Assembly (NCBI GenBank): GCA_030152145.1 | Contig: JASLIL010000018.1 | Location: 5,100-69,099, forward strand | Length of the DNA: 64,000 nucleotides | From: Tissierellales bacterium | GTDB taxonomy: Bacteria; Bacillota; Clostridia; Tissierellales; JASKZW01 | Direction of reading: 5' to 3' | Part shown: one piece after another, positions 1 through 64,000 of the stretch | Layout: the number at the start of each line of letters is the position of its first letter | Numbering within the stretch: the first letter of the stretch is position 1 | Made by a program: the position numbers and the translations under genes | Notes under the pieces: model-generated | What the model was told of the DNA's origin: nothing | Databases searched by the model: none | The model's input: the letters and a program-made list of their open reading frames with translations, nothing else

Positions 1-2288
1 AGATCGTAGATGCAACTTATAAAAAATACGAAGGTGCAGTTTCCACACCAGAACTTAGAGGATTGGTGCTTAAGGAGATTATGTCCAATAAGAAGTTGTG
101 TATTAATGATGGAGAACTAATAGTGGGTGAAAGAGGAGAGGCACCAGCTGCAACTCCAACCTATCCAGAGCTATGCTGTCACACAGTTGAAGATATGGAA
201 ATAATGAACAAGAGAGAGAAGATTTCCTTTAAAGTTAGGGACGAAGACATGAAGCTTCAAGAAGAAACTATAATTCCTTACTGGGAAAAAAGATCTATGA
301 GACACCATATTCTAGAAAATATGACAGACCAGTGGAAGGACTGCTACTATGCAGGTATATTCACTGAGTTCATGGAACAAAGAGGACCAGGACACACTGT
401 AGCCGATAAAAAAGTTTTTGAAAATGGTTTTGAGGACTTCCAAAAGAGAATTCATGAAGAAATAGAAAATCTTGATTACCTTAATGATGATAGGGCTCTA
501 GATAAGCTTAACCAATTAAAGGGTATGAGCATTGCTTGTGATGCAGTTATGATATTGGGAGACAGATACTCAGAATATGCTAAGGAGCTAGCAGAAAAAG
601 AAAGTGATCCAAAAAGAAAAGAAGAGCTTCTAGAAATATCAGAGGTTTGTGCCCATGTACCAAGAAAGGCTCCAAGAACTTTCAGAGAAGCCCTACAAAT
701 GTACTGGTTTGTACACCTATGTGTAATTACAGAGTTAAATCCATGGGATTCATTTAACCCAGGAAGACTGGACCAGCACTTAAATCCTTTCTATGAAAAG
801 GAAACTTCTGAGGGAACTTTAAGTCGTGAAGAAGCAGAAGAACTACTGCAATGTTTCTGGGTGAAGTTTAACAACCAACCAGCTCCTCCAAAAGTAGGAG
901 TTACCCTAAAGGAAAGTGGAACTTATACAGACTTTGCCAATATAAACAGTGGTGGTTTAAAAACAGATGGTACTGATGGTGTAAACGAAGTTAGCTACTT
1001 GGTTTTAGATGTTATAGATGAAATGAAGCTTCTTCAACCAAGCTCAAATGTTCAAATCAGCAAGAAGACTCCACAAAAATTCTTAAAAAGAGCCTTAAAG
1101 ATAGTTAGAAAGGGTTGGGGTCAACCATCAATCTTCAATACAGATACTGTAATTCAAGAGATGTTAAGGGCAGGAAAATCTATAGAAGACGCAAGAGATG
1201 GCGGTAACTCAGGCTGTGTTGAAACAGGTGCTTTTGGTAAGGAATCATTTATCCTAACAGGATATTTTAACCTTCCAAAGGTTTTAGAAATAACCCTAAA
1301 TAATGGACTAGATCCTATTAGTGGAAAGCAATTAGGTATAAAGACTGGTGATCCAAGAGACTTTGAAACTTATGATGAATTATTTGAAGCTTTCAAGGCT
1401 CAGATGGAACACTTTATAGATATAAAGGTTAGAGGTAACAGAGTAATTGAAAGACTTTATGCTACTAAGATGCCAGTACCTTTCCTATCAGTTATAATTG
1501 ATGACTGTATATCAGAAGGAAAGGATTACAATGCAGGTGGTGCAAGATATAACACAAGCTATATCCAAGGTGTTGGTATAGGTAATATTACTGACGCTCT
1601 TTCAAGTATTAAATACAATGTATTTGATGAAAAGAAGGTAAGTATGGATGAGCTTCTAAAGGCTGTAGAGGCTAATTTTGAAGGCTATGAAGAATTACAC
1701 TACCAAGTAACTAGAAAAACTCCTAAGTATGGTAATGATGATGACTATGCTGATACTATAATGCAGGATGTCTTCAATGCCTACTATGACGAGGTTACAG
1801 GTAGACCAAATGGTAAGGGCGGAGTTCATAGAATAAATATGCTACCTACAACCTGCCATGTTTACTTTGGATCAGTTATAGGAGCTACTACAGATGGTAG
1901 ACTGGCTCACTTACCACTAGCAGATGGTATTTCACCTTCAAAAGGAGCAGATACTTCAGGACCTACAGGAGTTATTAAATCAGCTTCAAAGATGGACCAC
2001 ATTAAGACTGGTGGAACCTTATTAAATCAAAAGTTTACACCTTCTATAGTAGCTGGTGAAGATGGACTAGATAACCTGGCTCACTTTGTTAGGGCTTATT
2101 TCACTATGGATGGTCACCATATTCAGTTTAATATTATAGACAGGGATACACTTTTAGATGCTCAAGAAAATCCAGATGACTATAAGAATTTAATTGTTAG
2201 GGTAGCAGGCTATAGTGATTATTTTGGAAACCTAGACAAGGCTTTACAAGATGAAATCATAGCAAGAACAGAACAAACTTTTGAGTAA
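1..2288 (+). CDS. hypD: glycyl radical enzyme, probable trans-4-hydroxy-L-proline dehydratase (5' end outside window)
   Basis: The reading frame is open from nt 3 to the window edge, so the track Met at 63 is internal. It has the C-terminal glycyl-radical motif RVAGYSDYF and the GCVE Cys/Glu loop typical of dehydratase-type GREs. The implied size is above 760 aa. proC follows directly, as in characterised HypD loci. Confidence 0.75.
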   Translation, partial: IVDATYKKYEGAVSTPELRGLVLKEIMSNKKLCINDGELIVGERGEAPAATPTYPELCCHTVEDMEIMNKREKISFKVRDEDMKLQEETIIPYWEKRSMRHHILENMTDQWKDCYYAGIFTEFMEQRGPGHTVADKKVFENGFEDFQKRIHEEIENLDYLNDDRALDKLNQLKGMSIACDAVMILGDRYSEYAKELAEKESDPKRKEELLEISEVCAHVPRKAPRTFREALQMYWFVHLCVITELNPWDSFNPGRLDQHLNPFYEKETSEGTLSREEAEELLQCFWVKFNNQPAPPKVGVTLKESGTYTDFANINSGGLKTDGTDGVNEVSYLVLDVIDEMKLLQPSSNVQISKKTPQKFLKRALKIVRKGWGQPSIFNTDTVIQEMLRAGKSIEDARDGGNSGCVETGAFGKESFILTGYFNLPKVLEITLNNGLDPISGKQLGIKTGDPRDFETYDELFEAFKAQMEHFIDIKVRGNRVIERLYATKMPVPFLSVIIDDCISEGKDYNAGGARYNTSYIQGVGIGNITDALSSIKYNVFDEKKVSMDELLKAVEANFEGYEELHYQVTRKTPKYGNDDDYADTIMQDVFNAYYDEVTGRPNGKGGVHRINMLPTTCHVYFGSVIGATTDGRLAHLPLADGISPSKGADTSGPTGVIKSASKMDHIKTGGTLLNQKFTPSIVAGEDGLDNLAHFVRAYFTMDGHHIQFNIIDRDTLLDAQENPDDYKNLIVRVAGYSDYFGNLDKALQDEIIARTEQTFE

Positions 2289-2335
2289 ATAAGATAATAA
2301 AATTTGAATAATTGAGTTAAAAGATTTATCATAAT

Positions 2336-2363
2336 AGAGAAGAGGACTCTGGTCTTCTTCTCT
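2336..2363 (+). terminator. stem-loop after the GRE gene (possible weak terminator)
   Basis: AGAGAAGAGGAC-tctg-GTCTTCTTCTCT forms a 12-bp stem with one G-U pair. The trailing sequence is only weakly T-rich. Confidence 0.45.
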
Positions 2364-2410
2364 ATATTCATAAGTTAAGGAATGTAGGATAAAAAAAGGA
2401 GGAATTACAA

Positions 2411-3217
2411 ATGAGTAAAACATTAGGTTTTATAGGTAATGGAAATATGGGTAGAGCTATGATAGGTGGTATAATCAATGCCAATCTATTTGCAGCAGAA
2501 GATATTATAGTTTCTGATATATTTGAAGAGGGATTAAAAGACGTACATAAGAAATTAGGTGTAAATGTTACAACAGACAATTGTGAGCTAGCAAAAAAAG
2601 CAGATATTATAGTTCTTTCAATTAAGCCTAACCTATATCCGATGATCATAAAGCAAATCAAGGATGCAGTTAAGGAAGATGCAATTATAGTTACAATAGC
2701 GGCAGGAAAAGCTATTGCTGATACAGAAGCTAACTTTGGCCGTCAAATGAAGGTAGTAAGAGTTATGCCTAACACTCCTGCCCTAGTAGGTGAAGGAATG
2801 TCAGCTCTATGCCCTAGTGAAGCAGTTACAGAGGAAGAGTTTAAGGTAATAGAAGATATGTTCAATAGCTTTGGTAAGGCTGAAAAAGTTCAAGAATACC
2901 TAATGGACGCTGTAACATCTGTAAGTGGATCATCACCAGCCTATGTATATATGTTTATAGAGGCTATGGCAGATGCAGCAGTACTAGACGGAATGCCAAG
3001 ACCACAGGCCTATAGATTTGCAGCTCAGGCAGTTTTAGGTTCAGCTAAAATGGTTTTAGAAACAGGAATGCACCCAGGTGTCCTAAAAGACATGGTTTCT
3101 TCACCAGCAGGAACAACTATAGAAGCTGTAGCTAAACTAGAGGAAAAAGGCTTTAGAGATGCTGTTATTTCAGCTATGAGAGCTTGTACTAAAAAGTCAC
3201 AGGAAATGTCTAAATAA
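2411..3217 (+). CDS. proC: pyrroline-5-carboxylate reductase
   Basis: 268 aa with an N-terminal Rossmann motif GFIGNGNMG and the conserved C-terminal SSPAGTTIE region of P5C reductases. An AAGGAGG RBS lies upstream. Confidence 0.9.
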   Translation: MSKTLGFIGNGNMGRAMIGGIINANLFAAEDIIVSDIFEEGLKDVHKKLGVNVTTDNCELAKKADIIVLSIKPNLYPMIIKQIKDAVKEDAIIVTIAAGKAIADTEANFGRQMKVVRVMPNTPALVGEGMSALCPSEAVTEEEFKVIEDMFNSFGKAEKVQEYLMDAVTSVSGSSPAYVYMFIEAMADAAVLDGMPRPQAYRFAAQAVLGSAKMVLETGMHPGVLKDMVSSPAGTTIEAVAKLEEKGFRDAVISAMRACTKKSQEMSK

Positions 3218-3291
3218 TTTTTATTTTGCAAAAACATTTTCACCATTGTGATATTTATGGTATAATTTACTTTAAAGGAGGCTAACTGGTC

Positions 3292-5076
3292 ATGAATGTG
3301 AATGAAAAAATAAAGGCACTAAGGAAACTAATGAAGGAAAAAGCTATAGATGCTTATATAGTTCCAACTTCAGATCCTCATCAAAGTGAATACCTAGCAG
3401 ACTACTATCAAACAAGAGTTTGGCTAACAGGATTCACAGGTTCAGCAGGTACTGCAGTTGTAACTGAAGATAAGGCTATACTTTGGACAGATGGTAGATA
3501 TTTTATTCAGGCAGCTAAAGAACTTGAAGGTTCAGAGTTTGAACTTTATAAGATAGGTATTCCAGGATACCCAACTTATAGTGAATGGTTAGCAGAAAAC
3601 TTAGATGATAAGTCTACTATTGGATTTGATGGAAAGAACTTCCCTCAAGCTGGTCTAGATACTCTAAAGGCAGCTATGGGAAGAAAGGAAATCAATTTCA
3701 ATATAGAAGATGATTTAATAGATCCTATATGGGAAGATAGGCTGGAGGAACCAAAGACAGATGCTTTTGTACATGAGTTAAAGTACACAGGTTATTCAGC
3801 AAAGGAAAAAATTGAACAGGTGAGAGAGCAACTTAAGAAAAAATCTGCTAGTCACACTGTTATAGGTAGCCTAGATGATATTGCTTGGCTTTATAATATT
3901 AGGGGAAGAGATGTAAGCTGTAACCCAGTGGTAATCTCCTATGCTATAGTATCCTTAGATGAGGCCTACCTATTTGTGAATGAAGAAAAGCTAGACCAGG
4001 AAGTAAGAAACCATTTAACTCAAAATGGAATTAAAATAGAGGATTATAGTAGGGTAAGAAACTTTTTAGAAGGAATTTCAAAGGAAAGTGTTGTTTACTT
4101 AAATCCAAACTTTGTAAATGCTTGGCTTTATGCTGGTATTCCAAGTGACTGCCACATAGTGAAAGGCTTAAACATTACAACAGAATTAAAGGCTATAAAA
4201 AATGAAACAGAGATAAAGAATCAAAAGAATGCCTATATTAGAGATGGAGTTGCCTTGGTTAAATTTTTCCACTGGCTAGATGAAACTGTTGGAAGAGAAA
4301 AGGTAACAGAAGTATCAGCAGCTGATAAGCTAGAGGACTTTAGGCGTGAAGGGGAACTTTTCGTAGAACCTAGTTTCAACACTATAGCAGGCTACAAGGC
4401 CAATGCTGCTATGATGCACTATAGAGCTACTGAAGAAGGTTCAAATGATGAACTTAAGGAAGAAGGTATGCTACTAGTTGACTCAGGCGGACAATATTTT
4501 GATGGTACTACAGATATAACAAGAACTATTATCCTAGGACCTATATCAGAAGAAGAGAAAAAAGACTTCACTTTAACATTTAAATCACATACAATGTTAT
4601 TAGATTCTAAATTCCTTTATGGGTCTACAGGTGAGAGGCTAGATGCAATTTGCCGTTATCCAATGTGGCAGGAAGGTTTAGACTATAAGTGTGGCACAGG
4701 TCATGGTGTAGGGTATTTCCTAAATGTTCATGAAGGACCTCATAGTATATCACCTAGACCAAATACAACTGTTCTAGAAGAAGGAATGATAGTTACCATA
4801 GAACCAGGAGTATACAAGGCTGGTCTGCATGGTGTAAGAATAGAGAATGATGTAGTAGTTAGAAAGGCCTTTGAGACAGAGCATGGAGGACAATTCATGG
4901 AATTTGAAGTAATTTCATTTGCTCCAATAGACTTAAGAGGTATAGAGGTTTCAATGTTAAATGAAAAAGAAAAAAAATGGTTAAATAACTACCACAAGGC
5001 AGTATATGAAAAGCTTGCACCTCACCTAGATAATGAGAGAAAAGCATGGCTTAAAAATGCAACTAGAGAGATTTAG
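3292..5076 (+). CDS. Xaa-Pro aminopeptidase (M24B, aminopeptidase P family)
   Basis: 594 aa with creatinase/prolidase-type N-domains and a pita-bread C-domain. Metal-ligand context is present: VDSGGQY..DITRT, HGVGYFLNVHEGP, EPGVY..IEN. Confidence 0.85.
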   Translation: MNVNEKIKALRKLMKEKAIDAYIVPTSDPHQSEYLADYYQTRVWLTGFTGSAGTAVVTEDKAILWTDGRYFIQAAKELEGSEFELYKIGIPGYPTYSEWLAENLDDKSTIGFDGKNFPQAGLDTLKAAMGRKEINFNIEDDLIDPIWEDRLEEPKTDAFVHELKYTGYSAKEKIEQVREQLKKKSASHTVIGSLDDIAWLYNIRGRDVSCNPVVISYAIVSLDEAYLFVNEEKLDQEVRNHLTQNGIKIEDYSRVRNFLEGISKESVVYLNPNFVNAWLYAGIPSDCHIVKGLNITTELKAIKNETEIKNQKNAYIRDGVALVKFFHWLDETVGREKVTEVSAADKLEDFRREGELFVEPSFNTIAGYKANAAMMHYRATEEGSNDELKEEGMLLVDSGGQYFDGTTDITRTIILGPISEEEKKDFTLTFKSHTMLLDSKFLYGSTGERLDAICRYPMWQEGLDYKCGTGHGVGYFLNVHEGPHSISPRPNTTVLEEGMIVTIEPGVYKAGLHGVRIENDVVVRKAFETEHGGQFMEFEVISFAPIDLRGIEVSMLNEKEKKWLNNYHKAVYEKLAPHLDNERKAWLKNATREI

Positions 5077-5086
5077 TTAGGTTGAA

Positions 5087-5118
5087 AAAGATTAGTCTAT
5101 TAATTTAGGCTAATCTTT
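5087..5118 (+). terminator. stem-loop after the aminopeptidase gene
   Basis: AAAGATTAG...CTAATCTTT gives a 9-bp stem with a 14-nt loop. There is no strong T tract. Confidence 0.45.
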
Positions 5119-5164
5119 ACCTATAACTTTGAAAAAGCTTGCTAGTAAAGGAATGGTGGTTTGA

Positions 5165-6559
5165 TTGGACTACAAAAGCATGATAGAATTGATGATAAAG
5201 CATTTAGACGAAGGTGTTATAGTAATAGATCATGATTTAAAAATCGTCTATTTCAACGAACCTTCAACATCCATTACAGGATATGACGTAGATAAAGCTA
5301 TAGGTAAGGATATATTTGAAGTATTTCCATCCTTAGACAGGAAAAGCAGTATTCTTTGTAAGGCCATACATAGTAAAGAACCTATTATTGATTACATACA
5401 GAACTATACAAATTGTGTTGGAAAGGAAGTCTCCATTTTAACTTCTACCATACCTATAGTAGAAGAAGGTGAAGTTAAGGGAGCTATAGAGATATTTAAA
5501 GACCTAACCCATGTCAGGGAATTATCAGAAAAGGTGCTTATGCTACAAAATACTCTATATGAGAAATCAAAAGATCAGGAAATATTTTTACCCAATGGAA
5601 CTCAATACACTATTAATGATATAATAAGTAAGAATGAAAGAATGGATGGGCTTAAGGAAAGAGTTCTGAAAATTTCAAATAGTAGCTCACCAGTATTCGT
5701 ATATGGAGAGACAGGTACAGGTAAGGAGCTTTTGGTACAGGGAATACACAATTCCAGTATCAGAAGGGAAAAGCCCTTTATAGCACAAAACTGTGGGGCC
5801 CTACCAGAAAATCTCTTAGAGAGTATTCTTTTTGGAACAGTACAGGGAAGCTTTACTGGAGCCAAGGACAAGCCAGGACTTTTTGAACTGGCAGATGGTG
5901 GGACATTATTTCTAGATGAAATCAATTCTATGGACATAAACTTACAAACCAAACTTCTTAGGGTTATAGAAAATGGTATAGTAAGAAGAATTGGTAGCAC
6001 AGAAACCAAGCATGTAGACGTTAGAATAATAGCAGCATCAAATGTAGAACCAGAATTACTACTAGAAGGAAATAAGTTAAGGGAAGACCTATATTACAGA
6101 CTAAATGTAATATACTTTGAACTACCACCACTAAGGGAAAGAAAGGAAGATATACCCTTACTGGTAAATAAATTTATAGATAAGTGTAATAAAAAGCTTC
6201 ATAAAAACATCAATGGTATAAGACCAGAGGTTTTAAGTTTGTTTGTAGAAAGAACTTGGTCAGGTAATGTAAGGGAACTTCAAAATGCCATAGAGTCATC
6301 CATGAACTTTGCAGAAGGAGACTATATAGAGCTGGAAGATCTAAACCTGCCAAGAGAAAGACAGACAGTAGATTCAGAAGATCTTGACTTTGAAAGTCTT
6401 GATTTTGATTTAAAGGACGCAGTTGAAAGGTATGAGATGGAAATTATAAAATCTGCCTTGATGAACACTGAAAACAACTGTGCTGCAGCTGCCAGGAAAC
6501 TAAATGTTCCAAAGCAGACCCTTCATGGAAAAATCAAACGCTATAAGATAATGTCTTAA
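5165..6559 (+). CDS. sigma-54-dependent transcriptional activator (PAS - AAA+ - Fis-type HTH)
   Basis: N-terminal PAS-like domain, Walker A GETGTGKE, the sigma-54 contact loop GSFTGA (a GAFTGA variant), ESILFG, and a C-terminal HTH (AAAARKLNVPKQTLHGKIKRY). The start is TTG, following GGTGG. Confidence 0.9.
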   Translation: MDYKSMIELMIKHLDEGVIVIDHDLKIVYFNEPSTSITGYDVDKAIGKDIFEVFPSLDRKSSILCKAIHSKEPIIDYIQNYTNCVGKEVSILTSTIPIVEEGEVKGAIEIFKDLTHVRELSEKVLMLQNTLYEKSKDQEIFLPNGTQYTINDIISKNERMDGLKERVLKISNSSSPVFVYGETGTGKELLVQGIHNSSIRREKPFIAQNCGALPENLLESILFGTVQGSFTGAKDKPGLFELADGGTLFLDEINSMDINLQTKLLRVIENGIVRRIGSTETKHVDVRIIAASNVEPELLLEGNKLREDLYYRLNVIYFELPPLRERKEDIPLLVNKFIDKCNKKLHKNINGIRPEVLSLFVERTWSGNVRELQNAIESSMNFAEGDYIELEDLNLPRERQTVDSEDLDFESLDFDLKDAVERYEMEIIKSALMNTENNCAAAARKLNVPKQTLHGKIKRYKIMS

Positions 6560-6590
6560 AAACGAGACGAAAAGTACCAAAAACAAGACG
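6558..6590 (+). promoter_or_regulatory. phased direct repeats, candidate enhancer (UAS) for the sigma-54 activator
   Basis: AAAAACGAGACG (6558-6569) and AAAAACAAGACG (6579-6590) match at 11 of 12 positions. Their starts are 21 bp apart (two helical turns), and they lie roughly 50-80 bp upstream of the -24 element. Confidence 0.4.
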
Positions 6591-6638
6591 GCATTAAGGT
6601 TAGCAAAAACAACTTGTGTATTTCACTGACTTACAAGT

Positions 6639-6654
6639 TGGCAAGCTAATTGCA
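6639..6654 (+). promoter_or_regulatory. sigma-54 (-24/-12) promoter
   Basis: TGGCAAGCTAATTGCA. The GG (6640-6641) and GC (6652-6653) have exactly the spacing of the TGGCACG-N4-TTGCW consensus. I found no good sigma-A promoter in 6560-6812. The activator gene lies immediately upstream. Confidence 0.8.
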
Positions 6655-6812
6655 ATATATATACTGTATAGATACAAACCAAGGAATATTTGAATAAGTT
6701 AGACTATTCAATATTGTTTGAAGATTACTTTAGTTTGAATTAAGTGAATATTTTAAATCTGTTCACTATTTCAATAAATAAAACACTTAAATAATTTTAG
6801 GGGGTAGGAAAC

Positions 6813-8579
6813 ATGAAGAAAAGGTACATTGCATTTCTGTTAATCCTAGTTCTATCAATGGGAGTTTTAGCAGGATGTGGCGGAAAAGACGCTGAAGAAC
6901 CAGCTAAACCAGAAACAACAGAAGATGGAGAAACAACAGAAGAAACATCAGAAGAAACTGAAGAAATGGACGCAGAGCAAAAGTTCGTATTTAGTGATAA
7001 CAGTGCGGTTTTAGGACTTAACCCATTATTAAACACAACTGGTCCAGATAACGGTGCACAAGATATCATTCTTGAAAGTTTAGTTAAAAAAGTTGCAGAC
7101 GAAGATGGACAACAATTCTTAAAGCCTGCAGTTGCAGAAAGCTGGGATGTAAGTGAAGATGGAAAAACTTACACATTCCACATAAGAGAAAATGCTAAAT
7201 GGCATGATGGAGAACCAATTACAGCAGATGACTTTGTATTTACTTTCAGAACTATGGCTACACCAGCTACTGGTTCAACAAATGCTTGGTTATTTGATGG
7301 TGTTATAGAAAACTTCGCAGAAGCTTTATATAATGATGGAGAAACTCCAGAGTATGACAAGCAACCAGAAGATATTGGAGTAACTGCTATAGATGAGAAA
7401 ACAGTTGAATTCCAATTAGAGAGACCATTCTCAGCATTCTTACAATTATTAAATGGTGCTAAACCAGTAAGACAAGATAAGTGGGAAGAATGGGGAGAAA
7501 CATATGGTTCATCAGTAGATAAAGTACTTATGAACGGACCTTTCATAGCTACTAGCTGGGACCAAGACGTTCAAATGACTTATGAAAAGAATCCAGAGTA
7601 TTGGGATGTAGAAAATATCAAGCTAGACAAAATGGAAAGAAAGGTTCTTAAAGAGCCAGCAACTTCAATCCAAGCACTTATTAGTGGAGAGATTGACGTA
7701 GTAGGAACAAATGATCCAGACTGGCAAGAATTGATAGAAGCTGAAGGAGATAGATTTAGACAAATAATAACTCCAGGTAACGGACCAGAGTTCTTAGGTT
7801 TAAACTGTCAAAATGAATACTTAGCTAACACTAAGATAAGACAAGCACTATCAATATCATATGATAGAGAGAAATACTTAGACGACCTAAGACATGGAAA
7901 AGGTGAAGCACTTTACTCAATGTGTCCAAAGGTTACTAACGTTGGAGATAAACTATACTCAGAAAGAGTAGATGGCAAAAACCAAATTGTTAAAATCTTA
8001 CAAGAAAAATATCCAGATCCAAAAGCACTTTTAGTAGAAGGATTAAAAGAAGCAGGATTTGATGAAGATCCAGCTAAAATGAAGGTAAGATATGCTACTC
8101 GTGGTACTACAGAGTACTCAAAAAAATCAGCTGAGTGGTTATTGCAAGAATGGCAAGAAAAACTTGGTATGACTATTACTATCGATATGATGGAATGGAA
8201 TATCATGTGGGATAAAGTGAATGAAGGAGATTATGATATCTCAACAGCTGGATGGGGACCATACTATAATGACCCAGCAGCATTATTAGAACTTTATCAT
8301 CCAGTAGATGGTTACTTCAACTCAACTAAATCAGGTTGGGAAGGGCCAGATGCAGACAAATTTGCTGAGTTACTAGACAAAGCAGGACAAACAGTAGATG
8401 ATCAAGAAAGAGCAGAGATGTTACTTGAAGCAGAAGAATTATTAGTAGGTACAGGAGTTATAATCCCAACATATGCAGGTGAATCATCAACATACATCGC
8501 TTCATATGTAAAAGGATATTACACAAACCCACATAGTTCATTAGACTATAGCAAGATTTACACTTCAGGTAGACCATAG
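6813..8579 (+). CDS. peptide ABC transporter substrate-binding lipoprotein (family 5, Opp/Dpp-like)
   Basis: Signal peptide with lipobox LAGC, followed by an acidic Glu/Thr-rich linker. The 588-aa size fits SBP family 5. It is the first gene of a 5-gene importer operon. Confidence 0.85.
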   Translation: MKKRYIAFLLILVLSMGVLAGCGGKDAEEPAKPETTEDGETTEETSEETEEMDAEQKFVFSDNSAVLGLNPLLNTTGPDNGAQDIILESLVKKVADEDGQQFLKPAVAESWDVSEDGKTYTFHIRENAKWHDGEPITADDFVFTFRTMATPATGSTNAWLFDGVIENFAEALYNDGETPEYDKQPEDIGVTAIDEKTVEFQLERPFSAFLQLLNGAKPVRQDKWEEWGETYGSSVDKVLMNGPFIATSWDQDVQMTYEKNPEYWDVENIKLDKMERKVLKEPATSIQALISGEIDVVGTNDPDWQELIEAEGDRFRQIITPGNGPEFLGLNCQNEYLANTKIRQALSISYDREKYLDDLRHGKGEALYSMCPKVTNVGDKLYSERVDGKNQIVKILQEKYPDPKALLVEGLKEAGFDEDPAKMKVRYATRGTTEYSKKSAEWLLQEWQEKLGMTITIDMMEWNIMWDKVNEGDYDISTAGWGPYYNDPAALLELYHPVDGYFNSTKSGWEGPDADKFAELLDKAGQTVDDQERAEMLLEAEELLVGTGVIIPTYAGESSTYIASYVKGYYTNPHSSLDYSKIYTSGRP

Positions 8580-8599
8580 GACATTTTTATGAACCTAAT

Positions 8600-8628
8600 G
8601 GCAAGATGTAGATTATCTACATCTTGCC
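8600..8628 (+). promoter_or_regulatory. intra-operon stem-loop between the SBP and permease genes
   Basis: GGCAAGATGTAGA-tta-TCTACATCTTGCC is a perfect 13-bp stem with no T tract after it. Confidence 0.6.
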
Positions 8629-8666
8629 TTATATAAAAGGTTAGCACCAAAGTAAGGAGGAGAAAG

Positions 8667-9596
8667 ATGTTTAAATTTATAGTAAAAAGAGTATTTTACT
8701 CATTAATTACACTATTCCTTATAATTACTGCTACATTCTTTTTAATAGCAGGAGCACCTGGAGATCCAATAGCTGCAAAAGCAGAACAAATGCCAGAACA
8801 AGCCCAAGCAGTAATAAAGGCAAAATATGGTTTGGATAAGCCCGTGGGTCAAAGATATGTAAAGTACATGAAGGACCTTATCACAACAGGAGATTTTGGT
8901 GAATCAATAGTATTCACAGGTAAATCAGCTAATGATGTTATTAGAGAAAATGCACCCATATCAGCTAAGATTGGTATAATTGCAGTTGTATTACAGTTTA
9001 TTATAGGAGTATTTTTAGGAATGGTTTCAGGATTAAATAGAGGAAAAGTCGGAGACCATGTTATCAGGGTATGTGTTGTATTAGCAATTTGTATTCCTGG
9101 ATTTGTATTCGCAGCATTATTACAATACTTTATAGCATTTAAGTGGAAGTTGCTTCCAGTATTTGGTTGGGGACAACTTAAGCACTATGTACTACCAGTA
9201 TTAGCCTATACTATAGGTGGTATTGCTTCATATACTAAGTATATGAGAAGTAGTATATTGTCAGTAGTAAATGAAGACTACATTATCACAGCTAAGGCAA
9301 AAGGTTGTTCAAAGAAGAGAATCATTAAAAAGCATATGTTTAGAAACTCAATGATTCCTATTGTAACAATGGTAGGACCTGCTATAGCGGGTATATTCGG
9401 TGGATCATTCGTAATTGAGAATATGTTTGGTATACCAGGATTAGGATCTTACTATATGAAAGCTGTAGGTGACAATGACTATACAATGGTTTTAGGATTA
9501 ACTGTATTCTTTGCAGCGCTTTACGTTGTATCATTAATATTCGTAGACATTGCATATGGAATAGTAGACCCAAGAATCAAGATAGCAGAAGACTAA
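8667..9596 (+). CDS. peptide ABC transporter permease (OppB/DppB-like)
   Basis: 309 aa and polytopic, with an EAA-type loop (KAKGCSKKRIIKKHMFRNS). Operon context supports the call. Confidence 0.85.
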   Translation: MFKFIVKRVFYSLITLFLIITATFFLIAGAPGDPIAAKAEQMPEQAQAVIKAKYGLDKPVGQRYVKYMKDLITTGDFGESIVFTGKSANDVIRENAPISAKIGIIAVVLQFIIGVFLGMVSGLNRGKVGDHVIRVCVVLAICIPGFVFAALLQYFIAFKWKLLPVFGWGQLKHYVLPVLAYTIGGIASYTKYMRSSILSVVNEDYIITAKAKGCSKKRIIKKHMFRNSMIPIVTMVGPAIAGIFGGSFVIENMFGIPGLGSYYMKAVGDNDYTMVLGLTVFFAALYVVSLIFVDIAYGIVDPRIKIAED

Positions 9597-9632
9597 AACT
9601 ATTAGCACACACTTAAGTTAGGAGGTTAATAT

Positions 9633-10571
9633 ATGGCAAATGTGAATGAAAACACAAAAAACATTTCAAAAGATATGTTTAGACGTGTTGGAGTAGATGA
9701 GACAGACTCAGAAAGACTAGATAAACCTTCACTTACATATTGGGCAGACGTTTGGAGAAGGTTTAAGGAAAATAAACTTGCCATGTTTGGTTTAATTCTA
9801 TTAACATTAGTTGTAATAACTATATTTGTAGGACCAACATTAGCGGGTAAAGATTATCAATACATGGATGCAAGTAAGAAAAACTTAAGACCAACGAGTG
9901 AACATTGGTTTGGTACAGATGATATGGGTAGAGACCTATTTACAAGGGTTTGCTACGGTGGTAGAATTTCTATATTAATAGGTCTACTATGTACTATAGT
10001 AATGTTCGTTGTAGGATCTTTATTAGGAGCATTAGCAGGATTAAAAGGTGGGGTTGTAGATAACCTTATAATGAGATTTACAGAGTTTATAGGTAACTTA
10101 CCTTACTTGATTATAGTAATAATACTTACTATGGTTATGGGAAGAAGTATCTTCTCACTAGTATTTGCCATGAGTATTTTATCCTGGGTAGGAACTACTA
10201 GGATGGTTAGAGGGCAGATACTACAGTTAAAGGAAATGGATTATATTCAAGCAGCAACGGCTTTAGGAGCTGGAACTGGTAGAATAATAATGAAGCATTT
10301 ACTTCCTAATACGCTGGGAATAATAATGGTAACAATAACAATGTCTGTTCCTGGATTTATATTCAGTGAGGCATTCTTAAGCTTTATCGGTCTTGGTGTT
10401 AGACCACCAGAGACAAGCTGGGGAGCATTAGCATCCGGTGGTAAAGAAAGACTTATGTTCCATCCACATATTTTATTTTTCCCAAGTTTGATGATCGTTT
10501 TAACTGTATTAGCATTCCACTTAATCGGTGACGGATTATCAGACGCATTGGATCCAAAATTAAGGGAGTAG
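9633..10571 (+). CDS. peptide ABC transporter permease (OppC/DppC-like)
   Basis: 312 aa with the N-terminal OppC-type extension, HWFGTDDMGRD, and an EAA loop (AATALGAGTGRIIMKHLLPN). Confidence 0.85.
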   Translation: MANVNENTKNISKDMFRRVGVDETDSERLDKPSLTYWADVWRRFKENKLAMFGLILLTLVVITIFVGPTLAGKDYQYMDASKKNLRPTSEHWFGTDDMGRDLFTRVCYGGRISILIGLLCTIVMFVVGSLLGALAGLKGGVVDNLIMRFTEFIGNLPYLIIVIILTMVMGRSIFSLVFAMSILSWVGTTRMVRGQILQLKEMDYIQAATALGAGTGRIIMKHLLPNTLGIIMVTITMSVPGFIFSEAFLSFIGLGVRPPETSWGALASGGKERLMFHPHILFFPSLMIVLTVLAFHLIGDGLSDALDPKLRE

Positions 10572-10581
10572 GTGAATTGTA

Positions 10582-11628
10582 ATGACAAATGAAGATAAAA
10601 TTTTAGAGATAAATAATCTGCATGTATCATTTAAAACATACGCAGGTATTGTTAAAGCAGTTAGAGGTGTAGACTTCCACTTAAACAAGGGGGAAACTCT
10701 TGCTATAGTAGGAGAATCTGGTTGTGGTAAGACTGTAACAGCTAAGGCTATAATGGACTTACTTCCAGTAGAGAATACTATTATTAGTGGAGAAAATGCC
10801 TTTGTTAAATTTAGAGGCAAAAATCTTTTACAATTTAAAGAATCAGAGATGGAAGAAATCAGAGGTAAGAGAATATCAATGATATTCCAAGACCCTATGA
10901 CTTCTTTGAACCCAACTATGAGAGTTGGAGATCAGATAGCTGAAAGTATCTTCATTCATGAAGAGCTTTCTAAAGAAGATGCTAAAAAAGCAGCTCTAAA
11001 GATGCTTAAATTAGTTAATATACCAAATGCAGAGGAAAGAATGAATCAATATCCATTTGAATTCTCAGGCGGTATGAGACAAAGAGTTATGATTGCTATA
11101 GCACTTGCTTGTAACCCAGAAATACTAATAGCAGATGAACCAACTACTGCTCTAGACGTTACAATTCAAGCGCAAATAATGGAACTTATAAAAGAGTTAC
11201 AAATTGAAATGAACACTGGAGTAATACTTGTTACTCACGACCTTGGAGTTGTTGCTAGTGTTGCAGATAGAATTCAGGTAATGTATGCTGGTATGATTCT
11301 TGAAAGAGGAACTACAGATGAAATATTCTATAGTCCAAGACATCCATACACACATGCCTTATTAAGATCTGTACCAAAACTTACAAGTACAAAGCAAGAA
11401 AGATTATATTCACTTGTAGGTACACCACCAGATTTAACAAATCCACCAAAGGGATGTCCTTTTGCGGCTAGATGTGAATATGCTATGCAGGTTTGTAGAG
11501 AAGTCCATCCAGAAACAACTCATTTTAGCTCAACTCATGCTTCAGATTGCTGGTTACACCATCAAGATGCAGACCTAAATGGAGTACCAGAGGAGCTTTT
11601 AGAAAGAGGTGTTGAATATGGAAAATAA
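10582..11628 (+). CDS. peptide ABC transporter ATP-binding protein (OppD-like)
   Basis: Walker A GESGCGKT, signature FSGGMRQR, Walker B ILIADEPTTALD, and an oligopeptide-type C-terminal extension containing Cys residues. Confidence 0.9.
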   Translation: MTNEDKILEINNLHVSFKTYAGIVKAVRGVDFHLNKGETLAIVGESGCGKTVTAKAIMDLLPVENTIISGENAFVKFRGKNLLQFKESEMEEIRGKRISMIFQDPMTSLNPTMRVGDQIAESIFIHEELSKEDAKKAALKMLKLVNIPNAEERMNQYPFEFSGGMRQRVMIAIALACNPEILIADEPTTALDVTIQAQIMELIKELQIEMNTGVILVTHDLGVVASVADRIQVMYAGMILERGTTDEIFYSPRHPYTHALLRSVPKLTSTKQERLYSLVGTPPDLTNPPKGCPFAARCEYAMQVCREVHPETTHFSSTHASDCWLHHQDADLNGVPEELLERGVEYGK

Positions 11629-12607
11629 AGAAAAAGAAGTATTAGTTAGTGTTAAGAATCTGAAAAAATACTTCGAAGTTGGTAGAAATCTATATGTTCA
11701 AGCAGTAGATGATGTTAGCTTTGATATATATAAAGGAGAAACACTAGGACTAGTAGGAGAGTCAGGTTGCGGTAAGACTACTTGTGGTAAAACTGTAATA
11801 GGACTTTATGATGCTACTGAAGGTGAAGTTTTATTTAAGGGTGAAGATGTTCACTCATTAGATAAGAAGGAGAAAAAAGAGTTTACTAAAAAAGCTCAAA
11901 TTATTTTCCAGGACCCTTACGCATCCTTGAACCCAAGAATGACTGTTGGAGATATAATAGGAGAAGGTATAGATATACATCACCTAGCAGAAGGACAAGA
12001 AAGAGAAAATATGATTCTGGATCTTTTAAGAACTGTAGGGCTAAACAAGGAGCATATCTCAAGATTTGCTCATGAGTTCTCAGGTGGACAAAGACAAAGA
12101 ATTGGTATTGCTCGTGCCCTAGCTATACAACCAGACTTTATAGTTTGTGATGAGCCTATATCAGCTCTAGACGTATCTATCCAAGCTCAGGTAGTAAACC
12201 TACTTATGGACTTACAAAAGAAACAAGGATTAACATATTTATTTATTGCCCATGACCTATCAATGGTTAAATACATTTCAGACAGAGTTGGAGTAATGTA
12301 TTTAGGACAGATGGTAGAGTTAACTACAAGTGATGAATTATATGATAATCCACTACACCCATATACAAAAGCTCTAATGTCAGCTATACCAGTAGCAGAC
12401 CCTAAGATTGAAGAGGAAAAACATAGAATTCCTATTAAGGGAGAGATTCCTTCACCAATCAATCCACCAGCTGGATGTAGGTTTAGAAAGCGTTGTAAGT
12501 ATGCAGAGGAAATTTGTAAGACAAATCCAGAGTTTAAAGAACACAAACCAGGCCACTTTGTTGCTTGTCACTTAGTTGGTACAGGTAAAATAGAAGATAA
12601 GTATTAG
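11618..12607 (+). CDS. peptide ABC transporter ATP-binding protein (OppF-like)
   Basis: Walker A GESGCGKTT, signature FSGGQRQR, Walker B FIVCDEPISALD. I prefer the ATG at 11618 (RBS AAGAGG 8 nt upstream) to the track GTG at 11609. It overlaps the oppD-like stop. Confidence 0.9.
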   Translation: MENKEKEVLVSVKNLKKYFEVGRNLYVQAVDDVSFDIYKGETLGLVGESGCGKTTCGKTVIGLYDATEGEVLFKGEDVHSLDKKEKKEFTKKAQIIFQDPYASLNPRMTVGDIIGEGIDIHHLAEGQERENMILDLLRTVGLNKEHISRFAHEFSGGQRQRIGIARALAIQPDFIVCDEPISALDVSIQAQVVNLLMDLQKKQGLTYLFIAHDLSMVKYISDRVGVMYLGQMVELTTSDELYDNPLHPYTKALMSAIPVADPKIEEEKHRIPIKGEIPSPINPPAGCRFRKRCKYAEEICKTNPEFKEHKPGHFVACHLVGTGKIEDKY

Positions 12608-12617
12608 GAGGTAGTTC

Positions 12618-13733
12618 ATGTTACTTAGAGACGGAATTATTCACATAGGGAATGGTCAAGTCTTAGAGGGATATGATATCTTAATTGCTGATTCTAAAAT
12701 AGTTAAAGTAGATAAAAATATTTCTGCAGATAATGTGGAAATTATAGAAATCCAGGGAATGCATGTATTTCCTGGATTTATAGACCCTTTAAGTTCATAC
12801 GGAAGTATGGACTTAACTTTTTCTATGAAGGATAATAATGAAGATACAGATCCTATTCAGAAGGACTTGGAAATAAAATATGCTTTTAACCCAGCGGAGA
12901 TAAAGCTGGAGGGACTGGAAACTGTAGGTATTACAAATATAGGGGCTTCACCTGGAAACTATAATATAATAGGTGGAAACATATCCCTTTATAATACATA
13001 TGAAGAGGAATTTAGAAGGTTCTTAGTAAGGGAAGATCTGGGACTAAAGGGAGCAGCTTCAGAAGTAGTAAAGGATATATTTAAGGAAAAAAATCAAGTT
13101 ATGACTAAGATGGGACTTTTTAAAAGGCTGGAAGACTGGCTACAAGAAAGTAAGAAGGAAGAGGGAAGCCTATCTAAGAAGGTTGTAGAAGGGGAAAAGC
13201 CGCTGTTTATCCATGCAAATACAGAAATGGAGATAAATTCTGTATTAAATGTTTTTAAGGATACAAAGGTTAGGCTAGTTTTACTGGGGGCCTATGAGTT
13301 TCACAAGTGTTTGAAAGCCATAAAGGACTATGGAAATATAGGCTTGATAATAGGTGAGCAAACTAATTTAACAATTAGGGGCTATTATGAAACTCAGTTA
13401 GAGAAGGCTAGAGAACTAACTAGTGAGGGTATACCAGTAAGTCTTACCTTAACAGGAGAGTATGGACCAGAAGGTAAGGTCAAGTATCTTTGGAATGCTA
13501 TAGAGTTTTATAAAAGAGGCCTGGCTTCAGAGGAAGTTATATCCTATATGACTCTTAATCCAGCCAAGATGCTGGGGGTAGATGATATCTTAGGAACTAT
13601 AGAAGAGGGAAAACTAGCTAATATGGTAGTCTATGAAAACAACCCTATTGAAACTTATGATAGTAGATGTAAAAAGACTATTATAAATGGCAAAATAGTA
13701 TATCAGGGAGGTTTTGATAATGCTACTTATTAA
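12618..13733 (+). CDS. amidohydrolase-superfamily paralog with degenerate metal site (probable non-catalytic subunit)
   Basis: It aligns along its length with the ORFs at 13720 and 30881, but the ligand positions are replaced. PGFIDPLSSYG stands in place of the HxH motif, PLFIH in place of PLK-H, IIG in place of LDH, and LTLTG in place of TTDAP. Confidence 0.7.
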   Translation: MLLRDGIIHIGNGQVLEGYDILIADSKIVKVDKNISADNVEIIEIQGMHVFPGFIDPLSSYGSMDLTFSMKDNNEDTDPIQKDLEIKYAFNPAEIKLEGLETVGITNIGASPGNYNIIGGNISLYNTYEEEFRRFLVREDLGLKGAASEVVKDIFKEKNQVMTKMGLFKRLEDWLQESKKEEGSLSKKVVEGEKPLFIHANTEMEINSVLNVFKDTKVRLVLLGAYEFHKCLKAIKDYGNIGLIIGEQTNLTIRGYYETQLEKARELTSEGIPVSLTLTGEYGPEGKVKYLWNAIEFYKRGLASEEVISYMTLNPAKMLGVDDILGTIEEGKLANMVVYENNPIETYDSRCKKTIINGKIVYQGGFDNATY

Positions 13734-14862
13734 GAATACTAAAATCTACACCATGGAAGACAGGGGAATTATTGATGGGGACATTCTGATTGAGGATGGA
13801 AAAATAGTAAGGATAGCTGATAGTATAGATGAGAAGTATGAAAATACTATTGATGGTCAAGGTCTTATAACTATGCCAGGAATAATAGACTGCCACTCTC
13901 ATATAGGTGGTATGATCTTTAAACATGACAGGAGTCATGACTCCAATGAGATGACCAAGAACATAACACCAGATGTAAATATAATATATGGAACAGATCC
14001 CCAATCACCAGACTTTAGGTTTGCCCGTGAAAATGGTATAACAAGTCTGGGAATAACACCAGGTAGCGGTAATGTTATATGTGGTCAGGTTATAGCAAGT
14101 AAAACCTATGGTGATAATATCTTCCAAATGACCATGAAAAATCCAGTAGCTTTAAAGGTTGCTCTGGGAGGAAATCCTAAGGGAACCTATGGCAGTAGAA
14201 AGCAACTTCCTAGTACTAGAATGGGAGTGGCTAAGGTTTTAAGGGACTACCTAAGTGATGGTAGAGAGTATTTAAAAAAGAAGGCTGAGAATAAGGAAGA
14301 CTTTAAGATAGATCCTGAATTTGAAGTACTAGAGCCAGTCTTCAAAAAGGAGATACCACTTAAGATTCACTGTACTCAGTTTGATATATTGACAGCTATT
14401 GAAATAGCTAAGGAGTTTGATCTGGATTTTAGCTTGGATCATGCCTGGGGTGCTGTAGACTATATAGATGAAATAGTTGAAAGCGGCTGTGAGGTTGTCT
14501 ATGGACCAATAGGAAGTAGAAGGATTTTTGGGGAGTTAAGATTAATAGATATAGAAAGCTGTAAAACTCTTCATGAAAAAGGAGTTAGGGTAAGCATAAC
14601 AACAGATGCTCCCTTAAATAGTATAGATAGCTTAATGCATCATCTGGGAGAGGTAGTAAGGGCAGGACTTCCATATACAGAGGCCCTTAAAATGCTAACA
14701 ATAAATCCAGCCAAGGTTCTAAGGCTGGAGGACAGGATTGGTTCTATAAAAGAAGGTAAGGATGGAGATCTTGTAATCTTCAGAGGGCTACCAGCCTATG
14801 AAACGGATGCAAGGGTAGCATATACAATAATAGATGGAAAAATAGTATACAAGGGAGAGTAG
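13720..14862 (+). CDS. amidohydrolase-superfamily metallohydrolase (intact HxH / K-H / DH / D ligand set)
   Basis: It carries IDCHSHIGG, PLKIHCT, SLDHAWG and ITTDAP. The ATG at 13720 has RBS GGGAGG 8 nt upstream and gives MLLIKN, parallel to its paralogs. It overlaps the preceding ORF by 14 nt, suggesting translational coupling. Confidence 0.8.
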   Translation: MLLIKNTKIYTMEDRGIIDGDILIEDGKIVRIADSIDEKYENTIDGQGLITMPGIIDCHSHIGGMIFKHDRSHDSNEMTKNITPDVNIIYGTDPQSPDFRFARENGITSLGITPGSGNVICGQVIASKTYGDNIFQMTMKNPVALKVALGGNPKGTYGSRKQLPSTRMGVAKVLRDYLSDGREYLKKKAENKEDFKIDPEFEVLEPVFKKEIPLKIHCTQFDILTAIEIAKEFDLDFSLDHAWGAVDYIDEIVESGCEVVYGPIGSRRIFGELRLIDIESCKTLHEKGVRVSITTDAPLNSIDSLMHHLGEVVRAGLPYTEALKMLTINPAKVLRLEDRIGSIKEGKDGDLVIFRGLPAYETDARVAYTIIDGKIVYKGE

Positions 14863-14882
14863 TTAAAAGCTACTCTTTTTTT
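14856..14882 (+). terminator. rho-independent terminator closing the transporter/amidohydrolase operon
   Basis: AGAGTAG-ttaaaag-CTACTCT followed by a T7 run; it overlaps the stop codon. Confidence 0.8.
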
Positions 14883-15039
14883 ATAAAAAAAATAAGTCAT
14901 TAAATAGCTTTGATAATTTATCTTTTTATAAAGTTTGACTGGAATAGTAAGAAGATTTAGATTAGTCCACATTCTTAGCTAGAATTGTGGATAGATCTTA
15001 GGAATAGAAAGACTTATTAACAGTATTGGGGGGATTTAC

Positions 15040-17379
15040 TTGAAGAAGAAGTTTATGATTCTTATGGCCTTAGTCCTAATTTTAAGCTCTTGTAGTCAGG
15101 AGGAAAAACAGGAATTAAAGTCAGTGGTGGCCTTAATTAATTTTTCAGACTATAAATTTGAAGAAATAGACAGGCGGGAAGAAGACTTGATCAACAAGTA
15201 TTCTGGCAAGGACTACAACAAAAGTCTTTATCAGTCTATGTTTTTCGGTGAGGACTATTATAAGGGCAGCAATGGAGATGACTATATGACCTTGAGGAAA
15301 TACTATAGGGATCTTTCAGGAGGCAACTTAGATATTACAGGATCTGTTTATGGCTTCTACCAGGGCAGGGAAGAAGCCAGCTATTATGGTGCCAATGTAA
15401 ATGGCCTTTATTCAGATCAAAAGTCAGCTGTAGACCTGGTAATAGAAGCCTGTGAAAATCTAGCAGAAGATAAAAGTCTAGATCTGGCTAACTTTGCAAA
15501 AAACGGAAGAAATATAGACAGCCTTATAGTTATACATCCAGGAATAGGGGAAGAGTGGGGTGGAGGATCCTTGGGAGAAGAGGCAATCTGGCCCTTTAGG
15601 GGAAAGATATCCTGGTTTGAAAATCTAGACTACAGCCATTTAAAAATAAAGGACTATAGGGGTAAAGAATATATTTTTGATGACTTTATAATAGTAAGTC
15701 AAGACCTGGCCCCCTCCCTAATAGCCCATGAATATGGACATATTTTAGGACTTCCAGATCTTTATGGATTTGAGGGCAGTACACCACCTACAGAGTACTG
15801 GTCTCTTATGAGCAGCTCCTATGCAGGCAAGGATGTTTTTGGATCCATGTATATAGATATGGGTGCCTACTGTAGGTATAAACTAGGGGACTATCAGGAT
15901 ATGGAGGGCTTTTATAATTTAAGGGAAATAGACTATAGGGAGCTTAATAAGGCCCTGGAGCTGGAGCTTAGGGAAAGCAACCAGAGAAGTGGGGCTATAG
16001 ACCTAGTAAAGATAAATATGGAGCCTAGAAAACATAGGGAAAAGACTCCCAGCTCAGGAGAATATATGTATGTCTCCCATGGTGGCAGGGACAATAATCA
16101 TATGTCCTTGGACCTGGATTTAAGAGGTATAGTAGACTTAGAGTTAGAAATGGATTTAAGCCTTCATCTTAAGGAAGACTATGACAGCCTTAGCCTTGTT
16201 ATAGAAGATTTGAGAACAGGAGAGAAGGAGGCCTTGGAATCAAGGGAAGGCCAGGCCATGATTAAAAAGCTTAGCCTATTTGATCTATATGGGGAAAAGG
16301 TGGAGATGCAAAAAGCTATTAAGGCTTTTACTGGCATGAAACCAAAGTGGACCAAGTACAGCTTTGATTTGGACAACTATTCTGGCAGAAGGGTTAGGAT
16401 TCACTTTTACCACAGTGCCCTAGAAGAAAATCCGGTTTATATAGATAATATCTGCCTTAAGTCTGAGGGCCAGGAAGTTCTGGTTTTTGACGCTGAGGAG
16501 GATAAAAAAGAAGTAGATTTAGGTGATTTTGAAATAAGTGATGGTAGGACAGAAGAGGAAAGCTACTATCTTTTAGAGTGGAGAAATCCTAGGAAGGGTT
16601 CTATAGATGAGGGTCTAGGATATATAAATAAAAATAGGAAGGGCTTTTCCTATGATCCAGGCCTAGTCATCTGGTATGTAAATGAAAGATTTGATGACTA
16701 TGGCAGGATAGATCAGAATGTATCAGTCTATACAGGTAAGCCTTCTGTAGGAGTAGTAGATAGTGATCAAAATCCACCTCTAGTAATTCAGAAGGGCCAG
16801 GAAGAAAAGGACAAGTCAGCTGTAACTAATATGGCAGATGCAGCCTTTGGCCTGGGAGTCCAGGATTACTATAAGATAAAATTAGGGGATGGACTAGTAG
16901 AAGATAGACATCTTTATAAAAATCCATACTTTAACAGTGGTCTAGACTATAGTAACAGTCATAGTCCTATGCTGGGTATGAAGCTAGATGCTAAGGATCT
17001 GAGGATAAATATAGTTGAGCAGGACAGGAACAATAGCTATGGAAAACTAGTGATTTCCAGGGACCATCTGGAAAAGAAGGGCCAAGAAATTCAGCTTAAG
17101 AGCATAGACTTTATAGCTGATGAGTTGGTAGTAGACCTAGGTAAAAAACCTAGGGATCAATACTATATAGGGCTTATAAATAAGGAGGGTCATAGCCTAA
17201 GACTGGCCCTGGAAATAATAGGAGATAAATTAGTCCTAAACACAGCTAATTCAGAATACTTGAAGGCCTCCTATGACATAGACTATATAGTTTTACTGGA
17301 GGATAGCTATAGGACCATATATAACAAAAAGTTTCATCCTATAGGGCAAGATCTGGAAATAAAAAATAAGTCTAAATAA
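15040..17379 (+). CDS. M6 family metalloprotease lipoprotein (immune inhibitor A-like)
   Basis: Signal peptide with lipobox LSSC and a zinc motif HEYGHILGLPDLY that is characteristic of InhA/M6. At 779 aa it has the family-typical size. The start is TTG, following GGGGGG. Confidence 0.8.
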   Translation: MKKKFMILMALVLILSSCSQEEKQELKSVVALINFSDYKFEEIDRREEDLINKYSGKDYNKSLYQSMFFGEDYYKGSNGDDYMTLRKYYRDLSGGNLDITGSVYGFYQGREEASYYGANVNGLYSDQKSAVDLVIEACENLAEDKSLDLANFAKNGRNIDSLIVIHPGIGEEWGGGSLGEEAIWPFRGKISWFENLDYSHLKIKDYRGKEYIFDDFIIVSQDLAPSLIAHEYGHILGLPDLYGFEGSTPPTEYWSLMSSSYAGKDVFGSMYIDMGAYCRYKLGDYQDMEGFYNLREIDYRELNKALELELRESNQRSGAIDLVKINMEPRKHREKTPSSGEYMYVSHGGRDNNHMSLDLDLRGIVDLELEMDLSLHLKEDYDSLSLVIEDLRTGEKEALESREGQAMIKKLSLFDLYGEKVEMQKAIKAFTGMKPKWTKYSFDLDNYSGRRVRIHFYHSALEENPVYIDNICLKSEGQEVLVFDAEEDKKEVDLGDFEISDGRTEEESYYLLEWRNPRKGSIDEGLGYINKNRKGFSYDPGLVIWYVNERFDDYGRIDQNVSVYTGKPSVGVVDSDQNPPLVIQKGQEEKDKSAVTNMADAAFGLGVQDYYKIKLGDGLVEDRHLYKNPYFNSGLDYSNSHSPMLGMKLDAKDLRINIVEQDRNNSYGKLVISRDHLEKKGQEIQLKSIDFIADELVVDLGKKPRDQYYIGLINKEGHSLRLALEIIGDKLVLNTANSEYLKASYDIDYIVLLEDSYRTIYNKKFHPIGQDLEIKNKSK

Positions 17380-17395
17380 ATTTTATAAGGAAGAA

Positions 17396-17430
17396 AAGCT
17401 CTTAGTTTAAGACTAGGAGCTTATTTTTTT
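17396..17430 (+). terminator. rho-independent terminator
   Basis: AAGCTCTTAG-tttaaga-CTAGGAGCTT (10 bp with one G-U pair) followed by ATTTTTTT. Confidence 0.8.
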
Positions 17431-17478
17431 AGAGAAGCCCAGCCAAGACTGGGTATATTATATTAAAGGAGGGATAGG

Positions 17479-17871
17479 ATGACAGAAGAAAAACAAATGA
17501 CTGACCTTGAAAGGGAAAAGTGTCATAAGATAATACATGGTGTAGCAGCTTCTACAGCAGCAATAGGTGCAGGTCTAGCCCAAGTACCAGGATCTGATAG
17601 TGTGGCCATAGTCCCCCTTCAGATAAGTATGATTATGGGCTTAGGGGAGGTTTTTAATAGGAAGATCACCAAGACATCAGCCAAGGCAATCCTTACAACC
17701 CAGATAGCAACAATAACTGGCAGAAGCCTTTCTCAATTTTTAGTGGGATGGATTCCAGTAGCTGGAAATATAATAAATGCAGCTACAGCAGCCAGTATAA
17801 CAGAGGCCATAGGTTGGGGAGCAGCCAATAGTTTTGCCAAGGAAAGAAACTTAAATGTCTTAGACAGCTAG
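17479..17871 (+). CDS. small DUF697-like membrane-associated protein
   Basis: 130 aa with a Gly/Ala-rich pattern (AASTAAIGAGLAQVPGSD...IPVAGNIINAATAASITEAIGWGA) that resembles the YcjF/DUF697 domain. The assignment is from memory of the family profile. Confidence 0.5.
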   Translation: MTEEKQMTDLEREKCHKIIHGVAASTAAIGAGLAQVPGSDSVAIVPLQISMIMGLGEVFNRKITKTSAKAILTTQIATITGRSLSQFLVGWIPVAGNIINAATAASITEAIGWGAANSFAKERNLNVLDS

Positions 17872-18335
17872 TCCTTAAGTATATAGTTTAGGTTTCGACT
17901 AAAGCCTTGGAAACCTAAATCCTCATAAAATTCAATAGCCCTTTTATTTTTCTCTAGGACAGATAGGGAGATATAATGGGCTTCTTTTTCTTTGGAGAAA
18001 CTTAGGGTCCTGTCCATTAGGGCTCTTCCTATTCCCTGGCCACGATATTTTTCCCTAACTATTAGGTCCATTATGTAGACAGCTTTTCTTTCTATAAATA
18101 CATTAAAATCTACTGTTTTTTCTTCCTTTAGAATTATAAATCCACAAACTTCTCCCCCTAGTTCAGAAAGAAATATACTGTAGCTATCTGACTCAATGCA
18201 GGATTTTATTAACTTTGTATCCTGAATTCCAGCTCTTAGATAGTAGGGTTCCAGCCTACTCATATTTTCAAAAAGCTCCTTGTAAAGCAAGGCTATAGCT
18301 GGAATATCTTTTAAATTTGCAGGTCTTATCTTCAA
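17868..18335 (-). CDS. GNAT family N-acetyltransferase
   Basis: 155 aa with an acetyl-CoA binding motif (REKYRGQGIGRALM) and GNAT beta-alpha topology. Confidence 0.8.
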   Translation of the reverse strand: MKIRPANLKDIPAIALLYKELFENMSRLEPYYLRAGIQDTKLIKSCIESDSYSIFLSELGGEVCGFIILKEEKTVDFNVFIERKAVYIMDLIVREKYRGQGIGRALMDRTLSFSKEKEAHYISLSVLEKNKRAIEFYEDLGFQGFSRNLNYILKD

Positions 18336-18413
18336 GAGATCATCTCCTTTTAATATATTATAATATATAATATAGTTAAATCTAGGCTATTCTTATGAAA
18401 GTAAGGTGAGAAA

Positions 18414-20291
18414 ATGTTTGATATAAAAAGTGAATTAAACAGGCTTCCAAAAGAGCCTGGTGTATATATAATGTTGGATGACCAGGATCAGGTTATATAT
18501 GTAGGTAAGGCTATTTCCTTAAGAAATAGAGTAAGACAGTATTTTCAGTCCTCTAAAAACCAACATCCGAAGGTCAGGGCTATGGTTAGTCATATAAAAA
18601 GATTTGAATATATTATAGTTGATAATGAAATAGAAGCACTTATCTTAGAAGCGAATTTAATAAAAAAGCATAAGCCCAAGTATAATATTCTTCTAAGGGA
18701 TGATAAGCAATATCCCTATATAAAGATAAGCTATGGGGAGAAGTTTCCTAGGGTTTTAAAAACCAGGAAGGTTTTAAAGGACAAGGCCAAGTATTTTGGA
18801 CCCTATCCCTCAGTTTATGCAGTTAATGATACTATAGAAATAATAAGAGATGAATATCCCATAAGAAACTGTAATCAGAAGCTGGACAAGGATGGGACTA
18901 TAAAAAGGCCCTGCCTAAACTTCCATATAAGAAAGTGTCTAGGCCCCTGCCAAGGATTTAAGTATCATGATCAATATATGGAAAAGATAAATGAAATAGA
19001 TCGCTTTCTTTCAGGCAAGGATGATAGGCTCTTAAAACTTATGGAAGAGAGAATGAATAAGGCCTCAGAAGCCTTGGACTTTGAGAAGGCTGCAGTCTAC
19101 AGAGATAAACTTAAATCTCTGGAAATAATGCTAGAAAAGCAAAAGATAGTTAATAGACAGGACATAGACCAGGATATAATTGGCATGGCCAGAGGTATAG
19201 AAGAGGTCTGCATACAGATATTTTTTGTTAGAAATGGAAAAATCTTAGGTAGGGAACACTTTATAATTGAAGATGTATTTGATACAGACAGGGAAGAGGT
19301 ACTGGAATCCTTTATAAAACAGTTCTATATAGGAACAGCCTATATACCAAGACAGATACTGATAGAAACAGAAATAAAGGAAAAGGAACTTATAGAGGAC
19401 TGGTTATCTGAGAAAAGACAGGGAAAGGTTGACCTACTAGTACCTCAGAGAGGTGAAAAAACTCAACTTATAGCCATGGTAAAAAACAATGCTCTAAATA
19501 TGCTAAAAAGACATGGGGAAAGCCTTCTTGATAAAAAAGATAGTGTAAAAGAAGGGCTGGAGGAGTTAGAAAAGCTCTTATCTCTAGAAAAGTCACCAAG
19601 GCGAATAGAAGCTTTTGATATATCCAATATTCAGGGAACAGACTCAGTAGGCTCTATGGTAGTCTTTGAAAATGGAAGGCCTAAAAAAAGTGACTATAGG
19701 AGATTTAAGATAAGAACAGTAGAGGGACCAGATGACTATAAGAGCATGGAAGAAGTCCTAAAAAGAAGGTTTATAAGAGGATTAGAGGAGAAGGACTATA
19801 TAGACAAAAAATCTATGGACCTAAAGGGTTTTTCTATATTTCCAGATCTTATTTTAATGGATGGAGGCAAGGGCCAGGTCAATGTAGCAAAATTAATCCT
19901 AGATTCCCTAGGTCTTGATATTCCAGTAGCAGGTCTGGTTAAGGATGATAGCCATACTACCAGGGGAATAATATATGAAAACAAGGAAATCAGTCTAGCT
20001 GATGACAGCCAAGGCTTTAAGCTTATCTATAGAATTCAGGAAGAGGCTCACAGGTTCGCCATATCCTTTCATAGAAGCCTTAGAAGCTCAAAGCTTTATA
20101 AGTCAGAACTTGATTATATATCTGGCGTGGGTCCAAAGAGAAAGGCTAATTTATTTAAGGAATTTAAGACCATTGATGGTATCAGAAAGGCCAGTGTAGA
20201 GGAACTTCAGGGGGTGGAAGGAATGAATAAGCCAACTGCAGAGAAAATTTACCATTATTTTAGAAAGGAAAATAAAGATGAAATCCATTAG
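18414..20291 (+). CDS. uvrC: excinuclease ABC subunit C
   Basis: GIY-YIG N-domain (GVYIMLD..VIYVGKA), a UVR domain, an endonuclease V-like domain and a C-terminal (HhH)2; 625 aa. Confidence 0.95.
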   Translation: MFDIKSELNRLPKEPGVYIMLDDQDQVIYVGKAISLRNRVRQYFQSSKNQHPKVRAMVSHIKRFEYIIVDNEIEALILEANLIKKHKPKYNILLRDDKQYPYIKISYGEKFPRVLKTRKVLKDKAKYFGPYPSVYAVNDTIEIIRDEYPIRNCNQKLDKDGTIKRPCLNFHIRKCLGPCQGFKYHDQYMEKINEIDRFLSGKDDRLLKLMEERMNKASEALDFEKAAVYRDKLKSLEIMLEKQKIVNRQDIDQDIIGMARGIEEVCIQIFFVRNGKILGREHFIIEDVFDTDREEVLESFIKQFYIGTAYIPRQILIETEIKEKELIEDWLSEKRQGKVDLLVPQRGEKTQLIAMVKNNALNMLKRHGESLLDKKDSVKEGLEELEKLLSLEKSPRRIEAFDISNIQGTDSVGSMVVFENGRPKKSDYRRFKIRTVEGPDDYKSMEEVLKRRFIRGLEEKDYIDKKSMDLKGFSIFPDLILMDGGKGQVNVAKLILDSLGLDIPVAGLVKDDSHTTRGIIYENKEISLADDSQGFKLIYRIQEEAHRFAISFHRSLRSSKLYKSELDYISGVGPKRKANLFKEFKTIDGIRKASVEELQGVEGMNKPTAEKIYHYFRKENKDEIH

Positions 20292-21219
20292 ATTGACTCA
20301 TATTATAGAAGATTTAGACCTAAGCCCCAGATATGAAAGTAGTGAGCTGGGGAAGGTGGAAATATCAGGCCAGGAAGTAAACAGACCTGGCCTTCAACTG
20401 GCTGGCTATTTCAATAGGTTTGCCTACGAGAGAATCCAGGTTATGGGAAATGTAGAGTGGTACTACTGTAAAAATCTATCAGAAGAAGACAGGTATAAGA
20501 GATTGGAGACCATGTTTAGTTATGATATTCCCTGCCTTATATTAACCAGGGACCTGCCATTTTTTGATGAAATGCTAAGCCTAAGTAAGAAGTACAATAG
20601 GAGCCTCCTATCTACCAATAAGACCACCACAAAATTTATATCAGATCTTTTAAACTATCTTAACTATGCCTTATCACCAGAAACAACAGTCCATGGTGTC
20701 CTAATAGAGGTCTATGGCTTGGGTGTTCTTATAATGGGACAGTCTGGTGTTGGAAAGTCAGAGACAGCCCTGGAGCTAATAAAAAGAGGTCATAGATTGG
20801 TGGCAGATGATGCTGTGGAAATTAAAAGAGTTGATGATAAGCTGGTAGGCCAATCTCCTAGCCTTATAAGACATTTTATGGAAATAAGAGGGATAGGTAT
20901 ATTAGACATAGAAAGACTTTATGGAGTGGGAGCTGTTAAAAAGTCAGAGGAAATAGAGCTTGTAATCCAGCTTGAAAACTGGGATGAGAAAAAAGAGTAT
21001 GATAGGGTTGGACTGGATGAAAACTATATGGATATATTGGGAATAAATGTTCCAAAGATTCTAACTCCTGTAAAGCCTGGCAGAAACTTAGCAATGATTG
21101 TAGAAGTAGCAGCTAGAAATACAAGGCAAAAGCGATTGGGCTACAATGCAGCAGAGGCTTTGAATGAAAGAATTAAGTCAGAAATTAGTTCTAGAAAAAA
21201 AAATTATAAAAATACTTAG
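20278..21219 (+). CDS. hprK: HPr kinase/phosphorylase
   Basis: Carries the P-loop GQSGVGKSE and the signature LVADD..IRGIGI. It is 313 aa and overlaps the uvrC stop. Confidence 0.9.
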   Translation: MKSIRLTHIIEDLDLSPRYESSELGKVEISGQEVNRPGLQLAGYFNRFAYERIQVMGNVEWYYCKNLSEEDRYKRLETMFSYDIPCLILTRDLPFFDEMLSLSKKYNRSLLSTNKTTTKFISDLLNYLNYALSPETTVHGVLIEVYGLGVLIMGQSGVGKSETALELIKRGHRLVADDAVEIKRVDDKLVGQSPSLIRHFMEIRGIGILDIERLYGVGAVKKSEEIELVIQLENWDEKKEYDRVGLDENYMDILGINVPKILTPVKPGRNLAMIVEVAARNTRQKRLGYNAAEALNERIKSEISSRKKNYKNT

Positions 21220-21283
21220 GGAATTAGTATGACAATCCCGCTATATCCCAGTATCCTAAGCTTGCTAGGACTTTTTACTATGG

Positions 21284-21312
21284 TTGACAATATGGCTTAT
21301 CTTTAATATACT
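21284..21312 (+). promoter_or_regulatory. sigma-A type promoter of the PFOR gene
   Basis: TTGACA (21284-21289), a 17-nt spacer, then TATACT (21307-21312). Confidence 0.6.
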
Positions 21313-21326
21313 TATTGTGATAGTGT

Positions 21327-21346
21327 TTGGTTAAGGAATTAACCAA
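21327..21346 (+). promoter_or_regulatory. 20-bp perfect palindrome, Rex-box-like operator candidate
   Basis: The sequence is TTGGTTAA-GGAA-TTAACCAA. The inner 18 nt match the clostridial Rex consensus TTGTTAA-N4-TTAACAA at 12 of 14 specified positions. It lies just downstream of the -10 element. Confidence 0.45.
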
Positions 21347-21419
21347 TTTATATAATCCCAAAGTATAAACAAATTATAAACAATGATTAATTTATAAAAG
21401 TTTTGAAGGAGGTCTATTA

Positions 21420-24400
21420 ATGGCTAAAGTTATGAAAACTATGGATGGTAACCAGGCAGCAGCTCACGTAGCATATGCATTTACAGACGTAGCAGCTATT
21501 TATCCTATTACACCATCATCAAACATGGCGGAGCATGTTGACGCATGGTCAGCTAATGGAATGAAAAACATATTCAACCAAGAGGTATTGGTTACAGAAA
21601 TGCAATCAGAAGCTGGAGCTGCAGGAGCAGTTCACGGTTCATTAACAGCAGGAGCTTTAACAACTACGTTTACAGCTTCACAAGGATTATTACTTATGAT
21701 TCCAAATATGTACAAAATGGCAGGGGAGTTGCTACCAGCAGTATTCCACGTATCAGCTAGAGCTCTAGCAGGACACGCATTAAGTATATTTGGTGACCAT
21801 CAAGACGTTATGGCAGCAAGACAAACAGGTTTTGCTTTACTTGCATCAGGCAGTGTACAAGAAACTATGGACCTAGCTGGAGTAGCTCACTTAGCAGCTA
21901 TAAAAGGAAGAGTTCCATTTATCCACTTCTTTGATGGATTTAGAACAAGCCATGAAATACAAAAAGTTGAGGTTATGGAATATGAAGACCTTGCTAAACT
22001 AGTTGACTACAAAGCAGTAGACGAATTTAGAAAGAAATCATTAAATCCAGAAAGACCTTATACAAAGGGTACAGCTCAAAACCCAGATATCTATTTCCAA
22101 GCAGTAGAATCAGCTAACCCATTCTATGAAAATATCGTAGAAGTAGTTAATGACTACATGAAGGAAATAAACAAGATTACAGGTAGAGAGTACAGACCAT
22201 TTAATTATTACGGACATCCAGAAGCAGACAGAGTTATTGTAGCTATGGGTTCAGTAACAGAAGCTATAGAAGAAACAGTAGATTACTTAAATGAAAGAGG
22301 AGAAAAAGTAGGGGTTGTAGAAGTACACCTATACAGACCATTCTCAGCTAAATACTTCTTTGATGTATTACCAGCGTCAGTTAAGAAAATCGCTGTATTA
22401 GATAGAACAAAAGAAAAAGGTGCAGTAGCAGAGCCACTACACTTAGATGTTATGAGCATGTTCTACAATAAAGAAGACAAGCCAGTTATCGTTGGTGGAA
22501 GATACGGACTAGGTTCAAAAGACACTACTCCAACTCATATCAAAGCAGTTTATGATAACCTAGCTAAATATGAACCAAAAGATAGATTCACTATTGGTAT
22601 TGAAGATGACGTAACTCATACTTCATTAGAAATAGGAGAAGAAATTAACGCAGCACCTGAAGGAACAATCAGATGTAAGTTCTGGGGATTCGGATCAGAC
22701 GGTACTGTAGGAGCTAACAAATCAGCTATCAAGATTATTGGTGATGATACTGACATGTACGCTCAAGGGTACTTTGCATATGACAGTAAAAAATCAGGTG
22801 GAGTAACTATCTCTCACTTAAGATTTGGTCATGAGCCAATAAAATCAACTTACCTAATAAATGAAGCTGACTTTATCTCATGTTCAAAACAATCATATGT
22901 ACACAGCTATGACCTATTAAGAGGTCTAGTTAAAGGCGGTAAGTTCCTATTAAACACTAACTGGTCAGTAGAAGAGTTAGAAGAAAACCTACCAGCAGAA
23001 ATGAAGAGATATTTAGCAAACAACAACATTGACTTCTACACTATAGATGCTACTAAGATAGCTCAAGAAATTGGACTAGGTGGAAGAACTAACATGATTA
23101 TGCAATCAGCATTCTTCAAGTTAGCAAATGTTATTGATATAGATGAAGCTATAGAGCACTTAAAAGCAGCTATCGTAAGAGATTATGGTAGAAAAGGTGA
23201 CCATATAGTAGAAATGAACTACAAGGCTGTAGAACAAGGTATTGACGCACTTAACAAAATCGAAGTTCCAGCTGAGTGGGCAAATGCAAAAGATGAAGTT
23301 GTAGCAGAAGAAAACACAGAAATGCCAGACTTTATCAGAGATGTTGTTATACCAATGAACAGACAAGAAGGAGACGACCTTCCAGTGAGTACATTTGTTG
23401 GAAAAGAAGACGGTGTATTCCCACATGGAACAACTGCTTATGAGAAACGTGGTATTGCAGTAGAAGTTCCACAATGGAAGATGGAAAACTGTATCCAATG
23501 TAACCAATGTTCATTAGTATGTCCTCATGCAGTTATTAGACCATTCTTAGTAAGCGAAGAGGAAAAAGCAAATGCTCCAGAAAACTTTGAAACTAAGAAG
23601 GCTATGGGTAAAGGTATGGAAGATGTAGAATTCCGTATCCAAATATCACCATTAGACTGTACAGGATGTGGAAACTGTGCTGATGTTTGTCCTGCTAAGG
23701 AAAAAGCATTAGTAATGGTACCATTAGAAGAAGAATATGAAGTACAAGCTGAAAACTGGAAATATGCTATTGAAAATGTATCAGTTAAGGCTGACAGAAT
23801 GTCAGATACTACATTAAAAGGCAGCCAATTCAAGCAACCATTACTTCAATTCTCAGGAGCTTGTGCTGGATGTGGAGAAACTCCATATGCTAAATTAGTA
23901 ACTCAATTATTCGGAGATAGAATGATCGTTGCTAACGCTACAGGATGTTCATCAATCTGGGGAGGAAGTGCGCCTTCAACTCCATACTGCAAGAACGAAT
24001 GTGGACAAGGACCAGCTTGGGCTAACTCATTATTTGAAGATAACGCTGAATACGGATACGGTATGGCAGTAGCTATCAGACAAATAAGAGAAAAAATTGA
24101 ATTATTCATGAACGAATTTATAGAATTAAATATAGATGAAGAAGCAAATGAAGCATTCAAAAACTGGATTGAAAACCAAGATGACGCAGACAAGTCAAAA
24201 GAAGCTGCTGCTCATGTATTAGTTCAATTAGCTAAGGAATATGAATGTGAAAGAGCTAGAGAATTAGTAGCAGAAATCAAGGACCTAGAAGACTATTTAG
24301 TTAAGAAATCAGTATGGATCTTTGGTGGAGACGGTTGGGCATATGACATTGGATTCGGAGGACTAGACCATGTTCTAGCTTCAGGAAAAGATGTTAACGT

Positions 24401-24959
24401 ACTAGTATTTGATACAGAAGTTTACTCAAACACTGGTGGACAATCATCTAAGTCAACTCCAAGAGCTGCTGTAGCTAAATTTGCTGCTTCAGGTAAGAGA
24501 ATGACTAAGAAAGACCTTGGTATGATTGCTGCAACTTACGGATATGTATATGTTGCACAAGTAGCTATGGGTGCTAACATGAACCAATTAATTAAGGCAC
24601 TTAAAGAAGCTGAATCATATGATGGACCATCATTAGTTATAGCTTACGCTCCATGTATATCACATGGTATTAAATCAGGAATGGGTACAAGTATCAAACA
24701 AGAGAAATTTGCTGTTGAAACAGGATACTGGCACTTATACAGATTTGACCCTAGATTAAAAGACGAAGGTAAGAATCCGTTTGTACTAGACTCAAAAGAG
24801 CCTACTAAACCATTCAGAGAGTTCTTAGACTCAGAAGTAAGATATACTTCACTACAACGTTCATTCCCAGAAGAAGCTGAAGAGTTATTTAAGGCAGCTG
24901 AGGAAGACGCTAAAGCAAGATACGATAAATACAAGAGAATGGCAGAGCAAGAATTTTAA
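21420..24959 (+). CDS. nifJ: pyruvate:ferredoxin (flavodoxin) oxidoreductase
   Basis: 1179-aa single-chain PFOR with two 4Fe-4S ferredoxin motifs (CIQCNQCSLVCPH, CTGCGNCADVCP) and the TPP domain GGDGWAYDIGFGGLDH. Its codon usage is the high-expression type. Confidence 0.95.
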   Translation: MAKVMKTMDGNQAAAHVAYAFTDVAAIYPITPSSNMAEHVDAWSANGMKNIFNQEVLVTEMQSEAGAAGAVHGSLTAGALTTTFTASQGLLLMIPNMYKMAGELLPAVFHVSARALAGHALSIFGDHQDVMAARQTGFALLASGSVQETMDLAGVAHLAAIKGRVPFIHFFDGFRTSHEIQKVEVMEYEDLAKLVDYKAVDEFRKKSLNPERPYTKGTAQNPDIYFQAVESANPFYENIVEVVNDYMKEINKITGREYRPFNYYGHPEADRVIVAMGSVTEAIEETVDYLNERGEKVGVVEVHLYRPFSAKYFFDVLPASVKKIAVLDRTKEKGAVAEPLHLDVMSMFYNKEDKPVIVGGRYGLGSKDTTPTHIKAVYDNLAKYEPKDRFTIGIEDDVTHTSLEIGEEINAAPEGTIRCKFWGFGSDGTVGANKSAIKIIGDDTDMYAQGYFAYDSKKSGGVTISHLRFGHEPIKSTYLINEADFISCSKQSYVHSYDLLRGLVKGGKFLLNTNWSVEELEENLPAEMKRYLANNNIDFYTIDATKIAQEIGLGGRTNMIMQSAFFKLANVIDIDEAIEHLKAAIVRDYGRKGDHIVEMNYKAVEQGIDALNKIEVPAEWANAKDEVVAEENTEMPDFIRDVVIPMNRQEGDDLPVSTFVGKEDGVFPHGTTAYEKRGIAVEVPQWKMENCIQCNQCSLVCPHAVIRPFLVSEEEKANAPENFETKKAMGKGMEDVEFRIQISPLDCTGCGNCADVCPAKEKALVMVPLEEEYEVQAENWKYAIENVSVKADRMSDTTLKGSQFKQPLLQFSGACAGCGETPYAKLVTQLFGDRMIVANATGCSSIWGGSAPSTPYCKNECGQGPAWANSLFEDNAEYGYGMAVAIRQIREKIELFMNEFIELNIDEEANEAFKNWIENQDDADKSKEAAAHVLVQLAKEYECERARELVAEIKDLEDYLVKKSVWIFGGDGWAYDIGFGGLDHVLASGKDVNVLVFDTEVYSNTGGQSSKSTPRAAVAKFAASGKRMTKKDLGMIAATYGYVYVAQVAMGANMNQLIKALKEAESYDGPSLVIAYAPCISHGIKSGMGTSIKQEKFAVETGYWHLYRFDPRLKDEGKNPFVLDSKEPTKPFREFLDSEVRYTSLQRSFPEEAEELFKAAEEDAKARYDKYKRMAEQEF

Positions 24960-24980
24960 TCTAGCCTAACTATAAAGAAA

Positions 24981-25005
24981 AAGGGATGCCTAGCATCCCT
25001 TTTTT
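24981..25005 (+). terminator. rho-independent terminator
   Basis: AAGGGATGC-cta-GCATCCCTT followed by TTTT. Confidence 0.9.
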
Positions 25006-25090
25006 ATATTCTCTGACTTTTATATATCTAATTTTTTTGATATTATGTATATAAAAGTAGGAGAATAATAAGGACACAGGAGAGGAATAT

Positions 25091-25990
25091 ATGAATATAA
25101 AAGAAATTTTTGGAGATAGAAGTTTTGGACAGATGCTATATAGGGAAGCTATGAAAAACCACACCAGCTTTAAAATAGGAGGTCCTGCAGACCTTGTAAT
25201 AGTTACTGAGACAGAAGAGGATATAGTGGAGGCTCTTAGCTTCTGTAGAGAAAACGAGCTGGACTATTTTATAATGGGCAATGGATCCAATCTTCTAGTT
25301 AGGGATCAGGGTCTTAAAAAGGTAGTTATAAAGGTAGCCAAGGGTTTTGATAAAATATTTGTAGAGGGTAATATAGTAAGGGTTCAGGCTGGAGCTCTTT
25401 TATCAACTATAGCAAAAACTGCCCTAAAAAACTCCCTGGCAGGTTTTGAGTTTGCCAGTGGAATACCAGGTACAGCAGGAGGAGCCATGACTATGAATGC
25501 AGGTGCCTATGGTGGAGAGATGAAGGATATAGTAAAGAGAGTTAAGGTAGTCGATCAAGATGGTAAGATAAAATATATAGAAAACAAGGACATGGATTTT
25601 AGATATAGGGGCAGTAAGGTTGTAGACCAAGGCCTAGTAGTCCTAGAGGTGGAATTTCAGCTGGAGGAAGGAAGCTATGATGAGATAAAGAAAAACCTAG
25701 ATGAGCTTACAGAGAAGAGAACCTCAAAGCAACCTCTAGAATATCCAAGTGGAGGTAGTACATTTAAGAGACCAGAAGGTTACTTTGCAGGTAAGCTTAT
25801 AGATGATTCAGGACTTAGGGGCTTGAGATATGGAGATGCTCAGGTTTCAGAAAAGCACTGTGGGTTTATAATAAACAGGGGAGAAAGTAACTATAAAGAG
25901 GTAAGTCAGCTGATAGATACTGTAAGAAAGGTAGTTAAGGATAAGTTTGGTGTAGATTTAGAAACGGAAATTAAAATTATAGGAGACTGA
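25091..25990 (+). CDS. murB: UDP-N-acetylenolpyruvoylglucosamine reductase
   Basis: FAD-binding PCMH domain (GGPADL, GNGSNLL), a C-terminal MurB domain, and the conserved GSTFKRP motif. Confidence 0.9.
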   Translation: MNIKEIFGDRSFGQMLYREAMKNHTSFKIGGPADLVIVTETEEDIVEALSFCRENELDYFIMGNGSNLLVRDQGLKKVVIKVAKGFDKIFVEGNIVRVQAGALLSTIAKTALKNSLAGFEFASGIPGTAGGAMTMNAGAYGGEMKDIVKRVKVVDQDGKIKYIENKDMDFRYRGSKVVDQGLVVLEVEFQLEEGSYDEIKKNLDELTEKRTSKQPLEYPSGGSTFKRPEGYFAGKLIDDSGLRGLRYGDAQVSEKHCGFIINRGESNYKEVSQLIDTVRKVVKDKFGVDLETEIKIIGD

Positions 25991-25994
25991 TAGG

Positions 25995-26723
25995 ATGAAG
26001 ATCATAGGTGATTACCATACCCACACAGTTTACAGCCATGGCTTAGGAACTATAAGGGAGAATGTTGAAGAGGCCTATAGGAAGGGTCTTAAGACTATAG
26101 CCATAACAGATCATGGCCCAGGCCATAAATTTTATGGTATAAAGAAATCAAAACTAGACCAAATGAAAAAAGAGATAGAGGACTTGAGAATAGAATATCC
26201 TGACATGGAAATCCTACTGGGTATGGAGGCCAATGTTATGGATTTTGAGGGCAGGGTGGATGTAGATCAAGAAATTCTTTCCAAGTTAGACTTTTTAATA
26301 GTGGGCTATCACTACGGAACCTTCCCAAGGGGACTTAAGAATAAATTTTGGTTTTATGTAATCAACCCTCTATCTAAGCACTTGAAGTTTTTAGAGAAGA
26401 GGCAGATAGAAAGAAATACCAGGGCTCTTATAAGGGCTATGGATAGGTACCCAATAAAGTTTATAAGCCACCCAGGATCCAAGGCTAGATTAGACATAGA
26501 GCTACTGGGAAGAGAGGCTAGCCTTAGAGATGTATGTCTTGAAATAAACTCAAGTCATAGTGAACTTTCAGAGGAGGCCATAAGGAAAGCTATGAAAACC
26601 CATGTGAAGTTCATAGTTAACAGTGATGCCCATAAACCAGAAAGGGTAGGAGATTGTGACAGGGGACTTTTAAGAGCAAGTAAGGCAGGCCTTGAAGTGG
26701 AAAGGATAATTAATGCTATCTAA
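25995..26723 (+). CDS. PHP-domain phosphoesterase (histidinol-phosphatase-like)
   Basis: It has the N-terminal DYHTHT motif, then ITDHG and later SDAH, which are PHP metal-binding His/Asp clusters. Confidence 0.7.
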   Translation: MKIIGDYHTHTVYSHGLGTIRENVEEAYRKGLKTIAITDHGPGHKFYGIKKSKLDQMKKEIEDLRIEYPDMEILLGMEANVMDFEGRVDVDQEILSKLDFLIVGYHYGTFPRGLKNKFWFYVINPLSKHLKFLEKRQIERNTRALIRAMDRYPIKFISHPGSKARLDIELLGREASLRDVCLEINSSHSELSEEAIRKAMKTHVKFIVNSDAHKPERVGDCDRGLLRASKAGLEVERIINAI

Positions 26724-26738
26724 TAGGAGGTAGAGAAA

Positions 26739-27605
26739 TTGGAATTTATAATAGTTACAGGAGTATCGGGAGCAGGTAAAAGTCAAGCTGTAAAAGCCCT
26801 AGAAGACATAGGATACTACTGTATGGATAACTTACCGCCAGCACTTTTAATAAATTTTGCAGAACTTTGCTATAGTTCAAATATGGACATAGACAAGGTT
26901 GCCCTAGTAGCTGATACGAGAGGAGGAGCTTTTTTTAAAGATTTCTTTAAGGGGCTAAAGGCTTTGGAAGAGAAGGGATTTAAATATAAGGTACTTTTCC
27001 TAGATGCTAGTGATAAGGAGCTTATAAAGAGATATAAGGAACACAGAAGACCTCATCCTATGTCTATGGAGGCTAGAATAGTTGATGGAATAGCTAAGGA
27101 AAGAGAACTTCTAGAAGATGTTAGAGATCAGGCAGACTATATAATAGATACAACAGATATAAATATACATGAACTGAAGGCAGAGATATATAATATATTC
27201 TTAAATGAACAGGATGATAAAAATATAGCCATATCCCTAGTGTCCTTTGGCTTTAAGTATGGGGTCCTTCTAGATGGAGATTTAATATTTGATGTAAGAT
27301 TTCTACCTAACCCCTATTATATAGAAGACCTGAGACCCTTGACTGGAAAGGATAGGCAGATCAAGGAGTATGTTTTAGGATTTGAAGATACTCATCAGTT
27401 TTTAAATAAGTTAATGGACATCTTAAAGTTTCTAATTCCCCTTTATGAGAAGGAGGGCAAGAGTCAATTGGTTATAGGAATAGGTTGTACAGGTGGTAAA
27501 CATAGATCGGTAGCTATAACAGAGGCTCTTAAGGACAGGTTAAATGAAATAGGATACAATCCTCTTGTAAATCATAGGGAAGAGAAAAGATACTGGGAAT
27601 CGTAA
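26739..27605 (+). CDS. rapZ: RNase adapter / nucleotide-binding protein RapZ (YvcJ family)
   Basis: P-loop GVSGAGKS, then FLDASD, and a C-terminal GCTGGKHRSV motif. The start is TTG. Confidence 0.9.
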   Translation: MEFIIVTGVSGAGKSQAVKALEDIGYYCMDNLPPALLINFAELCYSSNMDIDKVALVADTRGGAFFKDFFKGLKALEEKGFKYKVLFLDASDKELIKRYKEHRRPHPMSMEARIVDGIAKERELLEDVRDQADYIIDTTDINIHELKAEIYNIFLNEQDDKNIAISLVSFGFKYGVLLDGDLIFDVRFLPNPYYIEDLRPLTGKDRQIKEYVLGFEDTHQFLNKLMDILKFLIPLYEKEGKSQLVIGIGCTGGKHRSVAITEALKDRLNEIGYNPLVNHREEKRYWES

Positions 27606-27621
27606 TAGAAAGGAAATAGAT

Positions 27622-28620
27622 ATGTCAAATGAAAAGGAATTACTAAAGGCAGCAAAAATAGTAGTTATAGGTGGAGGTACAGGCCTATCTGTACTTTTAA
27701 GAGGTTTGAAAAAGTACACAAGTAATATTACAGCCATAGTGACTGTAGCTGATGATGGTGGAGGCTCAGGAGTTCTGAGAGAAGACCTAGGAATGCTGCC
27801 ACCAGGAGACATAAGGTCCTGTATACTAGCCTTGGCAAATACAGAACCAACCATGGAAAAGCTTTTACAATTCAGGTTTGAGGATGGTAGTCTTAAAGGT
27901 CAGAGTTTTGGAAACCTATTTTTAGCAGCCATGAATGAAATCTATGGCAGCTTTGAAATGGCTATTAAGGAGACTTCAAATGTATTGGCCGTAACTGGAA
28001 AAGTTCTTCCTATGACCTTGGAAAATGTTGTATTAAATGCGGAGTTGGAAAATGGAAGTTTGGTAGCCGGTGAAAGTAGAATTCCAGAGATAGCCCTGGA
28101 AGAAGGATCAGCCATAAAAAGAGTATTTCTAGAGCCAGAAAACTTAAGTCCTCTTGAGGAGGCAGTGGATTCAATTAGAAGGGCAGATCTAATAGTTTTA
28201 GGTCCAGGCAGCCTCTACACCTCTATTATTCCCAATCTCTTAGTGGATAGTATAGTTGATGAAATCTACAAGTCAAGAGGAAAAACAGTCTATATAGCCA
28301 ATGTAATGACTCAACCAGGAGAAACAGATGGTTACACAGTTTATGACCATACCAAGGCCGTTCTAAACCATACTAGGGAGGATCTACTAGACTATGTAAT
28401 AGCTAATATAGAGCCATCGCCAGAAGCAGCCTTAAAAAGATATTATTCTGATGGTGCAAAGCTGGTAGAAACCAATGGCTGTGAAGAAAAACTAAAAGAC
28501 TTGGGCATAAAACTGCTTAAAAATGACTTAATAGAGGTAAAGAAAGACTATATAAGACATGACTCAGACCTTTTAAGCCAAATGTTAATAGAACTAGCAG
28601 AAGAAAATAGAAGAAAGTAA
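27622..28620 (+). CDS. yvcK: YvcK/CofD-like gluconeogenesis factor (UPF0052)
   Basis: GGGTGLSVLLRGLK, VTVADDGGGSG and GPGSLYTSI motifs. It sits in the conserved position after rapZ. Confidence 0.85.
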   Translation: MSNEKELLKAAKIVVIGGGTGLSVLLRGLKKYTSNITAIVTVADDGGGSGVLREDLGMLPPGDIRSCILALANTEPTMEKLLQFRFEDGSLKGQSFGNLFLAAMNEIYGSFEMAIKETSNVLAVTGKVLPMTLENVVLNAELENGSLVAGESRIPEIALEEGSAIKRVFLEPENLSPLEEAVDSIRRADLIVLGPGSLYTSIIPNLLVDSIVDEIYKSRGKTVYIANVMTQPGETDGYTVYDHTKAVLNHTREDLLDYVIANIEPSPEAALKRYYSDGAKLVETNGCEEKLKDLGIKLLKNDLIEVKKDYIRHDSDLLSQMLIELAEENRRK

Positions 28621-28624
28621 GTAT

Positions 28625-28668
28625 AGGACCATTTTTATGATTTTTAAATTATAGAAGTGGTCCTTTTT
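28625..28668 (+). terminator. stem-loop plus T tract after yvcK
   Basis: AGGACCA...TGGTCCT (7 bp with a large loop) followed by TTTTT. Confidence 0.5.
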
Positions 28669-28758
28669 ATAATCCATTTAGGCTAGAAGATCTATAGGAG
28701 TAAAAAATATAGGCTTCATGTGATAAAATAAAAGTAGAATAATAATAGAGGTGGTTTT

Positions 28759-30864
28759 TTGGATATAATAAGTATATTAGTAAAGGAATTAGGTATAAAA
28801 AGATTTCAGGTAGAAAATACCATTAAGTTAATAGAGGAAGGCAACACCATTCCTTTTATAGCAAGATACAGGAAGGAAGTTACTGGAAATTTAAGTGATG
28901 AGGTCTTAAGGGCCTTTGAAACAAAATTCGACCAACTAAGGAACCTTAAAAATCGCCAGGAAGAGGTTATAAGGCTAATAGATGAACAAGGCCAGCTAAC
29001 AGATAAGATCAGGGCCGACCTACTAAAGGCTGAAACAATCCAAAAAATAGATGACATATACAGACCCTTTAGGCCTAAAAGAAGAACTCGTGGCATGATA
29101 GCCAGGGAAAAAGGCCTGGAGGACATGGCAGATTTTTTACTTGGAGATTTTGATAGCGATGAATTAAAGGAGGAAGTTGAAAAGTATATAGATGAGGACA
29201 AGGAGCTCTTTACTGAAAGCCATGTCCTAGAAGGAGCCAAGGATATAATAGCTGAGAACATATCAGACAATCCAAGATATAGGGAAATTGTAAGAACTAT
29301 AGTAGCCAAGGAAGGTCTTCTAGAAAGTCAGCTAGTAAAGGATGCGGAGGATGAGAAAAAAGTATATGAGATGTATTATGACTATAGAGAACCCCTAAAA
29401 AAACTTGCCAACCATAGGGTATTGGCCCTAAACAGGGGAGAAAAAGAGAAGATACTAAGGGTTAAGATAGTCCTAGAGGATGAACTGGTTTTGGATAGGC
29501 TTAGGAAGGACCTATTAGGAGAGTTTGGTAAAGTAAATGAATTTATGGACCAGGCCCTAGTTGATAGCTACAATCGTTTGATCTTCCCATCCATAGAAAG
29601 GGAGCTTAGAAATAAACTAACAGAGCTGGCCGAAGATGACGCTATTAATGTATTTGCCCTTAATCTTGAGCCGCTTTTAATGCAGCCACCAGTAAAGGAC
29701 ACTATAATTTTAGCCCTGGATCCAGGTTTTAGGACCGGCTGTAAGCTAGCTATTATAGATGCTAACGGAAACTTTCTGGACTATTCAACTATATTTCCTA
29801 CTGAACCTAGAAATGAGATAGAAGCCAGCAAGAAAACCTTAAAAGATTTAATCTATAAATATGGTGTAAATCTTATCTCAATAGGTAATGGTACTGCCAG
29901 TCGTGAAACAGAGCAGCTAGTGGCAGACCTAATAAGGGAATTAGATAGGAATATTTCCTACACCATAGTAAATGAAGCAGGTGCCAGTATCTACTCTGCC
30001 TCTCAGGTAGGTCAGGATGAGTTTCCAGACCTGGATGTATCCATAAGAGGAGCTATATCTATAGGTCGTAGGCTACAAGATCCTCTGTCAGAGCTGGTAA
30101 AGATAGAGCCTAAACACATAGGAGTTGGTCAATATCAACATGACCTTAACCAGAAGAAATTAGATGAGGAGTTAACCAAGGTAGTAGAGGACGTAGTAAA
30201 TAGGGTAGGTGTAAACCTAAACAATGCTTCTGTATCTCTCTTAAACTATGTTTCAGGCATATCAAATAGGTTGGCCAAAAATATAGTAGACTATAGAGAT
30301 GAAATTGGTGGCTTTAAGAAAAGGTCAGAACTTAAAAAAGTAAAGGGGCTAGGTCCTAAGACTTTCACCCAGTGTGCAGGATTTTTAAGGATTCCAGAAG
30401 GGGAAGATATTTTAGATAATACAGGTGTTCACCCAGAGAATTACAAGGAAGCCAGACTGATAATCGAAAGAAATCTTATGGAAGAAGACCTGGACCTATT
30501 GGCAGAAGAACTTAATATAGGAAGCTTGACCCTAAGGGACATAGTAGAGGAACTTAAGAAGCCAGGAAGAGACCCAAGGGAAGATATGCCAAAGCCAATA
30601 TTTAGAAGAGATGTCTTAAATATGGAGGATCTGGAGCCAGGTATGAAGATGACAGGTAGTGTCAGAAATGTAGTGGACTTTGGGGCCTTTATAGACATAG
30701 GAGTTAAGCAGGATGGTTTGGTTCACATATCTGAGCTTTCAGATTCTTTCGTAAAGCATCCCAAGGACCTAGTTAAGGTAGGGGATCAGGTAGATGTTGA
30801 AATTATAGATATAGATCTTAAGAAGGGAAGAATATCACTTTCCATGAAAAAGAATAGAAAATAA
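28759..30864 (+). CDS. tex: Tex-like transcription accessory protein (S1 RNA-binding)
   Basis: N-terminal PFIARYRKE motif, a YqgF/RuvC-like domain (ILALDPGFRTGCK), HhH motifs, and a C-terminal S1 domain (GSVRNVVDFGAFIDIG). Confidence 0.9.
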   Translation: MDIISILVKELGIKRFQVENTIKLIEEGNTIPFIARYRKEVTGNLSDEVLRAFETKFDQLRNLKNRQEEVIRLIDEQGQLTDKIRADLLKAETIQKIDDIYRPFRPKRRTRGMIAREKGLEDMADFLLGDFDSDELKEEVEKYIDEDKELFTESHVLEGAKDIIAENISDNPRYREIVRTIVAKEGLLESQLVKDAEDEKKVYEMYYDYREPLKKLANHRVLALNRGEKEKILRVKIVLEDELVLDRLRKDLLGEFGKVNEFMDQALVDSYNRLIFPSIERELRNKLTELAEDDAINVFALNLEPLLMQPPVKDTIILALDPGFRTGCKLAIIDANGNFLDYSTIFPTEPRNEIEASKKTLKDLIYKYGVNLISIGNGTASRETEQLVADLIRELDRNISYTIVNEAGASIYSASQVGQDEFPDLDVSIRGAISIGRRLQDPLSELVKIEPKHIGVGQYQHDLNQKKLDEELTKVVEDVVNRVGVNLNNASVSLLNYVSGISNRLAKNIVDYRDEIGGFKKRSELKKVKGLGPKTFTQCAGFLRIPEGEDILDNTGVHPENYKEARLIIERNLMEEDLDLLAEELNIGSLTLRDIVEELKKPGRDPREDMPKPIFRRDVLNMEDLEPGMKMTGSVRNVVDFGAFIDIGVKQDGLVHISELSDSFVKHPKDLVKVGDQVDVEIIDIDLKKGRISLSMKKNRK

Positions 30865-30880
30865 ACCTAGGAGGGATTGG

Positions 30881-32032
30881 ATGTTACTTTTAAAAAATGG
30901 AAGAATATACACTGGAGAAGGAGATATTATTGAGAGAGGGGACATAGTCTTAGATGGCGGCAAGATAGTGGAAATAGGCCAGGATCTTTCAGGCCATGAA
31001 AGCATAGACCTAGAGGGTAGAAATGTCTATCCAGGATTTATAGAGGCTCATTGCCATCTGGGTATGTGGGAGGAAGGTATGGGCTTTGAAGGCAGTGATG
31101 GCAATGAAATGGTAGACCCTGTTACTCCAGAACTTCGTGCCATAGATGCCATAAACCCTATGGACCAAGGTTTTGAAGATGCCTACAAGGCAGGGGTAAC
31201 AACTGTTGTTACAGGGCCAGGATCAGCCAATGTTATAGGAGGTATGTTTGCAGCCATAAAAACCTTTGGAAAGCGAGTAGACAGTATGATTCTTAAGGAG
31301 CCAGTAGCCATGAAGATAGCCTTTGGTGAAAATCCTAAAAGGGTATATATGGACCAGAAAAAATCGCCTATAACTAGAATGGCCAATGCATCAATTCTAA
31401 GGGAGAATCTTTTTAAGGCTAGGATCTATGCAGACAAGAAAAAAGCAGCTGGGGGAGATCTGGAAAAATATCCAGAATTTAATATGAAGATGGAGGCCCT
31501 AGAAAAGGTAATAAACAAGGAAATACCTCTTAAGGCCCATGCCCACAGAGCAGATGATATATTTACAGCTCTTAGGATAGCCAAGGAGTTTGACCTTGAC
31601 ATAAGCCTAGACCACTGTTCAGAAGGACATCTTATAGTTGATGAGCTGGAAAAAGAGGCCAGGGACTGTATCGTTGGTCCAACCTTAACAAATAGGTCTA
31701 AAATAGAGGTGAGAAATAAGACCTTTAAGACTCCGGCCATACTAAATAAGGCAGGAATAAGAATAGCCATAACAACAGATGCACCAGTTATCCCCATAGA
31801 GTACCTGCCTCTTTGTGCAGGCCTAGCTTCTAGATCAGGCTTAGATGAAATGGAAGCCTTAAAGGCCATAACCATAAATCCAGCAGAAATTGTAGGTATA
31901 TCAGAAAGAGTGGGTAGTATTAAGGTAGGTAAGGATGGAGACCTGGTAGTTTATGATGGAAATCCACTAAAGGACATAGATAGTAGGGTTTTTATGACTA
32001 TAATAGATGGAAATATAGTTTATAGAAATTAA
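30881..32032 (+). CDS. amidohydrolase-superfamily metallohydrolase (third paralog, intact ligands)
   Basis: It carries IEAHCHLG, PLKAHAH, SLDHCSEG and ITTDAP. It aligns end to end with the ORF at 13720-14862. Confidence 0.8.
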   Translation: MLLLKNGRIYTGEGDIIERGDIVLDGGKIVEIGQDLSGHESIDLEGRNVYPGFIEAHCHLGMWEEGMGFEGSDGNEMVDPVTPELRAIDAINPMDQGFEDAYKAGVTTVVTGPGSANVIGGMFAAIKTFGKRVDSMILKEPVAMKIAFGENPKRVYMDQKKSPITRMANASILRENLFKARIYADKKKAAGGDLEKYPEFNMKMEALEKVINKEIPLKAHAHRADDIFTALRIAKEFDLDISLDHCSEGHLIVDELEKEARDCIVGPTLTNRSKIEVRNKTFKTPAILNKAGIRIAITTDAPVIPIEYLPLCAGLASRSGLDEMEALKAITINPAEIVGISERVGSIKVGKDGDLVVYDGNPLKDIDSRVFMTIIDGNIVYRN

Positions 32033-32036
32033 AGGA

Positions 32037-33158
32037 GTGATAGATTTGAGACTAGGACTTGTAGTAAACCCAATAGCAGGTATGGGTGGTAGAGTAGGCC
32101 TAAAGGGAACAGATGGCCAGGAAATTTTAGAAAAGGCCAGAAAATTAGGAGCCAAGGAAGAGGCACCTTTAAAGGCCAGAAGAGCCTTGGAGCCTCTTTT
32201 AGAAATAAAGGATCAACTGACCATAGTAGCAGCTGCTGGAGATATGGGAGAGAAAGAGGCAGCAGACCTGGGTTTTAAGCTTGAAGTAGTTGGAGATCCT
32301 AAGGATAGAACTACAATGGAGGATACTATAGCCATAGCCAAAGATATAGCCAGCAGGGACATAGATCTTTTAATGTTTGCTGGTGGTGATGGTACTGCTA
32401 GAAATATCTATACAGCTGTTGGAGAGTCTATAGCTGTTATTGGAATACCAGCAGGAGTTAAAATTCACTCTGGAGTTTTTGCTAATCATCCAAAGGCTGC
32501 TGGAGAAGTGGCCCTACAGTTTTTAAGGGGAGATGCTATAGACTTAAAGTCCAAGGAGGTTATGGACATAGATGAAGAAAAATTTAGGGATGGTCAGGTA
32601 ATGGCTAGACTTTTTGGCTATATGAACACACCTTTTATTCCCCAGCTAGTACAGACTCAAAAAGCTGGTAGCATAGAGGGAGAAGAAGCATCAATAGAAG
32701 GAATTAGCTACAGGATAGTTGATGATATGAAGGAAGATACCTACTATATAGTTGGATCTGGTACAACAACTAGGCCTATAATGGAAAAGCTAGGTCTTGA
32801 TAATACGCTTTTAGGTGTAGATATAGTAAAGAACAAGCAGTTGGTAAAAAAAGACTGTAATGAAGAAGATATTTTAAGTATTATAGGAGACAATAAGGCC
32901 AAGATTATAGTAACAGTTATAGGTGGTCAAGGCTATCTATTTGGTCGTGGTAACCAGCAGTTAAGTAAAAGAGTGGTTGAAAAAGTGGGCAAGGAAAATA
33001 TAATCATAGTGGCAAGTAAGAGGAAGCTTTTAGAGCTAGCCAAAAAGCCTCTATTAGTAGACTTTGGAGACCCAGATTTCAATGAGAACTTTAGCGGCTT
33101 TATGATGGTAAGAACCTCCTATACAGATGAGGCAGTTTATAAGGTAAAAGGAGTTTAA
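32037..33158 (+). CDS. ATP-NAD kinase / diacylglycerol-kinase-fold family protein
   Basis: It has VVNPIAGMGG near the N-terminus and the GGDGT motif. The start is uncertain: GTG at 32037 or TTG at 32046. Confidence 0.6.
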   Translation: MIDLRLGLVVNPIAGMGGRVGLKGTDGQEILEKARKLGAKEEAPLKARRALEPLLEIKDQLTIVAAAGDMGEKEAADLGFKLEVVGDPKDRTTMEDTIAIAKDIASRDIDLLMFAGGDGTARNIYTAVGESIAVIGIPAGVKIHSGVFANHPKAAGEVALQFLRGDAIDLKSKEVMDIDEEKFRDGQVMARLFGYMNTPFIPQLVQTQKAGSIEGEEASIEGISYRIVDDMKEDTYYIVGSGTTTRPIMEKLGLDNTLLGVDIVKNKQLVKKDCNEEDILSIIGDNKAKIIVTVIGGQGYLFGRGNQQLSKRVVEKVGKENIIIVASKRKLLELAKKPLLVDFGDPDFNENFSGFMMVRTSYTDEAVYKVKGV

Positions 33159-33206
33159 GCTTTGACAAAAAAGAAAACTATTGTATAATATAATTAGAAA
33201 ATAAAT

Positions 33207-33326
33207 AAGATCTTCAGGGCGAGGTGTAATTCCTCACCGGCAGTAATAGTCTGCGACCCTAGTTATCTAGGTTGAATTGGTGCAACTCCAATACCGACAG
33301 TTAAAGTCTGGATGAAAGAAGATGGA
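33207..33326 (+). promoter_or_regulatory. FMN riboswitch (RFN element) aptamer
   Basis: The conserved cores are present: AGGGCGAGGTGTAATTCCTCACCGGCAGTAA, GGTTGAATTGGTGCAACTCCAATACCGACAGTTAAAGTCTGGATGAAAGAAGA. P1 pairs TCTTC (33211-33215) with GAAGA (33319-33323). It sits upstream of a riboflavin transporter gene. Confidence 0.9.
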
Positions 33327-33344
33327 ATAAGCTTTATTTACCAC

Positions 33345-33380
33345 GCCCCGAGTATTTTTATACTTGGGGCTTAATTATTT
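33345..33380 (+). terminator. riboswitch expression-platform terminator
   Basis: GCCCCGAGTA-ttttta-TACTTGGGGC (10 bp with one G-U pair) followed by TTAATTATTT. Confidence 0.75.
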
Positions 33381-33417
33381 CTAAATCCCTGAAGAAATAA
33401 TTAATTGGAGGGTTTTT

Positions 33418-34023
33418 ATGTATACTTTAAGAAAGGAAGATTTCACAACCAGAACTATGGTAAAGATTTCAGTCCTTGCAGTAATAGCTTTTATACTTAT
33501 GTTGGTTGACTTTCCACTATGGTTTGCACCACCATTTCTAAAATTTGACATATCTGACCTACCAGCACTTCTAGGATCCTTTGCTATGGGACCGATGGCT
33601 GGAGTAATAGTACAGTTTATGAAAAACATTTTAAAGCTAGTAGTAAGTGGTTCAGGTACAGGGGGAGTAGGAGAGCTTTCAAACTTTGTAGTAGGAAGTA
33701 TTTTCACCTATACAGCAGGCTATATCTACTACAAGAACAAGACTAAAAAATCAGCAGCCATAGGCCTTACGGTAGGCACCCTGGTTATGACAGTAGTAAT
33801 ATCAATAGTTAACTATGTATTTATGATACCTTTTTATGCCAAAGTCTTTGGTATGCCCCTAAACAGCATTGTGGAAATGGGTATGAAGGTTAATAGGTAT
33901 GTAACTGATTTTAAGTCACTGATAGTTTTTGCAGTTTTTCCCTTTAATCTGCTAAAGGGAATTATAGTAAGTATTATAACCATGCTAATATATAAAAGAG
34001 TTTCACCTATTTTACATGATTAA
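33418..34023 (+). CDS. ribU: riboflavin ECF transporter S component
   Basis: 201 aa with six TM segments in an ECF S-component architecture. It lies directly downstream of the FMN riboswitch. Confidence 0.85.
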   Translation: MYTLRKEDFTTRTMVKISVLAVIAFILMLVDFPLWFAPPFLKFDISDLPALLGSFAMGPMAGVIVQFMKNILKLVVSGSGTGGVGELSNFVVGSIFTYTAGYIYYKNKTKKSAAIGLTVGTLVMTVVISIVNYVFMIPFYAKVFGMPLNSIVEMGMKVNRYVTDFKSLIVFAVFPFNLLKGIIVSIITMLIYKRVSPILHD

Positions 34024-34024
34024 T

Positions 34025-34059
34025 AAAAGGCTGCCTTCTAATATGAGGCAGCCTTTTTT
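34025..34059 (+). terminator. rho-independent terminator
   Basis: GGCTGCCT-tctaatatg-AGGCAGCC, flanked by an A run and a T6 run. Confidence 0.9.
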
Positions 34060-34156
34060 ATTATTCTAAATTTTAAGTTTTCCCTATAGATAGATTAATT
34101 GTAGAACTAGAAATGAAGTGATATAATGAAGAAAGAATATTAGAGAGGTTGATAGG

Positions 34157-34615
34157 ATGTACGAGATTTTTATAGATAACTTAGATGAAATGGAGAAATT
34201 TGGTCTTAGATTTGGTAGACTCCTAAGGTCGGGAGATATTGTTTCTATGAATGGAGACCTAGGCACAGGCAAGACTACCCTTACTAAGTCTATAGGCCTA
34301 GGCCTGGATGTAGAAGACTATATAACCAGTCCTACCTTTGCCCTTATAAATGTATATGATGGTAGATTCCCAGTCTATCACTTTGATGTCTATAGACTTG
34401 AGAATATAGAGAGTCTAGATGATCTGGGTTTTGATGAGTATTTTTATTCAGCTGGAGTTAGCCTTATAGAGTGGGGAGATATGATTGAAGAATTTCTTCC
34501 CAGTGAAAGAATTAATCTATCTATAGAAAAGGGCCAGGATTTGGATACTAGAATAATTAGGGTCTTTGGAGATTCAAAAAGAGCAAGAGAAATAGTTAAG
34601 GAGTTGAAGGGATAA
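34157..34615 (+). CDS. tsaE: tRNA t6A37 biosynthesis ATPase TsaE
   Basis: 152 aa with the P-loop GDLGTGKTT, then SPTF and HFDVYR motifs. Confidence 0.9.
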   Translation: MYEIFIDNLDEMEKFGLRFGRLLRSGDIVSMNGDLGTGKTTLTKSIGLGLDVEDYITSPTFALINVYDGRFPVYHFDVYRLENIESLDDLGFDEYFYSAGVSLIEWGDMIEEFLPSERINLSIEKGQDLDTRIIRVFGDSKRAREIVKELKG

Positions 34616-35307
34616 TGAAGATACTAGGTATAGATACTTCTACTATGGCCTCTAGTTGTGCCTTGGTGGAAGATGGTAGTTTGGTAGGAGAGGTTTTTTA
34701 CAAGCAGGATATGAGCCATTCTGAAAATTTAATCCCTATGATAAATACAGTACTAAGGGCTACAGGAAATACTATAGAGGATATAGATCTTTTTGCTGTT
34801 GCCAATGGTCCAGGTTCCTACACTGGCCTTAGGATAGGCTTGGCTACTATGAAGGCTTTTAGCCATAGCCTTAAGAAACCTATTGTTTCTGTTTCCACCT
34901 TAGAGGCCTTGGCTTTCAATGGATATGGGGCAGAGATAATAGTTCCTATGATAGATGCCAGAAGAGATAGGGTCTATGCTGGGGTTTTTAAGTCAGGAGA
35001 GGATGGCTTAGAGACTGTATTGGAGGAAGAAATTTATGAGGTGGAGAGCCTATGTGATTTCTTAAAGCCTTATTCCAGGGTTTTATTCCTGGGTAATGGA
35101 TATTCAGCCTATAGGGAAGTATTTGATGAAAGACTTGATAACTTTTACCTGGCTTCATTGGCTAGCCTTGATTGCAGGGCTAGTTCGATAGCCTTCTTGG
35201 CAGAGGCCTACCATAGGTCTGGCCTAAGTGAGGATTACTTTAGTTTAGCTCCTAGGTATTTTAGGGAAACCCAGGCTCAAAGAGAGCTTAGAAAGAAGGA
35301 AAGGTAA
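34615..35307 (+). CDS. tsaB: tRNA t6A37 biosynthesis protein TsaB
   Basis: ILGIDTS start, a YeaZ fold and a GPGSYTGLRIG motif. It abuts tsaE with an overlapping stop/start. Confidence 0.9.
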   Translation: MKILGIDTSTMASSCALVEDGSLVGEVFYKQDMSHSENLIPMINTVLRATGNTIEDIDLFAVANGPGSYTGLRIGLATMKAFSHSLKKPIVSVSTLEALAFNGYGAEIIVPMIDARRDRVYAGVFKSGEDGLETVLEEEIYEVESLCDFLKPYSRVLFLGNGYSAYREVFDERLDNFYLASLASLDCRASSIAFLAEAYHRSGLSEDYFSLAPRYFRETQAQRELRKKER

Positions 35308-35765
35308 TGGATCTTGTAATTAGGAGGATGGAGGAAAGAGATATAGACTCTGTAGTCCATATAGAAAATAGGGTCTATAATACTCCTTGGTCCAGAAGGT
35401 CTTTTGAAATGGAAGTTTCAGAAAATAAGTTGGCCAGGTACTTTGTGGCAGAATTAGATAATAGGCTAGTGGCCTATGCAGGTATTTGGCTTATTGTAGG
35501 AGAGGTTCATATTACTAATATAGCTGTAGATCCAGACTATAGGGGAAGGGGAATATCAAATTATCTGATGGAGAGAATGATAGATGAGGCGAGATCTATG
35601 AATTGCTTTGCCATGACCCTAGAAGTTAGAGTAGGAAATTTTACAGCTCAAAATCTATATAAGAAGTATGGTTTTAAAGAGGCTGGTATAAGACCAAAGT
35701 ACTATGCAGATAGTGGTGAAGATGCTATTATTATGTGGAAGAACTTTGAGGATGAGGTGGAATAA
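35307..35765 (+). CDS. rimI: ribosomal-protein-alanine N-acetyltransferase
   Basis: GNAT motif ([14 protein letters not shown]) in the conserved position between tsaB and tsaD. Confidence 0.85.
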
Positions 35766-36778
35766 TGAAGGAAGATATTATAACTCTTGCTATAGAGTCA
35801 TCTTGTGATGAGACGTCTGTAGCAGTTTTAAGAAATGGAAGGGATGTTTTAAGTAATATAATCTCTTCTCAGATAGAGATACACAAGCAGTTTGGAGGAG
35901 TAGTTCCTGAGATTGCATCAAGAAAACATATAGAAAATATAAATCCTATAATAGAGGAGGCCTTGATGGAGGCTGGTCTTGGTTTTGAAGATCTGGACAT
36001 AGTAGGGGTTACCCATGGACCAGGTCTAATAGGAGCACTTTTAGTTGGCCTGTCTTCAGCTAAGGCCATATCCTATGCCCTGGATATACCCTTAGTAGGC
36101 GTAAATCATATAGAGGGTCATGTCTGTGCTAACTATATAGAGCATAAGGATTTGAAACCACCCTTTATATCACTTATAGTATCTGGGGGACATACCTATT
36201 TAGTAGAGGTAAAGGACTACACAGACTATGAATTAATAGGCAGGACCCGTGATGATGCAGCAGGAGAGGTCTTTGATAAGGTGGCTCGTGCTATAGGTTT
36301 AGCCTATCCAGGTGGACCTATGATTGACAAGTTGGCTAAAAAGGGCAATAAGGATGCCATAGATTTTCCAAGGGTAATGCTTGATGAAGACAGCTATGAC
36401 TTTAGCTTTAGTGGCCTAAAGACTTCTGTCTTAAATTATTTAAACAAGATGAGGCAAAATGGAGAGGATATAGTTGTAGAGGATGTGGCTGCTTCTTTCC
36501 AGGCGGCAGTTATAGAGGTTTTGGTTAAGAAGGCTATAAGATTGGCCAAGGAAAAGAAGCTTGATAAGATCGTTGTATCAGGTGGGGTAGCAGCAAATAG
36601 TGGTCTTAGAAATCTTCTAGAAGCTGAAGCCAAGAAGGAGGCTATAGAGGTTTATTATCCATCTATAGTTTTATGTACTGATAATGCAGCTATGATAGGT
36701 TCTAGTGCCTACTACAATTATAGGGCAGGTAAAACTTCAAACTATAATTTAAGAGCCGTACCGAATTTGGGCTTATAG
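35765..36778 (+). CDS. tsaD: tRNA N6-adenosine threonylcarbamoyltransferase TsaD
   Basis: Kae1/TsaD motifs are present: [29 protein letters not shown]. Confidence 0.95.
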
Positions 36779-36801
36779 AGTGGGAAACCACTCTATTTTT
36801 T
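36777..36801 (+). terminator. rho-independent terminator of the tsa operon
   Basis: AGAGTGG-gaaa-CCACTCT followed by ATTTTTTT. Confidence 0.85.
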
Positions 36802-36803
36802 TA

Positions 36804-36834
36804 TAAAAAAATAGGCCCTAGGGCCTATTTTAAA
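36804..36834 (-). terminator. terminator for the minus-strand PepSY gene (palindromic, potentially bidirectional)
   Basis: An A7 run, then ATAGGCCCTAGGGCCTAT, then a T4 run. Confidence 0.75.
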
Positions 36835-36874
36835 ATATAACTTTTTAAAAGACATTAAATATATTATAAGTACA

Positions 36875-37183
36875 TTATTTTTGATCGGAACTAACTACTT
36901 CACCAGTAGCTTCATTTACGTCTACAAAATAAGTAATTCCTTCTTTTTGGAATTTAGTTTGATAAACCTTCTCTCCATTAACAGTAGCCTTTTCTAGCTT
37001 AATGAAAAGTACATCATCTGGAGTGAAATCGAATTCCTTAGCAGCTATTTCTCTAGCTTCATCTAGGGAAATTTTTTGACCTGAATCACTGCTGCCTCCA
37101 CCTTTGTTGCCTCCGCCGCCACATCCTACTAGAGTCATAGCTAGTGACAATACTAGAATGGTAATAAGTAAACGCTTTTTCAT
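36875..37183 (-). CDS. PepSY-domain lipoprotein
   Basis: Signal peptide with lipobox LVGC followed by a Gly-rich linker, then a single PepSY-like domain (ISLDEAREIAAKEF...YFVDVNEATGEV). I prefer the start at 37183 (RBS AGGAGGG) to the track start at 37225. Confidence 0.7.
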   Translation of the reverse strand: MKKRLLITILVLSLAMTLVGCGGGGNKGGGSSDSGQKISLDEAREIAAKEFDFTPDDVLFIKLEKATVNGEKVYQTKFQKEGITYFVDVNEATGEVVSSDQK

Positions 37184-37292
37184 TATAACATCCCTCCTTA
37201 TATCTATTTTACCACAGAATTGCAAGATTAATCAAAGTTTTTTGAAAATTAACAATATTTTTTTATTGTCTATAAATCAACTCCTATAGAAA

Positions 37293-37319
37293 GAGGAATA
37301 GGATTTTATCCTATTCCTC
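37293..37319 (-). terminator. terminator of the ABC-F gene
   Basis: GAGGAATAGGAT-ttt-ATCCTATTCCTC is a perfect 12-bp stem that overlaps the stop codon. Confidence 0.7.
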
Positions 37320-47196: not shown

Positions 47197-47742
47197 ATGA
47201 AATTATTTATTATATCAGACATCCATGGATCAAGGCATTTTACAAGACTGGCACTTGAGAAGTTTAGGGAAGAAGAGGCAGACTATATAGTTATTCTAGG
47301 AGATATTCTCTACCATGGGGCAAGGAATCCTCTGCCTTATGGACATGACCCTAAGGGAGTCATAGAACTTTTAAATGCCTACAGTGAGAAAATCATAGGA
47401 GTTAGGGGAAACTGTGATTCAGAGGTAGACCAAATGGTATTAAACTTCCCCTTAATGGCAGACTACAACAATCTAATACTTGGCTCTAGACGAATATTTA
47501 TAAGTCATGGCCACCTATATAGAAAGGAAAATCTTCCCGGCCTAGAGGCTGGATCAGTCTTCCTATATGGCCATACTCATATTTTAAGGGCAGATGAAGA
47601 AGCAGGAGTTTACTACTTAAATCCAGGCAGCATAAGTCTTCCAAAAGCCGACAATCCACCAAGCTATGGACTATTAGATGAGGGTTCTTTTATGGTAAAG
47701 GATTTTGAAAATAGGATTTTAAAAGCTATTGACTTTGACTAG
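47197..47742 (+). CDS. YfcE/MJ0936-family metallophosphoesterase
   Basis: 181 aa with DIHGS, GDILYHG, GNCD and GHTH metallophosphatase motifs. Confidence 0.8.
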   Translation: MKLFIISDIHGSRHFTRLALEKFREEEADYIVILGDILYHGARNPLPYGHDPKGVIELLNAYSEKIIGVRGNCDSEVDQMVLNFPLMADYNNLILGSRRIFISHGHLYRKENLPGLEAGSVFLYGHTHILRADEEAGVYYLNPGSISLPKADNPPSYGLLDEGSFMVKDFENRILKAIDFD

Positions 47743-47793
47743 ACTTGGTAAAAAATAAACTTTTATTGCAAAGTTATAGCTCTTATACTAGTA

Positions 47794-47831
47794 TTTAAGT
47801 GAAGATACTCATATGGATATCTTCACTTAAA
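47794..47831 (+). promoter_or_regulatory. perfect 14-bp stem-loop in the leader of the Ntn-hydrolase gene
   Basis: TTTAAGTGAAGATA-ctcatatgga-TATCTTCACTTAAA. No T tract follows, and it ends 27 nt before the ATG. Confidence 0.5.
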
Positions 47832-47858
47832 TAGTTGGATTAATAAAGGGGGAAGAAG

Positions 47859-48797
47859 ATGTGCACAACAATAAAAGTAGATTATAATCAGGCCTCTGTT
47901 ATAGGGAGAACTATGGATTACGAAGTTCCCTTGTACTACAACCCCATATATCTACCAAGAGGCTATGAATATGGAGAGGATCTTTTAGGCCAGGCCCTAT
48001 ATGGAAAGTACAGGGTTATGGGTCTATCTTTTGAAAACCGTAAACCCTTAAAGGACGGAATAAATGAACATGGCTTGGCAGGAGTAACCAATGTATTTTC
48101 AGCCTTCAACCTATATTCTAGGGAAGTTCTAGAAGGGAAGAAAAATATATCAAGCCTTAACTATATGAACTACGCCCTTATGAACTACAAGTCAGTAGAA
48201 GAACTAGTGGAAGATCTAGAAAACATAAACTTGGCCAGCAAGAACTCAAGAGGAGAGGCTGTAATATCTCCAGACTTTCACTTTATGTTTGTAGATCAAA
48301 CTAAAAGGTCAGTAGTTGTAGAGCCTAGAAAGGGTCAGCTTATAGCTTATGAAAATCCCTATGGAGTTATGACTAACTCCCCAGCTTTTCCCTCACATAT
48401 AAGAAAACTTAAAAAGACCTTTAATATAGATGATCTAGACAGTTTTAACTCAGCCAAGGATTTACCAGGAGGCTATGATCCAAGCTCTAGGTTTTTAAAG
48501 GCCTTTTATATTTTAAATACCAATCAAGAATCTGAAAGCAGTCAGGAAGCTCTTTCACATGCCTATAATATAATGTCAGCCATGGCCATGCCCAATGGTT
48601 TCGTAAAAAATAAGAAGTATAATTACAGAACTTATACAAGATATATATGTGCCTATGACACAGGTAGAAAGCTATTGACCCTAAGGTCAGAGACTAATCC
48701 CAGAATATATAGCCTAGGCTTCGAGGATATAGAAAACCTGGATAAGAGGCAGGACTTTTTTCTAAATAAGAAATTTTCCATGGATAAATTGACTTAA
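47859..48797 (+). CDS. choloylglycine hydrolase family Ntn-hydrolase (linear amide C-N hydrolase)
   Basis: It starts MCT, with the nucleophile Cys right after the initiator Met. At 312 aa it fits the family, which includes bile salt hydrolase and penicillin V acylase. The substrate is not assignable. Confidence 0.75.
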   Translation: MCTTIKVDYNQASVIGRTMDYEVPLYYNPIYLPRGYEYGEDLLGQALYGKYRVMGLSFENRKPLKDGINEHGLAGVTNVFSAFNLYSREVLEGKKNISSLNYMNYALMNYKSVEELVEDLENINLASKNSRGEAVISPDFHFMFVDQTKRSVVVEPRKGQLIAYENPYGVMTNSPAFPSHIRKLKKTFNIDDLDSFNSAKDLPGGYDPSSRFLKAFYILNTNQESESSQEALSHAYNIMSAMAMPNGFVKNKKYNYRTYTRYICAYDTGRKLLTLRSETNPRIYSLGFEDIENLDKRQDFFLNKKFSMDKLT

Positions 48798-48855
48798 TAA
48801 AACTAAAATTCTTCTAATGGACTTAAATTAAAAAATTTAAACTAGGAGTGGTAAT

Positions 48856-49230
48856 TTGAGAAAGGATGGAAGGGTAGAAATTTTATGGGGGCTAGTAGAA
48901 TTAATAATATCAGCAATATTTTTAGTGGATTTCATATTATACAAGAAAAGCAATAGTTTGGTTCTAGCTGTATTTGTTTTACTTGCAGCCAGTGTGAATC
49001 TTCTAAATAGGAAGGGGAGCTATGGTGATAATAGGCCAGATAGAAAAGGAAGCTTTGGTTCTAAAGGTTACAGACTCTTAAAGCTAGCTTCTATTTTAGG
49101 ACTTTTTAGCCTGGTCTTCTTATATGTATTTAAGTCCAGGGAAATATATGGGACTAGCCTAATAGTCTTTAGTATTATTGTCCTGTCCCTAGAGCTTCTT
49201 GAAAAATTTATGGAAAAAAAGAGCCAGTAA
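48856..49230 (+). CDS. small hypothetical membrane protein (4 predicted TM segments)
   Basis: ORF with a TTG start after AGGAGTGG. It has four hydrophobic stretches and no recognisable family. Confidence 0.5.
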   Translation: MRKDGRVEILWGLVELIISAIFLVDFILYKKSNSLVLAVFVLLAASVNLLNRKGSYGDNRPDRKGSFGSKGYRLLKLASILGLFSLVFLYVFKSREIYGTSLIVFSIIVLSLELLEKFMEKKSQ

Positions 49231-49253
49231 AACCACTTTGGTTTTATTGGCTC
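49221..49253. terminator. bidirectional stem-loop between convergent genes
   Basis: GAGCCAGTAAAACC-acttt-GGTTTTATTGGCTC gives a 14-bp stem that includes one G-U pair. Confidence 0.75.
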
Positions 49254-49269
49254 TTATATATTGTAGAAC

Positions 49270-50625
49270 TTAAAGGGCAGATTTATTAAGCTTTAGCTTC
49301 TTAAAGGTTCTAACAAGCATTAGGCTAGTAAAGCTAACAGACAGTATATCAGCAATAGGCTCTGCTATATAGATTCCCACAACTCCAAAAAACCTTGGCA
49401 AAATAAGGGCCAGAGGAATTAAGAGAAATATCTTTCTCAAAAGAGCTATGCTTAGGGAAACCCTGGCCTGGCCTAGTGCTAAAAAAGTAGACTGGCAGGC
49501 CAGCTGTATACCAAAAAACATAAGACCTATAAAATATATGGGCATATACTTTATAGTTAAGTCTGTTAGAGCCTGACTATCACTAAATATATTGGCATAT
49601 AGGTAGGGTTTAAAGACTGCCAGACCTCCCATAATAAGAGATATTAAAAAAGAAACTCCAAGCATTCTCATAAAGCTATCCCTAACTCTTTCATAGTTTT
49701 TTGCCCCGTAATTATAGCTGATTATAGGCTGAACACCCTGGGTTATACCCTGAATAGGAGCCATTATCAAAACAACTACACTAGATATAATAGACATGGT
49801 ACCTACATATAGATCACCGCCATACTTTAAAAGCCCCTTGTTAAGTATAATCATAACCAGACTTTCAGTAGATTGCATTATAAAAGGTGATATGCCAAGA
49901 GCTGCAATTTTAGCTATAATATCCCTATCCAGTCTAAGCCTATCAAAACTTATCCTTATAATAGACCTATCAGATCTAAGAAAGCTTAAAACCCAAAGGG
50001 CACTGAGGGCCTGGGAAATAATAGTAGCTAAAGCTGCTCCCTTAACTCCCATATTAAGGCCGAAAATAAAAATAGGGTCTAGAATTATATTGCTAATAGC
50101 CCCTATAATAACAGACAACATAGCCACTCTAGGGTTACCTTGGGCTGATATATAGGTATTTAAACCTAGGGATAAAAGAACAAATATAGTACCTAGGATA
50201 TATATGGAAATATAGTCTATGGCAAAAGCTATAGTATTATCACTGGCTCCAAAGGCATAAAGCATGGGCTCCTTAAATATAGAAAAAACAAGAGTAAGGC
50301 AGGCAGAAAAAATCAATAATAGGGATAGGGAATTCCCAAGGATTTTTTCAGCCTCATTCCTATTTTTCCTACCAAGTTCAATAGAAGCCAGAGGTGCTCC
50401 ACCCATGCCAGCAAAGGCAGAAAAAGCAGATATGATCATTATTATTGGCAGAGCCACTCCTACTCCAGTAAGAGCTAGTTCTCCGTAGCCCTCTATATGG
50501 CCTATGAAAATTCTATCCACTATGTTATAAAGCACATTTATTATCTGGGCCAAGACAGCAGGCATGGCCATGGTGATCATAAGTTTATTTAAAGGTGCTG
50601 TTGAAAGTCTATCATCTTTTGTCAT
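49270..50625 (-). CDS. MATE family efflux transporter
   Basis: 451 aa with 12 TM segments and a typical N-terminus (PLNKLMITMAMPAVLAQIINVLYNIVDRIFIGH). Confidence 0.9.
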   Translation of the reverse strand: MTKDDRLSTAPLNKLMITMAMPAVLAQIINVLYNIVDRIFIGHIEGYGELALTGVGVALPIIMIISAFSAFAGMGGAPLASIELGRKNRNEAEKILGNSLSLLLIFSACLTLVFSIFKEPMLYAFGASDNTIAFAIDYISIYILGTIFVLLSLGLNTYISAQGNPRVAMLSVIIGAISNIILDPIFIFGLNMGVKGAALATIISQALSALWVLSFLRSDRSIIRISFDRLRLDRDIIAKIAALGISPFIMQSTESLVMIILNKGLLKYGGDLYVGTMSIISSVVVLIMAPIQGITQGVQPIISYNYGAKNYERVRDSFMRMLGVSFLISLIMGGLAVFKPYLYANIFSDSQALTDLTIKYMPIYFIGLMFFGIQLACQSTFLALGQARVSLSIALLRKIFLLIPLALILPRFFGVVGIYIAEPIADILSVSFTSLMLVRTFKKLKLNKSAL

Positions 50626-51063
50626 CTAATCCTCCCCCTTATAATATGATTCTAAAATATCATTAGCCCTCTTACTAAGCTCTATTAGCCTATGGAAATC
50701 CTCCATTTTTTCAGCCAGTTGGTAGTAGGGCATAAGTAGTATCTTGTAGTTTTTTTCCAGCTCCTCCCTACCCTTGGAATTTAGAAAAACCACATAGCTT
50801 CTCTCATCCTCAGGATTCTTTTTTTTATCTATCAATCCTCTAGCATCAAGGTTTTTTAGGGACCTACTCAAAGATTCTTTTTTTATACCAGTAAAATTAC
50901 TTATGGAAATGGGGGTTCTATTTTCAGGCCTAAGATAAACCTCTGTTAAAATCTCCATTTCATTTCTAGTAAGGCTGTAGTCAGCTTCCTGATAAAGTAT
51001 AGTTCTAGAAAAGCTCATCAGAGACTGGATATTTTGAGCCATTTCCATCCAATTGTTTTCCAT
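50626..51063 (-). CDS. MarR family transcriptional regulator
   Basis: Winged-helix core (LTRNEMEILTEV...LSRSLKNLDARGLIDKKKNPEDERS). I prefer the start at 51063 behind GGAGGTGG. It abuts the MATE gene start. Confidence 0.85.
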   Translation of the reverse strand: MENNWMEMAQNIQSLMSFSRTILYQEADYSLTRNEMEILTEVYLRPENRTPISISNFTGIKKESLSRSLKNLDARGLIDKKKNPEDERSYVVFLNSKGREELEKNYKILLMPYYQLAEKMEDFHRLIELSKRANDILESYYKGED

Positions 51064-51086
51064 AATCCACCTCCATATAAAACTAG

Positions 51087-51099
51087 TTAACATGGTTAA
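51087..51099. promoter_or_regulatory. palindrome TTAAC-ATG-GTTAA in the marR/ogg divergent region
   Basis: Perfect 5-3-5 palindrome lying 24 nt upstream of the preferred marR start. Confidence 0.35.
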
Positions 51100-51190
51100 T
51101 TATATTAGCTTCTCTAAAGAGAGTCAAGGAATAATATTTAAAGTTTAAAAGCCTGACTATTTGTATATAATATATAAAGGAGGAGATTAT

Positions 51191-52072
51191 ATGGACTACA
51201 AGATTGAAGAAGAAGAGGGAAGACTAATTTTAAGAGACATGAAGGACTTTGAACCTAAGCATATATTTGAATGTGGCCAGGCCTTTCGCTGGTTAAGGGA
51301 AGAGGATGGCAGCTATACAATAGTTCACAAGGGGAAAATTTTAAATATAGAAAGACAGGCTGAAGATATAATTTTAAACAATACTAATCTAGAGGATTTT
51401 GAAAACATTTGGTATGACTACTTTGATCTAGCCACCGACTATGGTCAAATTAAAAAGACCCTATCAAAGGACCCTATATTAAAGGAGGCCATAGATTTTG
51501 GCCAGGGTATAAGACTAATAAATCAGGATCCCTATGAAACAAGTATTTCATTTATAATATCAGCCAACAATCAGATACCTAGGATTAAAAATTCAATAAG
51601 CCTAATATCAGAAGAATTTGGACAATATATAGGAAGCTACAAGGGAAGGGACTACTACTCTTTCCCAGAGCCTGAAAGTCTAGCAGCCACTAGTGGAGAC
51701 TATCTTAAGGAAAACTGCAAGGTAGGATTTAGGGGCAAGTATATAGTAAATAGCTCTAAAATGATAGCAGAGGGGGACATAAAGCTGGAAAGTTTATTTA
51801 ATCTTACCAAGGATCAGGCTGAAGAGGAGCTAAAGAAACTTCCTGGAGTAGGACCTAAGGTTTCCAATTGCATAACCCTTTTCTCCCTGAAGAAGAAGGA
51901 CTCCTTCCCAGTAGATGTCTGGGTAAAAAGAATTATGGAGTATTTTTACTTTAAGGAGGATACAAAGCCCAGTGTAATATCTAAGTTTGCCAAGGAAAAG
52001 TTTGGAGAACTAGGCGGCTATGCCCAGCAATATCTTTTTTACTATGCCAGGGAGAAGGGTATAGGAAAATAG
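51191..52072 (+). CDS. ogg: 8-oxoguanine DNA glycosylase (HhH-GPD, Ogg family)
   Basis: OGG N-domain (FECGQAFRW) and the HhH-GPD motif LPGVGPKVSNC with a downstream catalytic PVDVW region. The ATG at 51191 sits behind AAGGAGGAG. Confidence 0.8.
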   Translation: MDYKIEEEEGRLILRDMKDFEPKHIFECGQAFRWLREEDGSYTIVHKGKILNIERQAEDIILNNTNLEDFENIWYDYFDLATDYGQIKKTLSKDPILKEAIDFGQGIRLINQDPYETSISFIISANNQIPRIKNSISLISEEFGQYIGSYKGRDYYSFPEPESLAATSGDYLKENCKVGFRGKYIVNSSKMIAEGDIKLESLFNLTKDQAEEELKKLPGVGPKVSNCITLFSLKKKDSFPVDVWVKRIMEYFYFKEDTKPSVISKFAKEKFGELGGYAQQYLFYYAREKGIGK

Positions 52073-52203
52073 GGACAGGTCTAAACTAGGTTTAATCCCA
52101 GAAGTTTGGGTAAGATATTAATATAGATAATAAGAATACTACTAATTTGAAAAACTACTTTTACTAGCTAGAGGTAGTTTTTTTGTATTTGAGGAGGGGA
52201 CTT

Positions 52204-53265
52204 ATGAAGGGATTAGCGATGTTAGGTATAGGAAAAATTGGCTGGATAGAAAAAGACAGGCCAAAATGTGGTCCATTAGATGCTATATGTAGGCCACTTG
52301 TTGTAGCACCATGTACATCAGATGTTCATACAGTATGGGAGGGAGCCATAGGGGACAGGCATGACATGATCTTAGGTCATGAAGTTGTAGGTCAAGTTGT
52401 GGAAGTAGGAGAGCTAGTAAAAGATTTTAAGCCAGGGGACAAGGTCATAGCTCCAGCTATAACTCCAGACTGGGGTTCACTAGAGGCTCAAGATGGCTTT
52501 GCCATGCATTCAGGGGGAATGCTGGCTGGTTGGAAATTCTCCAACTTTAAGGATGGAGTTTTCGCAGAGTTCTTCCATGTAAACGAAGCAGATGCCAATC
52601 TAGCCCATCTACCAGAAAATGTAGATCCTGTTGATGCAGTTATGCTTTGTGATATGATACCAACAGGCTTTCATGGAGTAGAGCTGGCAGATATTCAATT
52701 TGGAGACAATGTTTGTGTTATAGGAATAGGACCAGTAGGGCTTATGGCTGTAGCTGGTGCCAATTTAAGGGGAGCAGCCAAGGTATTTGCCGTAGGAACC
52801 AGAGAGAAAAGCGTGGAAATAGCTAAGTTTTATGGAGCCACAGATATTATCAGCTATAAGGAAGGATCAATATCAGATCAGATCTTAGAAAAAACCAATG
52901 GAAAGGGAGTAGACAGAGTAATTATAGCAGGAGGAAACGTAGATACCTTTATAGAGGCAGTTAAGATGTTAAAGCCAGGAGGAGCTATAGGAAATGTCAA
53001 CTATCTAGATGGTGGTGACTATGTAAGAATCCCAAGAGTGGACTGGGGAGTAGGTATGGGACACAAGACCATAAGAGGAGGACTAACACCAGGTGGTAGA
53101 ATGAAGACTGAAAAACTAGCCAGACTTTTAGCCACTAAAAAGTTAGATGTAAGTAAGCTTATAACTCATAGGTTTGAAGGTTTTGAAAATATAGAGAAGG
53201 CCTTAATTCTTATGAAGGAAAAACCAGAAGACTTGATAAAACCTATTGTTAAGATAGATTGGTAA
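52204..53265 (+). CDS. NADP-dependent zinc alcohol dehydrogenase (secondary-alcohol dehydrogenase type)
   Basis: The N-terminus MKGLAMLGIGKIGWIEKDRPKCGPLDAICRPLVVAPCTSDVHTV closely parallels my recollection of the Thermoanaerobacter/Clostridium beijerinckii secondary ADHs. It also has GHE and GIGPVGL motifs. The ATG at 52204 sits behind GAGGAGGGG. Confidence 0.85.
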   Translation: MKGLAMLGIGKIGWIEKDRPKCGPLDAICRPLVVAPCTSDVHTVWEGAIGDRHDMILGHEVVGQVVEVGELVKDFKPGDKVIAPAITPDWGSLEAQDGFAMHSGGMLAGWKFSNFKDGVFAEFFHVNEADANLAHLPENVDPVDAVMLCDMIPTGFHGVELADIQFGDNVCVIGIGPVGLMAVAGANLRGAAKVFAVGTREKSVEIAKFYGATDIISYKEGSISDQILEKTNGKGVDRVIIAGGNVDTFIEAVKMLKPGGAIGNVNYLDGGDYVRIPRVDWGVGMGHKTIRGGLTPGGRMKTEKLARLLATKKLDVSKLITHRFEGFENIEKALILMKEKPEDLIKPIVKIDW

Positions 53266-53288
53266 GAAAGTCTATATAAAGTGATAAA

Positions 53289-53330
53289 TAAAACAGGTCA
53301 AAGAGCAATAGCTCTAAGACCTGTTTTTTA
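53289..53330. terminator. bidirectional rho-independent terminator
   Basis: AACAGGTC...GACCTGTT with an inner GAGC/GCTC helix, an A run before and a T6 run after. Confidence 0.85.
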
Positions 53331-53358
53331 GTTTTATAGAAAATAGGAAATCTAAAAA

Positions 53359-53982
53359 TTAAGATTTCCTATTTAAAGATTTCTGATTGGCAAAGGCCTC
53401 CATTAGTGGAGTTAGGCCTGCTGCTAGCAAGAATATGATTGAGTCTACCAGCCAGCTTCCTCTAGTTAGTCCTCTGTATACATAAAGGACTGATGCTAGA
53501 ACCCAGATTGCAATAACTAAATTATCTGTTAGCCTTGTGTTGGTTAGATTTTTAGACTTGATTATAGACTTACTATAGATGAATAGTCCTATACCTAGAA
53601 CTATCATAAGGATAGATAGGCTATTGGCTAAAACTATAGAATAATTACTTCTTAATAGATCATTTAGGGCTATGGAGGCTATAAATAAGACAACAGCTAT
53701 AGTCCTTACTAGAGAAAATTTAATGTATTTTTTAGATTGATTTCTACTTTTCTCAAGATCTGCTTCCTTTATATAGGGGGTTAGTCCCCAGTCAACATAG
53801 TTAAGATTACCAAATTCCCTTATTACCCTTCCTAAGGCCTGGTCAGAAGAAGCACCTTCCTCCATATATTTATTGTAATCTTCCTTAAGTGATTTAAATA
53901 TCTTCTCCTTTAAATCTCTTACATACTGGACATCTTCAAATCCAGCAAACATACTGTCTACAAAATTTTCTAAACCCTTCAT
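53359..53982 (-). CDS. membrane protein with soluble N-terminal helical domain (permease-prefix-like)
   Basis: The N-terminal ~70 aa are charged and helical, followed by four TM segments. I prefer the start at 53982 behind AAGGGGGA. The family assignment is tentative. Confidence 0.5.
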   Translation of the reverse strand: MKGLENFVDSMFAGFEDVQYVRDLKEKIFKSLKEDYNKYMEEGASSDQALGRVIREFGNLNYVDWGLTPYIKEADLEKSRNQSKKYIKFSLVRTIAVVLFIASIALNDLLRSNYSIVLANSLSILMIVLGIGLFIYSKSIIKSKNLTNTRLTDNLVIAIWVLASVLYVYRGLTRGSWLVDSIIFLLAAGLTPLMEAFANQKSLNRKS

Positions 53983-54153
53983 ATGGTCATCCCCCTTGTG
54001 TAAACACACTTATAAAATATAGACATATAGTATATTTACCCTTAAGATGGAAAAGTTTTCAAGATTCCTGAAAATAATTGAGCTTTTAAGGGTATTTACT
54101 ATATGGAAGATTCCTTGAGAATCTGGTATTCTATAGATAGATGGGAGGTAACC

Positions 54154-54774
54154 ATGGCTAAATTAGATATGATAAGGGGTATGTTAATTGAGGGGAAATA
54201 TTTTATTATTGCTATACTAGTCTTTGTTTTTTTAAATTCCAGAAAATATGATTTAAAATACAGTTTGGACAAGGCTACCTTTAATAAAATATTGCTTAAG
54301 TTTAGTAGGAAGAAGTACTGGGTTATAAGGGATGTTTTCTTAGAAGATAGGGGGAAGAAAATACCAGTGGATTGCCTGATTCTTTCAGAGTATGGAATAT
54401 TTGTCATAGATATTGAAAATTATGAAGGGGAGATCTATGGCAGTGAATCCAGTAGGTTTTGGCTGGAGCTAAAGAATGAGGAAAAGGTGAAATTTGCTAA
54501 TCCCTTAAACAAGTTAGATAGGACCATAGAAGCTCTTATTAACTTGGATGGAGAATTTGTAAGGTATACATATTTACCTATTGTGATTTTTCCCAATATA
54601 GCAGACTTTAAATTTAATGAAAATAATGTTATATATTTTAAGGACTTTAGGAAGACCGTAAAGAGTCATAGGAAAAAAGTAATGACTAAAAGAGAGTGTA
54701 GAAACTTTTTTGAAGTTCTCAGGGAGAAAGAAGCTAGAACTTATAAGAGAAAAAATGAACATGGATTTATTTAG
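54154..54774 (+). CDS. NERD domain-containing protein with N-terminal TM anchor
   Basis: NERD core pattern (VIRDVFLED..IPVDCLILSEYGIFVIDIENYEGEIYG....W) preceded by one TM helix (YFIIAILVFVFL). The ATG at 54154 sits behind GGGAGG. Confidence 0.7.
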   Translation: MAKLDMIRGMLIEGKYFIIAILVFVFLNSRKYDLKYSLDKATFNKILLKFSRKKYWVIRDVFLEDRGKKIPVDCLILSEYGIFVIDIENYEGEIYGSESSRFWLELKNEEKVKFANPLNKLDRTIEALINLDGEFVRYTYLPIVIFPNIADFKFNENNVIYFKDFRKTVKSHRKKVMTKRECRNFFEVLREKEARTYKRKNEHGFI

Positions 54775-54792
54775 GGGCCTAGGCCCTTTTTT
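54773..54792 (+). terminator. short GC-rich terminator after the NERD gene
   Basis: GGGGCCTAGGCCC followed by a T6 run. Confidence 0.7.
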
Positions 54793-54860
54793 AATTAAGG
54801 AATACTTAAGCTTTGGACTTAAGTATCTGTGATATTATATTAGTAGTTAGGAGTGATTTC

Positions 54861-55292
54861 ATGATAGATAAGATACATCCAGCTGTAGCTGTTATTATAG
54901 CCCATAAGGGTAAAATACTTTTACACAAGAGAAGTGATTCAAATATTTGGTGCCTTCCTACAGGTCATATGGAAATTGGTGAAACTGTAGAAATGGCAGC
55001 TATAAGGGAGATTAAGGAGGAAACCGGTCTTGATATAAAGATAGTTAGGTTAATTGGAGTATATTCAGAGCCTGAATATCAGGTGGTGGCCTATCCTGAT
55101 GGCAGGGTTACTCACTTTGTAACCATGTATTTAGAGGGGGAGATAGTTGGGGGAAAGTTAGATAAGAACAATAGTGAAACCTTGGACTTGGGTTTCTTTC
55201 CTATAAATCAAATGCCAGAGGATAGGGCTTATCTAAATCCCTACTGGATAGATGATTTTTTAAGCAAATCAGAGGAAACTTTTTTAAGGTAG
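54861..55292 (+). CDS. NUDIX hydrolase
   Basis: Nudix box GHMEIGETVEMAAIREIKEETGL. The ATG at 54861 sits behind AGGAGTG. Confidence 0.85.
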   Translation: MIDKIHPAVAVIIAHKGKILLHKRSDSNIWCLPTGHMEIGETVEMAAIREIKEETGLDIKIVRLIGVYSEPEYQVVAYPDGRVTHFVTMYLEGEIVGGKLDKNNSETLDLGFFPINQMPEDRAYLNPYWIDDFLSKSEETFLR

Positions 55293-55300
55293 GTGATTAT

Positions 55301-55990
55301 ATGTATAGAATATTTCTAGTGGAGGATGACTTGAAACTTTCAAGTTTAACAAGGGAGAAGCTTGAAAATTATCAGTATATAGTGGAAGTAGTAGAGGATT
55401 TTTCTGACATAAAAAGCCAGTTTGTAGACTTTAACCCAGACTTGGTTTTAATGGATATAAATCTCCCAAAGTATGATGGATTTTTTTGGTGCAGGGAAAT
55501 AAGAAGAATATCCAATGTCCCAATAGTCTTCCTATCTGCCAGAGATTCAGATATGGATCAGGTTTTAGCCATAGAAAATGGTGGAGATGATTACATAACC
55601 AAGCCTTTTTCTTTTGACCTTCTCTTAGCCAAGGTTAAGGGAGTTTTAAGAAGGACCTATGGCGAGTACAGCGATAGTCGAGATTTAGATATAAAGGAAA
55701 TAGATGGGCTTTTTCTTCATAGAGTTCAAAATATAGTAGAAAAAGATGGCCTTAAACTAGAGTTGACTAAGAAGGAGTTTGCTATTTTAAATATATTGGC
55801 AAAAAACTTAGGTTCCATAGTTACTAGAGATGAAATATTAATGGAGATTTGGGATGACAAGGACTTTGTAGACGACAACACCCTATCAGTAAATATTAAC
55901 AGACTTAGAAAGAGGCTGGAGGAACTGGGTATATATAATTCTATAGTTACTAAGAGAGGTCAGGGTTATTTAATGGATAGAACTTGGTAG
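55301..55990 (+). CDS. OmpR-family response regulator (BceR-like)
   Basis: Receiver domain (VEDD..DLVLMDINLPKYDG) and a winged-helix trans_reg_C domain (LTKKEFAILN...RGQGY). Confidence 0.9.
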   Translation: MYRIFLVEDDLKLSSLTREKLENYQYIVEVVEDFSDIKSQFVDFNPDLVLMDINLPKYDGFFWCREIRRISNVPIVFLSARDSDMDQVLAIENGGDDYITKPFSFDLLLAKVKGVLRRTYGEYSDSRDLDIKEIDGLFLHRVQNIVEKDGLKLELTKKEFAILNILAKNLGSIVTRDEILMEIWDDKDFVDDNTLSVNINRLRKRLEELGIYNSIVTKRGQGYLMDRTW

Positions 55991-55997
55991 GTGAAAT

Positions 55998-64000: not shown

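Follow-up and report, generated by a model that had tools for sequence, protein, structure and literature searches.

A hydroxyproline dehydratase operon beside a putative sigma-54-switched peptide importer and amidohydrolase pair in a Tissierellales bacterium

We have analysed a stretch of 64,000 nucleotides from a Tissierellales bacterium (GCA_030152145.1 JASLIL010000018.1:5100-69099), called the window in what follows. Its first 17 kb had initially been annotated as a cluster of ten genes; all of the named elements are indeed present where they were placed, but the gene count is 12. The features are as follows.

1..2288, + strand: hypD, trans-4-hydroxy-L-proline dehydratase, a glycyl radical enzyme (NCBIfam HypD equivalog); predicted
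2334..2365, + strand: hairpin between hypD and proC (folding energy)
2411..3217, + strand: proC, pyrroline-5-carboxylate reductase (TIGR00112, Pfam P5CR_dimer)
3237..3266, + strand: sigma-70-like promoter match with extended -10, before pepP (consensus match only)
3292..5076, + strand: pepP, three-domain M24B Xaa-Pro aminopeptidase of the APP1/XPNPEP1 type (Pfam, solved relatives)
5180..6559, + strand: sigma-54 enhancer-binding protein (EBP), PAS + AAA+ + HTH_8 (Pfam, translation)
6553..6568, + strand: candidate EBP binding site (UAS), GTCTTAAAAACGAGAC (inverted repeat, inferred)
6639..6654, + strand: sigma-54 (-24/-12) promoter, TGGCAAGCTAATTGCA (exact match)
6813..8579, + strand: lipoprotein substrate-binding protein (SBP), family 5, peptide type (Pfam SBP_bac_5)
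8667..9596, + strand: permease, OppB type (NCBIfam Opp3B best match)
9633..10571, + strand: permease, OppC type (NCBIfam Opp4C/Opp3C best match)
10582..11628 and 11609..12607, + strand: overlapping ATPases of the OppD and OppF types (NCBIfam OppD/OppF-type matches)
12618..13733, + strand: amhA, predicted dead amidohydrolase paralogue, probable non-catalytic partner subunit (PDB 3OOQ homology)
13720..14862, + strand: amhB, predicted catalytically competent 3OOQ-family amidohydrolase (PDB 3OOQ homology, ligand set)
14851..14881, + strand: intrinsic terminator closing the sigma-54 operon (hairpin + U-tract)
15040..17379, + strand: M6 (InhA-like) lipoprotein metalloprotease, a separate transcription unit (Pfam)
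39400-41409 and 41617-44763: M9 protein M9a and a second M9 protein

The layout on a single strand had been noted. It is uninformative, since the + strand carries 44 of the 52 long ORFs in the window.

Judged by its sequence, the glycyl radical enzyme is a true HypD with a proC partner, as originally proposed. It scores 1468.8 bits against the NCBIfam equivalog NF043068 (cutoff 1100), and an alignment to 6VXC shows that all 12 of the catalytic and substrate residues checked are kept (R156, H160, D278, K326, S334, D339, F340, C434, E436, Y450, T645 and G765; roles taken from PMC7077986). The proC product reaches 286.7 bits against TIGR00112 (cutoff 196.75) and has a Pfam P5CR_dimer domain. The 5′ end of hypD is cut by the window, with the first ~26 codons outside, whereas L081 has the full gene (787 aa). 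Upstream of it are the genes for a HypD activase and an XRE/cupin regulator, just beyond the window edge; the regulator gene is the first of the operon, 13 bp ahead of the activase. Neither a -24/-12 element, even at one mismatch, nor the candidate UAS is found before the hypD operon in L081. The hairpin between hypD and proC (-20 kcal/mol, z -4.7) lacks a clean U-tract and may either terminate transcription in part or stabilise the transcript; the sole Rfam match over it is weak (29 bits, gathering score 114). This first unit (XRE/cupin regulator, HypD activase, hypD, hairpin, proC) encodes the established hydroxyproline (Hyp) pathway, in which HypD converts Hyp to P5C and ProC converts P5C to proline.

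The pepP product has the Pfam domains Creatinase_N, Creatinase_N_2, Peptidase_M24 and Peptidase_M24_C. Its closest solved relative is human XPNPEP1 (3CTZ, E 2e-119), with 4S2R at E 4e-115, and as an APP1-type aminopeptidase it would cut off the residue preceding Pro or Hyp. A sigma-70 consensus scan finds a TG-TATAAT extended -10 site before the gene (10/12 positions, with the TG) and there is a hairpin 3′ of it, while no -24/-12 match occurs upstream with one mismatch allowed.

The EBP has PAS and HTH_8 domains, and a Walker A motif and GSFTGA in its AAA+ domain. Its best full-length NCBIfam match is PrdR, which regulates the proline reductase (prd) operon through sigma-54. We rejected this identity because the match reaches 369.7 bits, under the cutoff of 795; also, nothing in the EBP corresponds to the initial ~130 positions of the PrdR model, and the PAS domain is generic, giving by itself no hint of a ligand. 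The PAS domain would sense a signal. The element TGGCAAGCTAATTGCA at 6639-6654 is the sole zero-mismatch intergenic match to -24/-12 in the window. At one mismatch there are 12 matches against 6.3 expected, so a match alone is not beyond chance; the promoter is credible because the orthologous operon is preceded by such an element in eight more loci: L001, where there are two, L002, L004, L005, L011, L037 and L083 all have it in the corresponding place, and L008 has a TGGTA variant. In L008, L011, L037 and L083 the same ABC operon stands behind an EBP orthologue of 61-62% identity, and rpoN is directly upstream of the EBP gene in L002, L004, L005 and L168. Situated 86 bp before the -24 element, the inverted repeat GTCTTAAAAACGAGAC is a candidate EBP binding site. 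Its pattern, GTCY-N8-RGAC, occurs once in the 20-kb locus, a count that is not significant by itself; L008 and L083 have comparable inverted repeats 80-110 bp ahead of the -24, and those of L001 and L037 are weaker.

A terminator consisting of a 14-bp hairpin and a U-tract (-13.3 kcal/mol, z -4.9) follows amhB, and the -24/-12 promoter serves only the ABC importer and amhA-amhB. The proposal that a sigma-54 promoter drives the importer is upheld by the EBP and by the conserved element before the orthologous operon, with amhA-amhB in the same unit. That the whole region is one sigma-54-controlled locus is not: the hypD operon has an XRE/cupin regulator and neither a -24/-12 element nor a UAS, pepP is behind a sigma-70-like match, and the M6 gene is past the terminator. 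The region is several transcription units.

The importer is, from its relatives, of the peptide type, in agreement with the initial annotation. The SBP has an SBP_bac_5 domain (Pfam) and the lipobox LAGC, and among solved structures it is closest to DppE (8AY0, E 2.5e-54), OppA and also MppA. Nickel and opine binding proteins were considered and rejected, as the models are far under their cutoffs (NikA, 140.6 bits against 393; CntA, 128.4 bits against 800). The permeases are 68-80% identical across orthologous loci, and the ATPases carry oligo_HPY (L081 gene calls). The imported peptides would be rich in Pro and Hyp.

Both members of the amidohydrolase pair are homologous to PDB 3OOQ (AmhA, E 1.3e-30; AmhB, E 2.8e-70), and they share 29% identity. 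Two amidohydrolases are present, as had been claimed, but one of them is dead by ligand loss. AmhA is without the second His of the HxH, the strand-6 His and the strand-8 Asp in 26/26 gene pairs, yet it has 46 invariant columns among 11 orthologues; by these residues it is a catalytically dead, conserved, metal-less partner. AmhB, by contrast, has a complete set of metal-centre ligands, and its residues H61, H63, K148, H219, H243 and D298 are invariant. The start of amhB overlaps the end of amhA, and a natural fusion, P0145, joins AmhA to an AmhB-like half. The ligand loss across all pairs and the natural fusion are new findings, and they indicate that AmhA/AmhB is probably a heteromeric metallo-amidohydrolase. 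An AF2 model of AmhB (pLDDT 83) has a TM of 0.87 to 3OOQ; the next structural matches, at about 0.6, are DHOase, the cog1228 prolidases, isoaspartyl dipeptidase and Arg carboxypeptidase. Against the XaaPro dipeptidase model AmhB scores 51 bits (cutoff 500). A signal peptide was found in neither AmhA nor AmhB.

The M6 protease, said to end the cluster, has the Pfam domains Peptidase_M6, InhA-like_MAM and InhA-like_VEG, HEYGH at residue 230 and the lipobox LSSC. Its gene, however, is past the amhB terminator, with a strong terminator of its own at 17396-17422 and no -24/-12 match upstream with one mismatch allowed, and in none of the related loci examined does an M6 gene adjoin the importer and amidohydrolase genes. 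Its membership of the system is doubtful. The two M9 collagenases reported 22 kb downstream are both present, but the 22 kb before them is filled with housekeeping genes (uvrC, hprK, PFOR, murB, rapZ, tsaE and tsaD), and no signal peptide was found in M9a. The M6 protease or these distant M9 collagenases might conceivably play a role in the system. M9 collagenases release Gly-X-Y triplets, e.g. Gly-Pro-Hyp (PMC9304777, PMC13284217). Host peptidases cleave Pro-Hyp poorly (PMC6219649).

The ABC operon with amhA and amhB is a conserved module, which about 50 Clostridia and Bacilli loci share. It is present in about 28 of the 39 SBP-orthologous genome loci, and further loci were reached via AmhA or AmhB. 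Most of the module loci have a GntR (GntR/FCD) regulator, with hypD, proC and M24 genes absent within 10 kb; this set includes 24/24 of the human-gut metagenome contigs sampled and genomes of Lachnospiraceae and Oscillospiraceae. The core module need not be Hyp-specific, because of this regulation and distance. A subset of module loci has the EBP and the conserved -24/-12 element. At least six arrangements, moreover, place the module beside M24B Xaa-Pro peptidases. For example, an M24 peptidase is the first gene after the sigma-54 promoter in L002, L004, L005 and L168, in L084 (a Bacillaceae genome) the amh pair is flanked by an S9 peptidase and two M24 genes, and pepP orthologues adjoin the module in L001 (64% identity) and L165. 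In three genomes (the window, L011 and L012) hypD is within 10 kb of the ABC operon, each time in a different gene order. L011 runs activase, hypD, EBP, sigma-54 promoter, SBP, and L012 runs ABC, activase, hypD, P5C dehydrogenase and a PepQ-like M24 peptidase. In both, the ABC operon is without an amh pair in the stretch covered, so the hypD link is to the transporter and not demonstrably to AmhAB. Neither proC nor M6 is linked to the module in related loci. Among its other neighbours L008 has a sarcosine-oxidase-like complex, and L165 has eutH. The conserved linkage asked for in the initial annotation is thus found in part: the module recurs beside M24B peptidases, and its link to hypD is confined to a few lineages.

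We favour, at a probability of roughly 0.5, a composite of separately transcribed units that would together let the anaerobe use Pro/Hyp-rich (collagen-type) short peptides. The PAS-domain activator would bind the upstream inverted repeat and open the sigma-54 promoter of the second unit, seven genes for a lipoprotein peptide-binding protein, two permeases, two ATPases, AmhA and AmhB, which would end at the intrinsic terminator. AmhAB would hydrolyse those imported imino-acid peptides on which M24 enzymes act poorly, e.g. the Pro-Hyp or Xaa-Hyp remaining once PepP trims a Gly-Pro-Hyp type tripeptide, and would so supply HypD and ProC with free Hyp and Pro. Related genomes suggest that the pair may free Pro or Hyp from imported collagen-type peptides, and a Pro/Hyp-peptide hydrolase is plausible. 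The earlier idea that PepP and the pair release Hyp and Pro gains from the recurrence beside Xaa-Pro peptidases, although the role of the pair itself is still an inference. The overall interpretation first given is partly supported: HypD/proC, the sigma-54 importer and its peptide type are upheld; the single locus and the ties to M6 and M9 go too far.

Could this be a chance or loose neighbourhood? A hypD-proC operon may simply sit beside a general sigma-54 module for di/oligopeptide uptake and hydrolysis, with amidohydrolases that are not Hyp-specific and act on ordinary peptides, or on isoaspartyl, D-amino-acid or cell-wall peptides. In a peptide-fermenting, Clostridia-type genome peptide genes should be numerous, isoaspartyl dipeptidase and DHOase are as near AmhB as the prolidases, and the GntR-regulated majority of module loci, the hypD operon's own regulator without sigma-54 elements, and the lack of co-conservation of M6 and proC all fit. 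We consider it rather unlikely all the same: hypD is within 10 kb of the ABC operon in three genomes and three orders, and a rough estimate puts at about 0.7% the share of random loci that would be so close to a single-copy gene. Furthermore, four loci have an M24B gene within the sigma-54 operon and at least three further arrangements have one next to it, and the L012 operon continues straight into activase, hypD, P5C dehydrogenase and pepQ.

It is improbable that the importer and AmhAB serve a non-peptide or atypical amide, such as N-acyl amino acids (including N-acyl-proline), cyclo(Pro-Hyp)-like cyclic dipeptides, opine-like compounds or metal chelates. Family-5 SBPs do include nickel and opine binders, but such models match weakly here, and the relatives are DppE, OppA and MppA, with oligo_HPY on the ATPases. 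The amidohydrolase superfamily hydrolyses many cyclic and N-acyl amides, and Xiang et al. in 2010 reportedly saw cog1228 prolidases accept N-acyl-prolines too. Gut metallo-amidohydrolases that cleave bile-acid amidates have been described recently, though the one from B. wadsworthia is secreted. The odd neighbours in L008 and L165 would suit such a substrate; the recurrent neighbours are M24B-type peptidases. Very unlikely indeed is a single regulon of the sigma-54 activator spanning the whole 17 kb, including hypD-proC-pepP and M6. The EBP gene has the hypD block on one side and the ABC operon on the other, in L011 it comes directly after hypD, and PrdR is its best match. Against this, the match falls short of PrdR, the hypD operon is headed by its own regulator, -24/-12 elements are missing before hypD (L081), pepP and M6 even at one mismatch, the candidate UAS occurs once only, and a sigma-70-like site and a terminator set pepP and M6 apart.

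Returning to the composite of separate units, its known part is the hypD operon, and its uncharacterised part is the adjoining amidohydrolase pair on a sigma-54-switched peptide importer. The metalloBSHs are taurine-selective and that of B. wadsworthia is secreted, while AmhA and AmhB show no signal peptide. AmhB is distant from all characterised enzymes, at about 16% identity and a TM of about 0.6; among those nearest to it by fold and sequence are dipeptidases, with the cog1228 Xaa-Pro dipeptidases, isoaspartyl dipeptidase and Arg carboxypeptidase.

Hydroxyproline (Hyp) mostly reaches microbes inside collagen peptides, and HypD, among the most abundant glycyl radical enzymes (GREs) of the human gut, provides C. 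difficile and other Stickland fermenters with proline (PMC6219649). Dipeptides of the Pro-Hyp type are poor peptidase substrates, and Pro-Hyp resists host peptidases (PMC6219649). In the literature searched we found no description of how anaerobes release Hyp from collagen peptides. The locus analysed here, together with its relatives, nominates a widely distributed candidate for this step: a putative peptide importer that is hard-wired to an active/dead pair of amidohydrolases, AmhA and AmhB. Our most far-reaching reading, to which we give about one chance in four, is that AmhA/AmhB form an unrecognised heteromeric amidohydrolase, with a catalytic and a pseudo-enzyme subunit that are occasionally fused. 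This would be the missing anaerobic imidodipeptidase, cleaving Pro-Hyp, Xaa-Hyp or Pro-Pro type peptides from its importer. In Clostridia of the gut and the environment it would gate the entry of collagen peptides into the HypD and proline (Stickland) pathways, with sigma-54/EBP (sigma-54 activator) or GntR control according to lineage.

Features of the locus and the M9 genes, by position in the window
1-2288: hypD, glycyl radical enzyme, 5' end cut by the window; NCBIfam HypD equivalog
2411-3217: proC; TIGR00112, 286.7 bits against a cutoff of 196.75
3292-5076: pepP, three-domain M24B Xaa-Pro aminopeptidase; closest solved relative human XPNPEP1 (E 2e-119)
5180-6559: EBP, with PAS, AAA+ and HTH_8 domains; loop motif GSFTGA
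6639-6654: sigma-54 promoter TGGCAAGCTAATTGCA, with -24 GG and -12 GC at canonical spacing, before the operon
6813-12607: importer genes for a lipoprotein family-5 substrate-binding protein (SBP), two permeases and two ATPases
12618-13733 and 13720-14862: amhA and amhB, overlapping amidohydrolase genes
15040-17379: M6 InhA-like lipoprotein with HEYGH
39400-41409 and 41617-44763: M9a and M9b, Peptidase_M9 proteins

The initial annotation proposed that positions 1-17379 are a sigma-54-controlled salvage locus for collagen and Hyp peptides. Every gene and element that it named was recovered by ORF listing and profile searches, with 12 genes in place of the ten it counted. It was also right that the GRE next to proC is HypD. 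The HypD model NF043068 scores 1468.8 bits (cutoff 1100), while the next model, PFL2-3, scores 640. An alignment to C. difficile HypD (6VXC, numbered with a chain offset of +20) shows that R156, H160, D278, K326, S334, D339, F340, C434, E436, Y450, T645 and G765 are all kept. The conserved positions cover the Gly-radical loop, the Cys-X-Glu loop and the HypD-specific H160, D278, D339, F340, S334, Y450 and T645; the importance of these residues comes from mutagenesis or structure (PMC7077986, the eLife structure paper). The window GRE is HypD, with a predicted Hyp dehydration activity.

The region upstream of the window can be read from the ENA metagenome scaffold L081, which is 99.8% identical to window positions 1-18363 and extends beyond them; sequence of the source contig is also present in ENA ERZ28567859 and Logan ERR7716614. 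The scaffold came to light through an exact match to the SBP protein, while the proC and pepP products matched no record exactly. In L081 a HypD activase lies directly upstream of hypD, outside the window (NF043069, 466 bits against 425). The first gene of the hypD operon encodes an HTH_3/Cupin_2 (XRE/cupin) regulator (L081 183-770, some 1.6 kb before the window starts) and ends 13 bp before the activase gene, a candidate Hyp-responsive regulator. In the related Sporanaerobacter locus L012 the activase gene is not preceded by an XRE/cupin gene. No -24/-12 element was found upstream of the hypD operon in L081, even with one mismatch tolerated. A search of the leaders and related loci against Rfam gave no match at E <= 0.1; a BSnc120 match (29 bits against 114) is merely the hypD-proC hairpin.

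The region falls into separate units, marked off by four stable hairpins or terminators. These lie 3' of hypD (-20 kcal/mol, z -4.7, without a clean U-tract), 3' of pepP (-15.4 kcal/mol, z -5.4), 3' of amhB (-13.3 kcal/mol, z -4.9, with a U-tract) and, as a strong terminator, 3' of the M6 gene. A match to a TG-extended -10 promoter precedes pepP. From the hairpins and the separate pepP promoter match it follows that the sigma-54 promoter serves exactly seven genes, from SBP to amhB. Sigma-54 control of the whole locus thus narrows to the importer/amidohydrolase operon, since the hypD operon lacks a -24/-12 element, pepP has its own promoter match and the M6 gene is behind a terminator. The shared orientation of the cluster genes, which the initial annotation had pointed out, carries no meaning because the + strand holds 44 of the window's 52 long ORFs.

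For that one operon the proposed activator and promoter were both found, and the position of the -24/-12 element is kept before the orthologous operon in eight of the related genome and metagenome loci (designated by L numbers). The EBP has a Sigma54_activat domain (E 1.2e-60), HTH_8 and, in place of GAFTGA, the loop GSFTGA, a variant of the motif that Nie et al. list for EBPs. EBP orthologues are found upstream of the ABC operon in L002, L004, L005, L008, L011 and L037. Two loci identified through AmhB, L083 and L168, have them as well. A -24/-12 element stands before the first operon gene in each of the loci just named (a TGGTA variant in L008) and occurs twice in L001. The sigma-54 gene, rpoN, is directly upstream of the EBP gene in L002, L004, L005 and L168, and is absent from the annotated window proteins. 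An inverted repeat, GTCT-N8-AGAC (6553-6568), is a candidate upstream site for the EBP. This GTCY-N8-RGAC repeat occurs once in the 20-kb locus, a count that is not significant alone; similar repeats are located 80-110 bp upstream of the -24 element in the window, L008 and L083, with weaker versions elsewhere.

Two further elements were seen around these promoters. In the window an 8-bp inverted repeat, CAACTTGT-N15-ACAAGTTG (6610-6640, fold z -2.1), has a right arm that overlaps the -24 GG; a second regulator could use the repeat as its operator. In three related loci a long leader hairpin with the loop CUCCCCC is found (L001, about 9790-9880 and 11890-11975; L011, about 5465-5545; L037, about 9840-9915). 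RNAalifold on the four sequences gives 26 pairs, 12 with compensatory changes, and there is no Rfam match. The loop looks like an anti-Shine-Dalgarno sequence, and the sigma-54-driven leaders of these orthologous ABC operons may thus contain a leader RNA that has yet to be characterised. The window leader (6655-6812) lacks this hairpin and has no significant structure (z -0.5).

Control of amino-acid and peptide operons of Clostridia by sigma-54 and EBPs is known in general (PMC6615313). We considered whether the EBP is PrdR and rejected this, as its score of 369.7 bits falls short of the cutoff, 795, and it aligns only to profile positions 132-577. Its PAS domain alone gives 37 bits to the PrdR model and is generic, so PrdR-like sensing was also dropped. 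The Clostridiales sigma-54 reconstruction lists no EBP group with an ABC/amidohydrolase regulon; the nearest group listed is YpdR, 'metM-memP-pepABC'.

The importer has the composition of an Opp/Dpp-type system, with a family-5 SBP, two BPD_transp_1 permeases and two ATPases with oligo_HPY. The SBP is closest to DppE and OppA and scores far under the cutoffs of the NikA and CntA models; none of the equivalog cutoffs is attained.

The two amidohydrolases that close the operon differ sharply. AmhB has the metal-centre ligand set of the amidohydrolase superfamily: H61, H63, K148, H219, H243 and D298 never vary across 26-27 orthologues, where the assignment to strands (HxH 1, Lys 4, His 5, His 6, Asp 8) is by superfamily analogy. 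AmhA belongs to the same fold family (3OOQ, E 1.3e-30) and has no catalytic site, with the ligand set broken in 26/26 orthologues: S, A, N or V stands at the position of the second His, D, G, N or E at that of the strand-6 His, and T or S at that of the Asp. Yet it has 46 invariant columns across 11 orthologues. Among 1.84 billion representative proteins, AmhA has few relatives, just 76 at E <= 1e-30. One of the 76 is a natural fusion, P0145 (771 aa), which joins an AmhA-like N-half without HxH to an AmhB-like C-half with the full ligand set. Because the ligands are lost, the sequence is still conserved, the genes overlap and a natural fusion exists, we conclude from these comparisons that AmhA probably serves AmhB as a non-catalytic partner.

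Several other arrangements of this family were observed. A third 3OOQ-type paralogue (30881-32032; 43% identical to AmhB, HxH intact) stands alone in the window between tex and an NAD-kinase-like gene, and appears to be an unpaired version of the family. Besides P0145, the AmhA search returned many proteins that are 800-1500 aa long and match in 3 to 7 stretches, as would be expected if they carry several amidohydrolase-like domains. On several of the contigs L109-L131, mostly JGI metagenomes, a distant AmhB-like match (23-30% identity) lies about 1.5 kb upstream of an AmhA-like match, in some cases with an aldehyde dehydrogenase gene on the opposite strand. These pairs may represent a second paired amidohydrolase family.

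What could AmhB hydrolyse? Its closest solved relative, like that of AmhA, is 3OOQ (E 2.8e-70), and its AF2 model (pLDDT 83) superposes on this structure with a TM of 0.87. All characterised enzymes come lower, at a TM of about 0.6; they are Aquifex dihydroorotase, the cog1228 prolidases 3FEQ/3N2C and 2QS8, and likewise isoaspartyl dipeptidase and Arg carboxypeptidase. The cog1228 enzymes (3FEQ/3N2C, 2QS8, 3BE7) are metal-dependent and hydrolyse dipeptides with a C-terminal Pro. On the strength of the model, dipeptidase chemistry is plausible for AmhB. Membership of the cog1228 Xaa-Pro dipeptidases was rejected (NF051886 51 bits against 500, over a C-terminal stretch only, at about 16% identity), a result that concerns the family and leaves room for similar chemistry. 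A metallo bile-salt hydrolase was also set aside, given that AmhA and AmhB have no signal peptide and are encoded inside a peptide-importer operon; this newly described class is reported to be taurine-selective, and its B. wadsworthia enzyme to be secreted. Elsewhere in the window (47859-48797) is a choloylglycine-hydrolase/penicillin-V-amidase-like Ntn hydrolase, with 160 bits against the 350-bit bile salt hydrolase cutoff.

The coupling of the importer genes to amhA and amhB, hereafter the module, is widely conserved. A scan with the SBP, using one genome per species, gave 39 orthologous loci (44-72% identity), and the other 41 loci are unrelated family-5 systems at about 25% identity. Both amidohydrolase genes directly follow the ABC genes, or precede them in L010, at about 28 of the 39 genome loci. 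The module is found in Lachnospiraceae, Oscillospiraceae, Peptostreptococcaceae, Alkaliphilus, Tissierellia and Halanaerobiales, and a metagenome scan with the AmhA alignment added 24 further contigs, mostly from the human gut. The regulator in most of the genome loci and contigs is a GntR/FCD protein. In Tissierella carlieri (L165) an IS110-family transposase (6662-7840) splits the module between the SBP gene and amhA. Homologues of uvrC and hprK adjoin the module downstream in the window (18414-21219) and upstream in a Bariatricus MAG and Coprococcus comes (L020/L023, 1344-5170), perhaps left over from an ancestral location on the chromosome.

A conserved linkage with hypD, which the initial annotation took as a test of its hypothesis, is absent from most of the family, and hypD is near the ABC operon in three genomes, the window included. 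In the 24 metagenome contigs there is no hypD, proC or M24 gene within 10 kb of the module, and neither proC nor the M6 gene is linked to it in any related genome locus. A number of loci do place module genes beside enzymes of proline and Hyp metabolism.

Module genes beside proline and hydroxyproline enzymes in related loci
L011 (Schnuerera): activase, hypD, EBP, sigma-54 promoter, SBP
L012 (Sporanaerobacter): ABC operon, activase, hypD, P5C (pyrroline-5-carboxylate) dehydrogenase (814.5 bits against 648), PepQ-like M24 peptidase
L002, L004, L005 and L168: the first gene after the sigma-54 promoter encodes a PepQ-like M24 peptidase
L001: a pepP orthologue (64% identity) abuts SBP
L165 (Tissierella carlieri): amhA, amhB, eutH, three-domain pepP
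L084 (Bacillaceae genome): S9 peptidase, ABC, amhA, amhB, SBP, two M24 genes

The differing gene orders argue for repeated selection rather than one inherited block, and this recurrence is the main support for a Pro/Hyp-peptide substrate. The direct link to hypD is with the transporter and not AmhAB, since L012 has no amh genes between or around its ABC and hypD genes and the L011 contig ends inside the ABC operon. Hyp-specificity of the module is uncertain. The S9 peptidase of L084 gave no sign of proline specificity, its best match being oligopeptidase B, below cutoff. Two neighbourhoods are harder to read, that of L165 with eutH and that of L008. In L008 (13237-16530) four genes directly follow the EBP/sigma-54 ABC operon in place of amhAB: Fer2_4 (101 aa), Pyr_redox_2/soxA-like (359 aa), Fer4+BFD+SO_alpha_A3 (252 aa) and DAO/soxB-like (387 aa). 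By its domains this set resembles a heteromeric sarcosine oxidase or a dye-linked proline dehydrogenase.

The remaining peptidases vary in their connection with the locus. The pepP product has the APP1-type architecture (Creatinase_N, Creatinase_N_2, M24 and M24_C, with a pita-bread catalytic domain), and enzymes of this type remove the residue preceding Pro or Hyp. The M6 protease does not end the cluster as had been suggested, as it lies behind the terminator and none of the related loci joins it to the module. The two M9 genes are indeed downstream, but they are outside the cluster, beyond uvrC, hprK, PFOR, murB, rapZ, yvcK, tex, tsaE and tsaD. M9b, with a signal peptide, M9_N, M9, ColG_sub, PKD and HEFTH, looks like a secreted collagenase. 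M9a (669 aa) has M9, ColG_sub, HEFVH and a weak M9_N match, and lacks a signal peptide, PKD and collagen-binding domains; this M9 peptidase may stay inside the cell or leave it by a non-classical export route. Judging by the M6 and M9 genes, the organism is probably collagenolytic, though these genes are not part of the cluster. There are no prd genes among the annotated window proteins.

Together these genes outline a route. Collagenases release Gly-X-Y triplets such as Gly-Pro-Hyp (PMC9304777; PMC13284217). Trimming of such triplets by PepP would leave dipeptides of the Pro-Hyp type. The SBP and its ABC system would import collagen-type peptides, PepP and AmhAB would dismantle them, and HypD and ProC would turn the Hyp into proline, which is established biochemistry for this family. 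If the reading of AmhAB as an imidodipeptidase is true, a missing step is added to the route from collagen to proline, a function is assigned to the 3OOQ-type subfamily that contains AmhB, and the amidohydrolase superfamily gains an example of a pseudo-enzyme partner. If it is refuted, the region is a known hypD operon beside an ordinary peptide-uptake operon. HypD with ProC is already known. The ABC-AmhAB module, the active/dead asymmetry of the pair and the association with hypD and M24B genes are apparently new, as we found no description of them in the literature on HypD, peptides, sigma-54 or 3OOQ.

How does the locus compare with known systems? Its hypD operon is like the HypD cluster of C. 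difficile and other Clostridia in the HypD residues, the dedicated upstream activase and the downstream proC, an arrangement described as common in Clostridiales (PMC6219649; PMC7077986). It differs in that an XRE/cupin regulator leads, and an APP1-type aminopeptidase and the sigma-54 importer/amidohydrolase operon follow; we found no mention of such neighbours in the HypD literature searched. PrdR, the best NCBIfam match of the EBP, shares its PAS, AAA+ and HTH architecture, the candidate upstream site is an inverted repeat in the style of TGT-N10-12-ACA, and both proteins control a -24/-12 promoter in fermenters of amino acids or peptides (PrdR entry in PMC6615313). However, the EBP has no counterpart to the first 130 or so PrdR model positions, its PAS domain is no closer to PrdR than to AtoS, and its target is the ABC/amidohydrolase operon rather than the prd genes. 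The importer has the five-gene layout, family-5 lipoprotein SBP and oligo_HPY ATPases of the Opp/Dpp importers (B. subtilis DppE, OppA), whereas it reaches no equivalog cutoff and its orthogroup is marked by the fixed coupling to amhA-amhB.

The amidohydrolase pair has three points of comparison. 3OOQ is a Thermotoga maritima 'amidohydrolase' from structural genomics without an assigned function, and one docking-methods preprint is the sole mention of it that we found in the literature. It is a single protein with an HxH motif, whereas AmhA and AmhB are an obligatorily paired active and dead duplicate inside a transporter operon. The cog1228 Xaa-Pro dipeptidases and carboxypeptidases (Xiang et al. 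2010, as cited in PMC13081988) share the superfamily and fold of AmhB and are a precedent for prolidase chemistry outside M24; we know of no dead partner subunit for these enzymes. A partner of that kind is found in the Pseudomonas ATCase complex, where the non-catalytic, dihydroorotase-like PyrC' has, like AmhA, an amidohydrolase fold that has lost its metal ligands and is kept as a structural partner. The partner of PyrC' is a different enzyme, ATCase, whereas that of AmhA is an active paralogue with the same fold.

Follow-up and report, generated by a model that had tools for sequence, protein, structure and literature searches.

Among one-component activators of sigma-54-dependent transcription, RocR of Bacillus subtilis controls arginine catabolic operons with a PAS-AAA+-HTH protein, and its enhancers can adjoin, or sit downstream of, neighboring genes. 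In Clostridiales, sigma-54 regulons depend mostly on PAS-type one-component enhancer-binding proteins (EBPs) and serve amino-acid and peptide catabolism (Nie et al. 2019, PMC6615313). PrdR, the sigma-54 activator of the proline reductase (prd) operon in Clostridioides difficile and other Clostridia, is reported to have multiple upstream activating sequences (UAS) of the class TGT-N10-12-ACA and a neighboring target operon, and Clostridiales UAS most commonly lie 100-250 bp from the promoter (PMC6615313). Genes for hypD (pfl-like), proC and opp are targets in none of the 39 named groups of that study. Hydroxyproline induces hypD in some Clostridia, with no regulator named (PMC9044972); our literature searches for a sigma-54/EBP regulator of hypD returned nothing relevant.

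Here we describe a locus, within a 64-kb stretch of DNA that was analysed as a whole (the window), in which an EBP gene is flanked by genes for hydroxyproline dehydration on one side and for an oligopeptide importer on the other. The genes concerned, and the hairpin that follows them, are:

63-2288, forward strand: HypD, trans-4-hydroxy-L-proline dehydratase, its 5' end truncated by the window edge
2411-3217, forward strand: ProC, P5C reductase (TIGR00112 equivalog, 287 bits against a cut-off of 197)
3292-5076, forward strand: M24 Xaa-Pro peptidase, pepP (Pfam Peptidase_M24)
5165-6559, forward strand: sigma-54 enhancer-binding protein of 464 aa with a TTG start (PAS, AAA+ and HTH_8; Pfam)
6813-8579, forward strand: Opp/Dpp-type substrate-binding lipoprotein, first gene of the operon (SBP_bac_5, 4.7e-83)
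8667-12607, forward strand: two permeases (OppB-like, OppC-like) and two ATPases (OppD-like, OppF-like) (BPD_transp_1, OppC_N, ABC_tran, oligo_HPY)
12618-14862, forward strand: two amidohydrolase-superfamily genes (Pfam Amidohydro_1/3)
14851-14881, forward strand: hairpin followed by a U-run, a putative intrinsic terminator (fold -13.3 kcal/mol, z = -4.86)

We consider it highly probable that the region 6553-6654 is a control region in which the activator, a pair of dyads and a sigma-54 promoter drive the seven-gene Opp-type operon (6813-14862), perhaps in response to a hydroxyproline, proline or collagen-peptide signal. The overall mechanism is that of a textbook sigma-54/EBP system, so that the value of the locus lies in annotation and physiology and not in a new principle; the part that is likely to be new is a hydroxyproline/collagen-peptide sigma-54 regulon.

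Pfam searches with the activator recovered Sigma54_activat (1.2e-60), PAS (6e-12) and HTH_8 (4.5e-6), in addition to AAA_lid, and its combination of PF00158, PF25601 and PF02954 is the architecture of a bacterial EBP of the NtrC family. The translation reads a Walker A motif (GETGTGKE), a Walker B motif (LFLDE) and the sigma-54 contact loop GSFTGA, which is among the functional variants of the GAFTGA loop (PMC6615313). The TTG start at 5165 is supported by the conservation of the N-terminus (MDYK...) in homologues; the database copy of the protein begins at a downstream ATG. The initial annotation had the gene end at 6559 and had taken it for the only EBP gene of the window: ORF analysis gives the same end, and a tblastn search with the AAA+ domain found this EBP and no other.

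The best NCBIfam match of the activator is PrdR (NF041552), at 369.7 bits against an equivalog cut-off of 795. The two share the sigma-54 AAA+ domain and the C-terminal HTH; however, the alignment spans only profile positions 132-577 of 577, and the N-terminal ~130 residues of PrdR are thus absent from the activator. Their gene neighborhoods also differ: PrdR targets prd, whereas the activator is surrounded by hypD, proC, pepP and opp, and no prd genes are present in the window. Metabolically the two are nonetheless adjacent, as HypD and ProC yield proline, the substrate of prd reduction. With RocR the activator has in common the one-component PAS-AAA+-HTH architecture, but no arginine or ornithine catabolic genes lie beside it or its orthologues, whose partners are hypD-activase/hypD or opp genes. 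In the source records, several database homologues of ~52-55% identity bear the name 'arginine utilization regulatory protein RocR', which is automatic naming. The locus resembles the systems of Nie et al. 2019 in having the EBP gene beside its target, the promoter consensus TTGGCATNNNNNTTGCT and several upstream UAS sites; Geosporobacter, which belongs to the species set of that study (PMC6615313), carries an orthologue of the activator together with the module.

Among the upstream genes, HypD exceeds the glycl_HYPD equivalog cut-off (NF043068; 1441 bits against 1100), and proC lies directly 3' of this glycyl radical enzyme (GRE) gene. A hypD activase gene would fall beyond the 5' end of the window. 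Two M9 collagenases are encoded at 39400-44763.

Between the activator gene and the operon, 80 nt 3' of the former and 159 nt 5' of the latter, lies the following element:

6638-6654, forward strand: predicted sigma-54 -24/-12 promoter, TTGGCAAGCTAATTGCA, with GG at 6640-6641 and GC at 6652-6653

Its core layout is TTGGCA-N6-TTGCA. It has one mismatch to TGGCACGNNNNTTGCW and none to TTGGCANNNNNNTTGCW, conforms to the extended consensus YTGGCACGNNNNTTGCW with GG and GC 10 bp apart, and agrees with the clostridial consensus TTGGCATNNNNNTTGCT (PMC6615313) at 15 of 17 positions, or 10 of the 12 specified ones. TGGCACGNNNNTTGCW with at most one mismatch occurs twice in the 64-kb window against 0.13 expected. 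Of these two near-consensus matches, the one at 21718 was discarded, as it falls inside a pyruvate:ferredoxin oxidoreductase gene and has no dyads 5' of it; the element at 6638-6654 is the only intergenic one in the window. Exact AAAAACNAGACG was observed twice against 0.003 expected. In the orthologous loci an element with at most two mismatches is found 3' of the activator gene in 15 of 16 cases, 80-244 nt beyond it. When 13 loci are stacked, neither TTGGCA, apart from TGGTA in one locus, nor TTGC varies, the distance between them is fixed, and the flanking sequence is not conserved; altogether the promoter is kept in 17 modules from these 13 loci. This footprinting left aside distant EBP loci (at most 47% identity among the matches listed). 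The initial annotation had recognized TGGCAAGCTAATTGCA at 6639-6654, which is correctly placed, and its reading of GG and GC at consensus spacing is borne out by both the consensus-mismatch scan and the conservation in relatives.

On these grounds we infer that the promoter depends on sigma-54 and, from the usual spacing and not from mapping, predict a transcription start near 6665. No Sigma54 factor domains, as would mark rpoN, were found among the window ORFs, and a scan of the compared loci for the RpoN box matched a single unrelated locus (L017) and none from the lineage of the window. The same DNA could also be read as an ordinary sigma-A promoter, TTGGCA (6638-6643)-16-TATACT (6660-6665), in which the GG/GC spacing would be coincidental. 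This candidate, which overlaps the -24 element and matches the consensus at 10 of 12 positions, leaves the earlier remark that no sigma-A promoter is visible only roughly correct. However, with 3 matches of this quality found and 2.0 expected, they are no more frequent in the AT-rich region than chance would have it. Across 13 orthologous promoters the best -10 hexamers score only 3-5 of 6 and the spacers vary, whereas TTGC is invariant although it would lie inside the sigma-70 spacer. Nor would a sigma-A promoter account for the constant association of the element with two dyads and a gene for an EBP, and we regard it as very improbable.

Upstream of the predicted sigma-54 promoter are two putative UAS:

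6553-6568, no strand assigned: UAS dyad A, GTCTTAAAAACGAGAC, an exact match to GTCY-N8-RGAC
6574-6589, no strand assigned: UAS dyad B, GTACCAAAAACAAGAC, a hybrid GTAC-N8-AGAC site 21 bp from dyad A

Dyad A reaches into the 3' end of the activator gene, over the stop and the two codons before it, and dyad B, being a hybrid, is imperfectly symmetric. The spacing of 21 bp amounts to two helical turns and places both on the same face of the DNA. The 12-mers AAAAACGAGACG (6558-6569) and AAAAACAAGACG (6579-6590), with starts 21 bp apart, had been pointed out in the initial annotation; their positions and spacing stand, but they are the right-hand three quarters of the 16-bp dyads and not direct repeats. 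The sites lie 85 and 64 nt upstream of TTGGCA, and their centers lie ~79 and ~58 bp 5' of the -24 GG, or ~104 and ~83 bp 5' of the predicted start. In comparison with the typical 100-250 bp of Clostridiales UAS, the predicted dyads (~-83 and ~-104, or 58-79 bp from dyad center to GG) are nearer the promoter. Set beside the TGT-N10-ACA sites of the NifA, FhlA and PrdR type, the window has two copies of a GT-N12-AC core in which the outer T/A is only partly present (in dyad A, TGTC on the left and GACG on the right).

Taken alone, the dyad pattern turns up in the window about as often as expected (2 against 1.8), and support for the dyads thus rests on their position and conservation. An unbiased motif search across the orthologous loci returned the dyad-A motif as its top seed: among 16-mers GTCCTAAAAATAAGAC ranked first with a score of 152, against a maximum of 146 among 30 shuffles, followed by AGTACTAAATTTAGTA, which is another dyad. 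Each of the 13 non-redundant orthologous loci has an equivalent of dyad A 0-46 nt past the activator stop. Both dyads are present in every locus, always at one of two spacings (21-23 or 39-42 bp). Exact GTMY-N8-RKAC sites number 28 in the 100-nt stretches upstream of the 17 promoters, where the composition of these loci would predict 0.43, an enrichment of ~65-fold, and across 34 sites the core GTC-N10-GAC (= GT-N12-AC) is nearly invariant. In a near-identical contig (L092) the differences are confined to the N8 spacers of both dyads and leave the half-sites intact. The compact geometry of the window recurs in L085, L098 and the second modules of L081 and L082 (dyads 85-89 and 63-66 nt before TTGGCA), and the last of these also contains a hybrid site, GTAC..GGAC.

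These patterns suggest that the activator binds the dyads. Alternatively, the dyads might be sites of another regulator, or remnants of terminator hairpins that have no protein partner. In the orthologues dyad B does form the apex of an intrinsic terminator, and RNA structure could for that reason explain part of its symmetry. However, the outer stems of these terminators differ completely among loci while the sequence of the apical 16-mer is kept, dyad A lies outside any hairpin, and dyad B of the window is not in a hairpin and yet retains its half-sites and phasing. Moreover, the dyads occur only in association with members of this EBP family and their promoters, where they are enriched 65-fold, and their motif class resembles that of HTH_8 EBPs (PMC6615313), with the outer T/A partly present. 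Neither version of this alternative appears at all probable to us.

Orthologous activator genes adjoin either of two target types. The activator gene is followed by hypD-activase and a 786-aa GRE, 65-68% identical to HypD of the window, in L081, L082, L084, L093-095, L097, L113 (Geosporobacter) and L114 (Lutispora). In the window and in L085, L087, L089 and L101, opp genes follow it. In L081 a module is also found away from the activator gene, between hypD and oppB, with its dyads 87 and 64 nt upstream, and further modules of this kind lie at 8988 in L082, 8048 in L091 and 4009 in L096. What had been proposed for peptide uptake, a PAS sensor/EBP acting through UAS on a -24/-12 promoter, is supported by domains, opp genes and phylogenetic footprinting; the peptide-uptake theme fits the opp operon, but is too narrow, as the module also precedes hypD in relatives.

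The operon could in part be reached by another route. In the orthologues a strong hairpin with a T-run (z -3.7 to -3.9) sets the promoter apart from the activator gene, and a terminator scan of 6400-6900 in the window, unlike all orthologues, found no terminator-like site; read-through could thus also feed the operon. Were transcripts from the activator gene, and maybe from hypD-proC-pepP, its main source, the -24/-12 element would be an inducible boost or vestigial. The genes from 63 to 14862 are indeed all on the same strand. This reading, which we think unlikely though less so than those above, has against it that the promoter and dyads are intact and match the compact opp-type module of other genomes nearly to the base pair (85/64 versus 87/64), that they are preserved in L092, and that polymerase could be impeded by a stable hairpin:

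6600-6649, forward strand: hairpin or inverted repeat, with perfect 8-bp arms (6610-6617 and 6633-6640) and outer UUAGC/GCUAA pairing

It folds as RNA at -13.5 kcal/mol (z = -2.97), and its 3' arm extends into the -24 element as far as the first G of its GG. The AACTTGT/ACAAGTT repeat of the initial annotation (6611-6617 and 6633-6639) was correctly located, but its arms are 8 bp long and not 7. We left it out of the module because it has no T-run 3' of it, is not conserved in the orthologues, and is frequent by chance (such an 8-bp repeat arises in 21-25% of 253-nt regions); it is probably no part of the conserved module.

Returning to sigma-54-dependent activation as the preferred reading, sigma-54 RNA polymerase would sit on TTGGCA-N6-TTGCA (6638-6654) as a closed complex, while the C-terminal HTH of the activator would occupy the dyads at 6553-6568 and 6574-6589. 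The activator would then assemble into an ATPase ring whose GSFTGA loop touches sigma-54 through DNA looping, and opening of the promoter would lead to transcription from near 6665. The PAS domain may gate this activation upon binding a small ligand. As a guess from gene context, the likeliest signal is hydroxyproline, proline or a collagen peptide that contains hydroxyproline, since the module precedes hypD-activase/hypD in relatives and the window has hypD-proC-pepP and nearby collagenases.

Such a regulon would couple the uptake of hydroxyproline peptides to hydroxyproline dehydration, and as predicted it joins collagen breakdown (collagenases and Xaa-Pro peptidases) to peptide import and to this dehydration. 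Among the glycyl radical enzymes of gut anaerobes HypD ranks with the most abundant, and the module offers a concrete candidate for its regulator, with a 16-bp operator, a promoter and two target operon types. We see about even chances that the activator typifies a new family, responsive to hydroxyproline or collagen peptides, which jointly induces hypD and a dedicated Opp-type importer across Tissierellia and Clostridia and has a second enhancer in the terminator apex. If so, with this enhancer embedded at the tip of the upstream gene's terminator, a single palindrome would be both RNA terminator and DNA enhancer.

The operon itself begins with a gene (6813) that has the ribosome-binding site GGGGGTAGG and a 5' leader of ~148 nt from the predicted start; an Rfam scan of 6400-6900 recovered no riboswitch or leader RNA family. 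Its product has a signal peptide and a LAGC lipobox, both read from the sequence. The two amidohydrolases possibly act as dipeptidases, their weak, sub-threshold NCBIfam matches including isoaspartyl dipeptidase and Xaa-Pro dipeptidase. The hairpin at 14851-14881, which the terminator scan missed and RNA folding showed, is likely the terminator that ends the operon.

The activator, whose gene ends at 6559, is the sole enhancer-binding protein (EBP) encoded in the window, both as the initial annotation had it. It combines PAS, Sigma54_activat, AAA_lid_14 and HTH_8 domains, and displays Walker A (GETGTGKE) and Walker B (LFLDE) motifs and the sigma-54 contact loop GSFTGA, a functional variant of this loop (PMC6615313). 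The database copy (P0001) is a 455-aa protein called from an internal ATG (5192); as every homologue conserves the N-terminus MDYK..., the true start is the TTG at 5165, giving 464 aa. Between the Xaa-Pro peptidase and activator genes there is a strong hairpin without a clear T-run (5078-5123; -19.5 kcal/mol, z = -5.0), which may keep the activator apart from the transcript of hypD-proC-pepP. The relevant features of the window are:

63-2288, + strand: gene for HypD (trans-4-hydroxy-L-proline dehydratase), a glycyl radical enzyme (GRE); equivalog model passed at 1441 bits (cut-off 1100); 5' end outside the window
2411-3217, + strand: proC
3292-5076, + strand: M24 Xaa-Pro peptidase gene
5165-6559, + strand: activator gene
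6553-6568: site A, GTCTTAAAAACGAGAC, overlapping the 3' end of the activator gene (last two codons plus stop)
6574-6589: site B, GTACCAAAAACAAGAC
6639-6654: predicted sigma-54 promoter element TGGCAAGCTAATTGCA (with the preceding T, TTGGCAAGCTAATTGCA, 6638-6654)
6813-8579: SBP_bac_5 lipoprotein gene, first of seven downstream genes
after the lipoprotein gene: two permease and two ATPase genes (oligo_HPY domains)
to 14862: two amidohydrolase genes, ending the seven-gene set
14851-14881: hairpin and U-run (z = -4.9)
15040-17379: M6 InhA-like metallopeptidase
39400-41409 and 41617-44763: M9 collagenases, one with a PKD domain

Related loci were obtained by exact protein look-ups and a metagenome scan using the PAS domain alone; a first genome scan for orthologues was set aside, as generic AAA+ motifs swamped it. 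The resulting set comprises 13 non-redundant orthologous loci, with Geosporobacter (L113) and Lutispora (L114) analysed apart. The closest relatives of the activator (60-65% identical) come from Tissierellia, namely Brassicibacter, Tissierella and Schnuerera, and farther ones (54-59%) from Lutispora, Geosporobacter and others.

Two phased 12-mers, AAAAACGAGACG (start 6558) and AAAAACAAGACG (start 6579), had been noticed 21 bp apart upstream of the promoter, and their pattern AAAAACNAGACG has two exact occurrences in the window against 0.003 expected. We then ran an unbiased search in which every 16-mer of the stop-to-promoter intervals served as a seed and was scored on its best-matching site in the remaining 12 loci. 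The top seed, GTCCTAAAAATAAGAC, scored 152 (shuffles: mean 142.6, maximum 146), and the second, AGTACTAAATTTAGTA, is a distinct dyad. Every mapped locus contains a site A of the form GTCY-N8-RGAC, 0-46 nt past the activator stop codon, and farther downstream a site B, GTAY-N8-RTAC. Since these map to 6553-6568 and 6574-6589 in the window, each 12-mer corresponds to the right-hand three quarters of a 16-bp dyad; their phasing thus stands, while the sites are inverted rather than direct repeats. Only two classes of A-to-B spacing occur: 21-23 bp, roughly two helical turns (window, L085 and L098), and 39-42 bp, roughly four (the remaining ten loci). In the compiled dyads G1, T2, A15 and C16 are nearly invariant, position 3 is C in site A or A in site B, and the center is A/T-rich. 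The 13 loci (148 kb) contain 65 copies of the combined pattern GTMY-N8-RKAC; 28 of these lie inside the 17 intervals of 100 nt upstream of sigma-54 promoters, against 0.43 expected. In the near-identical contig L092, which encodes an identical activator, one base differs per dyad, each in the N8 spacer, leaving the half-sites untouched. The (T)GTC-N8-GAC(A) sequence may be a variant of TGT-N10-ACA, the motif described for EBPs of the PrdR and NifA/FhlA types (PMC6615313); the outer T and A are present only in part, site A of the window reading TGTC on the left and GACG on the right. A third A-rich core copy, TAGCAAAAACAA (6601-6612), lies 26 bp past the equivalent part of dyad B but has no GT/AC half-sites, and may be left over from the duplication by which the second dyad arose.

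The -24/-12 element is present as initially annotated, and in the 64-kb window the consensus TGGCACGNNNNTTGCW has two matches with at most one mismatch against 0.13 expected. The other match, TGGCAGGGGAGTTGCT (21718-21733), lies within the pyruvate:ferredoxin oxidoreductase gene without upstream dyads, and is most likely a chance match rather than a second promoter. The view that no sigma-A promoter is visible is only approximately true: a simple scan did find a sigma-70-type TTGGCA-16-TATACT (6638-6665, 10/12) overlapping the -24 element, yet such matches occur here at chance level (3 found, 2.0 expected). In 15 of 16 loci, the activator stop codon is followed after 80-244 nt by a GG-N10-GC element that departs from the consensus at no more than two positions. 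When these promoters are stacked, TTGGCA and TTGC are invariant at fixed spacing, the sole deviation being TGGTA in L095, and the flanks are unconserved. The best sigma-70 '-10' per locus matches only 3-5 of 6 positions, with spacers varying from 16 to 18. Together with the stack, this decides for sigma-54 over sigma-70 as far as sequence allows. No sigma-54 factor gene lies within the 64-kb window.

The gene following the promoter is of two kinds: a radical-SAM activase with a 786-aa GRE 65-68% identical to the window HypD (L081, L082, L084, L093-095, L097, L113 and L114), or an Opp-type operon (window, L085, L087, L089 and L101). The module also recurs away from the activator gene: between hypD and oppB in B. 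mesophilus (L081), where the dyads precede TTGGCA by 87 and 64 nt (by 85 and 64 nt in the window); at 8988 in L082 (89 and 66 nt); before oppB in Tissierella pigra (L091, 8048); and before a hypD activase in L096 (4009). Geosporobacter has the long form, with dyads 128 and 87 nt upstream, before an SNF-family transporter, activase and GRE. Since the module precedes both operon kinds, even off the activator gene, a single activator family with one type of operator and promoter would serve hydroxyproline dehydratase and peptide/amino-acid transport operons alike.

The inverted repeat abutting the -24 element (AACTTGT/ACAAGTT, 6611-6617/6633-6639) exists, and is actually a perfect 8-bp repeat (6610-6617/6633-6640). 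It folds to -13.5 kcal/mol (z = -3.0), has no T-run and overlaps the GG of -24. The other compact modules do not conserve it, and perfect 8-bp repeats with 3-30 nt loops occur in 21-25% of regions this size, so that it probably lies outside the module. In all orthologues, the upstream gene ends in an intrinsic terminator whose apex is site B (L081 5455-5500; L082 5448-5482; L085 5430-5465; L087 5475-5525; L113 ~6460-6495; fold z -3.7 to -3.9). The outer stems differ wholly between loci yet are complementary, and are followed by a T-run. Because these stems covary freely while the sequence of the apical 16-mer is kept, one palindrome seems to double as RNA terminator and DNA enhancer. The window and L092 have lost this hairpin but retain site B; the inverted repeat described above stands in its place. 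As no terminator was called between activator gene and promoter in the window, read-through is a possible second expression route there.

The system would work like any sigma-54/EBP module. PrdR is the best NCBIfam match of the activator, yet the score is below the cut-off (370 against 795 bits), the first ~130 residues of PrdR are missing and the neighbors are not prd genes; hence the activator is not PrdR. Some homologues bear an automatic RocR label, but arginine genes are absent nearby. Among reconstructed Clostridiales sigma-54 regulons, no group targets hypD, proC or opp (PMC6615313), and hypD is induced by hydroxyproline in some species, with no regulator named (PMC9044972). Nothing further on a sigma-54/EBP regulator of hypD was found in the library searched; the regulon thus appears undescribed within that library, though papers outside it may describe it.

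The conserved module in relatives supports the initially proposed unit of sensor/EBP, upstream sites and -24/-12 promoter, and the opp operon fits its theme of peptide uptake, which is too narrow in that hydroxyproline use is included. Collagenases and an M6 metallopeptidase sharing the window with hypD, proC, the Xaa-Pro peptidase and opp suggest a collagen-degrading lifestyle. Upstream of these collagenases and the M6 gene, neither a sigma-54 promoter nor a dyad was found. The two operon kinds, together with hypD-proC-pepP and the collagenases, point to a putative regulon for using hydroxyproline-rich, collagen-derived peptides. Gene context and kinship with the proline-responsive PrdR suggest hydroxyproline, proline or a Hyp-peptide as the PAS ligand.

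A hypD activase gene and promoter, with a second dyad/promoter module, are predicted beyond the 5' edge of the window. A Rex-type redox regulator (Put_DNA-bind_N + CoA_binding) lies immediately upstream of a glutamate dehydrogenase gene (44976-47099). In L082/L083 (5528-6517) the called hypD-activase start (5528) precedes the sigma-54 promoter (5539-5555), and the product has 329 aa where relatives have 292-302 aa; this start call is probably wrong, and the true one would lie near 5618. In Lutispora (L114, 6480-6660) a structured, GC-rich insert (~170 nt) containing nested inverted repeats (e.g. GGGCGGCTTAG/CTAAGCCGCCC) sits between the dyad region and the sigma-54 promoter; it resembles a small repeat element and moves the upstream sites >200 nt upstream.

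Follow-up and report, generated by a model that had tools for sequence, protein, structure and literature searches.

Tandem degenerate and intact amidohydrolases at the end of a peptide-importer operon in a Tissierellales bacterium: a putative enzyme/pseudoenzyme pair

Dead paralogs and live amidohydrolases

Pseudoenzyme partners are well known from eukaryotic signalling and from the 'prozymes' of trypanosomatids. Within the amidohydrolase fold, proteins that have lost their metal ligands survive as non-catalytic structural or regulatory proteins. Two examples are PyrC', the inactive dihydroorotase-like subunit of Pseudomonas aspartate transcarbamoylase (ATCase), and the animal CRMP/DPYSL proteins, one of which, CRMP5 (4B90), came up as a weak match in the analysis. 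PyrC' supports ATCase and the CRMPs bind the cytoskeleton, whereas the degenerate protein described here, called A, is encoded together with its own live sister, B. Both genes lie in a window of 64,000 nucleotides from a Tissierellales bacterium, the whole stretch of DNA that was analysed, which also encodes a third, solo paralog, C.

A heterodimer built from two amidohydrolase-fold paralogs has been described in the 2-aminoisobutyrate hydroxylase AibH1H2, in which AibH2 is catalytic and AibH1 chiefly serves to keep the complex structurally intact (PMC12141560). AibH1H2 resembles the proposed A/B complex as a paralog heterodimer of amidohydrolase-superfamily origin with one catalytic subunit. 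It differs in being a Mn/Fe monooxygenase from an unrelated clade and pathway, whose AibH1 subunit still binds a structural metal. The closest functional analogy is provided by the trypanosomatid prozymes of AdoMetDC and PRMT1, where a dead paralog and its live sister are reported to form a heteromer in which the dead subunit is activating (PMC5201418; bioRxiv 10.1101/776112). Unlike A and B, the prozymes have other folds, are eukaryotic and are not operon-coupled, and the activation shown there is hypothesised for A/B.

Among solved structures, the Thermotoga maritima protein 3OOQ from a structural genomics project matches B and C in its HxH / K / H / H / D layout. It is a solo, fully liganded homo-oligomer that groups with C, whereas A and B form a separate pair of sister clades; to our knowledge, it has neither an assigned function nor a known partner. 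The COG1228 peptidases belong to the same superfamily and comprise the Sgx9260b/c prolidases (3MKV, 3FEQ/3N2C) and, by their PDB titles, the Xaa-Pro dipeptidase 2QS8 and the Arg carboxypeptidases Cc2672 (3MTW) and 3BE7. They share with A, B and C the N-terminal beta-sandwich and the C-terminal motifs, and their substrates are dipeptides or N-acyl amino acids, Xaa-Pro included. An earlier note on this DNA had stated that some such amidohydrolases hydrolyse Xaa-Pro or N-acyl-Pro substrates, and the PDB titles confirm it. The COG1228 peptidases are nevertheless distant from A, B and C (E 1e-6 to 1e-13, mostly local matches) and, unlike the A/B pair, are homo-oligomers without a dead partner. This pair, tandem amidohydrolase modules and inactive amidohydrolase modules were not found described in the searched literature, where a conserved, operon-coupled pairing of an enzyme with a dead sister copy appears to be new for bacterial amidohydrolases.

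Operon structure and metal sites of the gene pair

The features of the locus are collected in Table 1. A substrate-binding protein (SBP) with an SBP_bac_5 domain, two BPD_transp_1 permeases and two ABC_tran/oligo_HPY ATPases lie in one transcription unit, the composition of an Opp/Dpp-type importer, and A and B close this operon just as the earlier note had described. The nearest solved relatives of the SBP are DppE, OppA and MppA, weaker matches include NikA, CntA and AgaA, and orthologs with 47-61% identity occur in five other loci.

Table 1. Features of the A/B locus and of the solo paralog C (positions in the window)
Feature	Position	Strand	Remark
trans-4-Hydroxy-L-proline dehydratase HypD, glycyl radical enzyme	63..2288	+	NF043068 1441 bits, cutoff 1100
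Pyrroline-5-carboxylate reductase ProC	2411..3217	+	TIGR00112 287 bits, cutoff 197
M24B aminopeptidase-P-type Xaa-Pro peptidase, 594 aa	3292..5076	+	
PAS-domain sigma-54 enhancer-binding protein	5165..6559	+	Sigma54_activat domain; best NCBIfam match PrdR
Predicted sigma-54 promoter TGGCAAGCTAATTGCA	6639..6654	+	-24 GG, -12 GC; ~160 nt 5' of the SBP gene
Substrate-binding protein, Opp/Dpp-type, 588 aa	6813..8579	+	SBP_bac_5
ABC permease 1	8667..9596	+	BPD_transp_1
ABC permease 2	9633..10571	+	OppC_N + BPD_transp_1
ABC ATPase 1	10582..11628	+	ABC_tran + oligo_HPY
ABC ATPase 2	11609..12607	+	ABC_tran + oligo_HPY; alternative start ATG 11618
Ribosome-binding site of A, AGGAGG	12607..12612	+	6 nt 5' of the ATG of A
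A, degenerate amidohydrolase paralog, 371 aa	12618..13733	+	putative non-catalytic subunit
A/B coupling region	13708..13733	+	ribosome-binding site of B, then stop/start overlap
B, intact amidohydrolase, 380 aa	13720..14862	+	putative catalytic subunit; ATG at 13720
Terminator-like hairpin + U-run, operon end	14851..14882	+	spans the stop codon of B
InhA-like M6 metalloprotease	15040..17379	+	downstream of the operon, separate transcription unit
C, solo intact paralog, 383 aa	30881..32032	+	3OOQ-like 'solo' clade, branching outside A+B

With a predicted promoter and an enhancer-binding protein both present, the operon is probably sigma-54-dependent. The activator may be called PrdR-like in the sense that PrdR is its best-matching family only: it scores 369.7 bits against the PrdR model NF041552, below the cutoff of 795, and the N-terminal 131 profile positions are missing. 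A 61%-identical activator ortholog precedes the cassette in one further locus (L081), and an equivalent sigma-54 site was found only there and in a locus nearly identical to the present one (L092). In Lachnospiraceae and Alkaliphilus the cassette is accompanied by GntR/FCD regulators. A scan of positions 6400-15200 against Rfam returned no RNA family, which argues against a riboswitch in the leader.

The 14-nt overlap between the stop of A and the start of B (13720-13733), reported by the earlier note, can be read directly from the sequence. The GGGAGG ribosome-binding site of B lies inside the 3' end of A (13708-13713, 7-12 nt upstream of its ATG), and the AGGAGG motif of A begins where the second ATPase gene ends, on the final base of its stop codon. 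Such an overlap favours roughly equal synthesis of A and B. The hairpin at the stop codon of B has a dG of -13.3 kcal/mol (z -4.89).

A, B and C were said to be paralogs of one another, and their full-length identities (A/B 29%, A/C 28%, B/C 42%) bear this out. All three exceed the Pfam gathering scores of Amidohydro_3 (29.7 bits) and Amidohydro_1 (25 bits), which places them in the amidohydrolase superfamily (48.1 and 43.4 bits for A, 85.6 and 79.4 for B, 70.9 and 69.1 for C). 3OOQ, whose crystal contains 10 chains in dihedral symmetry, is their closest solved homolog over the full length (E 1.6e-99 for C, 5.9e-70 for B and 1.3e-30 for A). The AlphaFold2 model of A (pLDDT 93.9, pTM 0.92) has a strand and helix order that fits a (beta/alpha)8 barrel with flanking N- and C-terminal beta strands. 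Foldseek searches with this model returned amidohydrolases exclusively, 3OOQ being the best (TM 0.86).

In the binuclear subtype I layout, HxH is found on strand 1, the bridging carboxylated Lys at the end of strand 4, one His each on strands 5 and 6 and the Asp on strand 8. Judged from its residues, B has the complete set (H59-x-H61, K146, H217, H241 and D296) and C the same six ligands; the motifs HxH, K-x-H, D-H and T-T-D-A-P listed for both by the earlier note are all present. The corresponding positions in A are L58, S60, K144, H199, G224 and T279. Four of the six are thus lost, namely both His of HxH, the strand-6 His and the strand-8 Asp, and the binuclear site is incomplete; from these residues, A is not classed as a metal-dependent hydrolase. 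The consensus of the A family at the ligand positions is V/I-S-S, K, T, G and T. To say that A has lost every metal ligand was an overstatement, as the strand-4 Lys persists as K144 (LGLKGAAS in A vs ALKVALGG in B), a residue that at least 85% of the A orthologs share. The strand-5 His is also kept in this genome (H199, in F-I-H), yet only in 5 of 80 A ortholog clusters. Among the substitutions listed earlier, L-S-S for HxH, F for the Lys of K-x-H and T-L-T-G for T-T-D-A hold, and I-I-G for L-D-H does not: I-I-G sits on strand 7, and the aligned counterpart is L-L-G (222-224). Nor is the Lys of K-x-H the metal-bridging one; K215 of B was rejected for this role because the strand position points to K146.

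Besides K144, A retains D56, D72 and E75 and has invariant residues of its own (H9, E205, W292 and Y347), which makes residual or altered chemistry possible. At six columns, A and B are each near-invariant but differ from one another, whereas solo enzymes vary there (H9/Y10, G11/M12, S123/F125, W292/H307, I295/G310 and Y347/T362, A before B).

Conservation, linkage and natural fusions

A and B are annotated merely as 'amidohydrolase family protein', and neither has a curated family model. About 80 ortholog clusters of A were found (31-99% identity), all of them full length and all degenerate, and a score gap from 199 to 133 bits separates them from other matches. The ligand pattern of A occurs in 80 of 80 A-type clusters and every match below the gap is intact, which lies far outside what chance would give. 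Within the A family, 18 alignment columns are invariant and about 40 more are near-invariant. A scan of genome contigs with the A-family alignment yielded, among the matches listed, only distant intact paralogs with at most 29% identity and no A ortholog; the back-translated motifs are common to all amidohydrolases.

In 10 of 10 independent loci, seven reached starting from A and three from B, A lies directly upstream of an intact B. The two genes overlap by -1 to 14 nt over the 10 loci, and by -1 to +10 nt when the present locus is set aside. Translational coupling of A with an intact B is the rule throughout, and the B partner has all ligands in each locus, as it does in 120 of 120 B-type matches listed. 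The pair sits within an Opp-type ABC operon in nine of the ten loci, one locus (L088) having the pair without the importer. In size of the longest contig, 18 A clusters equal a B cluster. The pair is widespread in Bacillota, including very common gut Lachnospiraceae, and 286 indexed blocks of the assembly collection contain one and the same B-type protein.

Neighbour-joining trees recovered A as monophyletic in 100 of 100 bootstrap replicates, B in 100 of 100 and A+B in 99 of 100, with the solo enzymes outside. This topology indicates that one duplication event gave rise to the two sister clades A and B. Across loci, the pairwise identities of A and B correlate (r = 0.91; means 43% for A and 56% for B). 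The dN of A is 0.29-0.77 with synonymous sites saturated, and A evolves 1.15-1.8 times faster than B (dN_A/dN_B); since dS is saturated in the deeper pairs, these values serve as an upper-bound argument and an A/B rate ratio only. The near-identical locus L092 has four differences in A and three in B, which is uninformative for dN/dS. Both checks that the earlier note had proposed for A, its persistence without frameshift in relatives and its selective constraint, came out in favour of a maintained gene. A is under purifying selection and co-inherited with B, and it corresponds in this respect to a prozyme, that is, a conserved, co-inherited paralog of the enzyme without its catalytic residues.

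Three natural fusion proteins (P0246, P0412 and P0413, with 56-60% mutual identity) carry a degenerate A-type module followed by an intact B-type module. P0412, located within an Opp operon, has 81 members, which come from at least 10 contigs. It was modelled with AlphaFold2 from an alignment that combined the A family with the fusions and seven natural two-module proteins, a sequence set about 75 deep over the A half and about 10 deep over the B half; a two-block alignment was discarded as MAFFT had merged the A and B families onto one fusion half. The model of 781 aa has a pLDDT of 90.4 and a pTM of 0.90, which implies a confident placement of the two modules relative to each other, with the caveats that pTM measures this indirectly and that the interface may echo the learned 3OOQ homo-oligomer. 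The model implies that the modules form a single compact unit with a fixed arrangement. In secreted multi-module relatives, the scored modules fall into the arrangements Id (26), dId (20) and dI (12). Eight proteins have no intact module and none among those scored has two, and their degenerate modules lack a common replacement pattern.

Function of the pair and its possible substrates

The heteromer interpretation of the earlier note is supported by these data, and we consider it likely that A and B form an obligate enzyme/pseudoenzyme heteromer, one hydrolytic complex acting on imported peptides. B with its complete binuclear metal site would perform the chemistry. A would be a catalytically dead sister paralog with the full amidohydrolase fold, kept as an obligate partner that serves assembly or stability and probably also shapes or regulates the substrate pocket; it could act as scaffold, allosteric activator or substrate-binding subunit. 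The pair may have been born once, by duplication of a 3OOQ-type solo enzyme that was a homo-oligomer, and may then have spread through Bacillota along with the Opp/Dpp-type ABC importer. The complex would cleave the amide bond of a small peptide supplied by this importer, and the operon described here would be driven by the sigma-54 promoter and the PrdR-like activator. We infer a physical complex indirectly, from the natural fusions, the fusion model and the translational coupling, and likewise infer a role of A in it, a peptide substrate and a Pro/Hyp specificity.

That A is a decaying duplicate, a functionless pseudogene in progress next to a B that works alone, has almost no probability left. 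The loss of four of six metal-ligand positions and the faster evolution of A than of B speak for decay. Full length without frameshift in about 80 clusters and all ten loci, the invariant and near-invariant columns, a dN far below saturation where dS is saturated, the high-confidence AlphaFold2 model and the conservation of A as the N-terminal half of fusion proteins speak against it, and the conservation data in effect refute it. A might instead be a functional non-enzyme independent of B (a ligand-binding protein or sensor, a chaperone or a metal-delivery protein) that forms no stable stoichiometric complex. Conserved residues at the former active-site end of the barrel (K144, S146, F197, E205 and W292) are compatible with ligand binding by A, and linkage and co-evolution demonstrate that A and B share a pathway but need not mean a complex. 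This is nonetheless quite unlikely, given that three diverged natural fusions hold A and B in one polypeptide, that the modelled fusion is compact, that in multi-module relatives the dead modules are accompanied by one live module at most and that the overlapping stop and start favour a similar output of A and B. Some members of the amidohydrolase superfamily are metal-free (LigI-type lactonases), and A could accordingly be catalytic through a non-canonical site that is poor in metal or free of it, the operon then encoding two hydrolases acting in sequence. The retained K144, D56, D72 and E75 and the invariant polar and aromatic residues specific to A would suit such a site. The His and Asp ligands are lost, however, as are several conserved pocket residues of the catalytic lineage (N76, S116, G150, N152, P153, R167, D222 and E272); no alternative constellation like a known catalytic site was identified in A, and the dead modules of the multi-module relatives share no common replacement pattern. 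We regard this as improbable.

A complex of A and B might still act on a non-peptide amide or cyclic amide and not on linear peptides. Examples of such compounds are opines, N-acyl and ureido compounds, and diketopiperazines like cyclo-Pro-Hyp. The chemistry of the superfamily is very diverse, and none of the equivalog models fits B: the protein scores 68.2 bits against the isoaspartyl dipeptidase model TIGR01975 (cutoff 331) and 71.0 against the imidazolonepropionase HutI model TIGR01224 (cutoff 298), and the Xaa-Pro dipeptidase model of the Caulobacter type (NF051886, cutoff 500) gives 34.5 bits for A, 51.1 for B and 72.4 for C. Function transfer from these three models was rejected on account of these scores. 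As B and C fall far below every cutoff of the curated equivalog models, their specificity cannot be read from homology. The ligands of SBP_bac_5 proteins extend to nickel, opines and sugars, in line with the weaker matches of the SBP to NikA, CntA and AgaA, and the GntR/FCD regulators of the Lachnospiraceae and Alkaliphilus cassettes point in the same direction. The best matches of the SBP, however, are the peptide binders DppE, OppA and MppA, and M14, S9 and M24 peptidases lie in or beside the cassette in several lineages, which makes a non-peptide substrate unlikely. An imported peptide fits the conserved Opp-type cassette and its DppE/OppA-like SBP.

In this species the peptides are plausibly rich in Pro and Hyp, as HypD, ProC, the aminopeptidase P-type enzyme and the PrdR-like sigma-54 activator adjoin the operon. 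The adjacency of HypD and ProC was seen in this species only. Elsewhere, one locus has an M14 peptidase inside the operon (L085), in another an S9 and two M24 peptidases flank the pair (L089), and an S9 peptidase follows a fusion gene in a third (L093); of about 11 lineages, only 3 have Pro-specific peptidases in the neighbourhood. The Pro/Hyp idea thus gains support from its context, the S9 and M24 neighbours in two other lineages included, and is unproven. No bacterial amidohydrolase hydrolysing Pro-Hyp was found in the searched literature. With the operon next to HypD, ProC and an Xaa-Pro aminopeptidase and under predicted sigma-54/PrdR-like control, short collagen-derived Pro/Hyp peptides would be likely substrates of the A/B heteromer, and its products would feed hydroxyproline and proline fermentation.

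A wider reading, which we offer tentatively and hold to be doubtful as a whole, takes the 3OOQ-like branch as a group of asymmetric pseudo-oligomers with one live metal centre per module set, the dead module being more than a passive scaffold and supplying part of the substrate site or gating it, and A/B freeing Hyp. The branch would, with the same reserve, have reached this state by at least three routes, namely operon pairs, fused pairs and secreted proteins of two to four modules. A/B might then, on an equally tentative note, be the missing enzyme that releases hydroxyproline for HypD from protease-resistant collagen peptides such as Pro-Hyp.

If the heteromer interpretation is true, B-type or multi-module enzymes studied alone would likely fail or mislead. 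The pair would provide a clean bacterial system for the transition from a homo-oligomer to an obligate hetero-oligomer of which one subunit is dead. For the present genome it would be a concrete candidate for the step that frees Hyp from peptides ahead of HypD in the anaerobic catabolism of collagen and hydroxyproline.

Gene anatomy and ligand sites of the paralogs

The degenerate amidohydrolase paralog (A), its intact partner (B) and a solo intact paralog found elsewhere in the window (C) align end to end, with identities of 29% (A/B), 28% (A/C) and 42% (B/C). Each of them scores above the Pfam gathering thresholds of Amidohydro_1 and Amidohydro_3, in agreement with the earlier note, which had described them as paralogs. 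The 14-nt overlap proposed there was read directly at the junction, where the 3' end of A (...N-A-T-Y-TAA, stop at 13731-13733) runs into the B start. An AGGAGG lies 6 nt 5' of the A ATG, its first base closing the stop codon of the ATPase gene before it, and a GGGAGG is located 7-12 nt 5' of the B ATG. Since genes for an SBP_bac_5 protein (SBP), two permeases and two oligo_HPY ATPases precede the pair and a hairpin with a U-run (dG -13.3 kcal/mol, z -4.9) spans the B stop codon, the pair indeed closes a peptide-importer operon.

Features of the window and of the compared loci
Feature	Sequence	Position	Strand	Remark
HypD, then P5C reductase ProC	window	63-3217
M24B aminopeptidase-P-type gene	window	3292-5076
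Inverted repeat	window	6610-6617 / 6633-6640		CAACTTGT-N15-ACAAGTTG
Sigma-54 promoter	window	6639-6654		TGGCAAGCTAATTGCA
A	window	12618-13733	+	371 aa; from the ORF list
B	window	13720-14862	+	ATG (MLLIKN) at 13720, stop at 14862; inside a longer listed frame
InhA-like M6 protease	window	15040-17379		3' of the operon
130-aa ORF	window	17479-17871		between M6 protease gene and uvrC
Tex gene and C	window	28759-32032
C	window	30881-32032	+	solo paralog
Third amidohydrolase region	L088	5825-7192
A-B pair and Tex	L090	7886-13226
Unusual Opp system	L091	2601-6827
P0412 fusion gene	L093; L094	9001-11346; 6436-8781		mid-Opp operon, between SBP and ATPase genes

The motifs H-x-H, K-x-H, D-H and T-T-D-A-P are present in B and C, and the corresponding motifs of A are L-S-S, F-I-H, L-G and T-L-T-G. 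Of the four details of the earlier note that had to be corrected, two concern motifs: L-D-H of B has L-L-G and not I-I-G as its counterpart in A, and the Lys of K-x-H, which had been counted as a ligand, belongs to a family motif. The bridging Lys is K144 in A and K146 in B; the AlphaFold2 secondary structure puts both where barrel strand 4 ends, the classical site of the bridging carboxylated Lys in binuclear amidohydrolases. A retains this Lys, as do at least 85% of its orthologs; the strand-5 His is kept as H199 in the A of the window and in only 5 of 80 ortholog clusters. The statement that A has lost every metal ligand is thus correct for HxH, the strand-6 His and the strand-8 Asp but not for K144 and H199. 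Because these residues are kept, the loss amounts to four of the six ligand positions here and, with only the Lys remaining, to five of six in the family consensus. B conforms to the definition of a binuclear site and A does not, and both belong to the amidohydrolase superfamily and to the clade of 3OOQ, a Thermotoga maritima amidohydrolase structure.

Conservation of the degenerate family and of the pair

Searching 5.8 billion proteins with A as a query yielded 80 clusters (199-817 bits, 31-99% identity, 358-391 aa), below which the score drops from 199 to 133 bits. Inspection of the ligand columns revealed degenerate HxH and D-H motifs in all 80 clusters and intact ones in all matches below the gap. 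The alignment of the 80 sequences contains 18 invariant and about 40 near-invariant columns and led to an AlphaFold2 model of A (pLDDT 93.9, pTM 0.92) with 3OOQ as its best structural match (TM 0.86). Purifying selection on the degenerate paralog in relatives, a check suggested by the earlier note, was borne out by a codon comparison across ten loci, in which dN_A was 0.29-0.77 with saturated synonymous sites (pS >=0.63) and dN_A/dN_B was 1.15-1.8; L092, which is the nearest relative, differs too little from the window to give an informative estimate. A is somewhat relaxed compared to B yet clearly under purifying selection. The idea that A is a decaying duplicate is contradicted by the 80 full-length degenerate clusters, their conserved columns and the constrained dN and, judging from these alignments, A is a conserved family rather than a decaying copy.

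Contigs were looked up for seven A-type and three B-type proteins, the latter picked regardless of A. The resulting loci derive from Tissierella sp. MSJ-40, Alkaliphilus peptidifermentans, two Lachnospiraceae MAGs, a Cellulosilyticaceae MAG, Cytobacillus dafuensis, Faecalicatena sp. and three metagenomic contigs. The 10 independent loci all have a degenerate A-type gene directly 5' of an intact B-type gene; the overlap or gap between the two is -1 to +14 nt, and the A 3' end contains a ribosome-binding site. The pair resides inside a five-gene Opp/Dpp-type ABC operon at nine of them. The exception, L088, is the sole locus in which the pair lacks an ABC importer; nearby, it has an MFS transporter and, encoded on the other strand, a third amidohydrolase of 455 aa. 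Since the flanking genes differ in all loci, the conserved module is the cassette itself. Its SBP is orthologous in five loci (47-61% identity), and a different Opp system accompanies the pair in L085, L089 and the fusion locus L093/L094. For 18 further A clusters, the longest contig equals in size that of a B cluster, from which we infer that each of these cluster pairs shares a contig.

The window and Tissierella both encode a sigma-54 activator and have a matching TGGCA-N6-TTGCA promoter, the single site of its kind in either locus; at other loci, the regulator is of the GntR/FCD or TetR type. The window promoter has conserved counterparts in L081 and L092; of the loci compared, these two alone share the activator with the window. 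An 8-bp inverted repeat, whose right arm overlaps the -24 element, could be a regulator-binding site. In the Lachnospiraceae locus L091, the OppC-type permease (585 aa) contains an inserted WD40/RCC1-like domain, the second ATPase has 491 aa and a GntR regulator lies between the transporter genes and the pair. C is located directly 3' of a Tex gene, and the pair of Faecalicatena is one gene away from Tex, which may be coincidence or the trace of an ancestral location. The 130-aa ORF downstream of the M6 protease gene is conserved in the near-identical L092 and has no Pfam match.

Natural fusions, multi-module relatives and origin of the pair

An exhaustive A-family profile search (1249 matches at E <=1e-30) uncovered P0246, a 771-aa protein that joins an A-type degenerate module to an intact B-type module on its C-terminal side. 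A follow-up search added the fusions P0412 and P0413, both of 781 aa. The three share 56-60% mutual identity and the same module order, with variable linkers of 20-35 aa. P0412 represents 81 sequences and occurs on at least 10 contigs, in the operon order permease, permease, SBP, fusion, ATPase, ATPase, after which comes an S9 (prolyl-oligopeptidase-type) peptidase. Such fusions provide the classical Rosetta-stone argument that A and B may act jointly in physical association. AlphaFold2 prediction of P0412 from an alignment of the fusions, natural two-module relatives and the A family (A4) gave a pLDDT of 90.4 and a pTM of 0.90 over 781 residues. A pTM this high is unreachable with independently floating modules, so the two modules are predicted to adopt a fixed arrangement.

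Among the best 150 of the 1249 matches, about 78 (P0259, P0261, P0266, P0268, P0279 and about 70 others) are secreted, measure 820-1570 aa and carry two to four 3OOQ-like modules in tandem; they come from Acidobacteriota, Aminicenantes, Armatimonadota, Gemmatimonadota and further phyla. Modules were scored one by one as intact (I) or degenerate (d) at the six ligand positions, and P0259 was checked by BLASTP. The scored proteins comprise the architectures Id (26), dId (20), dI (12), dd (7) and ddd (1), the last eight proteins being devoid of any intact module. Two intact modules were found together in none of them, and later matches behave alike. Given this predominance of Id, dId and dI and the lack of double-intact proteins, a single live module accompanied by dead paralogous ones is a recurrent design in the clade. 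The PDB contains no structure of a multi-module relative, and literature searches found nothing on multi-module 3OOQ-like proteins.

In a neighbour-joining tree of A (30 sequences), B (25) and solo, 3OOQ-like enzymes (33) with two outgroups, A and B are each monophyletic (100/100) and sisters (99/100), and C and the other solo enzymes fall outside A+B. This topology indicates that the pair would have arisen by one duplication of a solo enzyme and subsequent metal-site loss in one copy. Cross-locus pairwise identities of A and B are correlated (r = 0.91), with means of 43% for A and 56% for B. Homo-oligomers are the usual starting point for paralogous hetero-oligomers. 3OOQ, the structure to which C is nearest (E 1.6e-99), has 10 chains in the crystal and has been used as a dihedral-symmetry benchmark, which argues that the ancestor of the pair was very probably a homo-oligomer.

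Possible role and substrate of the pair

Column conservation was compared among A, B and solo sequences. Besides the ligands, A has lost the conserved pocket residues N76, S116, G150, N152, P153, R167, D222 and E272; its D56, D72, E75, K144 and K152 are common to B and the solo enzymes. Six columns (H9/Y10, G11/M12, S123/F125, W292/H307, I295/G310 and Y347/T362 in A/B) are near-invariant within A and within B with different residues, and variable in the solo enzymes, as would be expected of co-adapted interface or specificity positions. Several of them map to the C-terminal ends of the barrel strands, that is, the active-site face, which tentatively favours a role of A beyond passive scaffolding. 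The B family in turn has near-invariant residues that solo enzymes lack, among them Cys121, Cys218, which directly follows the strand-5 His (K-I-H-C), and His307; they hint at a possible change in the specificity or metal site of B after duplication.

The A/B pair functionally resembles the trypanosomatid prozymes and AibH1H2, an amidohydrolase-fold heterodimer, and more loosely PyrC' and CRMP, which are dead amidohydrolase-fold proteins. Literature searches found no description of the pair or of the one-live-module pattern. Every computational test run came out in favour of the enzyme/pseudoenzyme heteromer suggested in the earlier note, and it is quite probable that A and B form one complex in which A is the non-catalytic partner.

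A, B and C all score below the cutoffs of the curated family models, and A and B belong to no characterised equivalog family. The nearest solved relatives of the SBP are the peptide binders DppE, OppA and MppA, an M14 peptidase is encoded inside the operon of L085, and the pair of Cytobacillus is flanked by an S9 prolyl-oligopeptidase-type enzyme and two M24 enzymes. An imported peptide is a reasonably likely substrate. [quoted passage not shown] The sigma-54 activator 5' of the operon has its best family match in the proline regulator PrdR, with 370 bits and thus short of the 795-bit cutoff. HypD, ProC, the M24B gene, the operon and the M6 protease together look like a collagen/hydroxyproline-peptide utilisation island. 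The HypD literature describes Pro-Hyp as resistant to host peptidases, and a HypD review names no bacterial enzyme freeing Hyp from peptides (PMC6219649). The statement in the earlier note that some cog1228-type enzymes hydrolyse Xaa-Pro or N-acyl-Pro substrates agrees with the PDB titles of 3N2C and 2QS8, but these are only distant relatives of the pair. Pro/Hyp specificity in the window genome is a tentative proposal. Among the loci compared, HypD adjacency is confined to the window species, so a Pro/Hyp role is plausible in this organism and need not hold for the family as a whole.
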